From: an uncultured Clostridia bacterium
GTDB lineage: Bacteria > Bacillota > Clostridia > TANB77 > CAG-508
Direction of reading: 5' to 3'
NCBI GenBank assembly: GCA_944393435.1
Contig: CALYAE010000070.1
Coordinates: 1 to 37,722, forward strand
DNA length: 37,722 bases
Under the pieces are notes generated by a model that had not been told where the DNA came from, did no database searches, and was given only the letters and a program-made list of their open reading frames with translations. Both the position numbers and the translations under genes were made by a program. Positions 1 through 37,722 of the stretch are shown here, piece by piece; position 1 is the stretch's first letter, and every line of letters starts with the position of its first letter.

Positions 1-92
1 AGGGTCACAACTAAGGCAATTAGCGTGATTCCACTTGTCTTTAGCACTTTTTCTTGTCTTGTTTGTTTTTCTTTGATTTCTTTTTTTTGCAT
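1..92 (-). CDS. 5' end of a type IV prepilin-like protein (runs off left edge)
   Basis: RBS GAAGGAGG, then ATG at 92: MQKKEIKEKQTRQEKVLKTS-GITLIALVVT. Charged leader followed by a G|ITLIALVVT class III signal-like motif. Not in ORF track. Confidence 0.8.
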   Translation of the reverse strand, partial: MQKKEIKEKQTRQEKVLKTSGITLIALVVT

Positions 93-201
93 CTTTGTTT
101 TTCCTCCTTCATCTTTTTTCTTCTTTTGCATGATTTTTCCCATATCGTACTCTTTTTATTCACCTTTTAGTGTATCATTTTTCTTATTTCCTGTAAATTG
201 G

Positions 202-266
202 AGATTTTTTCTTGCCTCACACAAGAAAAAATCTTGCTTTTCCGTTATTTTTAAGCAAGATTTTTT
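202..266 (-). terminator. Intrinsic terminator-like hairpin (arms 226-239/253-266) overlapping a second, mutually exclusive hairpin (202-214/222-234)
   Basis: Perfect 14-bp arms AAAAAATCTTGCTT/AAGCAAGATTTTTT and 13-bp arms AGATTTTTTCTTG/CAAGAAAAAATCT share 226-234. Confidence 0.6.
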
Positions 267-355
267 ACTTTTTTATCTTTTAAAACTGGATTGTTTACTA
301 GCTTTCAAGCCATAGCTTTTGTCGATATTTATTTTCCTTCTTTTTCTTTGTCACA

Positions 356-391
356 TATTTGTAACATTTCTGTAACATAAATTTAATATTT
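356..391. repeat. 36-bp direct repeat copy 1 containing TGTAAC-N5-TGTAAC (OmpR/WalR-type box)
   Basis: 33/36 identical to 1828-1863; 11-bp periodic TGTAACA units. Confidence 0.75.
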
Positions 392-1591
392 TTATTTTCC
401 TAATAGCCAGTCTATTACATTTTTATGGATGATTCCTTCTTGTGAAAAATCAAATTTGTCCATTGTTAAAACATATTTTGGATAATTATCTTCTATTGTT
501 TTGAATGCTCCAAATTCTCTTTTTACAACAGAGTCGTCGGCTAAAATATACGCTACCTGAATATAAATTTTTTCTTTAAATTTGGTTGCTATAAAGTCTA
601 TTTCTCCATTTTCTAGGCTTCCTACTTTAACATCATACCCTCTAGACAATAGTTCATTATATACTATATTTTCTAAGTAGGCTCCTAATTGTGGCCTTCT
701 TCCTCCACTCATTATTTGCCCAAATCCTAAATCTGTTAAATAGTATTTGTATTTTCCGTTTAATATTCTTTTTCCTCTCACATCATATCGATCAGCTTTA
801 TTTATTAGCATAGCTTTTGCCATATATTCTAAGTAGTTGTATAAAGTTATTTTTGAAACTTCTCTATCATCTTTATTAGCAAAATAATTGGATAAACTTT
901 CTGCCGAAAAATTTTGTGATGGTGTTGTTACTATATATTCTACAATTCTATTGAACAAATCTAAATCTTTTATATTGAATCTAGCTATAATATCTTTTAC
1001 TAAAATCGAATCATAAATGTCTGTTAAGTAGGTTCTTGTTTGCATTTCATCTGTAAGCATAAACCTTTGTGGCATTCCTCCCCAGGTTAGATAATCTTCA
1101 AATGCTTCTTCTATTTCTTTCTTTTCTGTTATTTTTTTTAGCTCACATACTTCTTCAAAAGTAAAAGGATACGTTTTAAAACTTACATATCTTCCTGCTA
1201 TGTGTGTTGCAAGTTCTCCTGATAGTAAATCACTATTGGATCCTGTGATAAAGATTGATGTGTTTTTAGATGCCTTAAAAGAATTGATAGCTTTTTCCCA
1301 ATGTTCCACATTTTGGATTTCATCAAATAATAGATAATATTTATCTTTATTTAGAATCTTTGCTTTTATATATTCATGTAAGTCCATATCATTTTGAATA
1401 AAAGCATAGTCTTCGTATTCAAAATTGATATAAATAATTTGGGATTCTGGTATTCCTTTTTCTTTTAATTCCTCTATGATTTGTAATAATATAACGGATT
1501 TACCACATCTTCTAACACCCATGATCACTTTGATTAAATCTTGATCATAAAAAGGTCTAATTTTTGACAAATATTTCTCACGAATAATCAT
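392..1591 (-). CDS. AAA+ ATPase, AAA_14 + DUF4143 type
   Basis: Walker A GVRRCGKS, Walker B LLFDEIQ, ITGSNS, WGGMP, KYYLTDLG, C-terminal EIDF..YIQV. Start moved to ATG 1591 (MIIREKYL) behind RBS AAGGAG. Confidence 0.88.
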   Translation of the reverse strand: MIIREKYLSKIRPFYDQDLIKVIMGVRRCGKSVILLQIIEELKEKGIPESQIIYINFEYEDYAFIQNDMDLHEYIKAKILNKDKYYLLFDEIQNVEHWEKAINSFKASKNTSIFITGSNSDLLSGELATHIAGRYVSFKTYPFTFEEVCELKKITEKKEIEEAFEDYLTWGGMPQRFMLTDEMQTRTYLTDIYDSILVKDIIARFNIKDLDLFNRIVEYIVTTPSQNFSAESLSNYFANKDDREVSKITLYNYLEYMAKAMLINKADRYDVRGKRILNGKYKYYLTDLGFGQIMSGGRRPQLGAYLENIVYNELLSRGYDVKVGSLENGEIDFIATKFKEKIYIQVAYILADDSVVKREFGAFKTIEDNYPKYVLTMDKFDFSQEGIIHKNVIDWLLGK

Positions 1592-1625
1592 TGCTATCTC
1601 CTTCTTGTTTTTATTTCTTTTTTCT

Positions 1626-1654
1626 ATTATATCGTATTTCCTTTTTATTGTCAA
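1626..1654 (-). promoter_or_regulatory. sigma-A promoter of the AAA+ gene
   Basis: Perfect TTGACA-N17-TATAAT on the minus strand. Confidence 0.8.
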
Positions 1655-1724
1655 TATTTTTGTTTTTCATAGTGAACAAAAACAGGTTTGGATTTTGTTT
1701 TGTTTAGTATAGATTTATAAGTTT

Positions 1725-1826
1725 TTAAAGTATGGCGAGCACAGGGCGGAAACTACAATAGGTGTCCGCACCGCCCGTATTGTAGATGAAAAAGAACGCA
1801 CCAGCACCGGTGGGGTCACAACTCAT
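1725..1826 (-). pseudogene. Gene remnant resembling the C-terminal variable region of a DGR-target/C-lectin-fold protein
   Basis: GC-rich island translating MSCDPTGAGAFFFIYNTGGADTYCSFRPVLAIL*. Contains AGTTGTGACCC, also found in the prepilin gene at 2-12. No RBS. Confidence 0.55.
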
Positions 1827-1827
1827 G

Positions 1828-1863
1828 TATTTGTAACATTTTTGTAACAAAAATTTAACATTT
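1828..1863. repeat. 36-bp direct repeat copy 2 (TGTAAC-N5-TGTAAC)
   Basis: 33/36 identical to 356-391. Confidence 0.75.
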
Positions 1864-1864
1864 A

Positions 1865-2869
1865 TCACACAATATATTTAATTTCATTATGAGGAAAATA
1901 CTTTCTCATTAAATCTTTCAAAAAAATTTCCGCTTCCTGTCTTACTTCTTTTCGGTACGTATATTTTCCTTTTCCTCCTCCTGTCATAATATTTTGGTCA
2001 TATAAATTAATGAGACTCGGGAATGCTTCTGCATTAATCATACGATGTACATAACTATAAGTCATAAAAATGATTTCAAAAAAAGCTGTCTTTTTTACTT
2101 CTTGACTTAAGTTTTGGGCTAAATACTTCACAAGATTTGAATATTGCTCTCTCCAGTTTTCTACTAAAATAACAGGAGCAATTAAAATTCCTACTGGGTA
2201 TCTTGCTTGTTTTAGTTTATTTATAGCCTGCACTCTTTTTTCTAAAGGAGAGGTTCCTATTTCAATGGTTCTTATAATTTCTTTTGGGTTCACACTCATA
2301 CGGATGAGTAGTTTTCCTTTATGATCTAATGGTAAAATAGGGTCTACCATATCAAACTTGGTAGGCAAAGTCAAAAGTCCTTTGGGATGATCTTTAAAAT
2401 TTTCAATGGTCCAATTTAAGTTTCCTGTAATTGTGTTTTCTAAAATTAAATCACTATTACTTCCAATTTCAAAGGTTAAATTTTTTTCATTTTCATTTGC
2501 TACCTTTTTAATTTTATCTAACATTTGCTCACGATTTACAAATAGCCTCAAATAACTACATTTGTTATAATTGCAAACTAAGTAGCAGTATAAACACATA
2601 GCAACACAACCTGAAGAAGTATAAGGTACTAAAAAGTCGGATGTTTTATGGTTTGGTACAAACTTATGCGTTTTTCGAACTCCAATAATTAGGTTTTGTT
2701 TCATATTAGCAAATTCGCGATTTGATTTTTTTCTCTTTTCTTCTATATTGTTATGGTTTTGTATTTGGATACAAGGAATCTGCTTTTCTTGATATTTGGC
2801 TAGTAACTGTTTTCCTAACTCATAATTAGTAGCATCTTCTTCATAATAAATAGCTTTTGGCAAGAACAT
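1865..2869 (-). CDS. splB: Spore photoproduct lyase family radical SAM protein
   Basis: SGCVAMCLYCYL (CxxxCxxC), FEIGSNSD, TKF, RMSVNP, VGILIAPV motifs; 334 aa. Confidence 0.88.
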   Translation of the reverse strand: MFLPKAIYYEEDATNYELGKQLLAKYQEKQIPCIQIQNHNNIEEKRKKSNREFANMKQNLIIGVRKTHKFVPNHKTSDFLVPYTSSGCVAMCLYCYLVCNYNKCSYLRLFVNREQMLDKIKKVANENEKNLTFEIGSNSDLILENTITGNLNWTIENFKDHPKGLLTLPTKFDMVDPILPLDHKGKLLIRMSVNPKEIIRTIEIGTSPLEKRVQAINKLKQARYPVGILIAPVILVENWREQYSNLVKYLAQNLSQEVKKTAFFEIIFMTYSYVHRMINAEAFPSLINLYDQNIMTGGGKGKYTYRKEVRQEAEIFLKDLMRKYFPHNEIKYIV

Positions 2870-2923
2870 ATTTTATTTCTCCTTTTTTAAAATATATTCT
2901 TGCCAAAATAGCTTATTTTATTC
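2855..2923 (-). promoter_or_regulatory. Forespore sigma (F/G)-like promoter fused to a 21-bp hairpin occluding the splB start
   Basis: GAATA-N14-GGCAAGAATA. Arms 2855-2875 and 2888-2908 match 20/21 (the mismatch is a U-G pair); SD lies in the 12-nt loop and ATG in the stem. Confidence 0.65.
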
Positions 2924-2931
2924 TTTTTTCG

Positions 2932-4011
2932 TTAAGATTTATTTTCTTCTACCGTTTTTACATAAAGGTCTTGTGAAGGGTTTGCAAGCCTTACTCCTTC
3001 TGATTCAATCACATTTAAAATGGTTTCATTAACGTTAGTTCTAAATTTTAGAAAATCATTGTATGGAATAATATCTGTATACATAGCAATCATGATATTA
3101 ATGCCATCTGTTAAAATACTGTTACATTCTACCGTGATGGTATCTTTCATAATATCTTTATTATGATTTAATACAAATCTGAGACGATTTAAAATAGTTT
3201 CTATGGTTTCAGAATTCGTTTGCAAAGGTAGTTTTAAATTAATAGAATATCTTCTTTTCTCTATTTTTGCAAAGTTTACAACAGTTTCTTCTGATAATTT
3301 TGCATTTTGTATGGTTACAATCGTATCATCTGTTGTTTTAAGTCTGGTGCTTCTAAAAGTAATATCTACAACCGTTCCTTCATATTCAGTAGTCTGAATC
3401 CAATCTCCTACTACAAATGGTTTATCTAATAAAATGGCAGCTCCACCAAATAGATTTTTAGCCACATCTTGTGCCGCTAGTGCAATTACCACACTTCCTA
3501 ATCCTAAGCCTGTAATTAGCCCATTTAGATTAATATCTAATTCTGCTAAAATTAGAATACCAGCTCCTATATAGATAATGACTTTTGCAATTTTTCCAAT
3601 AAAGTTTGCTAAAGTTTCATTCCCACTAATGCGGTTTGTTTTTTGTATTTTTCTCATTAAAATAGAGTTTGGCTCAAAGATATTAGCAATTCCTTTGGCA
3701 CCTATTAAGATGAGTGTAATTTGCAATGCTTTCCTTATAAACACCATGGCATCTGCTGGTAAATCTAAGATGATAACACCTAAGTAGACACCAAGCACAA
3801 TAAATGCTGCTTTTAATGGATGATAAAAGGCATTTGCCTTTATCTTCTTTTTGTTTTTTTCTTTCCACTTAAAAATTTTAATAATACAGTAAGAAAGTAT
3901 GCCACTCAGTAAGGTCATGATAATCATAATTGCTAATGCTATACAAATATCAATCATTTTTTCTTGTGTCATATTTTGAAAAAATTCAATTACACTTCTT
4001 ATTTGTTTCAT
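2932..4011 (-). CDS. mscS: MscS-family mechanosensitive channel
   Basis: N-terminal TM helices; GLGLGSVVIALAAQDVAKNLFGG, DKPFVVGDWI, GTVVDITFRSTRLKT. Confidence 0.9.
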   Translation of the reverse strand: MKQIRSVIEFFQNMTQEKMIDICIALAIMIIMTLLSGILSYCIIKIFKWKEKNKKKIKANAFYHPLKAAFIVLGVYLGVIILDLPADAMVFIRKALQITLILIGAKGIANIFEPNSILMRKIQKTNRISGNETLANFIGKIAKVIIYIGAGILILAELDINLNGLITGLGLGSVVIALAAQDVAKNLFGGAAILLDKPFVVGDWIQTTEYEGTVVDITFRSTRLKTTDDTIVTIQNAKLSEETVVNFAKIEKRRYSINLKLPLQTNSETIETILNRLRFVLNHNKDIMKDTITVECNSILTDGINIMIAMYTDIIPYNDFLKFRTNVNETILNVIESEGVRLANPSQDLYVKTVEENKS

Positions 4012-4072
4012 CCCTTTCTTCTTTTTCTCCTTCCTTTTATTAATGCATAAATTGCATAAAATATGTTAGTTT

Positions 4073-4738
4073 TTATTTTGTATTTTTTGCAATCAAGGCC
4101 TTAATTTTAATTCCTTGTTCAGAAAACATTTTCTCATGTTCTGTTTCAATATTTTCCCAAAAGTCTACTTCTTGGTGCAAATCTTTGGTTTGCTTTTCAA
4201 TGGTAAACCTTGCTTCCTCAAAATACCTAATACTATGTTCAAATAGTTCTTCATCATCTGTTTTAAAATAGATTTTTCCCTCTGGTTTTAAAAATTCTTG
4301 GTAATGTTTTAATTGCCTTGTATGAGTTAGTCTTTTCTTATGGTGTTTGCCTCTTGGCCATGGATTACAAAAATTAATATAAATACCATCTACTTTGTCT
4401 GGTGTATCTAGAATGAGTAAAATACGTTCAATATCAAACCTTGTTAAAATAACATTATCAATTTCTTTTTTTGCATTTGCATAAAGTTCTTCTATTTTTC
4501 TTTTTGCTAAACCAAGCATAGGGTCTACTAAATCAATTGCTAAATAATTATTTTCTGGATGTTTACATGCTTTTTGAGCAATAAAACTTCCTTTCCCACA
4601 TCCTAGTTCTACAAAGAAAGGTTGGTTTTCATTTTTAAATTCTTTTCTCCATTTTCCTTTTAAAGTTTCTGGATATTCTCTATAAAACTTACTTTCTTCT
4701 AGTTCTTTTCTTGCCCATGGTTTATATCTGATTCTCAT
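4073..4738 (-). CDS. trmB: tRNA (guanine-N7)-methyltransferase
   Basis: VELGCGKG, NFCNPWPRGKHHKKRLT, FKTDD, TEHEKMF. Start at ATG 4738 (MRIRYKPW) after GGAGG. Confidence 0.93.
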   Translation of the reverse strand: MRIRYKPWARKELEESKFYREYPETLKGKWRKEFKNENQPFFVELGCGKGSFIAQKACKHPENNYLAIDLVDPMLGLAKRKIEELYANAKKEIDNVILTRFDIERILLILDTPDKVDGIYINFCNPWPRGKHHKKRLTHTRQLKHYQEFLKPEGKIYFKTDDEELFEHSIRYFEEARFTIEKQTKDLHQEVDFWENIETEHEKMFSEQGIKIKALIAKNTK

Positions 4739-4898
4739 TTTGTCTATCCTCCATTTGTATTTTAGCATACTATTTTGGGCTTTACAAGAAATTTTAAGTC
4801 GTATTTTGTTTTTTTATTAGAATTTTTGGTGAGTCATTGCCATTTTTATTTTTATGGTATAAAATATACTATGAAAAATATAGGTGAAAAAGGAGAGT

Positions 4899-6632
4899 AT
4901 GATGGAAAAGCATAAAGATAAATTATATGATGGTGAGAATTTAATGAGTTTTAGGCAGTTAGTGGAAAGGTATGAGAATCGTTATAAAGACCACACTGCT
5001 TTTATTTATAAAAAAGATCCTAAAGCAACTGACTATATTAAAGTTTCTTACTTACAATTTGCAAAAGATATTAAATCTCTAGCAACTGCCCTTTTAGATT
5101 TAGGTCTGCAAGGCAAAAAAGTAGCCTTAATAGGTCCTAATCGTTATGAATGGTGTGTTAGTTATTTAGCAATTACTACTTCTGATATTTCTATTGTTCC
5201 TTTAGATAAGTCACTACCTGAAAATGAAATAAAAAGCCTGATTGCAAGAAGTAAGGCTGATTGTGTTATTTTTGACAAAAGTTATCTTCCTGTTTTTGAA
5301 GAAATTTTGCATGAAGGTAACACCAATTTAAGCCAATATATTTGCATGGATGATGTTTCAGATACCAAATTTTTATCTTATACAGCATTATGCAAAAAGG
5401 GACAAAAGCTAATAGAAAGTGGAAATACAGCTTTTCGAGATATTACTTTAGACCCTAAAAAAGTATCGATTTTACTTTTCACTTCTGGAACAACTGCAAT
5501 TTCTAAGTGTGTTGGATTGTCTCAAGCTAATATTTGTGCGGATATTTATGCTTTATCTCAAATGACAGATATTAGAACTTCTGATGTATTTTTATCTTTT
5601 TTGCCATTACATCATACTTTTGAGTCTACTTGTACCTTTTTATATGGTACTTCTTGTGGCATTACAGTTGCTTTTTGCGATGGATTAAAGTATGTACAAA
5701 AAAATCTAGTGGAATATCAAGTAACTGGTTTTGTAGGAGTTCCTTTAATGCTTGAAATTATGTATAAAAAGGTTGAAAAAGGAATAGAAGAACAAGGCAA
5801 AACTAAGTTAGTAAAAACGATGAGAAAAGTTTGTAACTGCTTATTAAAAGTTGGTATTGATATCAGAAGAAAAGTATTTAAAGAGATTTTAGATAAATTT
5901 GGTGGAAAACTCCGCATTTTAATTGCTGGTGGTGCACCAATGAATAAAGATGCTATCCAAGGTTTTGTAGATTTAGGAATTAATTTGCTACAAGGCTATG
6001 GGCTTACAGAAACCTCCCCTGTTTTAGCTGGTGAAAATGATAAGTATAAACGTGCTGGTAGTGTAGGTTTTCCTCTTCCTGGCATTGAGATTCAAATTGA
6101 TCATCCTGATGAAGAAGGAATTGGAGAAATTATGGCTAAAGGCCCTACTATCATGAGTGGCTATATTGATAATGAAGAAGCAACCAAAGAAGTTTTAAAA
6201 GATGGTTGGTTTTATACAGGAGACTTAGGAAAGTTAGATAAAGATGGATTTTTATTTATTACTGGAAGGAAGAAGGATGTAATTGTTTTAAAAAATGGAA
6301 AAAACATTTTCCCTGAGGAATTAGAAATTTTAATCAATAAACTTCCTTATGTTTCTGAAAGTATGGTTTATGGGAAGCCAGATCCTAAAGATGATGATTT
6401 AACCATTTGTGCAAAAGTTGTATACAATGCTGAGCTTATAAAAGAGTTATATCCTGATAAGGACTTAAAGGATTATCATGATATTGTTTGGAAAGATATC
6501 AAGGAAAAAGTAAATAGAACTATGCCTGCTTATAAATATATTCGCGAGATTTTGGTTACAGATGAGCCTTTAATTAAAACTACTACGCAAAAAGTGAAAA
6601 GACATGAAGAATTGAAAAAGATTTTGGGTTAA
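4899..6632 (+). CDS. AMP-binding long-chain acyl-CoA synthetase
   Basis: FTSGTT, FLPLHH, QGYGLTETSP, YTGDLG, TGRKKD. AAGGAG RBS favours ATG 4899 or 4902 over GTG 4884. Confidence 0.9.
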   Translation: MMEKHKDKLYDGENLMSFRQLVERYENRYKDHTAFIYKKDPKATDYIKVSYLQFAKDIKSLATALLDLGLQGKKVALIGPNRYEWCVSYLAITTSDISIVPLDKSLPENEIKSLIARSKADCVIFDKSYLPVFEEILHEGNTNLSQYICMDDVSDTKFLSYTALCKKGQKLIESGNTAFRDITLDPKKVSILLFTSGTTAISKCVGLSQANICADIYALSQMTDIRTSDVFLSFLPLHHTFESTCTFLYGTSCGITVAFCDGLKYVQKNLVEYQVTGFVGVPLMLEIMYKKVEKGIEEQGKTKLVKTMRKVCNCLLKVGIDIRRKVFKEILDKFGGKLRILIAGGAPMNKDAIQGFVDLGINLLQGYGLTETSPVLAGENDKYKRAGSVGFPLPGIEIQIDHPDEEGIGEIMAKGPTIMSGYIDNEEATKEVLKDGWFYTGDLGKLDKDGFLFITGRKKDVIVLKNGKNIFPEELEILINKLPYVSESMVYGKPDPKDDDLTICAKVVYNAELIKELYPDKDLKDYHDIVWKDIKEKVNRTMPAYKYIREILVTDEPLIKTTTQKVKRHEELKKILG

Positions 6633-6635
6633 GTC

Positions 6636-6786
6636 TTGCCAAGTGTTTCGCAAGAAATCGCCAAGAGCTCCCAAGTGGTCGCCAAAAGGACCGTCCCTGT
6701 TGGCGACCCCCTTGGCGACCCCCTTGGCGACCCCTTGGGAACTCTTGGCGAACTCTTGGCGATTCCTTGGCGAACTGCTGGTAACA
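6636..6786. repeat. GC-rich palindromic tandem array around a REP-like core, between convergent genes
   Basis: About 5 TCGCCAA-type units, core AAGGACCGTCCCTG (6686-6699), then 7-8 TTGGCGA-type units of 10-12 bp. Confidence 0.85.
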
Positions 6787-7992
6787 CTAATCATTACTAC
6801 ATATATGTTTTCTTGTCATTTCTAGTAAATCTAGGGGTGTAAAACCTACAACTTGTGTTTTGGAACGATCTTTTTTTAAGTTTTCTTCTAAAATTTCTAA
6901 TAGCTTTTGCTTAGTTTCTTGCTTTTCCATGTCAATATAATCAATAATGATAATTCCACCAATATCTCTTAAGCGCAATTGTTTTGCAATTTCGATAGTT
7001 GCTTCTTTATTTACGGTAAATACAGTTTGTTCTAAATCTTTATTTCCTACGTATTTTCCTGAATTTACATCAATAGCTGTTAGGGCTTCTGTTTTGTCAA
7101 TTGTAATAAAGCCTCCACATTTTAGCCAGATTTTGCGGTTATTTGCTTTTTCTAACTGCTGATCAATATCATACATTTTTTGAACTGATTCATCATTTTT
7201 TAGTTCTAATTTGATTTTTTGTTGCAATCCAGTATCGATTAAAAATTTTTTTACATACTCTTCAATTTCTTTGCTATTAGTTACTACTCTTACTAAATCT
7301 TGATCCATGATATCTGTTAATAGCTTGCCTATAATTCCATCATTTTGATATAATAAGGTAGGTTCAAATTCTCCATTTTCTGTTACTTGTTTGCTGTTCT
7401 CTACTATTTTCTCATAAACTGCTAGCACATTTTTGATATCTTGCTTAATCAAATTTTCTTCTTTTCCTTGTGCTGATGTTCGAATAATAATTCCATACCC
7501 TTTTGGTAGAACATCTTTTACAATTTGCATTAATCTCGTCTTTTCTGAAGGTTTTTCAATTTTTTTCGAAATTGTTATAAATTCGGTTTCTGGCATTAAT
7601 ACAATAAATCTTCCTGGCAGGCTAATATGGGTAGAAACTCTTGCTCCCTTTTTATGAGTGCTATCTCTTTTGACCTGTACTAGAATTGGCATTCCTGTAT
7701 GAATAAAAGATTTAATGTCATATTTACTTAAAGTTTCGTTTTTGTTACCTGTTTCATTACTTATTTTTGGGATAATATCTTTAATATGAATAAAGGTATT
7801 TTTATCAAGACCTATATCGACAAATGCAGCTTGCATACCAGCTAATACATTTTCTACTTTTCCTAAATAAATATTTCCTTCTAAACGTTCTTGCTCATGT
7901 TTTTCCTCATATTTTTCTACCAAGTTTCCGTTTTCTACTAAAGCCACTAATTTATTGTTTTGTTTATCTTGGCTAATAATAAGCTCCTGCAT
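6787..7992 (-). CDS. rng: Rne/Rng family ribonuclease
   Basis: GNIYLGKV..GMQAAFVDIG (S1), EALTAIDVNSGK, QLRLRDIGGIIIIDYIDM. Confidence 0.92.
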   Translation of the reverse strand: MQELIISQDKQNNKLVALVENGNLVEKYEEKHEQERLEGNIYLGKVENVLAGMQAAFVDIGLDKNTFIHIKDIIPKISNETGNKNETLSKYDIKSFIHTGMPILVQVKRDSTHKKGARVSTHISLPGRFIVLMPETEFITISKKIEKPSEKTRLMQIVKDVLPKGYGIIIRTSAQGKEENLIKQDIKNVLAVYEKIVENSKQVTENGEFEPTLLYQNDGIIGKLLTDIMDQDLVRVVTNSKEIEEYVKKFLIDTGLQQKIKLELKNDESVQKMYDIDQQLEKANNRKIWLKCGGFITIDKTEALTAIDVNSGKYVGNKDLEQTVFTVNKEATIEIAKQLRLRDIGGIIIIDYIDMEKQETKQKLLEILEENLKKDRSKTQVVGFTPLDLLEMTRKHICSND

Positions 7993-8048
7993 CTTTTCTT
8001 TACCTCTTTACATTTTTTGTAGAATTTCTTATTTTAAAACACATCTTC

Positions 8049-8621
8049 TTAATTATACTTGTTCATAGCACTATCAATTCCATTTTTAATAAATTCTGAA
8101 ATGGCTTCTACTGCTTTATCAATTCCTTGTTCTAATTCTTGATAAGTTTTATCATCTAGCTTTCCAATGACATAGTCAATAGTAGTAGTAGTAGCATCAT
8201 CATATTCAGAAATTGGCTTTCCAATTCCCACACGAATACGTGGAAAATCTTCTGAAACAAGTTCATGTACAACAGATTTAGCACCATTGTGAGTACCTGG
8301 TCCACCTTTTTTACGGATTTTGATTTTCCCTGCTTCTACATCCATATCATCATAAATAACAAGTACATTTTGTATTGGAATTTTGTAAAAATCCATAAAG
8401 GTTTTAATAGATTTTCCGCTTAAATTCATATAGGTTTGTGGCTTTAATAAAATCACTTTTTCTCCTTCTATGATTCCGCTTCCATATAATCCATCAAACT
8501 TATTTCTCATGATATCAATTTCATATTTTGTTGCTAATTGATTTACAACATCAAAACCCATGTTATGTCTTGTTCTACTATATTCTTCTTCTGGATTTCC
8601 TAAACCTGCTATTAAATACAT
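8049..8621 (-). CDS. pth: Peptidyl-tRNA hydrolase
   Basis: LIAGLGNP, TRHNMGF, KPQTYMNLSG, YDDMD, HNG, RIRVGIG. Confidence 0.96.
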   Translation of the reverse strand: MYLIAGLGNPEEEYSRTRHNMGFDVVNQLATKYEIDIMRNKFDGLYGSGIIEGEKVILLKPQTYMNLSGKSIKTFMDFYKIPIQNVLVIYDDMDVEAGKIKIRKKGGPGTHNGAKSVVHELVSEDFPRIRVGIGKPISEYDDATTTTIDYVIGKLDDKTYQELEQGIDKAVEAISEFIKNGIDSAMNKYN

Positions 8622-8670
8622 GACCCTCCCTCTTTGTTCAATCTTATAATTTTATAATTACTATCTTATT

Positions 8671-9747
8671 TTAATCATTTTGTGTAATTTGTATCATCGT
8701 TTCATTTACTTTTTCCAATTGTTTTTCTGCTTGTTTTGCTATTTCTTTTACTTTTTTTTCTTCTACTTTTTCAAAACTTTCTAATGGCATCTTAGTATTT
8801 TGGGTTAAATCTTTAAAATGAATAATTTCTTGATCAAATAATGTTAAATCTTTTATGACATTATCTATTTTATTACTATATGACATAATTCTACATTTCT
8901 GCCCGAAAACAACTGATAACACCATTGCATGAAATCTACTACAAATCATGTATTCCATACTTTTGTATTGTTTCATAAACGAGTCTAAATCTCCTCGATA
9001 ATAAACAGCATGAACCTTATCTTGATATTCAACTGGCAATTTATTTTTTAATTTTGAAATAGAATTTTCATCTCCTTCATATTTACAAAATGAAAATAAA
9101 TAAATCTCTTTTTGAGATTGTATGTAGTCAATAATATTATGAATTAACATCTCATAATAATTTTCTTCTTGAAATTTTAAGTCTTTTCTAATTTCCATAT
9201 CAATTAAGGAAATTCCTACTGTATTTTTTCTTATATTTATATTTTCTAGTGTTTGATAACAAAAAGCTAAATCTGGAGCATAACTAACAGTTGGTATTTG
9301 TTTAAATAACTCATAAGAATATTTGTCTCTAAAACAGATAGTTGAGTTTTTATAAACTCTACCTGCTAGTTCTAAATATTCTTTTGTATGATATGGTCCA
9401 AAATTAGAACTCACATAATGGAACGGGATTTGCAATCTTTTACATTCTTTTAAGAACTCTAGGAAATCTTCTGTAATATTATACACTACTCCCCCTTCCA
9501 TAAAAATAGAACCCCCAATATAAATATAAGCATCGTAGTCTTTTGCATTTTCTTTCGTTAAAATTCTTTCTTTTTCTGGTATAATTGTAATATTAGGGAT
9601 TTCTTCAAATGCCTTTGCATTGTTTTTATCTGAAATATTGATATAAAAAGAAATTTGAGGGTATTTCTTGCATAGCATAACAACAAATAAATCATCTCCC
9701 AAGTTTTGCTTGGCATAAGCCAAAATAAATACTTTTGGATTAGTCAA
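8671..9747 (-). CDS. Polysaccharide pyruvyl transferase family protein
   Basis: NLGDDL, IGGSIF, FRDKYS, APDLAF, SRFHAMV, SYSNK motifs. Confidence 0.85.
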   Translation of the reverse strand: MTNPKVFILAYAKQNLGDDLFVVMLCKKYPQISFYINISDKNNAKAFEEIPNITIIPEKERILTKENAKDYDAYIYIGGSIFMEGGVVYNITEDFLEFLKECKRLQIPFHYVSSNFGPYHTKEYLELAGRVYKNSTICFRDKYSYELFKQIPTVSYAPDLAFCYQTLENINIRKNTVGISLIDMEIRKDLKFQEENYYEMLIHNIIDYIQSQKEIYLFSFCKYEGDENSISKLKNKLPVEYQDKVHAVYYRGDLDSFMKQYKSMEYMICSRFHAMVLSVVFGQKCRIMSYSNKIDNVIKDLTLFDQEIIHFKDLTQNTKMPLESFEKVEEKKVKEIAKQAEKQLEKVNETMIQITQND

Positions 9748-10696
9748 TTTTCTTTCTCTCCTTTTCTTGTTTTGAAATTGTATATTTGGAAGTTAATTGT
9801 TTAATTAGTCTATCACTATCTTCTCCCATATTTTCTTTGCACCATTGAATTAGAGTATCAAATTCTTCCTGCATTGGTTTTGAGTAACTTACATAATAAT
9901 CTGCTGTGAGCATAATTTGCTCATACAACCACTCCTCTGGTGTATCTAAAATAGCTTCTTGTTTAATGATATCGTAAATATTCTTTTTTTCTTGTAAATT
10001 TTCTAATAAAAACGATAATTTCAAATTAAAAGTAATATTTTTATCATGTACTCTATATACCCCTACGGAATCATCTAAAATATATGCAGGTTTTGTAAGT
10101 AAAGCTCTCATGTAAATAGAAGAATCATTTAACATTTCTACTGAATCAATATTTTTAATATATTTTGCTTGAAACACAGTAGTAAAGGTAGAATTTGGTT
10201 TCATATATTTTGTTTGAAAACCTTTCAAATACTCCTTATTATCTACTCTATTTTTTACATTTAATACCTTTGATTGCATTTCTCCTGTATTTTCATACTT
10301 AATGACAGAGTTTGCAGATACAAATGAGAGTTCTTCTTGTGATGTTTTAAATACTTTCATCGCTTTTTCAAAGAAATACTCATCTGTTAAATAATCGTCA
10401 TCATCCATAAAAATTAAAAATTGTCCCTTACTTCTTAAATAGCCATTTTTTCTAGTAACACCCGCACCAGAATTTTTTTCGTTTCGATAATATTTTACTC
10501 TTGGTTCATATCCATATTGTTTCTCAAGAATTTCTTTTGTATTGTCTGGTGAACAATCATCAACAACAATCACTTCAAAATTCATATAGGTCTGCATTAG
10601 AACGGAGTCTATTGCTTCTATAATCATCTCTCCTCTTTTATAAGTTGGCATGATGATAGAAATCAATCCTTGTTCTCTCTCATTTAATGTTACCAT
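9740..10696 (-). CDS. Family 2 glycosyltransferase
   Basis: ISIIMPTY, VIVVDDCSPD, FMDDDD. Confidence 0.9.
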   Translation of the reverse strand: MVTLNEREQGLISIIMPTYKRGEMIIEAIDSVLMQTYMNFEVIVVDDCSPDNTKEILEKQYGYEPRVKYYRNEKNSGAGVTRKNGYLRSKGQFLIFMDDDDYLTDEYFFEKAMKVFKTSQEELSFVSANSVIKYENTGEMQSKVLNVKNRVDNKEYLKGFQTKYMKPNSTFTTVFQAKYIKNIDSVEMLNDSSIYMRALLTKPAYILDDSVGVYRVHDKNITFNLKLSFLLENLQEKKNIYDIIKQEAILDTPEEWLYEQIMLTADYYVSYSKPMQEEFDTLIQWCKENMGEDSDRLIKQLTSKYTISKQEKERKKID

Positions 10697-10706
10697 TTTT
10701 CCCCTC

Positions 10707-11943
10707 CTAATTTATTTTTTTTAACTTATCCCAAATTTCATTTGTCCTCAAATATTCTTCATAATGTTTTTTTACATTCTTATCATAGTTTTCAAAATCT
10801 TCTAATAAAACGTTACAGTCTTCCCCCTCAAATAGTTTGTTAATTTCTGGGATACCTGCTTTTAACTTTTGATGATTTTCTTTCATTTTTTCTCGATAAG
10901 TCTCTCGGTTCATGATGTATAATAATAGTGGTTTATATTTTACCCATCCTCTTGAAGCCTGTATAAAACGTTTGGCAATTTGTTCATCTTCCACTTTAAT
11001 CTTTCTTAATGTTTTAGGATATTTTCTTCTTAAAATATTAGTATATTTCAAGAAGCCATCATGAAAATGGTAAACTGGTACTTTTAATACTTTGGCATCA
11101 TCTAATTTTGTAGAAAAGAAAGTATCTTCTCCTCTTCCTCCTTCTGGATTATAAAATGCTGGTATTTTTTCTATATGATTTAAATTTAAGCATAAAGTTG
11201 AGCCGACTTACCCATTTTGCCCCATTATTTTTTTGTATTTCATAAACGCCTTCTCCATTTGCAATTTTTTCATCTGCATAAGTAATTCCATTATCTTTCA
11301 CAAATTTATTACGAATGGAATCCCATGAAATAATATCATTACTAATTGCTTCGATGTAATCTTTAAATAATTTTTCATCTACATCTTCATTTAATTCTAC
11401 ATAAGGAATTGGTGAAATATACCCACAATGATAACCTATGGTAACATCTGCATCTTGTATATATTTAAAATGCTCTGAAATATTGTCTTGTTCTTTCCAT
11501 GTAATTTCTTTAGCGTCCTCATTTTTTATGCAGGCAACTGGATATTCATCATCATCCCAAAATAAAAGATAATCCATCTGTCTAATTAAAGCATAGTACA
11601 TGAGTGTGTTTCTTCCTTTAGCATGTCCATGGCCAAAAAAGAGATTAGCTTCTTCTTTGGTCAATTTTCCTCTTCCAATGAGTCTTTTTTTCATCTCTTC
11701 TATATTTTCTGGGGTGATATATTTTATATTGATATCTTTGTAGACTTTGGGCATCAGTCCGTAAAAATCCACTCTTGTAGTATATTGGTATTGCAAATCA
11801 AAAAGAATAAAGATTGTAAGTTCTACTTCATGATCTGTATCTTTAAATTGATTGATTAATTGTTCATAGGTATTATTAATCACTTTACATACATTAGGTC
11901 TGCCTGTTACAAAACCTAATCCAAATCGAACTGTTTTGCCCAT
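10707..11943 (-). CDS. GT-A-fold glycosyltransferase-like protein split by a +1 frameshift near 11205 (411 aa if joined)
   Basis: LFWDDDEYP DxD motif in the first half. The +1 frame is open from 11204 (GSTLCLNLNHIEKIPAFYNPEGGRGEDTFF...) into ORF 10707..11051. Confidence 0.75.
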
Positions 11944-11989
11944 GTCTTTCCTCCTCTTTTATTGTCAAGTTATGACATTTAACTATCAA

Positions 11990-12018
11990 ATTATATCATA
12001 TTCTCTATTTTGTGTCAA
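11990..12018 (-). promoter_or_regulatory. sigma-A promoter of the glycosyltransferase cluster
   Basis: TTGACA-N17-TATAAT with extended TG. Confidence 0.8.
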
Positions 12019-12070
12019 TGTCAAAAAATCCCTTACTTCTAGCTGTTTATAAGGTTTTAGAGAGGATGCC

Positions 12071-12796
12071 TTAGAATAGATCCTCCATTTTGTATTCTTT
12101 TTCTAGCTTCTCATTTAAATACAGTTTACTAATCAAATTTAGTTCTTTTAGACTCTCCTCTGAAATATGAAATGAAAAAATCTTTTTTGCATCAGCAAGT
12201 ACAATGTATTGAATGGCAGTTTTAGTGGCATCAAGCATCTGTAAAGCTCCTTTGTCTTGCTTAGCACAAGCCTCACATTTAAACCCATTATCTTTTAAAC
12301 TAAAGTAATTTAGATTTTGCCTTGTTTTACAATTTGTGCAATGTTTGATTTCTGGCATAAACCCAAGCAAGCAAAGTAATCTTAACTTAAATACAGAGAT
12401 GATAAATTCAAGATTTTCATTTGCTTCAGAAATCATATAAAGTGTATTTAAAAAAAGCTGTAAAATTTTATAGGTATTTTGATTTTCATCTGTTACATCA
12501 TTAATAATTTTTGTGGCGTGTGCTGCGTATTGTAACTTGTTCAAATCTGTTCTAATAGGATAAAAAAGTTCAATCGTATCACACGAATTGATATGATAAC
12601 TATTTGTCCCTTGATAAAGTAGATACTCACCAAAACACAAAAATTGAGTGCCTGCCATTAAGAGGCTTTTTGGTCTTCTCGCCCCTTTTGCAGCACACCC
12701 AATTTTCCCATTGGGAGTAAGTATGGTTAGCATCTTATCATAATCATTCATTTTATTTTCTGAAAGTACAATTCCTTTTGTTTTGATAATTCCCAT
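12071..12796 (-). CDS. recO: DNA repair protein RecO
   Basis: KGIVL..DKMLTILT..AKGARRPKS, CxxC..CxxC zinc finger, position after era. Confidence 0.93.
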   Translation of the reverse strand: MGIIKTKGIVLSENKMNDYDKMLTILTPNGKIGCAAKGARRPKSLLMAGTQFLCFGEYLLYQGTNSYHINSCDTIELFYPIRTDLNKLQYAAHATKIINDVTDENQNTYKILQLFLNTLYMISEANENLEFIISVFKLRLLCLLGFMPEIKHCTNCKTRQNLNYFSLKDNGFKCEACAKQDKGALQMLDATKTAIQYIVLADAKKIFSFHISEESLKELNLISKLYLNEKLEKEYKMEDLF

Positions 12797-12815
12797 TTTT
12801 TATTTCCTTTAATTT

Positions 12816-12986
12816 TTACTTTATTTTTTGAATCGATTCTAAATGATTTTCTTTTGATAAGTTTTTCACATTTGGTAGACCGTTTTTTTCTATATTTTGC
12901 ATCTCTAGTAGTTCCATAAAAGTATCAATATTTCCTGTTTTCTTAAATGTATTCCATGCTAGATTTTTCATCTGATTTTCCTTCAT
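12816..12986 (-). CDS. yqzL: YqzL-like small protein (56 aa)
   Basis: RBS AGGAG; MKENQMKNLAWNTFKKTGNIDTFMELLEMQ...; WxxFxxTGNIDT motif and era-yqzL-recO synteny. Below the ORF-track cutoff. Confidence 0.75.
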   Translation of the reverse strand: MKENQMKNLAWNTFKKTGNIDTFMELLEMQNIEKNGLPNVKNLSKENHLESIQKIK

Positions 12987-13044
12987 GTATCTATCAACTC
13001 CTATTCTAGAAGTTTTACTTCTGTGATTATCATTTGCAATTTTG

Positions 13045-13956
13045 TTAATTTTTATACTGGTTTTGAAATCTTTTCACAAAATGATCATCATTAATCCAGT
13101 CTTGTTTTACTTTGACCCATAATTTCAAGTTGACTTGTTCTTTTAATATTTTTTCTAAGTCCTGTCTACTATAAGTTCCAATTTTTTTAAGCATACTACC
13201 ATTTTTTCCAATAATAATTCCTTTGTGAGAATCTTTTAGGCAATAGATGGTCGCCTCTATATTAAAAATTGGTTTGTTTTCTCTTGTTTTTCCTTTTTTC
13301 CATTTTTGCAGTTCAACAAAAATCCCATGTGGTACCTCATCTTGTAGTAACTTTAATGCTTTTTCTCGAATCGTCTCTTCTGCTAAATCTCGCAAAGTTT
13401 GGTCTGTATATTCCTCCAAATCATAATAAGCTGGGCCTTCTTTTAAATTTTTTTCTATTTCTTCTAAAATAATGGTTACATCTTGTGATTTTAGAGCTGA
13501 AATAGGAATAATCGCTTTAAAGTGATATTCATCTTTAAATGCCTCTATCATTTTAAAAATTTGTTCTTTGCTAACTAGGTCAATTTTATTAATAATTAGG
13601 ATAGTAGGTGCATTTGCTTCTTTGATTTTATCTAAAATCATCTGGTCACCTTTTCCAATTCCTTCAGAAGTGGCTTCTACCACAAAAAGCACCATATCTG
13701 CATCAGGAATACTACTCCATGCTGTATCATTCATAGTATTTCCTAATTTTGATTTTGGTTTATGAATGCCAGGTGTATCCACAAAAACAATTTGAGAATT
13801 CTTACGATTCACAATTGCTTTAATAGCACTTCTGGTAGTTTGTGGTTTATTAACCACTACTGCAATTTTTTCTCCTACTAATTCATTTAAAATACTGGAC
13901 TTACCAACATTGGTTCTTCCTACAATTGCTACAAAACCCGATTTAAATTTTTCCAT
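13045..13956 (-). CDS. era: GTPase Era
   Basis: KSGFVAIVGRTNVGKS, PQTTR, DTPG, NKID, KH domain IIIGKNG. Confidence 0.96.
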   Translation of the reverse strand: MEKFKSGFVAIVGRTNVGKSSILNELVGEKIAVVVNKPQTTRSAIKAIVNRKNSQIVFVDTPGIHKPKSKLGNTMNDTAWSSIPDADMVLFVVEATSEGIGKGDQMILDKIKEANAPTILIINKIDLVSKEQIFKMIEAFKDEYHFKAIIPISALKSQDVTIILEEIEKNLKEGPAYYDLEEYTDQTLRDLAEETIREKALKLLQDEVPHGIFVELQKWKKGKTRENKPIFNIEATIYCLKDSHKGIIIGKNGSMLKKIGTYSRQDLEKILKEQVNLKLWVKVKQDWINDDHFVKRFQNQYKN

Positions 13957-14075
13957 ACACTTTTTTAGATGCTTGTTTATCTGTTAGCATCTTCCCTTTC
14001 TTTTTATTATACTACTCTTATTTTTCACCTTTTGTAGAATTTTGTCAATGAGTTTTTAATTTTTTTCTACGAATT

Positions 14076-15833
14076 TTACTTGACATTTATTTTTTCTCTA
14101 GCTTGATAGGTTGTATGTAAAAGTTTATGTGCTAACTTTCCTCCTGGTTCTCCTAAAAACTCTCGATAAATTTTTTGTAAAGTAGGGTTTTTATGAGATA
14201 ATCTAATTTTACTTTTTTCATCAATGGAATACATTGCTTCTGCTCTTTTGGCTCTTACATCCACAGTTTCTTTCACTTTTGCACTTTGGATTGGTTGCCC
14301 TCCTCCCATGATGCAACCACCTGGGCAAGCCATAATTTCTACGAATTGATAATCTGCTTTTCCAGATTTTATTTCTTCCATGATTGTTTTTGCATTTCCT
14401 AGTCCATGTGCCACTGCAACTTTTATTTCTTTCTTTCCAATCATAATTGTGGCTTTTTTGATTCCTGTTTTTCCTCTTACTTCGTCAAAAGTGATTTTTT
14501 CTAAAGGCTTTCCTGTTAGTATTTCTGAAACACTTCTTAGAGCCGCTTCCATAACACCTCCTGTTACTCCAAAAATGGCACCTGCACCACTTGCTTCTCC
14601 CATCGGATCATCAAAACTTTCTTCTTCTAATTCTACAAATTCAATATTTGCTTGTTTAATCATTCTTGCCAGTTCTCTTGTCGTAATTACAGCATCTACA
14701 TCATACAAGCCATTATCTTTCATTTCATCTCTTTGACGTTCAAATTTTTTGGCAATACATGGCATAACTGATACAACAAATAATTTTTCTGGATTCATTT
14801 TTTGTTTTGCAGTATAATAGGTTTTTAAAATAGCTCCAAACATTTCATGTGGTGATTTGCAGCTAGACAAATGCTTTAAATTTTCAGGATAATTCATTTC
14901 AATATATTTTACCCAACCTGGACTACAAGAAGTAATCATTGGCAAATGGTCGTTTTCTTTAAGACGCTCTATAAATTCTGTGGCTTCTTCCATAATCGTA
15001 AAATCGGCACCAGTATTGGTATCAAATACTTTGTCAAATCCCAATCTCTTAAGACTTGCCACCATTTTTCCTGTAACATTAGTTCCTATTTGCATACCAA
15101 ACTCTTCTCCTAATGCCACACGTACTGCCGGAGCAGTTTGTACTACCACATAAGTATCTGGATCTTTTAGTTTCTGCCATACAATTTCCGTATCATCTTT
15201 TTCATGTAATGCACCTGTTGGACAAGCCTGGATACATTGCCCACAAAAAGTACAATTTACATCATTTAAACTTTTGTCATATGCAGTAGAAACACAAGAA
15301 GCAAAACCTCTTCCAATTGTATCAATTGCTCCCACTTTCTGCACCTTCTTACAGGTAGCTACACATCTTCTACATAAAATACATTTATTAAAATCACGTA
15401 CAATAGAAGGAGAAATATTATCTATTTTATGCTCTTTTTTCTCTCCTTCATAACGCACTCCTGTTACATTAAATTTAATTGCTAGAGCCTGCAACTCGCA
15501 ATTTCCATTTCGAGTGCAAGTCAAACAATCTCTATGATGGTTGGATAAAATTAAATCTAAGATAATCTTCCTTGCTTCTAAAACTGCTGGTGAATGGGTA
15601 TGTACAACCATTCCCTCTTCGACTTGCTGAATACAAGATGTTGCAAAGCCTTTCCTTCCTTCTACTTCTGTAATGCACATCCTGCAATCTCCAACTGCAT
15701 TGATTTCTTTTAGATAGCAAAGAGTTGGAATTTCAATATTTGCTTTTCTCGCCGCCTGCAAAATGGTCGTTCCTTTTGGAACTTCTATTTTTTTACCATC
15801 TATTGTCAAATGAATCATTGGTATTTCTGGCAT
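14076..15833 (-). CDS. hydA: Group A [FeFe]-hydrogenase catalytic subunit
   Basis: H-cluster motifs TSCSPGW, MPCIAKKFE, EIMACPGGCIMGGGQP; N-terminal 2Fe-2S, His-ligated and 2x4Fe-4S domains. Confidence 0.95.
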   Translation of the reverse strand: MPEIPMIHLTIDGKKIEVPKGTTILQAARKANIEIPTLCYLKEINAVGDCRMCITEVEGRKGFATSCIQQVEEGMVVHTHSPAVLEARKIILDLILSNHHRDCLTCTRNGNCELQALAIKFNVTGVRYEGEKKEHKIDNISPSIVRDFNKCILCRRCVATCKKVQKVGAIDTIGRGFASCVSTAYDKSLNDVNCTFCGQCIQACPTGALHEKDDTEIVWQKLKDPDTYVVVQTAPAVRVALGEEFGMQIGTNVTGKMVASLKRLGFDKVFDTNTGADFTIMEEATEFIERLKENDHLPMITSCSPGWVKYIEMNYPENLKHLSSCKSPHEMFGAILKTYYTAKQKMNPEKLFVVSVMPCIAKKFERQRDEMKDNGLYDVDAVITTRELARMIKQANIEFVELEEESFDDPMGEASGAGAIFGVTGGVMEAALRSVSEILTGKPLEKITFDEVRGKTGIKKATIMIGKKEIKVAVAHGLGNAKTIMEEIKSGKADYQFVEIMACPGGCIMGGGQPIQSAKVKETVDVRAKRAEAMYSIDEKSKIRLSHKNPTLQKIYREFLGEPGGKLAHKLLHTTYQAREKINVK

Positions 15834-15859
15834 TTTTCTTCTCCTTTCTTTCTAGAAAA

Positions 15860-15889
15860 GGACCAAAGGGGACTGTCCCCAATGGTACC
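15860..15889. repeat. Single REP-like palindrome between hydB and hydA
   Basis: GGACCAAAGGGGACTGTCCCCAATGGTACC; shares GTCCCCAATGGT with the 29837-29906 units. Confidence 0.65.
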
Positions 15890-15890
15890 A

Positions 15891-17747
15891 TTAGCTGATT
15901 GCATGGAATGGACAGCTACTAATACATGTACCACATTTAATACATTTTTCTTGACTAATTTTATGAACCTGTCCTGGCTCTCCAATAATAGCATCTGCTG
16001 GGCAATTTTTCTGACATATTCCACAACCTCTACATTTTTCACTTTCTATTTGAATAATAGATAATGCCTTACATTCTTTTGTTTTACATGTTTTATATTT
16101 AATATGTTCTAAATATTCCTCTCTAAAATATTTGAGAGTGGAAAGTACTGGATTTGGTGCTGATTGCCCTAGTCCACAAATGGCTGTTTTAGGAATAGCA
16201 GTAGCTAATTCTTCTAGTTTTTCTAGGTCTGTAAGTTCTGCTTTTCCTTCAGTAATTTTTTCTAATAACTCTAACATCCTTTTGGTTCCAATTCTACAAG
16301 GAGTACATTTTCCACAAGATTCTTCTACTGTGAAAGCTAAATAGAATTTTGGTAAATTCACCATGCATTTGGTGTCATCCATTACAATTAAGCCACCAGA
16401 TCCCATCATAGAGCCGATTTCTTTTAAAGATTCATAATCGATTGGCGTATCCAAATGTTCTTTTGGAATACAGCCTCCTGATGGTCCGCCTGTTTGAGCA
16501 GCTTTAAATTCTCTTCCATTCGGAATGCCTCCCCCTATATCGTAGATAATTTCTCTTAACGTAGTTCCCATAGGGACTTCTACTAATCCAATATTAACTA
16601 CATTTCCCCCAAGAGCAAATACTTTTGTTCCTTTTGAGTCTTTGGTACCTATTCCTGCATACCATTTAGCGCCATTTAAAATAATTTTAGGGATATTAGC
16701 AAAAGTTTCTACATTATTAATAAGAGTTGGTTTAAACCATAAGCCTTGACTTGCTGGATAAGGTGGTTTTACTCTTGGTTCTCCCCTTTTTCCTTCAATA
16801 GATTCTAAAAGTGCTGTTTCTTCTCCACAAACAAAGGCTCCTGCTCCCAAACGAATTTCGATATCAAAATTAAATCCAGTTTTCCAAATATTTTGTCCTA
16901 AAATTCCATATTCTCTTGCCTGATTAATTGCAATCTTTAACCTTTCTACTGCAATTGGATATTCTGCTCTTACGTAAATATATCCTTGAGTGGCACCAAT
17001 TGCATATCCTGCAATCATCATTGCTTCTAACACGCTATGTGGATCTCCTTCTAAAATACTTCTATCCATAAAAGCTCCTGGATCTCCTTCATCAGCATTA
17101 CAAACTACATATTTTTGTTTTCCTGGAGCTTGTTTTGTAAGTGACCACTTTTTCCCTGTTAAAAAACCTGCTCCTCCTCTTCCTCTTAAACCTGATTGTT
17201 CAACTGTTTGTATCACTTCTTCTTGTGACATTTCTAATAGTACTTTTTCTAGTGCTTGATATCCATCAAATGCAATATATTCATCAATATTTTCAGGATC
17301 TATTTTTCCACAATTTTGAAGAGCAATTCTTTTTTTTTTTTTATTAAAGGGAAGTTCATCTAACTTTTCTACTTGTTTTCCTTCCACATTTTTGCATAAA
17401 AGACGATTTACAGTTTTTCCTTCTATGATATGGGATTGTATGATTTCTTCACAATCTTCTGGAGAAACCATAGCATAAAAAATATTTTCTGGTCTAATAA
17501 TGACAATTGGCCCTTTGGCGCATAACCCAAAGCAACCTGTTTGAATCACTTTTACATTTTCTAACTTTTTTTCTTGAATGATTTTTCGAAAATTCTCTAT
17601 GATTTTAGGAGATTTAGAAGATGTACACCCTGTTCCATGGCACACTAAGATATGTTTTTCTTTTGTCCCGACATTTTCATTTACTCTAATATCTAATTGA
17701 CTTCTTTTTTCTTCTCTTAACTTTCTAATTTCTCCTATGCTTTTCAT
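15891..17747 (-). CDS. hydB: NuoF-like NADH/FMN-binding subunit of a bifurcating hydrogenase
   Basis: N-terminal thioredoxin-like 2Fe-2S, SGLRGRGGAGF, CNADEGDPG, FVCGEETAL, ESCGKCTPCR, C-terminal 2x4Fe-4S. Confidence 0.93.
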   Translation of the reverse strand: MKSIGEIRKLREEKRSQLDIRVNENVGTKEKHILVCHGTGCTSSKSPKIIENFRKIIQEKKLENVKVIQTGCFGLCAKGPIVIIRPENIFYAMVSPEDCEEIIQSHIIEGKTVNRLLCKNVEGKQVEKLDELPFNKKKKRIALQNCGKIDPENIDEYIAFDGYQALEKVLLEMSQEEVIQTVEQSGLRGRGGAGFLTGKKWSLTKQAPGKQKYVVCNADEGDPGAFMDRSILEGDPHSVLEAMMIAGYAIGATQGYIYVRAEYPIAVERLKIAINQAREYGILGQNIWKTGFNFDIEIRLGAGAFVCGEETALLESIEGKRGEPRVKPPYPASQGLWFKPTLINNVETFANIPKIILNGAKWYAGIGTKDSKGTKVFALGGNVVNIGLVEVPMGTTLREIIYDIGGGIPNGREFKAAQTGGPSGGCIPKEHLDTPIDYESLKEIGSMMGSGGLIVMDDTKCMVNLPKFYLAFTVEESCGKCTPCRIGTKRMLELLEKITEGKAELTDLEKLEELATAIPKTAICGLGQSAPNPVLSTLKYFREEYLEHIKYKTCKTKECKALSIIQIESEKCRGCGICQKNCPADAIIGEPGQVHKISQEKCIKCGTCISSCPFHAIS

Positions 17748-17805
17748 TTTGTTCTCCTTATTTTATTGATATCGTTCATAAAAATAATTAATTTGTATCA
17801 AATTT

Positions 17806-18243
17806 CTATTTTAATGTATCTAGTACTTCATCTAATTTTTTAACAGTTGCTCTTCCATAAACTTCTCCATTTACCGTGAAAACTGGTGCAATTCCGCAAG
17901 CTCCTAAGCAACGAGTAGAATCAATAGAAAACATTCCATCTTTTGTAGTTTCTCCTTCTTGAATTTTTAATCTATCTTTAAGTCGCTGCATGATTTTCTC
18001 TGACCCTTTTACAAAACAAGCGGTTCCCATACAAACAGAAATGACATATTTTCCCTTTGGCTTTAAGGTAAATCTAGAATAAAAAGTAATGACTCCATAA
18101 ATTTCTGCCATCGGAATTGCTAAATACTCAGAAATCTTTCTTTGTGCAATTTCAGGGATATATCCATATTTTACTTGTACATCATTTAAAATAGGAATTA
18201 AATTTTCTTTTTGTTTGGTATATGCGGCTAATATCTCTTCCAC
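17806..18243 (-). CDS. hydC: NuoE-like 2Fe-2S subunit of the hydrogenase
   Basis: GVITFYSRF, VCMGTAC, CLGACGIAP. Confidence 0.92.
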   Translation of the reverse strand: MEEILAAYTKQKENLIPILNDVQVKYGYIPEIAQRKISEYLAIPMAEIYGVITFYSRFTLKPKGKYVISVCMGTACFVKGSEKIMQRLKDRLKIQEGETTKDGMFSIDSTRCLGACGIAPVFTVNGEVYGRATVKKLDEVLDTLK

Positions 18244-18309
18244 TTATTTGCTTTCTCCTTTCTAGATAAAATTGTACTTTTTTATATCTATTCGTTTTTC
18301 TTTAAGTGC

Positions 18310-18338
18310 ATTATATCAAATGACTGCTTTTTGTACAA
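18310..18338 (-). promoter_or_regulatory. sigma-A promoter of the hydrogenase operon
   Basis: TTGTAC-N17-TATAAT with extended TG. Confidence 0.6.
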
Positions 18339-18448
18339 GAATATATAAAATTTTTTGCAAAAATAAGAACTTCCCTTCATTTATAATTTCTAAAATGAAA
18401 AGGAAGTCTATCGACTCTATTTTTAATTTATGATATAAGAAATAAATC

Positions 18449-19190
18449 CTACAACTTCATAATTTCTTGTTCTGTTAGTCCTGTTAAATTAACAATATCT
18501 GCTATTTTCATATTATTTAACAACATTTTCTTAGCTATTTGACGTTTTTCTTGTTCTATTCCTTTTTCTATTCCTTGCTTTATTCCTTTTTCTATTCCTT
18601 GCTTTATTCCTTTTTCTTCCCCTTCTTGAAGTGCTTTTTTCATTCCTTCTTCCATTCTTCTCTTAGCATTATTTTTCTTCCATATTTCATCTAATATTGC
18701 TTTTTCTCTTAAGTCTGCAATCCTTTGCATGTATTCATCCTCACTGATTGTATTTAGTTTATCTACTGCTTGTTTTAGTTCTTCATTATTTTCCATTTTT
18801 TCTATCACCCTTTCTGAATTCGGATTTTCCAAAAAGGTTAGCCAATCAATAAGCTCCTCTTCTTTCTGGTTATCTGCTACCTTTGGTATCTCTATTATAT
18901 GTATTTCGAACTTATCTGTCAAGATTAACTTTTTATTTTCTTTTTCTATGATTTTCCATTGGCTATGATACTCTAAAGTTTCTAATCCTTTCATTTTAAA
19001 ATCTGCAATTAGTACAACAATTGTCTTTTTTAGTTCGCTATAATCTTGGCCTTTTTTGATATCTCTAGTATACAACCTTTAAAGCCTGAAATACAATATC
19101 TAATTTAGGGGATAATTTCTTTGGTGATTTTTTTGGATTATCTTTTGTATCAAAATCTTTTTCTGAATTAAAATTTTTGAATGAATTCAT
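18449..19190 (-). pseudogene. Rpn-family PD-(D/E)XK nuclease/putative transposase with out-of-frame internal deletion
   Basis: ATG 19190 after AGGAG gives ...LSPKLDIVFQAL then a stop (19065). A different frame resumes RLYTRDIKKGQDYSEL...EIHIIEIPK...WLTFL...GIEKG repeats...IAKKML..LTGLT. The catalytic segment is missing. Confidence 0.82.
18557..18617. repeat. 24-bp tandem repeat x2.5 encoding GIKQGIEK
   Basis: TATTCCTTTTTCTATTCCTTGCTT twice plus a partial copy; typical of Rpn C-termini. Confidence 0.85.
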
Positions 19191-19311
19191 AAAAACTCCT
19201 TTTCTTACTAATTAGAATTAAAATTTAAAATAAATTAGTAAAAGATTTAAATTTTTTTGGGGGTTATGATTAGATTACAATTTTGAAAAATAAAATATAA
19301 AAGAAATTAAA

Positions 19312-19350
19312 AATAGAGTCATACACAAAACAGTTGTGTATGACTCTATT
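19312..19350. terminator. Perfect 17-bp hairpin (terminator of the DUF3048 gene and/or element end)
   Basis: AATAGAGTCATACACAA-AACAG-TTGTGTATGACTCTATT; T-rich tail on the minus strand. Confidence 0.7.
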
Positions 19351-19377
19351 ATAATGAGATTTGTCATATTATGTCAA
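19348..19377 (-). promoter_or_regulatory. sigma-A promoter pointing into the Rpn segment from outside the inverted repeat
   Basis: TTGACA-N18-TATAAT. Confidence 0.6.
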
Positions 19378-19427
19378 TATTTTTTCATCGCATTATTTGA
19401 CATTATTTTACATTTTTTCTTGTACTT

Positions 19428-20588
19428 TTATGATTCCTGAATTTCTTCATTTGCCTCAAATTCTACTTTACTATTACTTGGGCAAATTTGGATAAATGTC
19501 TTTCCATCATTTACTTTAATTTCATTTCCATCCAAATCCTTATATACCGTTTGCCCTTTTCTTGAAGTTTTTTCACAAGTAATTGGAATTGCTTTTCCAT
19601 TAGTAATATAGTAGCCATCTGCCTTTTTAATATTATAAATAGTTTGTCTTCCATAACTATCAATCGTTTCATTTTCTACAAAAGTAATAATAATATTTTT
19701 AGTGGTTACTTCCTTTTGGCTTTCCCAGTCTACTTGTTTTTTATCCCTAGAAAATCTTACATAGGTTTTACTTTGTTCATCATACTCGTATTTTACAGTA
19801 TTATAGGCAGAATAAGGAATTGTAATAGTTTGAGCAATCTCAATTTGAGAAGTTTTTTTACTAGTTTCTTCTTGCAAGTTTTGGTTTTCCATCTCTTGTT
19901 TTTCTTTTTGCTCCATTTCTTCTATGGAATCTAGCTCTACATCTTCTACAATGTAATTTAGAACAGGTTCTTGAGATGTTGTTGTTCTAAAATTCTTGTT
20001 ATCTATTAACTTGATTAATTTTTCTGAAGATGTAACAGCATTATGTGGTGCATATTTAGAACTATCTCTCCAAAAATCATTTTCACTTTCATAAATTCCA
20101 TTGATAGCATCCATACCTAAACTTGCAATATCTGACTTAGCTTGTGGACTTTGTCCATAATGAATATAGATTGCATCATTTTCTAGAGCATAATCTAAAA
20201 AGTAATGTCTAGCACTTCTAAGTGGACCAATTTTATCTATGTTTTGATCCTGCATTACCAACATAAGTCTGGTTTCTCCGCCTTCTACGATAATTTCGTA
20301 AATCAAATCTGCCTCTAAAAGACCTGCTTGTGGCATGGCATTAATATTATTATCAATCATAAAAGCAATTGGTCTTTTATTTCCTGCAAATGTTGTAGGC
20401 TCTGGAATCTCCACTATTTCATCATTTTCTACGCCATTTACATTTCCTACTTGTTGTCCATCTTGTCTATCTTTCCATATTTTCATAGCAAACAATATGC
20501 CTGCAATGATAATCAAAAGTATTAAAATAGCTACTAAAATTTTTACGCTGCCTTTTGACCCATACAATTTATGTTTTATCTCTTGCAC
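19428..20588 (-). CDS. DUF3048 (YerB-like) membrane-anchored protein
   Basis: N-terminal TM; RPIAFMIDN..AMPQAGL..ADLIYEIIVEGGETR, IGPLRSAR, APHN. Confidence 0.85.
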   Translation of the reverse strand: MQEIKHKLYGSKGSVKILVAILILLIIIAGILFAMKIWKDRQDGQQVGNVNGVENDEIVEIPEPTTFAGNKRPIAFMIDNNINAMPQAGLLEADLIYEIIVEGGETRLMLVMQDQNIDKIGPLRSARHYFLDYALENDAIYIHYGQSPQAKSDIASLGMDAINGIYESENDFWRDSSKYAPHNAVTSSEKLIKLIDNKNFRTTTSQEPVLNYIVEDVELDSIEEMEQKEKQEMENQNLQEETSKKTSQIEIAQTITIPYSAYNTVKYEYDEQSKTYVRFSRDKKQVDWESQKEVTTKNIIITFVENETIDSYGRQTIYNIKKADGYYITNGKAIPITCEKTSRKGQTVYKDLDGNEIKVNDGKTFIQICPSNSKVEFEANEEIQES

Positions 20589-20621
20589 ATTAAATCCCCC
20601 TTGCTTAAAGATATGTGAATA

Positions 20622-21425
20622 CTATGCAATAAATACATTAGCAAGTCCATATAAAATTAGGACCACAATTGTTCCAAAACAACCGCTAAAAATAACTTCT
20701 GAAAGTTTATGTTGTTTGGCAGCTATTCTACTTGCTGATAACAAAATGGCCATTACTAAGGAAAGCATCAAAATTACAATATTGTCTGTTAAAAGCCAAA
20801 TGATAGTATTGGCTGCAAAAGCAATGATAGAATGTCCACTTGGAACAAATTTCTCGTTTAAACCTTTATGCTTATTGATTTTTGCATAAGCAATAAGTGC
20901 TAAAGCTGCAATAATAACGATGGTCATAACTGCAAATGCTAAATGGGATGGTGAGCTTGTAACATTTTTTAGGAAAGTAAGTCCAATATCGGATATCTTA
21001 TCAAAAAATAAAAAGTATGCTACAATAATGGCATTAATACTTGTAATGACAACTCCACCTGCTGCCACATCTTTTGCAATTTTAGCTTTTGGATGATACA
21101 CATCTACATATAAATCAACAACAGTCTCAATTGCTGTATTTACCATCTCTGCAAAGATAATAAGTACTATTGTAAACATGAAACATAAAAACTCAGCTCT
21201 GTTTAAATTAAAAAATAGGCTAATGATTACTACAACAACAGCAATAATCAATTGCCTTTTGATATTATTTTGCGTTGTAGTAGCATAGATAATTCCATTC
21301 ATTGCATCTTCACAAGCATCTATAAAAGTATGATTTTTCATTTTTTCACTTTGATTTTCATTTTTTACTTCTTCTTTTGCTTGTTTTTTCTGATTTTGTT
21401 TCATAACCTCTCCCCTGTTTTTCAT
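20622..21425 (-). CDS. dgkA: Diacylglycerol/undecaprenol kinase with C-terminal PAP2-like domain
   Basis: AEMVNTAIETVVD, AKIAKDVAAGGV; C-terminal PSGHS and SRI..H. Start could be ATG 21404. Confidence 0.88.
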   Translation of the reverse strand: MKNRGEVMKQNQKKQAKEEVKNENQSEKMKNHTFIDACEDAMNGIIYATTTQNNIKRQLIIAVVVVIISLFFNLNRAEFLCFMFTIVLIIFAEMVNTAIETVVDLYVDVYHPKAKIAKDVAAGGVVITSINAIIVAYFLFFDKISDIGLTFLKNVTSSPSHLAFAVMTIVIIAALALIAYAKINKHKGLNEKFVPSGHSIIAFAANTIIWLLTDNIVILMLSLVMAILLSASRIAAKQHKLSEVIFSGCFGTIVVLILYGLANVFIA

Positions 21426-21431
21426 TATCTT

Positions 21432-21935
21432 CTACCTTGTTATTTTCAATTTGTCTAATACAAATTCTTCTTTTTGCCTCATTTGTTTTTTTTCTTCTTC
21501 CTGTATATGATCATAACCTCTTAGATGATAAAACCCATGAACTAGCATATAGGCAAATTCTCTTTGAAAACTATGTCCATATTCCTCTGCTTGTTTTTGT
21601 ACTCTCGGAATAGAAATTACAATATCCCCTAGAATATCTTGTAAGATTGGTTCTTCTAGTTTTATTTCTTGTATTGACTGATTCTGAAAAAGATGATCTA
21701 ATTCCCACTTTTCAAACATAGGAAAGGAAAGCACGTCCGTTTCTTGATTTATATTTCGATATTGCTGATTCATCTGTTTTATATTTTCTGGATTTGTTAA
21801 AGTAACACAAATATAGAAAGAGGTAGGATCTATTTTTTCTACCTCAAAACATTCTTGTATCACTTTCTCTACCAATTCTTCATAGGACTCTACTACTTCT
21901 ATGTCCTTCCAAACAATTTGTGTTACTAGGTTCAT
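21432..21935 (-). CDS. ybeY: rRNA maturation endoribonuclease YbeY
   Basis: TDVLSFP, LGDIVIS, HGFYHLRGYDH. Confidence 0.95.
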   Translation of the reverse strand: MNLVTQIVWKDIEVVESYEELVEKVIQECFEVEKIDPTSFYICVTLTNPENIKQMNQQYRNINQETDVLSFPMFEKWELDHLFQNQSIQEIKLEEPILQDILGDIVISIPRVQKQAEEYGHSFQREFAYMLVHGFYHLRGYDHIQEEEKKQMRQKEEFVLDKLKITR

Positions 21936-21989
21936 GTTGCTCCCTTTTCTTTTATAATAAACTATTCTTGCTACTTTTTAATACTTACT

Positions 21990-23231
21990 TTATGCGGTTA
22001 CTTTTTTAGCACGTTTTTTGTTTTTTGCTTTTTTTAATCCTTTTGTATAATTTCCTTCTGAAATGTAAGCATTTTTTAATCTTCTCATTGCCCCTAATTC
22101 TATTAATTTATCACAGTAAAAACCAATAATTTTAAAATATTTATTCTCATTTTTACGTAATTTCTTTAGGTCATTTCTTAAAAATAGAATTTGTTTTTCT
22201 CTAATGTAATCTATATAGTTGGTGTTTTTCATTTGGTTAATTTCTTGGAAGTTCTTCCAGAATTTTTTATATTCTTCTCTATCTTGTGGTTTTTCCCAAT
22301 AAATTTTAGTAGATAATAATTTAACATGATATTCTTCTAATAAAACCATAAGTAAAGAATATGCTTTTTCTTGTTTACGTGCAACTTTGGTATCTACAAT
22401 TAAACTCCTTACATCATTTAATAATTTATCATAACATTGTTCTGCTACAATAAGTGGCAAACTATGGGTAAATAGTTTTCTACTAAGCCCCAATAATACC
22501 ATGTTTTTTTCGATATTATCATTTTGATCTAGTTTTCCTACTGAGAATTTTTCAAAATTTTGATATTCTTCTACGATTTCTTTAAATATTTTATTATCAG
22601 GCTCTTTCTTCATTTTTAATGGTAAAATATTTTCTATATAATCTTCTAAAGTAGAAAAAATCTTAGTATATATTTCATCTTTTGCAGATGGAGTTAAATT
22701 ATCTGCTAGCTTAATAGAAAAATGTTTTAATAGCCCTTTATATAACCCTTCCATTTGTGCTACATATAAGGTTTGATATCGATCTAATAAAGAAGGCTTA
22801 TTAAGACTTTCTACGGTTTCATAATCTAAATTTAATAAGTACATTTGCTTTTTATATTTATACTCTAGATACTCCGTTTCCTTTAAATGCACAATCGTAT
22901 AATATTGTGATAAAGCATTTTTTTCAAAATCACTGGCAGTATCATTTTTTACTTTTTTATAGATAGAGTCCATAATATATTTATCAATTGACTCTAAATA
23001 GAGGGCATATACATCTTCAAACTTTTGAGTGATTGCCTCTTGTTTTTTTGAATCTTCTATTTTTTCACACTCTTTATATGCTTCATACGCTTTTAATGCA
23101 TTATTTCTTTTCATCGAAATTAACATTCCATTGATTCCAATTTTGGTCGGAATTAACAACTTCGTTAGAGTGTTGGTGATTTGTGTAAAAAAGGTTTTGT
23201 CTTGGTATATTCTTAGACTTCTTTCTTCCAT
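21990..23231 (-). CDS. Hypothetical soluble, probably alpha-helical protein (413 aa)
   Basis: Long ORF with RBS AAAGGA overlapping the yqfD stop; no motif recognised. Confidence 0.8.
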   Translation of the reverse strand: MEERSLRIYQDKTFFTQITNTLTKLLIPTKIGINGMLISMKRNNALKAYEAYKECEKIEDSKKQEAITQKFEDVYALYLESIDKYIMDSIYKKVKNDTASDFEKNALSQYYTIVHLKETEYLEYKYKKQMYLLNLDYETVESLNKPSLLDRYQTLYVAQMEGLYKGLLKHFSIKLADNLTPSAKDEIYTKIFSTLEDYIENILPLKMKKEPDNKIFKEIVEEYQNFEKFSVGKLDQNDNIEKNMVLLGLSRKLFTHSLPLIVAEQCYDKLLNDVRSLIVDTKVARKQEKAYSLLMVLLEEYHVKLLSTKIYWEKPQDREEYKKFWKNFQEINQMKNTNYIDYIREKQILFLRNDLKKLRKNENKYFKIIGFYCDKLIELGAMRRLKNAYISEGNYTKGLKKAKNKKRAKKVTA

Positions 23232-23245
23232 GGCTTATCTTCCTT

Positions 23246-24430
23246 TCAAAACACTAATTTTTCTTTTGTCGCAATATCTTCTAACACTTCGTAAATAACT
23301 TCCACCTCTAAAGCATCCCCTACTTGTTTCTGGGTTACTTGCTTTCCTAAAATTGCCTCTTTGTTTTCAATTTGTTCTTCCAAAACCTTACTTGCTTGTT
23401 CAATCCCTATTGTTTTTGCTTCTTCCAGTGTATAGGAAACCTCTTGTTCTTCATACTCTTCAAAGGTTTTTTGATGAATTTCAATTGGCAAATAGAAGTC
23501 CGAAAATAGTTTCAGTTTTTTACTTGCCTCTATTGTATCATATTTTTGAAATTTTGAAACCCCTTTTCCTAAATTTATTTCAAAATTATTTATCTTTACG
23601 GAATATTTATTTTCAACTTCTCCCGTCTTGATTTTTTTTACTTGTTTTAATGGTACTTCTACTTTTTGAGAATACCAAACTTTAGCCTGAACCTCGCCCG
23701 TAGCATGCACATAACGTGTTCCTGTATATTTACCTTCTAACCATCCTCCTACTAAGACAGTACCTTTTGTTACTAAATCCCCCTCTTTTACTAGGGATGT
23801 ACCATTTTGCGCCGTCACTTTTACAATCATTGCGTCTTTTGTTGCAACTAGATTACAATATTCCTCTTCCTCAATAATCTCTGGTTTTAAATCTGCTTCT
23901 ACAATTTTTACAATAGCATTTGTGCCTTTTATTTCAATCCCTGCCCAAGCAATATCATCCCTTTGCAAACGAAGCTCTTGGATAATTTCCTTTGTTTCAA
24001 GCCCAATTTTGCATCTTCCTACCTTAAAATTATTTTGATCTAAAACTGCTTTTATCTCTTCTGCTTTAATTGTTTCATTTCCTGTTATTTCAATATTCCA
24101 AATAAAATTTGAAAGTGTAAAAATACAAACTAAAATGAATAAAAAACAAAAAGCAAAAATTTTTCTTTTTTTATAACGATGTAATAAGAAAGGAAAACCT
24201 TTTTTATTTTGAATCTTAACTCTACATTTTGTTTTTTTCGCAATTTGTTTTAGTTTTTTAAAATCTCGAATATTCATATTCACTTTAATTGTTGTTGAAT
24301 TGGTTCTTTTTAGCTTCCATAAGAAAATTTTTTGACTATTACAAAGGTTTAAAAATCGTTCAAGAAAATAGCCTTCTATCTCCACAGTTACATACCCTAG
24401 TAAGTAACCTAATAAAATTTTTAAGTACAT
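23246..24430 (-). CDS. yqfD: Sporulation protein YqfD
   Basis: GYV..IEG..ERFLN, FIWNIEITGN, V.EGD.V.KG..LV.G, VHATGEV.A.VWY; follows yqfC. Confidence 0.9.
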   Translation of the reverse strand: MYLKILLGYLLGYVTVEIEGYFLERFLNLCNSQKIFLWKLKRTNSTTIKVNMNIRDFKKLKQIAKKTKCRVKIQNKKGFPFLLHRYKKRKIFAFCFLFILVCIFTLSNFIWNIEITGNETIKAEEIKAVLDQNNFKVGRCKIGLETKEIIQELRLQRDDIAWAGIEIKGTNAIVKIVEADLKPEIIEEEEYCNLVATKDAMIVKVTAQNGTSLVKEGDLVTKGTVLVGGWLEGKYTGTRYVHATGEVQAKVWYSQKVEVPLKQVKKIKTGEVENKYSVKINNFEINLGKGVSKFQKYDTIEASKKLKLFSDFYLPIEIHQKTFEEYEEQEVSYTLEEAKTIGIEQASKVLEEQIENKEAILGKQVTQKQVGDALEVEVIYEVLEDIATKEKLVF

Positions 24431-24442
24431 AGTTTTCCTCCC

Positions 24443-24745
24443 TTAATCATCTGTAATCGACTCAAAATCAATACTTTCTAACTTTCCTGTAATTAGTAAA
24501 TCATCTGTTGTCATTTCCTCTAAGTGAAGTTCATACCCGTTGATATTTAAAATACCAATTGATGTGCTAATACGAATGTAAAACTCTTGATATTCTAAAA
24601 TAGACTTATAGTTTTCAATTAATAACTTACCAAATCCCAAAACTGTTAATTTTGGGATATTGGTAGACACTTCTTGTGGAATTTCCAAAAATTGATTCCA
24701 TTTGTTTGCTTTTTGCCTTTTTTTATTTTTTTTCATGGCTTTCAC
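24443..24745 (-). CDS. yqfC: YabP/YqfC family sporulation protein
   Basis: LEIPQEV..NIPKLT..G..L.IENYKSILEY; synteny with yqfD. Confidence 0.88.
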   Translation of the reverse strand: MKAMKKNKKRQKANKWNQFLEIPQEVSTNIPKLTVLGFGKLLIENYKSILEYQEFYIRISTSIGILNINGYELHLEEMTTDDLLITGKLESIDFESITDD

Positions 24746-24748
24746 CTT

Positions 24749-25555
24749 TTACCTTACAAATTCGTCTAAACTTTTAAATTCATAACCCATTTGTCTAATT
24801 TCTTTAATACATTCATCTAAAATATTGCTATTATCTTTTGAAGTTGCATGTAATAAGATGATAGCTCCTGGATGAATATTATCAAGTATTTTTTGTTTTC
24901 CATACTCTTGCCTTCCTTGTTTATTTTCATCCCAATCATCATAAGCTAAAGACCACATTACGGTTTTATACCCTAATGTATTAGTATATGCAACTGTTCT
25001 TTGGCTATATTCTCCTTTTGGTGGACGTATATATTTCATCTCATAACCAAATTTTTGATAGACAGCGGTATGTAAATCCATTACTTCTTTTTGAATTTCT
25101 TCATTGGTTAGATCTGGCATTGATTTGTGATTCACTGTATGATTTCCTACAATATGCCCTTCATCAATCATCTGTTTTACTAAGTCTGGCTGTGTATTCA
25201 AATAATGGGCTGTAATAAAAAAAGCCGCTGGAACCTGATTTTCTTTTAGTACTGCTAATATTTTAGAGGTATATCCTGCTTCATATCCTTCATCAAATGT
25301 TAAATATACATTTTTAGATTCTTTATTTCCCAGACACATTCCCTCGTATTCGTCTAAAATTTTTTTATTCACGCTTCCTACATCTGGTTGTTCGTGATTT
25401 TTTCCCCTTTTTAGCCCCCATCCAATTTTTTGATTACTCAAAGCAGTATTATTGCTAGTTTGTACTGTTTGATTACTTTCCATAACCATGATGGAAAATA
25501 AAAAAACTAGTAAAATCGAGGATAATAAAACAACAATATTTATTTTTTTCTTCAT
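24749..25555 (-). CDS. pdaA: Spore cortex muramic delta-lactam de-N-acetylase (polysaccharide deacetylase)
   Basis: Signal anchor; YLTFDEGYE, GHIVGNHTVNH, RPPKGEYS, WSLAYDDW, HPGAIILLH. Confidence 0.85.
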   Translation of the reverse strand: MKKKINIVVLLSSILLVFLFSIMVMESNQTVQTSNNTALSNQKIGWGLKRGKNHEQPDVGSVNKKILDEYEGMCLGNKESKNVYLTFDEGYEAGYTSKILAVLKENQVPAAFFITAHYLNTQPDLVKQMIDEGHIVGNHTVNHKSMPDLTNEEIQKEVMDLHTAVYQKFGYEMKYIRPPKGEYSQRTVAYTNTLGYKTVMWSLAYDDWDENKQGRQEYGKQKILDNIHPGAIILLHATSKDNSNILDECIKEIRQMGYEFKSLDEFVR

Positions 25556-25595
25556 TTTAATCTTCTCTCCTATCTGTTCATTTCCCTATATTTCA

Positions 25596-25625
25596 TATTT
25601 ATGAAAGGAATTTTTAAAAAATAAC
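25596..25625 (-). promoter_or_regulatory. Possible sigma-E-type promoter of pdaA-yqfCD
   Basis: GTTATTTT-N14-CATAAATA; same geometry as the bofA promoter. Confidence 0.4.
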
Positions 25626-25750
25626 TATTGTTTTAGAATTTAAAAAATTACTCTTTAGAATATTTTTATTTCTATAAAGATATATATTTTATTCACTTAT
25701 TGTGATATTTTCTTGCTTAATTTGTCTAAAATACTATTTTTTCTACCTTA

Positions 25751-25860
25751 TTCGACATAAAGAATTATTTTTTTAGCCACTATTGACAATCAAAATGATT
25801 TAGATTATATTATAATACGTAATTGGAAATTTTTAGGTGATTCTGTTAAGTTTTGTCGAA
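25751..25860 (+). promoter_or_regulatory. agrA sigma-A promoter flanked by two Spo0A boxes
   Basis: TTGACA (25783)-N17-TATATT; TTCGACA at 25751-25757 and TGTCGAA at 25854-25860. Confidence 0.6.
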
Positions 25861-25924
25861 TCACTTTTTCATGGGGTACCACTATGAAAGTTCTGAGAAT
25901 TTATGTTTTACGGAGGATAAGGGA

Positions 25925-26683
25925 ATGTTAAATTTTGTATTATGCGATGATAATTTAAAAGCACTTTCCAAATTGGAAAAAATGTTAGAATCTGTTTTCA
26001 TTAGCAAAAACTTAGAGGCACAAGTTGTGCTCAGTACTACTGAGCCAAGTGAGTTGGTTAATTATGTAAGAGATCATACAGTAAATGTTGTAGTTTTAGA
26101 TATTGAATTACGATCTCGAGTTACAGGATTGGACTTAGCCAATATGATTAGAAAGAAAGATAAAAATATTTATATTATTTTCACAACTGGTCATTTAGAA
26201 TATGGCTTAATGGCATACAGATATAAAACTTTTGACTACTTACCTAAACCAATTACAGTAGAAAGATTAGAAGATACAATTACTAGATTATTTGAAGATG
26301 TTTCAGGAACTCAAGTTAATTTTGTTAGATTAGATAATAATAAAACTATTATTAAGCAAGATAGTATTCAATATATTCGTAAAGACGGGATGAAAGTTGT
26401 TTTTCATACTGATACAAGGGATTATGAAACTTATAGCTCTTTTAAAAAGATCTTGCCACAATTACCTGAGCAATTTATTCAATGTCATAAGTCTTATATT
26501 GTTAACATGAAGAAAATTACAGATGTAGATACTGGAAGTAGTACAATCTGTTTAAATAATGACCAAAATTCAAAATGTTTTATTGGTCCTAAATATAAAA
26601 ATCAATTTATGGAGGTATTTAACGATGGAAATTTTTCAAACAATTTGGACAGCTCTTACAACGCCAAATCAGATGTTGACTAA
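25925..26683 (+). CDS. agrA: LytTR/AgrA-family response regulator
   Basis: MLNFVLCDDN after GGAGG; LDIEL, GLDLA, YLPKP, FIQCHKSYIVN. Confidence 0.9.
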   Translation: MLNFVLCDDNLKALSKLEKMLESVFISKNLEAQVVLSTTEPSELVNYVRDHTVNVVVLDIELRSRVTGLDLANMIRKKDKNIYIIFTTGHLEYGLMAYRYKTFDYLPKPITVERLEDTITRLFEDVSGTQVNFVRLDNNKTIIKQDSIQYIRKDGMKVVFHTDTRDYETYSSFKKILPQLPEQFIQCHKSYIVNMKKITDVDTGSSTICLNNDQNSKCFIGPKYKNQFMEVFNDGNFSNNLDSSYNAKSDVD

Positions 26684-27980
26684 TATTTTAGGTATTCCTA
26701 TCTTTTTTGTTGATGCAATTGTAAATATGTTATTATTTACAACAATTTTAAATATTAGCGTTTCTAAAAAGCAAAAAATTATTTATGTAATTACAATAAC
26801 AGTTATTGCTTTTTTATTTAGAACTTTTATTCCAAATCCATATACTGCTTTTGCTAATATTATTCTTACCATATTATTAGTCAAAATTATTTTAAAAGCA
26901 ACTTGGCTAAAATCTATTTTTGCTGAATTTATCGTACTAGCTTTTAGTAGTATTCTAGAATTATTCTGGTTTAGATTTTATTTGTCAGTATTCCAGGTGA
27001 CGCAAGAGCAATTATTAACAATTCCTCTTTATAGAATTTTATCAGTTAGTATTATCTACTTGTGTGTTTACTTATTTTATAGAATAATAAAATATTTAAA
27101 GTTTAATATCAATTTAGAAAATATGCCTAAAAAAGACAAGATTCTATTTATCTTTAGCACCTTATTAGGTATTATTGCAATCGGCACACAATTTTATTTA
27201 ATTTTCTTCTTTAATCATACTATGCCAATCGCAATTACTATTATCAGTATTTTAAGTTTGTTGGCTTACTTTTTAGTAAGTATTTACAGTTTATTAAACA
27301 CTTCAAAATTAGAAACTACATCGAGAAATTTAACAGAAGCACAATTATATAATAAAACCTTAACTTTATTACATGATAATATGAGAGGATTCAAACATGA
27401 TTTTCATAATATTGTACAAGGGCTTGGTGGTTACATAGAAACCAAAGATTTGGATGGACTTAAAAAATTCTATTCTCAATTATTAAAAGATTGTAATCGT
27501 GTTAATAACTTAACTACTTTAAATCCAAGCATCATTAATAATCCTGCTATTTATAATGTGTTAGCTACCAAATACCATAAAGCTGATGAAATCGGAGTAC
27601 AAATTAATTTAGGTATTTTTATGGACTTAAATGAAATTGAAAAACACATGAAAATTTATGAATTTACTAGAATCTTAGGTATCTTAATGGATAATGCTAT
27701 TGAAGCATCAGCTGAATGTCCTGACAAAGTTATTCATGTTAGTTTTCGTAAAGAAGAAAATCGTCATCGCTTATTAATGGTAATTGAAAATACTTATTTA
27801 GATAAAGATGTTGATATTGATAAAATTTTTGAAAAAGACTTTTCTACCAAACCTAAGAAAACAAATAGTGGACTTGGTTTATGGGAAATCAGACAAATCC
27901 TAAAAAGAAATAATAATTTAAACTTATTTACCACCAAAAATGAAGAATACTTTGTTCAACAATTTGAAATTTATTATTAA
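26625..27980 (+). CDS. agrC: AgrC-like membrane histidine kinase (GHKL)
   Basis: GGAGGT then ATG 26625 (59-nt overlap with agrA); multiple TM segments; RGFKHDFHN, LMDNAIEA, SGLGL. Confidence 0.9.
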   Translation: MEIFQTIWTALTTPNQMLTNILGIPIFFVDAIVNMLLFTTILNISVSKKQKIIYVITITVIAFLFRTFIPNPYTAFANIILTILLVKIILKATWLKSIFAEFIVLAFSSILELFWFRFYLSVFQVTQEQLLTIPLYRILSVSIIYLCVYLFYRIIKYLKFNINLENMPKKDKILFIFSTLLGIIAIGTQFYLIFFFNHTMPIAITIISILSLLAYFLVSIYSLLNTSKLETTSRNLTEAQLYNKTLTLLHDNMRGFKHDFHNIVQGLGGYIETKDLDGLKKFYSQLLKDCNRVNNLTTLNPSIINNPAIYNVLATKYHKADEIGVQINLGIFMDLNEIEKHMKIYEFTRILGILMDNAIEASAECPDKVIHVSFRKEENRHRLLMVIENTYLDKDVDIDKIFEKDFSTKPKKTNSGLGLWEIRQILKRNNNLNLFTTKNEEYFVQQFEIYY

Positions 27981-27989
27981 TCATCTGTC

Positions 27990-28033
27990 ACAAAAAAGTA
28001 GAACCTTTTAATCTAATGGTTCTACTTTTTTGT
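27990..28033. terminator. Bidirectional intrinsic terminator between agrC and agrD
   Basis: Perfect 16-bp arms ACAAAAAAGTAGAACC / GGTTCTACTTTTTTGT. Confidence 0.88.
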
Positions 28034-28078
28034 CGATTTTATGTTTTAAGGAAATATTTATTTTTTGTCTATTTTGAA

Positions 28079-28198
28079 CTAATCTTTTTTAATTAATGAT
28101 GCAGGCATTTTTGGTTGATGTAATAATCCTGCGATAAAGCATGCTGTATTGGTAGATTTAGCATATTTTTCTGCAACTTTAGCTAATAATTTTAACAT
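28079..28198 (-). CDS. agrD: Cyclic (thio)lactone autoinducer precursor, 39 aa
   Basis: AAGGAGG RBS; MLKLLAKVAEKYAKSTNTACFIAGLLHQPKMPASLIKKD*; AC...HQPKxP motif directly downstream of agrB. Not in ORF track. Confidence 0.9.
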   Translation of the reverse strand: MLKLLAKVAEKYAKSTNTACFIAGLLHQPKMPASLIKKD

Positions 28199-28266
28199 TT
28201 GTGTGTTCCTCCTTAAATAAAATTATATAATAAGCATTGCCGGCTAATGCATTATTAACTAAAAAT

Positions 28267-28890
28267 TTATGAGATAGACTCTTTAGCATAAACTTCATAT
28301 CCATATTTTGTGTTTGTCAATTTATAAGCAAGTGGAGTAATGGTTAAATTTTGTAAAAATATTCCATAGATAAGCATGTAACTAACCACTCTGTCTGGAT
28401 TCCATAAAATAATACTTAATAAAATAATTAAAAATATATATGCTTTTATCTTTTTACTTTTTCTTTCCTTTTGACTTAAGATCGGAATACTCTCTGTATC
28501 TGCTGGTGCATATTTTTGAATAAAAATAATGCTCCAAATTCCTATTAAACTAGCTAAAATATATAAAATATAATTTTGTGGTATAAGAACAAATCGAGCT
28601 AACACTACTGGTAACATATATAAAATCAAAGTAGTTATCATACAACCCCAATGAGTTTTTAAATGAAACCCACCTGTAAAGCTACGGTATGGGGCTAATA
28701 ATAAGAATAAAATTACTGTATACCATCCAATACCTAAGATAAAACTTATAACAAATAAAACAAGAATTTTAGGTAATTCACCAAAGATAAGTCTTACTCC
28801 AAAATCGATTACAAGTTCTTTTTCTTCATCTATATTTTCTACATTTTCTTTAATCTTCTTTGTTATAAAATCGCAAAATTTATCAATCAT
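28267..28890 (-). CDS. agrB: Accessory gene regulator B family peptidase
   Basis: RSFTGGFH....GC catalytic His/Cys, YAPADT, multi-TM. Confidence 0.92.
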   Translation of the reverse strand: MIDKFCDFITKKIKENVENIDEEKELVIDFGVRLIFGELPKILVLFVISFILGIGWYTVILFLLLAPYRSFTGGFHLKTHWGCMITTLILYMLPVVLARFVLIPQNYILYILASLIGIWSIIFIQKYAPADTESIPILSQKERKSKKIKAYIFLIILLSIILWNPDRVVSYMLIYGIFLQNLTITPLAYKLTNTKYGYEVYAKESIS

Positions 28891-29040
28891 TTTTTTACCT
28901 CAGCTCTTTGTTGTCTTTATTTTATCTTTCAAACTTCCTCATAAATAATTTCATTTATGAAATCTAAAAAAATAATTGCGAAATTTGTCGTATTTTATTT
29001 CTTGTAATTTTTTTTATTTTTCGTAAAATGGTAAAATGCA

Positions 29041-29077
29041 AAAAACAAACCATCAATTTTTCTGATAGTTTGTTTTT
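29041..29077 (-). terminator. Intrinsic terminator after rluA
   Basis: AAAAACAAACCATCA / TGATAGTTTGTTTTT arms with one wobble pair. Confidence 0.7.
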
Positions 29078-29094
29078 ATTGCTCATTTTTATTG

Positions 29095-29775
29095 CTAGAT
29101 TAACTCTAAAATTTTCCAGCTTCCTTCTTTTTTGGGAATAGAATGGAATGTTAGTAATTCATTGGTAACAGGATGATAAAATTTAAGCTCATACGCCCAA
29201 AGAGCAATTTGCTTTCGATGACCTCTTCCCCCATATTTTTGATCACCATAAATGCTATGGTTTCTACTAGAAAGCTGCACTCTAATTTGATGGTGTCTTC
29301 CAGTATGCAAATGAACTTTTAGTACTGATAAATTAATATCTTCTTGGTATTTCAATACTTCATAATCTAAAGAAGCTAATTTACTGTTTTTAGTCCCCTC
29401 TTTTACCACTCTACTCATATTCGTTTTTTCATTTTTCAATAGATAATCTTGTAAATGATCAGCTTTCTTTTCCATTTTCCCATTTACAATTACTAGATAA
29501 GTTTTTTCAAACTGTTTTTCTCTTACCTGATTACTAAGCCTAGCTGCTGCTTTAGAGGTTTTGGCAAATACCATCACACCTCCTACTGGTCTATCCAACC
29601 TATGAATAAGTCCTACATATACATTTCCTGGTTTTTGATATTTTTCTTTAATATACTCTTTTACCATGCTTAATAAATCCATATCCCCTGTCTTATCTGA
29701 TTGAGATGGTATATTTACTGGTTTTTCTACTACTATTATTTGATTATCTTCATATAAAATATTTAATTTACTCAT
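29095..29775 (-). CDS. RluA-family pseudouridine synthase
   Basis: ILYEDN, HRLDRPVGG, TGRHHQIR, IYGDQKYG. Start at ATG 29775 after GAGG. Confidence 0.92.
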   Translation of the reverse strand: MSKLNILYEDNQIIVVEKPVNIPSQSDKTGDMDLLSMVKEYIKEKYQKPGNVYVGLIHRLDRPVGGVMVFAKTSKAAARLSNQVREKQFEKTYLVIVNGKMEKKADHLQDYLLKNEKTNMSRVVKEGTKNSKLASLDYEVLKYQEDINLSVLKVHLHTGRHHQIRVQLSSRNHSIYGDQKYGGRGHRKQIALWAYELKFYHPVTNELLTFHSIPKKEGSWKILELI

Positions 29776-29799
29776 ATTTTTTCCTCTTTTTTTACATCG

Positions 29800-29906
29800 T
29801 GTCACTAATGGGGACGTTCCTTAAAAGTGACAAAAATGTCACTAACAAGCTACGTCCCCAATGGTGACAAAAGTGTCACCAACAAGCTACGTCCCCAATG
29901 GTGAAA
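29800..29906. repeat. Cluster of three 33-bp REP-like palindromes (period 37 bp; first inverted)
   Basis: TGTCACY-N19-RGTGACA with an ACGTCCCC core at 29800, 29837 and 29874; the third overlaps the methyltransferase 3' end. Confidence 0.85.
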
Positions 29907-30765
29907 ACTCGCATCGTGCAAAAATGCCACATGGCAACACAAGAGAAGAATTGGTCATTGGCAAACCTAACTCTCCACTGGTTATTTTCCTATCATATTT
30001 TTTAGGAATCATAAGGTTTAGCATGTTTTCTAATACTTGGCTTGAAATACCAGTTGTATATGAGTTAATTAAAAAGAAAAGGGGCTTATCTGATAATACT
30101 TTCATACATAATTCTATTAATTCTGGTAGGTTTTCTTCAAATTTCCAAACTTCTCCACCTGCTCCTCTTCCATAAGATGGTGGATCCATAATGATAGCAT
30201 CATATTGATTTTCCCTTCTTATTTCACGGTTTACGAATTTAATAACATCATCTACAATATAGCGAACTGGTCTATTCTGCAAGCCTGAAGCTAACATGTT
30301 TTCTTTTGCCCAAGCTACCATTCCTTTAGAACTATCAACATGGCAAACAGAGGCCCCAGCATAACTACATGCTACTGTTGCCCCTCCTGTATAAGCAAAT
30401 AAATTTAACACTTTAATTGGACGTTTTGCTTCTTTAATTTTAGAGATCATCCAATCCCAATTCACTGCTTGTTCTGGAAATAAGCCAGTATGCTTAAATC
30501 CCATTGGTTTAATTTGAAAGGTTAGCTCTTTATATTTAAGCTGCCAAACTTCTGGCATCTTTTTTTGATATTCCCAATTTCCTCCTCCGGTAGAACTTCT
30601 ATGATATCTAGCATTACTATTTTTCCACTTTTCTGGAAATGATTTTTGTTTCCAAATAATTTGTGGATCAGGTCTTACTAATATCACTTGGTTCCATCTT
30701 TCTAGTTTTTCTCCATTTGCCATATCTAATATTTCGTAATCTTTCCATTTGCTTGCTATTTCCAT
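29887..30765 (-). CDS. Class I SAM-dependent methyltransferase (RlmI/YwbD-like)
   Basis: KHTGLFPEQ, VLNLFAYTGG, HVDSS, MDPPSY. Confidence 0.9.
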   Translation of the reverse strand: MEIASKWKDYEILDMANGEKLERWNQVILVRPDPQIIWKQKSFPEKWKNSNARYHRSSTGGGNWEYQKKMPEVWQLKYKELTFQIKPMGFKHTGLFPEQAVNWDWMISKIKEAKRPIKVLNLFAYTGGATVACSYAGASVCHVDSSKGMVAWAKENMLASGLQNRPVRYIVDDVIKFVNREIRRENQYDAIIMDPPSYGRGAGGEVWKFEENLPELIELCMKVLSDKPLFFLINSYTTGISSQVLENMLNLMIPKKYDRKITSGELGLPMTNSSLVLPCGIFARCEFSPLGT

Positions 30766-30829
30766 ATTTTCCTCACTTATTTATTACTTTCTATTTTTTA
30801 TTTCGCTTTTTTTGATTTGTTTTGTTTTA

Positions 30830-31039
30830 TTATAAAGTTTCTAATATATGAATAAAATTCATCACTAAAATGCTATCTGCCGCAATCAAGATAATCATAA
30901 ACAAAATACTAGTCATTAAAATTTTATGTCTTTTGATACTTTCTAAAAAGTGGCTTGTCCTATTTTTTACTTTGAATTTAACAGTGTTGTTTGCCTCGTC
31001 ATAACGAACATTTAAAATTAAATCTTTTGTGTACTCCAT
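30830..31039 (-). CDS. Small hypothetical membrane protein (69 aa), possibly sporulation-expressed
   Basis: GGGAGG RBS; one C-terminal TM segment; sigma-E-like promoter upstream. Confidence 0.7.
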   Translation of the reverse strand: MEYTKDLILNVRYDEANNTVKFKVKNRTSHFLESIKRHKILMTSILFMIILIAADSILVMNFIHILETL

Positions 31040-31040
31040 A

Positions 31041-31102
31041 CATAAAATCCTCCCATTTTATTTTCTTATTAATATCTATGCTACTAGTTTGGATTTTATG
31101 AC
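31041..31102 (-). promoter_or_regulatory. sigma-E-like promoter with a 10-bp inverted repeat pairing to the RBS region
   Basis: GTCATAAA-N14-CATAGATA; arms CATAAAATCC (31041-31050) / GGATTTTATG (31091-31100). Confidence 0.55.
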
Positions 31103-31132
31103 AACAATCGTATTACAAAATATGACATAATT

Positions 31133-32935
31133 TTAGTTTGAATGATTCTCTAAGTCCTCTTTAATTTTTTGTGCAAACTTAAGTGTAATTCCTGGTATTT
31201 CTGCAATCTGCTCACAACTTGCTTTTTTGATTTGACTAACAGAACCAAATTTTTTAAGAAGTGCATTTTTTCTGGCTTCTCCTATTCCTTCTATTACATT
31301 TAAGGCTGATGCTGTCATTTGCTTATCTCTTAATTTTCTATGATATCCAATTGCTGTATCGTGGATACAATCTTGAAATGCAGTAATAGTATTCATAAGA
31401 TCTTCTGATAATTCTAATTGTTCTTGATTTTCTGTAATTAAAGCTCTTGTTCTATGCCTATTATCTTTTACCATACCATACACAGGAATAGATAAGTCTA
31501 ATTCTTGAATAGCTTGTTTGGCAGCTTTGATTTGAGTAACTCCTCCATCTACAAAAATAACATCTGGTAATTTTCCAAAAGCTCCTGTTGTATTTTCAAT
31601 GGAATGGCGAAGTCTACGTTTTATAACTTCCCAAATGCATTTTGGATCATCTTGTCCAAGCACGCTTTTAATTTGAAATTTACGAGATAGGCTTTTATTA
31701 ATCTCTCCATCTTTTAACACACACATAGCTGCCACAATATATTCCCCTGCAAGGTTAGAAATATCATATCCTTCAATTTTTCTTGGTAATTTTTCTAAAT
31801 GTAATACTTCTTTTAATTCATTTACAATACTACTTTTTTCTCTTTCCTTATTAGTTAATGTAATTTGGGCATTTTTTTCTGCCATTTCTACTAATTTTAA
31901 CTTTTCACCTTTTTGTGGAACTTTGATTTCTACTTTTCTTCCTGCTTTTTGGGAAAGCCATTCTTCTAATAATTCCTTATCTTCTACTTCTTCTTTGACC
32001 ATGATTTTATTAGGAAGCAGAATATTATCCATATAATATTGTTTGATGAAATTGGATAAAATTTCTTTATCTTCTTCATCTTGTAAATCATCAAAAAAGT
32101 AATGATATCTTTCTACCATTTTGCGATCGCGAATTAAGAATAGTTCAATACAAACTTGCATTTGACTTTTGGCAATTCCTATCACATCAATATCATGTTC
32201 TGATAAGTTGGATACTTTTTGCTTTTCTTCTGTAATTCGTTCAATTGCAAGTTTCTTATCTCTTAACTGAGCCGCTTTTTCAAATTCTAATTCACTTGCC
32301 GCTTGCTTAATTTCTTTATCTAATTGTCTTAGTATCCTATCTGTTTTTCCTTCTAATAAACTAATGACCTGCCCTATTTGTTTTTTATATTCTTCTTCCG
32401 AAATTTTTCCAATACAAGGTCCAGCACATTTTTTAATATGATAATTCAAACATGCCCTGTTTTTAAATTTGAAGTTCTTACATTGCCTAATTTGAAATTT
32501 CGATTTGATAAATTCAATCATTTCCTTTGCTGAACTAGCACTTGCATAAGGACCAAAATATTTAGCACCATCATTTAAAATTTTTCTTGTCATATATACA
32601 TTGGGGAATTGTGCTTTAACATTTACTTTAATATATGGATAGGTTTTATCATCTTTTAATAAAACATTAAATTTTGGCATGTTCTTTTTAATTAAATTAC
32701 ACTCTAAAATTAATGCTTCTGATTCATTATCAGTAACAATATATTCAAAATGATCTATCAAAGAGACCATATTTTCAATTCTTTTTGTTTTATGATTTTT
32801 TCTAAAGTATTGCCTTACTCTATTTTTTAAAGACACTGCTTTTCCTACATAAATAATATGGTCATCTTTATCTTTCATTAAATAGACACCTGGTTTATTG
32901 GGTAATTTTTTTAGTTCTTCTTCTATATTAAAAAT
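31133..32935 (-). CDS. uvrC: Excinuclease ABC subunit C, apparent ATT start
   Basis: (I)FNIEEELKKLPNKPGVYLMKD..IIYVGKA GIY-YIG, UVR domain, IEGYDIS, HhH. SD GGAGGTG lies 6 nt before ATT 32935. Confidence 0.93.
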   Translation of the reverse strand: MFNIEEELKKLPNKPGVYLMKDKDDHIIYVGKAVSLKNRVRQYFRKNHKTKRIENMVSLIDHFEYIVTDNESEALILECNLIKKNMPKFNVLLKDDKTYPYIKVNVKAQFPNVYMTRKILNDGAKYFGPYASASSAKEMIEFIKSKFQIRQCKNFKFKNRACLNYHIKKCAGPCIGKISEEEYKKQIGQVISLLEGKTDRILRQLDKEIKQAASELEFEKAAQLRDKKLAIERITEEKQKVSNLSEHDIDVIGIAKSQMQVCIELFLIRDRKMVERYHYFFDDLQDEEDKEILSNFIKQYYMDNILLPNKIMVKEEVEDKELLEEWLSQKAGRKVEIKVPQKGEKLKLVEMAEKNAQITLTNKEREKSSIVNELKEVLHLEKLPRKIEGYDISNLAGEYIVAAMCVLKDGEINKSLSRKFQIKSVLGQDDPKCIWEVIKRRLRHSIENTTGAFGKLPDVIFVDGGVTQIKAAKQAIQELDLSIPVYGMVKDNRHRTRALITENQEQLELSEDLMNTITAFQDCIHDTAIGYHRKLRDKQMTASALNVIEGIGEARKNALLKKFGSVSQIKKASCEQIAEIPGITLKFAQKIKEDLENHSN

Positions 32936-33101
32936 AGCTCACACCTCCATTTCCTTTCCTATTTTATCATATTTTTTCGTTTTTTACAATTTTTATTCTA
33001 TTTAAGAGTACTCTTTGCTATTTTCCTACCCTTTGACACATTACATTTTTTATAGTAATATAATAGCATAAAATATAAATCATGAATGGAGGTAGCACAA
33101 A

Positions 33102-34940
33102 ATGTGTGGAAGTGTTGGTTATATAGGAGATAAACAAGCCACTCCTATTTTAATGAATGGCTTATTAAGTTTAGAATACAGAGGATATGATTCTGCTGGT
33201 ATTGCAGTGATTGAAAATAATGAGATTACTGTTATGAAAGATAAAGGAAGAGTAGCAAACTTAAAGGCTATTGATGGAATTGATACTTTAACTTCACAAG
33301 TTGGTATTGCACATACTAGATGGGCAACTCATGGAAAACCATCAAAAGAAAATGCACATCCTCATGTTGATAATCACAATCAATTTGCTGTTGTACATAA
33401 TGGAATTATTGAAAATTATCATGAATTAAAAGAATTTTTAACACAAAAAGGATATCATTTTATATCTCAAACCGATACTGAAGTTATTCCTAATTTAATT
33501 GACTATTATTATAAAAATGGTATTTCTGATGAAGATCCATTTTTAAGAGCCGTTAAATCTGCGGTAGATAATTTAAAGGGTAGTTATGCTTTAGAAGTCA
33601 TTTCTAAATTATTTCCTGATAGAATTATTGTAGTTAGAAAAGATAGTCCATTAGTGATTGGAAAAGGAAAAAAAGAAAACTTTGTTGCATCTGATATTCC
33701 TGCAATTCTTGCTTATACGAAGGATTTTTATTTATTAGATGATTATGAATATGCTGTCATTAAGCAAGATGAAATTCATTTTTATGATAACACTTTATTA
33801 GAACATAGCAAGGCAATTAAGAATATTGAATGGGATGCTACATCAGCTGAAAAAAATGGTTATGAAGATTATATGTTAAAAGAAATTTATGAACAACCAA
33901 ATTCAATTCGCGAAACCATTGGCTCTAGACTAAAATTAGGCGAACCTTGTAGTTTTGATGATTTAGACTTTACCAAAGAATATTTAGATACTATTCATCA
34001 AATTTATATTGTAGCTTGTGGTACAGCAATGCATGCTGGTTTAGTTGGGAAAACTGCTTTGGAAAGACTTTGTCATATTCCTGTTCAAGTAGATATTGCA
34101 TCTGAGTTCCGCTATCGTGATCCAATTATTGATGAAAAAACACTTTGCATCTATATTAGTCAATCTGGAGAAACCGCTGATACACTTGCTGCTTTGAAAT
34201 TAGCTAAATCTAAAGGTGCAAAAACATTAGCAATTTCTAATGTAATTGGAAGTTCTATTACTCGTGAGGCTGATTATACTATTTATACACATGCTGGTCC
34301 TGAAATTGCTGTTGCTTCCACAAAAGCCTATACTTCTCAGGTAGTGTTGATTTGCATGCTAGCAATTCATTTTGCTGAAATTCTAGATTGCAAGCAAGAA
34401 TCTGTTTTAGAAAATTTAAAATCTGATATTCTAGATTTGCCAACTAAAATAGAAGCCGTATTAGACAAAGCCGAAGAAGTACAAAAATTTGCTAAAAAAG
34501 TGTATACAGAGCATGATATGTATTTCTTAGGAAGAGGTACTGATTATCATGTTGCTATGGAAGGTTCCTTAAAATTAAAAGAAATTTCTTATATTCATTC
34601 AGAGGCTTATGCTGCTGGTGAATTAAAGCACGGACCAATTGCTTTAATTGAAAATGGCATTACAGTCATTACTATTTTGACAAATCCTGATTTAGTGGAA
34701 AAATCCATCAGCAATATTCAGGAAGTAATCACAAGAGGAGCCAAAACATTGGTAGTAACCAATCAAAAATTAAGTAATGTAAATTTTGATTATGTTATCA
34801 ATATTCCTGAAACAAACGAACTAATCTCCCCTATCCTCTCTGTAATACCACTTCAGCTTCTTTCTTATTATATTTCTAAAAATAAGGGGCTAGATGTGGA
34901 TAAACCAAGAAATTTAGCAAAATCTGTTACAGTAGAATAA
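33102..34940 (+). CDS. glmS: Glutamine-fructose-6-phosphate transaminase
   Basis: MCG.., EYRGYDSAG, HTRWATHG, SQSGETADT, ELKHGPIAL, PRNLAKSVTVE. Confidence 0.97.
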   Translation: MCGSVGYIGDKQATPILMNGLLSLEYRGYDSAGIAVIENNEITVMKDKGRVANLKAIDGIDTLTSQVGIAHTRWATHGKPSKENAHPHVDNHNQFAVVHNGIIENYHELKEFLTQKGYHFISQTDTEVIPNLIDYYYKNGISDEDPFLRAVKSAVDNLKGSYALEVISKLFPDRIIVVRKDSPLVIGKGKKENFVASDIPAILAYTKDFYLLDDYEYAVIKQDEIHFYDNTLLEHSKAIKNIEWDATSAEKNGYEDYMLKEIYEQPNSIRETIGSRLKLGEPCSFDDLDFTKEYLDTIHQIYIVACGTAMHAGLVGKTALERLCHIPVQVDIASEFRYRDPIIDEKTLCIYISQSGETADTLAALKLAKSKGAKTLAISNVIGSSITREADYTIYTHAGPEIAVASTKAYTSQVVLICMLAIHFAEILDCKQESVLENLKSDILDLPTKIEAVLDKAEEVQKFAKKVYTEHDMYFLGRGTDYHVAMEGSLKLKEISYIHSEAYAAGELKHGPIALIENGITVITILTNPDLVEKSISNIQEVITRGAKTLVVTNQKLSNVNFDYVINIPETNELISPILSVIPLQLLSYYISKNKGLDVDKPRNLAKSVTVE

Positions 34941-35201
34941 TTACATGAATAATTTTAGTACAACTAATAGTACCGCTCCTGGAATTCCTAAAACTCCTAC
35001 TAAAATAGCAGTTGCAATATTTAAACCTATATGGAAACCAAAGGTACTACCTACTAAATTAATGAAAAAAATTAGAATTCCACCTAAAATAGAATTCACA
35101 ATTAATTTCATAATTGCTTTTAAGGGAATGGAAAAAACCTTCCCTACAATCCATAAAACAATTATACATGCTAAAATTGTTAAGCCATTAGAAAAGTCCA
35201 A
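34941..35201 (-). CDS. bofA: Pro-sigmaK processing inhibitor BofA family
   Basis: 86-aa membrane protein, NSILG..L.F.N..G...G.HIGLN...VGVLGIPG; follows the yaaL-like gene; TTG start. Confidence 0.88.
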   Translation of the reverse strand: MDFSNGLTILACIIVLWIVGKVFSIPLKAIMKLIVNSILGGILIFFINLVGSTFGFHIGLNIATAILVGVLGIPGAVLLVVLKLFM

Positions 35202-35259
35202 ATTCTATCACCATTCCTTTATTAGTTTATAAATATGATAGAATTTGGACAAATATGAC
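35196..35259 (-). promoter_or_regulatory. sigma-E-like promoter fused to a 15-bp hairpin occluding the bofA RBS/start
   Basis: GTCATATT-N14-CATATTTA; perfect arms GTCCAAATTCTATCA (35196-35210) / TGATAGAATTTGGAC (35236-35250). Confidence 0.7.
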
Positions 35260-35535
35260 TTATCCCACTTGATTTTTTCTAAAATAGATTTCCTCAATCA
35301 TATCTAGACAAATACCTCTTTTTTTGGCTTTGCTTACTAAAAAGTCTAATTTGCTTTTAGTTGCTTTGATTTGATAAACATAATAATCAATTAATCCTGC
35401 TTCTGCTGTTTCAAAATTTTTGTTAGCTAAATCTAATTCCCTTTTTGTTTTTAATACACTAATAATTAATTCAATTTTCTTTTCTTCTTCTGTTTTATCC
35501 CCTATCATGCTTTCTTTTTGGTAATTCTCATTCAT
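35260..35535 (-). CDS. YaaL/DUF2508 family protein
   Basis: A..NFE.AE..LIDYYVYQIKA...K.DFL...AK pattern; yaaL-bofA synteny. Confidence 0.8.
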   Translation of the reverse strand: MNENYQKESMIGDKTEEEKKIELIISVLKTKRELDLANKNFETAEAGLIDYYVYQIKATKSKLDFLVSKAKKRGICLDMIEEIYFRKNQVG

Positions 35536-35660
35536 ATTTTTCTTCCCTTCTTTGTATTCTTTTTCATTAACAAACTATGTTAATTTTGGTAAAATCTTGT
35601 TATTACTATATGCAATCTTTTTCATTTTATACATAGAATTTACGCTTTAAAAAATAATTG

Positions 35661-35689
35661 TTGCATTTTTAGCTATCAGATGCTAAAAT
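35661..35689 (+). promoter_or_regulatory. sigma-A promoter of serS-engB
   Basis: TTGCAT-N17-TAAAAT with extended TG. Confidence 0.6.
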
Positions 35690-35722
35690 AATGGTGACAC
35701 CACTAACAAAGGGAGGAAAACA

Positions 35723-37012
35723 ATGATTGATATTAAATTTTTAAGGGAAAATCCAGAAGTTGTAAAAGAAAATATAAGAAAAAAATTTCAAGACTATAAA
35801 TTAGTATTGGTAGATGAAGTATTAGAGCTAGATCACAAAAATCGTGAAGTAAAATTAAAAGGTGATGAATTAAGAAGCAAAAGAAATGCACTCAGTAGTG
35901 AAATTGGCGTGTTTATGAAGCAAGGAAAAAAAGAAGAAGCAGAATCTTTCAAAAAACAGGTACAAGAAATTAATAAACAACTAGTGGAAAATGAAAAATT
36001 AGAAGAAGAATATAGTAGTCAGATTCAAGAAAGAATGTTAAAAATTCCAAATTTAATTGCTGATTCTGTTCCAATTGGAAAAGATGATAGTCAAAATGTA
36101 GAAATTGAAAAATTTGGTAAGCCTTTTGTTCCAAATTATGAAATTCCTTATCATACTGATATTATGGAATCTTTTTCAGGCATTGATTTAGATAGTGCAA
36201 GACGTGTTGCTGGTAATGGTTTTTACTATTTAATGGGAAATATTGCAAGATTACATTCAGCAGTTATTTCTTATGCAAGAGATTTTATGATTGCTAAAGG
36301 GTTTACTTATTGTATCCCACCTTATATGATTCGTAGTAGTGTGGTAACTGGTGTAATGAGCTTTGAAGAAATGGATGCTATGATGTATAAGATTGAAGGA
36401 GAAGATTTATATTTAATTGGTACTAGTGAACATTCTATGATTGGCAAATTTAAAGATCAAATTCTTCCTAAAGAAGAACTTCCTTATTGTATGACTTCTT
36501 ATTCTCCTTGTTTTAGAAAAGAAAAAGGTGCTCATGGAATTGAGGAACGTGGTGTTTACCGTATTCATCAATTTGAAAAACAGGAGATGATTGTAGTTTG
36601 CAACCCTGAGGATAGCTGGAACTGGTATGATAAATTATGGAGTTACACAGTAGAACTTTTTAGAAACATGGAAATTCCTGTACGCACTTTAGAGTGTTGT
36701 AGTGGAGATTTAGCTGATTTAAAGTCAAAAAGTTGTGATATTGAAGCATGGAGCCCTAGACAGCAAAAGTACTTTGAGGTTGGTAGTTGTTCTAATTTAA
36801 CAGATGCACAAGCAAGACGTCTTGGTATTCGTATTAAAGGAGAAAAAGGAAATTATTATGCTCATACTTTAAATAATACTGTGGTTGCTCCGCCTCGTAT
36901 GTTAATTGCTTTTTTGGAAAACCATTATCAAGAAGATGGAAGTATCTTTATTCCAGAAGTGCTAAGACCTTATATGGGAGGTTTAAACAAATTAGTACCT
37001 AACCCAAAATAG
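35723..37012 (+). CDS. serS: Serine-tRNA ligase
   Basis: MIDIKFLREN, LIGTSE, CFRKE, RIHQFEKQE, EVGSCSN..DAQARRL, HTLNNT. Confidence 0.96.
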   Translation: MIDIKFLRENPEVVKENIRKKFQDYKLVLVDEVLELDHKNREVKLKGDELRSKRNALSSEIGVFMKQGKKEEAESFKKQVQEINKQLVENEKLEEEYSSQIQERMLKIPNLIADSVPIGKDDSQNVEIEKFGKPFVPNYEIPYHTDIMESFSGIDLDSARRVAGNGFYYLMGNIARLHSAVISYARDFMIAKGFTYCIPPYMIRSSVVTGVMSFEEMDAMMYKIEGEDLYLIGTSEHSMIGKFKDQILPKEELPYCMTSYSPCFRKEKGAHGIEERGVYRIHQFEKQEMIVVCNPEDSWNWYDKLWSYTVELFRNMEIPVRTLECCSGDLADLKSKSCDIEAWSPRQQKYFEVGSCSNLTDAQARRLGIRIKGEKGNYYAHTLNNTVVAPPRMLIAFLENHYQEDGSIFIPEVLRPYMGGLNKLVPNPK

Positions 37013-37027
37013 AAAGGAAAAAGAAAT

Positions 37028-37621
37028 ATGGTAATAAAAAATCCAAAGTTTTATATTTCTGCGGTTAGCCCTAAGCAATATCCTAAGGATTCTCTTCCTC
37101 AAGTGGTTTTAGTAGGAAAATCTAATGTAGGAAAATCTTCCTTTATTAATACTTTAGTAAACCGCAAGAAATTAGCTAGGACAAGCAGTGAACCTGGAAA
37201 AACAAGACAAATTAATTTTTATCAAATGGATGATCGATTTTATTTTGTTGATTTGCCAGGTTATGGGTATAGTAAAATGTCTAAACAAGAGCAAATAAAA
37301 GTCGGAAATTTTATAGAAGAATATTTGAAAACAAGTACCAATATTGCGCTCATCATTTTTTTAATTGATATTCGCCATGAGCCTACTCAAAATGATGAAT
37401 TAATGTATGATTATTTGTTTCAAACCAATCTTCCTTGTATTGTAATTGCAAGTAAAGCAGACAAAATTGCAATTACTAAAGTAGATTCTGCCATCCAAAC
37501 TTTGCAAGAAATTTTAAATCCATTAAAAGATTTATGTTTTCTTCCTTTTTCTTCTGAGAGAAAAATTTATACTAAGAGAGTTTGGGAGGAAATTGAAAAA
37601 TATATTGTCAATGATTTTTGA
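37028..37621 (+). CDS. engB: Ribosome biogenesis GTPase YihA/YsxC
   Basis: GKSNVGKSS, TSSEPGKTRQINF, VDLPGYGY, KADK. Confidence 0.95.
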   Translation: MVIKNPKFYISAVSPKQYPKDSLPQVVLVGKSNVGKSSFINTLVNRKKLARTSSEPGKTRQINFYQMDDRFYFVDLPGYGYSKMSKQEQIKVGNFIEEYLKTSTNIALIIFLIDIRHEPTQNDELMYDYLFQTNLPCIVIASKADKIAITKVDSAIQTLQEILNPLKDLCFLPFSSERKIYTKRVWEEIEKYIVNDF

Positions 37622-37645
37622 AAATGTCCCAAAATTTTTTAAACA

Positions 37646-37677
37646 TTAGCCCTAAAAAATTTAGTTTTTAGGGCTAA
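37646..37677 (+). terminator. Intrinsic terminator after engB
   Basis: Perfect 13-bp arms TTAGCCCTAAAAA / TTTTTAGGGCTAA. Confidence 0.8.
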
Positions 37678-37722
37678 ATTTTAACAAACTTTTTCAAGTT
37701 CTTTTTGAATTTTTTCAACTTG

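Follow-up and report, generated by a model that had tools for sequence, protein, structure and literature searches.

Promoter-embedded helices that probably silence read-through transcripts of several sporulation genes in an uncultured Clostridia lineage

Three genes in a window of 37,722 nt (the whole stretch of DNA analysed) from an uncultured Clostridia bacterium with a small gut genome (assembly GCA_944393435.1, contig CALYAE010000070.1) carry a helix whose 5′ arm coincides with a conserved promoter-like motif and whose 3′ arm lies at the translation start, and this design recurs at other genes. The hairpin probably silences read-through transcripts of several sporulation genes here. A first-pass annotation of the window had reported inverted repeats of 21, 10 and 15 nt at splB, a gene of 69 codons (69-aa gene) and bofA, respectively; all arms were found again at the coordinates given below, which confirms that the observation is real. 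All features described lie on the minus strand.

The splB gene (spore photoproduct lyase, 1865–2869; TIGR04070, E = 8.5e-73) lies downstream of an MscS-like channel gene (2932–4011), the 69-aa ORF (30830–31039) downstream of uvrC (31133–32878; TIGR00194, E = 1e-167) and bofA (34941–35201, with a TTG start; TIGR02862, 69.2 bits against a cut-off of 53.35) downstream of a DUF2508 (YaaL-like) gene (35260–35535; PF10704). The gene calls bear out the earlier statement that each of the three follows a co-oriented gene with no evident terminator, as does a simple scan with standard terminator rules, which found no terminator-like site in the three upstream gaps. From stop to start these gaps measure 62 nt for splB, 93 nt for the 69-aa gene and 58 nt for bofA, with the 5′ arm lying 23, 32 and 9 nt, respectively, from the upstream stop codon. 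Among relatives the gap ranges from 43 to 175 nt, being 43–60 nt in most loci, and the upstream genes vary, with the position of the helix constant relative to the start. The arms at all three genes are single-copy in the genome and represent no dispersed repeat.

At splB, the 5′ arm (2888–2908) overlaps the −10-like element (2894–2904; 23 of the 28 aligned loci preserve the motif) of a putative forespore (sigma-F/G-type) promoter, the −35-like GAATA of which (2919–2923) falls in a conserved GAATAAT block of the alignment. The 3′ arm (2855–2875), located like the 5′ arm by repeat search and folding, extends from 6 nt upstream of the ATG over the ATG itself (2867–2869) and codons 2–5, and the Shine-Dalgarno sequence (SD) AAGGAG (2879–2884) was placed by sequence and fold inside the 12-nt loop of the helix. 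The arms are 21 nt long and 95% complementary. Folding of the long leader gave −28.3 kcal/mol (z = −8.1, with 0 of 200 shuffles matching), and a short leader cut after the 5′ arm gave −1.0 kcal/mol with an unstructured ribosome binding site (RBS). By helix strength splB ranks 4th of 965 gene starts, these having been called with a crude, purpose-made caller. The helix is retained in 24 of 28 loci, 21 of them at −22 kcal/mol or below and 3 intermediate, although the genomes compared here and below are related and locus counts are thus not independent. Compensatory changes occur at synonymous codon positions (GC 20 and AU 5 at one pair), a second covarying pair shows five pair types, and a U-G wobble was present at the G of the ATG in 26 of 26 loci. 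The gene's own arms reached −20.7 as opposed to −15.3 for foreign arms, and none of 5000 permutations was as good. Where the upstream gene is divergent, two loci retain a weaker helix (MFE −13.5 and −14.9) and a third is without it; one splB locus of another family lacks the helix and carries a canonical terminator instead.

At bofA, a sigma-E-like motif has a 14-nt spacer that is occupied by the 5′ arm of the helix (35236–35250), and the arm runs on into the −10-like element of the motif (35230–35237); the alignment columns of this element and of the −35-like element (35252–35259) are invariant or at least 90% conserved. The 3′ arm (35196–35210) reaches from the 3′ portion of the SD (GGTGAT, 35207–35212) through the spacer and the TTG start, which is found in 30 of 30 genus loci, to codon 2. 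The arms are 15 nt long and perfectly complementary, and the long leader folded at −24.7 kcal/mol (z = −5.95, 0 of 200 shuffles matching), as against −4.1 kcal/mol and an unstructured RBS for the short leader cut after the 5′ arm; bofA ranks 1st of the 965 gene starts. The helix was detected in 30 of 30 genus loci, with 95.3% of cells paired compared to 33–47% when the partner was slid. One pair occurs as six pair types (AU 11, UA 7, GC 5, GU 2, UG 2, CG 1) and a second covarying pair as UA 16, CG 6 and AU 4, with the closing pair being G-U in 12 of the 30 loci; own arms gave −20.1 versus −16.1 for foreign arms, again with no permutation out of 5000 as good. Three loci carry an insertion that extends the loop to about 90 nt, and in these the 5′ arm lies near the upstream stop and the arms are still perfectly complementary. 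In another family all 3 genomes examined also have the helix, with different arm letters (z = −3.6 to −5.5). It is absent in 17 loci of three other families, in many of which the start lies about 10–20 nt past the upstream stop.

The 69-aa ORF has no Pfam or NCBIfam match and is restricted to the genus, occurring in 35 of the 36 genus genomes and in none of 24 others (14 unnamed homologues). The 5′ arm of its helix (31091–31100) overlaps the −35-like element (31095–31102) of a sigma-E-like motif with a −10-like element at 31073–31080, and these promoter-like elements are conserved, as at splB and bofA. The 3′ arm (31041–31050) takes in the 3′ portion of the SD together with the spacer, and the arms show perfect complementarity over 10 nt. 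The long leader taken alone is insignificant (−13.8 kcal/mol, z = −0.21, with 82 of 200 shuffles matching) and the gene ranks 39th of 965. The helix is conserved, with 87.1% of cells paired over 29 distinct rows compared to 41–56% in slid controls. All promoter calls represent conserved motifs and are hence putative, and the sigma factors assigned at splB, bofA and the 69-aa gene are presumably those indicated by the B. subtilis consensus.

Covariation in related genomes had been put forward in the first-pass annotation as a check, and the arms were found to covary in all three genes. The alignments indicate that the pairings are selected as sense-strand RNA helices, as the tolerance of G-U and U-G pairs on the sense strand points to an RNA helix of that strand and not to DNA or antisense RNA. 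Such repeats are also not equally frequent before other genes, a possibility that had been raised against the idea: of the 31 genes with a sporulation-sigma motif, 7 had a strong helix, versus 36 of 930 others (p = 4e-4), and none of the 27 with a sigma-A motif was among the top 46 helices. Strong duplexes were seen at 31 of 274 genes located 30–120 nt behind a co-oriented gene versus 29 of 609 genes placed otherwise (p = 7e-4). Scored by annotation, sporulation genes made up 7 of 40 annotated top hits versus 1 of 40 random genes, a marginal difference (p = 0.057, two-sided). The claim that the sporulation gene pdaA (24749–25555; TIGR02884), with a divergent promoter, and the YaaL-like gene lack such a hairpin is upheld by their ranks of 571 and 890 of 965; the start of the latter (DUF2508) gene, taken as negative control, reached −12 or below in 5 of 30 loci.

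It is fairly likely that these helices form only in long transcripts entering from the co-oriented upstream gene, so that read-through is masked and mRNA from the gene's own promoter is translated. The 5′ arm would then derive from the developmental promoter of the gene itself, namely spacer and −10 region at bofA and splB and the edge of the −35 at the 69-aa gene, and the 3′ arm would be the RBS and/or start codon. In read-through mRNA the start site would be buried in the helix and translation would fail. A transcript from the own sporulation-sigma promoter would begin 3′ of the 5′ arm, in which case the helix could not form and the mRNA would be translated. The result would be a double gate, transcriptional and translational, that could make a terminator unneeded in a gap of 58–93 nt. 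Since the −35/−10-like elements overlap the 5′ arms, transcription starts are predicted after the arms; we infer these starts, the read-through transcripts and the translation block in the long form. It should also be noted that the two splB loci that keep the helix behind a divergent gene suggest that read-through from the neighbour is perhaps not the sole selective reason.

The same two loci fit an alternative in which the true start lies 5′ of the 5′ arm and the helix is part of the gene's own mRNA, acting as a constant damper or as a switch opened by a factor, temperature or time. A precedent exists in the small RBS hairpin of the B. subtilis sigG leader, which reduces translation 2–4-fold in its own transcript (PMC5942855). 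This alternative is improbable, though it deserves some weight: a start codon permanently covered by a structure of −25 to −28 kcal/mol would hardly be translated at all, and the conserved −35/−10-like elements coincide with the 5′ arms, such that the start is expected at or after the arm end. In addition, a second conserved promoter-like motif was not found upstream, where the upstream stop lies only 43–60 nt from the start in most loci.

Intrinsic termination or attenuation of the upstream gene by the hairpins, with the overlap of the next start being accidental, is unlikely, even though the gaps hold no other terminator-like site and the base of the bofA stem is G+C-rich, with a T-rich tail TTTTCTAA 3′ of the 3′ arm in 15 of 30 loci. 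Only bofA has such a tail, and sequence inspection found no T tract 3′ of the stem at splB or the 69-aa gene; the short-loop, G+C-rich hairpin followed by a U tract that defines an intrinsic terminator was not seen, and standard terminator rules called none of the three hairpins. The loops measure 12–40 nt, and about 90 nt in the three insertion-bearing bofA loci with arms still complementary, and in every gene set the position of the 3′ arm follows the SD or start codon, not the end of the upstream gene, the distance to which varies over 43–175 nt. Given the T-rich tail, termination may still make some contribution at bofA. The constancy of the helix relative to the start, behind differing upstream genes, also speaks against translational coupling, in which ribosomes finishing the upstream gene would melt the helix. 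The 5′ arm of bofA is only 9 nt past the upstream stop, as coupling would have it, but the 23 and 32 nt at splB and the 69-aa gene, and the insertion-bearing bofA loci, where the 5′ arm is near the stop and the helix spans about 90 nt, make coupling very unlikely. Taken together, the 5′ arms were not found to be placed in reach of ribosomes terminating upstream, and upstream translation gave no relief of such structures in the cases described in PMC8208050. Similarly, the location of the arms in or beside promoter DNA would suit a dimeric regulator binding a palindromic operator, or a cruciform, but the arm letters differ between clades with complementarity retained, the common sense-strand G-U pairs are mismatches in DNA, and arm spacing runs from 12 to about 90 nt, which leaves action at the DNA level scarcely credible.

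The first-pass annotation had suggested systematic use of the design for sporulation genes of this lineage. The design does recur, at sigG of this genus (an anti-SD in the promoter spacer, with 30 of 30 loci at −12 or below; the positive control), at a 194-aa gene with a sigma-G motif (24 of 30 loci), at a 136-aa gene (10 of 15 loci) and in part of the spoIIP clade. It is not specific to sporulation, being seen also at the sigma-A-type promoter of a class II aaRS gene (11 of 23 loci). Promoter-embedded anti-start helices may, with somewhat less than an even chance, represent a regulon-wide rule in this small-genome Clostridia lineage. Under such a rule many sigma-E/-F/-G/-K genes behind housekeeping genes, and some genes with internal sigma-A promoters, would be silent in read-through mRNA, the helices would replace terminators in very short gaps, and the CATA core of the sporulation −10, complementary to U-AUG, might ease helix evolution.

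Masking of the RBS in one transcript isoform only is already documented in the literature, for the sigma-B regulon as well as for sigG and IS10, and the present genes are new, well-supported cases. The published cases of sigG and eight sigma-B genes come from experiments in one species, with little sign of selection maintaining the structures; in the present loci the layout is held by compensatory changes genus-wide, and at bofA across two families, and it covers genes of the sporulation programme. Developmental promoters and productive transcripts of uncultured spore-formers could thus be predicted from sequence only, metatranscriptome RNA levels of such genes need not equal protein, and the helices could serve as compact natural parts insulating genes against read-through. 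The IS10 structure, inside which the element's own transcript reportedly starts, guards a mobile element against chance activation, whereas the present helices belong to chromosomal developmental genes. Transcripts that enter IS10/Tn10 from outside reportedly contain a segment pairing with the site where translation of the transposase gene begins (Davis, Simons and Kleckner, 1985, as related in PMC13181058).

In B. subtilis sigG, PMC5942855 describes a hairpin that forms on read-through transcripts and is impossible when transcription begins at the forespore promoter of sigG itself, the same layout as at sigG in all 30 loci of this genus. In contrast to that system, the strongest cases here are bofA and splB, mother-cell-type as well as forespore-type motifs are involved, and the support is covariation rather than experiment. 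The sigma-B 'dual induction' of B. subtilis ctc, yvrE and six other genes (McCormick et al., 2021; PMC8208050) was measured by Rend-seq, ribosome profiling, DMS-MaPseq and reporters. According to that report, the long sigma-A isoform folds into an extended structure that buries both the SD and the start codon, transcripts made with the alternative sigma factor start within this structure, and the structures show little conservation outside B. subtilis. Its Supplemental Data 2, in the part available, gives B. subtilis bofA, splA, splB and sigG by isoform flags and holds no structures for them. The authors suggest there that the principle may extend to other alternative sigma factors, and the present results support this (PMC8208050). 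A co-oriented upstream gene without a terminator is shared with the sigma-B genes, as is, at splB and bofA, a helix that, in folding, occludes the SD and/or start codon of the long form and does not occur in the short one; at the 69-aa gene this helix is weak in the single sequence, yet conserved. The present cases, known from sequence alone, differ from the sigma-B genes in their sporulation-type promoters and in the deep conservation and compensatory changes of their helices.

Three minus-strand genes of the window were found to carry the inverted repeats which the first-pass annotation had placed there, each with one arm within the promoter-like region of the gene itself and the other over its Shine-Dalgarno (SD) sequence and/or start codon. 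These genes are splB (1865–2869), located 62 nt behind an MscS-like gene, an ORF for a 69-aa protein (30830–31039), located 93 nt behind uvrC, and bofA (34941–35201, TTG start), located 58 nt behind a DUF2508/YaaL-like gene, all three upstream genes being co-oriented. A simple scan of the three gaps detected no terminator-like sites. The repeats span 21, 10 and 15 nt for splB, the 69-aa ORF and bofA, respectively, with arm complementarity of 95% in splB and perfect complementarity in the other two. In the predicted fold of splB the SD lies within a 12-nt loop and the ATG within the stem; the bofA stem spans part of the SD, the spacer, the TTG start and codon 2.

Folding of the long leaders as RNA gave a minimum free energy of −28.3 kcal/mol for splB (z −8.1) and −24.7 kcal/mol for bofA (z −5.95), with 0 of 200 shuffles as good in either case, and of −13.8 kcal/mol for the 69-aa ORF (z −0.21; 82 of 200 shuffles as good). 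When the leaders were truncated past the 5′ arm, the start site was predicted to be free of structure. The genome (1.13 Mb, ~29% G+C, 97.8% complete) was then ranked over 965 gene starts, called with a crude tool of our own by which some genes were missed and some starts misplaced. By opening energy bofA ranked 2nd, splB 22nd and the 69-aa gene 111th; by a two-strand duplex measure (genome mean −7.1, sd 3.05) they ranked 1st, 4th and 39th. Of these starts, 22 have a perfect repeat of 10 nt or longer across the start region, 8 have one of 12 nt or longer and 2 have one of 15 nt or longer. The two genes put forward earlier as internal controls without a helix proved to be so, pdaA ranking 571st and the DUF2508 gene 890th by duplex. 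A dispersed REP-like repeat as the source of the arms was ruled out, the arms being unique in the genome.

It should also be noted that an agr-like quorum-sensing set (25853–28890), encoding a LytTR response regulator, an AgrC-like histidine kinase and an AgrB-like protein, adjoins the pdaA-yqfC-yqfD sporulation cluster of the window. Three genes at 14076–18243 encode an NADH-dependent [FeFe] hydrogenase (group A6, with NuoF-like and NuoE-like subunits), and are followed by a fragment of an Rpn-family nuclease/transposase (18449–19075).

The bofA helix was followed through 30 loci of the genus, among which BofA identity is 56–77%. In a short window a helix of 15–17 bp was found in 27 of them. 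The remaining three (L021, L022 and L025) were ruled out as loci lacking it: an insertion of ~65 nt has shifted the 5′ arm upstream to about −110, with complementarity still perfect, and once the window is widened every one of the 30 loci is at −12 kcal/mol or lower. In the alignment of the locus, 95.3% of 449 cells are paired, compared to 33–47% when the partner is slid by 1–3 columns. One pair occurs as six pair types (AU 11, UA 7, GC 5, GU 2, UG 2, CG 1) and another as three (UA 16, CG 6, AU 4); at the closing pair 17 loci have G-C and 12 have G-U. In this alignment the −35-like and −10-like elements beside the 5′ arm show no variation or are conserved to 90% or more. Pairing is stronger between the arms of one locus than with foreign arms, none of 5000 permutations giving a mean energy as low, a count which is not a true probability as the genomes are related. 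Outside the genus, family f4 has the helix in all three loci with different letters (z −3.6 to −5.5), and 17 loci from f2, f3 and f5 lack one (z −0.5 to 1.5); in f2 and f5 the bofA start often follows the upstream stop by just 10–20 nt.

The start codon of bofA is TTG in all 30 genus loci (34941–35201 in the window, and L002–L030) as opposed to ATG in 20 loci of other families, and this TTG lies within the helix, paired with CAA of the 5′ arm. The ~65-nt insertion of genomes G015, G017 and G025, ~120 nt upstream of bofA, has a second promoter-like motif and sits in the loop of the helix, the arms remaining perfectly complementary.

For splB, 28 loci were usable, two of the 30 fetched having been excluded as too near a contig end. 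The own-arm duplex is −22 kcal/mol or lower in 21, intermediate (−12.4 to −16.0) in three and absent in four. The helix is present in each of the 23 in-genus loci whose upstream ORF is co-oriented, the gaps being 43–175 nt and the upstream genes differing; in five of these a nearer opposite-strand ORF of 53–71 aa was taken to be spurious. In three in-genus loci, all of one clade, the upstream gene is divergent: the helix is weaker in two of them, where the 5′ arm has changed to match a Leu codon turned into one for Ile, and lost in the third. At one locus of another family the upstream gene is followed by a canonical terminator and the helix is missing. Pairing in the 14-pair core amounts to 84.9%, compared to 29–49% in slid controls. 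Compensatory changes occur at synonymous sites, with one pair being GC in 20 loci and AU in five and another varying more widely (AU 16, GU 3, CG 1, GC 1, UA 1), and the G of the ATG is paired with U in 26 of 26 loci. The loop-side stem likewise changes in step and was left out of the column count due to indels. Own arms again outperform foreign ones (0 of 5000 permutations with a mean energy as low, with the same proviso on relatedness). In G015, G017 and G025 the splB match falls in two pieces inside a single 359-aa open frame, which suggests an insertion of ~14–25 residues near residue 72.

The third gene has a weaker helix. Its protein is present in 35 of 36 genomes of the genus and in 0 of 24 others, matches no Pfam or NCBIfam family, and returned 14 homologues, all unnamed. 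A conserved sigma-E-like motif is the sole ground on which it may be counted as a putative sporulation gene. The duplex is weak (own arms −9.9, foreign arms −8.5, shuffled −6.6 with sd 2.2), yet the helix is conserved: 87.1% of cells are paired compared to 41–56% in slid controls, five pairs show both-sided changes, and covariation scores 0.229, compared to 0.130 for shuffled alignments, with 0 of 500 shuffles as high.

Across the genome, duplexes of −12 or lower were found at 31 of 274 genes lying 30–120 nt behind a co-oriented gene and at 29 of 609 in other contexts (p = 7e-4). Motifs for sigma-E, -F, -G and -K were searched as regular expressions based on the B. subtilis consensus, which match none of splB, the 69-aa gene and bofA, and a sporulation-sigma motif was detected in 31 of 961 genes. 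In line with the first-pass annotation, strong helices (−13 or lower) are commoner at these genes (7 of 31, compared to 36 of the other 930; p = 4e-4), as are duplexes of −15 or lower (5 of 31 against 9 of 930), an enrichment to be read with the caveat that the CATA core of sporulation −10 elements can by itself pair with U-AUG. None of the 27 genes with a sigma-A motif was among the top 46 duplexes. Among the motif genes, a strong duplex was seen at 6 of the 16 that closely follow a co-oriented gene and at 1 of the 15 placed otherwise (p = 0.08). The 5′ arm overlaps the motif in 7 of 7 strong and 15 of 24 weak cases, which is too near chance to weigh much. Of the 45 best genes 40 were annotated, the other five, probably with mis-called starts, being excluded. 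Among these 40 there are seven sporulation genes (bofA, splB and those for SigG, a SigF-like factor, SpoIIP, SpoIIE and a PdaB-like deacetylase), compared to one (YabQ) among 40 random genes, a difference which is suggestive only (p = 0.057, two-sided).

With a uniform measure and a cut-off of −12, all 30 loci passed for bofA and for sigG, the published B. subtilis precedent used as positive control, as did 24 of 30 for a 194-aa gene with a sigma-G motif, 24 of 30 for the 69-aa gene, 14 of 28 for splB (whose 5′ arm is cut by the measuring window), 14 of 23 for spoIIP, 10 of 15 for a 136-aa gene and 5 of 30 for the DUF2508 gene as negative control. In the 194-aa gene the start codon region pairs with the −10 element, and in the 136-aa gene subclades have different arms, each matching its own SD. 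The spoIIP gene was rejected as a conserved member; its promoter spacer has a clear anti-SD in one subclade only, and z is −2.5 or lower in 6 of 23 loci. A class II aminoacyl-tRNA synthetase gene (contig C64 of the same genome, 30956–32455; L098/L289, with L290–L311) has a conserved sigma-A-type promoter, and in 11 of 23 genus loci a short block immediately ahead of the −35 forms a 5′ arm that pairs with the region around the start codon, five of these 11 having z of −2.5 or lower; the helix loci mostly lie 80–147 nt behind a co-oriented gene. The earlier proposal of systematic use at sporulation genes therefore stands as an enrichment, with recurrence at sigG and the 194-aa and 136-aa genes, but the synthetase case indicates that the design is not confined to sporulation-type promoters. 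Together the comparisons provide good evidence at the sequence level that this lineage uses it repeatedly.

Strong upstream-to-start pairings were also present at the genes for RNase III (C89, 11308–11976) and SMC (C65, 3522–7064). The leader hairpin of the former, rnc, overlaps a sigma-A-like −35 and recalls rnc autoregulation, which acts through the gene's own leader. Ahead of a DUF5665 gene (C9, 2040–2330) a 12-bp hairpin is followed by a T run; this looks like the terminator of the upstream gene, with a 3′ arm that includes the SD of the DUF5665 gene.

The pairing is real, and that of bofA and splB very well supported by its evolution. It is best read as a probable isoform-specific masking of the start site: in a long read-through mRNA the promoter-derived 5′ arm would fold onto the start site, and an mRNA from the gene's own promoter would be made without that arm. 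This reading draws on where the arms lie with respect to conserved promoter-like elements, the selection on sense-strand RNA pairing, the association with close co-oriented neighbours, the terminator found instead of a helix at splB in one relative, and the direct precedent in other systems; we infer the start sites, the read-through and the effect on translation.

The main rival is a helix acting within the gene's own mRNA, which is judged the less likely of the two. That the helix is a terminator of the upstream gene is unlikely given the long loops of up to ~90 nt and the lack of a T tract at splB, but a T-rich tail follows the bofA stem and termination could be a side effect there. Translational coupling to the upstream gene is hard to reconcile with the variable distance from the upstream stop, and a DNA operator is improbable since the letters of the arms change, their spacing varies and G-U pairs are common.

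Masking of the start site is a plausible reading and corresponds to a known mechanism. In B. subtilis sigG a helix of 20+ bp is described as blocking spoIIGA-sigE read-through transcripts and as unable to form in PsigG transcripts (PMC5942855), and this layout is conserved at sigG in the genus studied here. The same layout, with start sites inside the structure, was shown for eight sigma-B genes, with up to 100-fold differences in translation between isoforms, and the authors suggest that other alternative sigma factors may follow the same principle (PMC8208050). Supplemental Data 2 of that paper gives B. subtilis bofA, splA, splB and sigG isoform flags only. IS10 is cited as following the same logic (PMC13181058). 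A search of the open-access literature, including the searchable supplements of PMC8208050, turned up no account of helices of this kind for bofA or splB. The mechanism itself is already known, and bofA and splB would represent additional cases of it.
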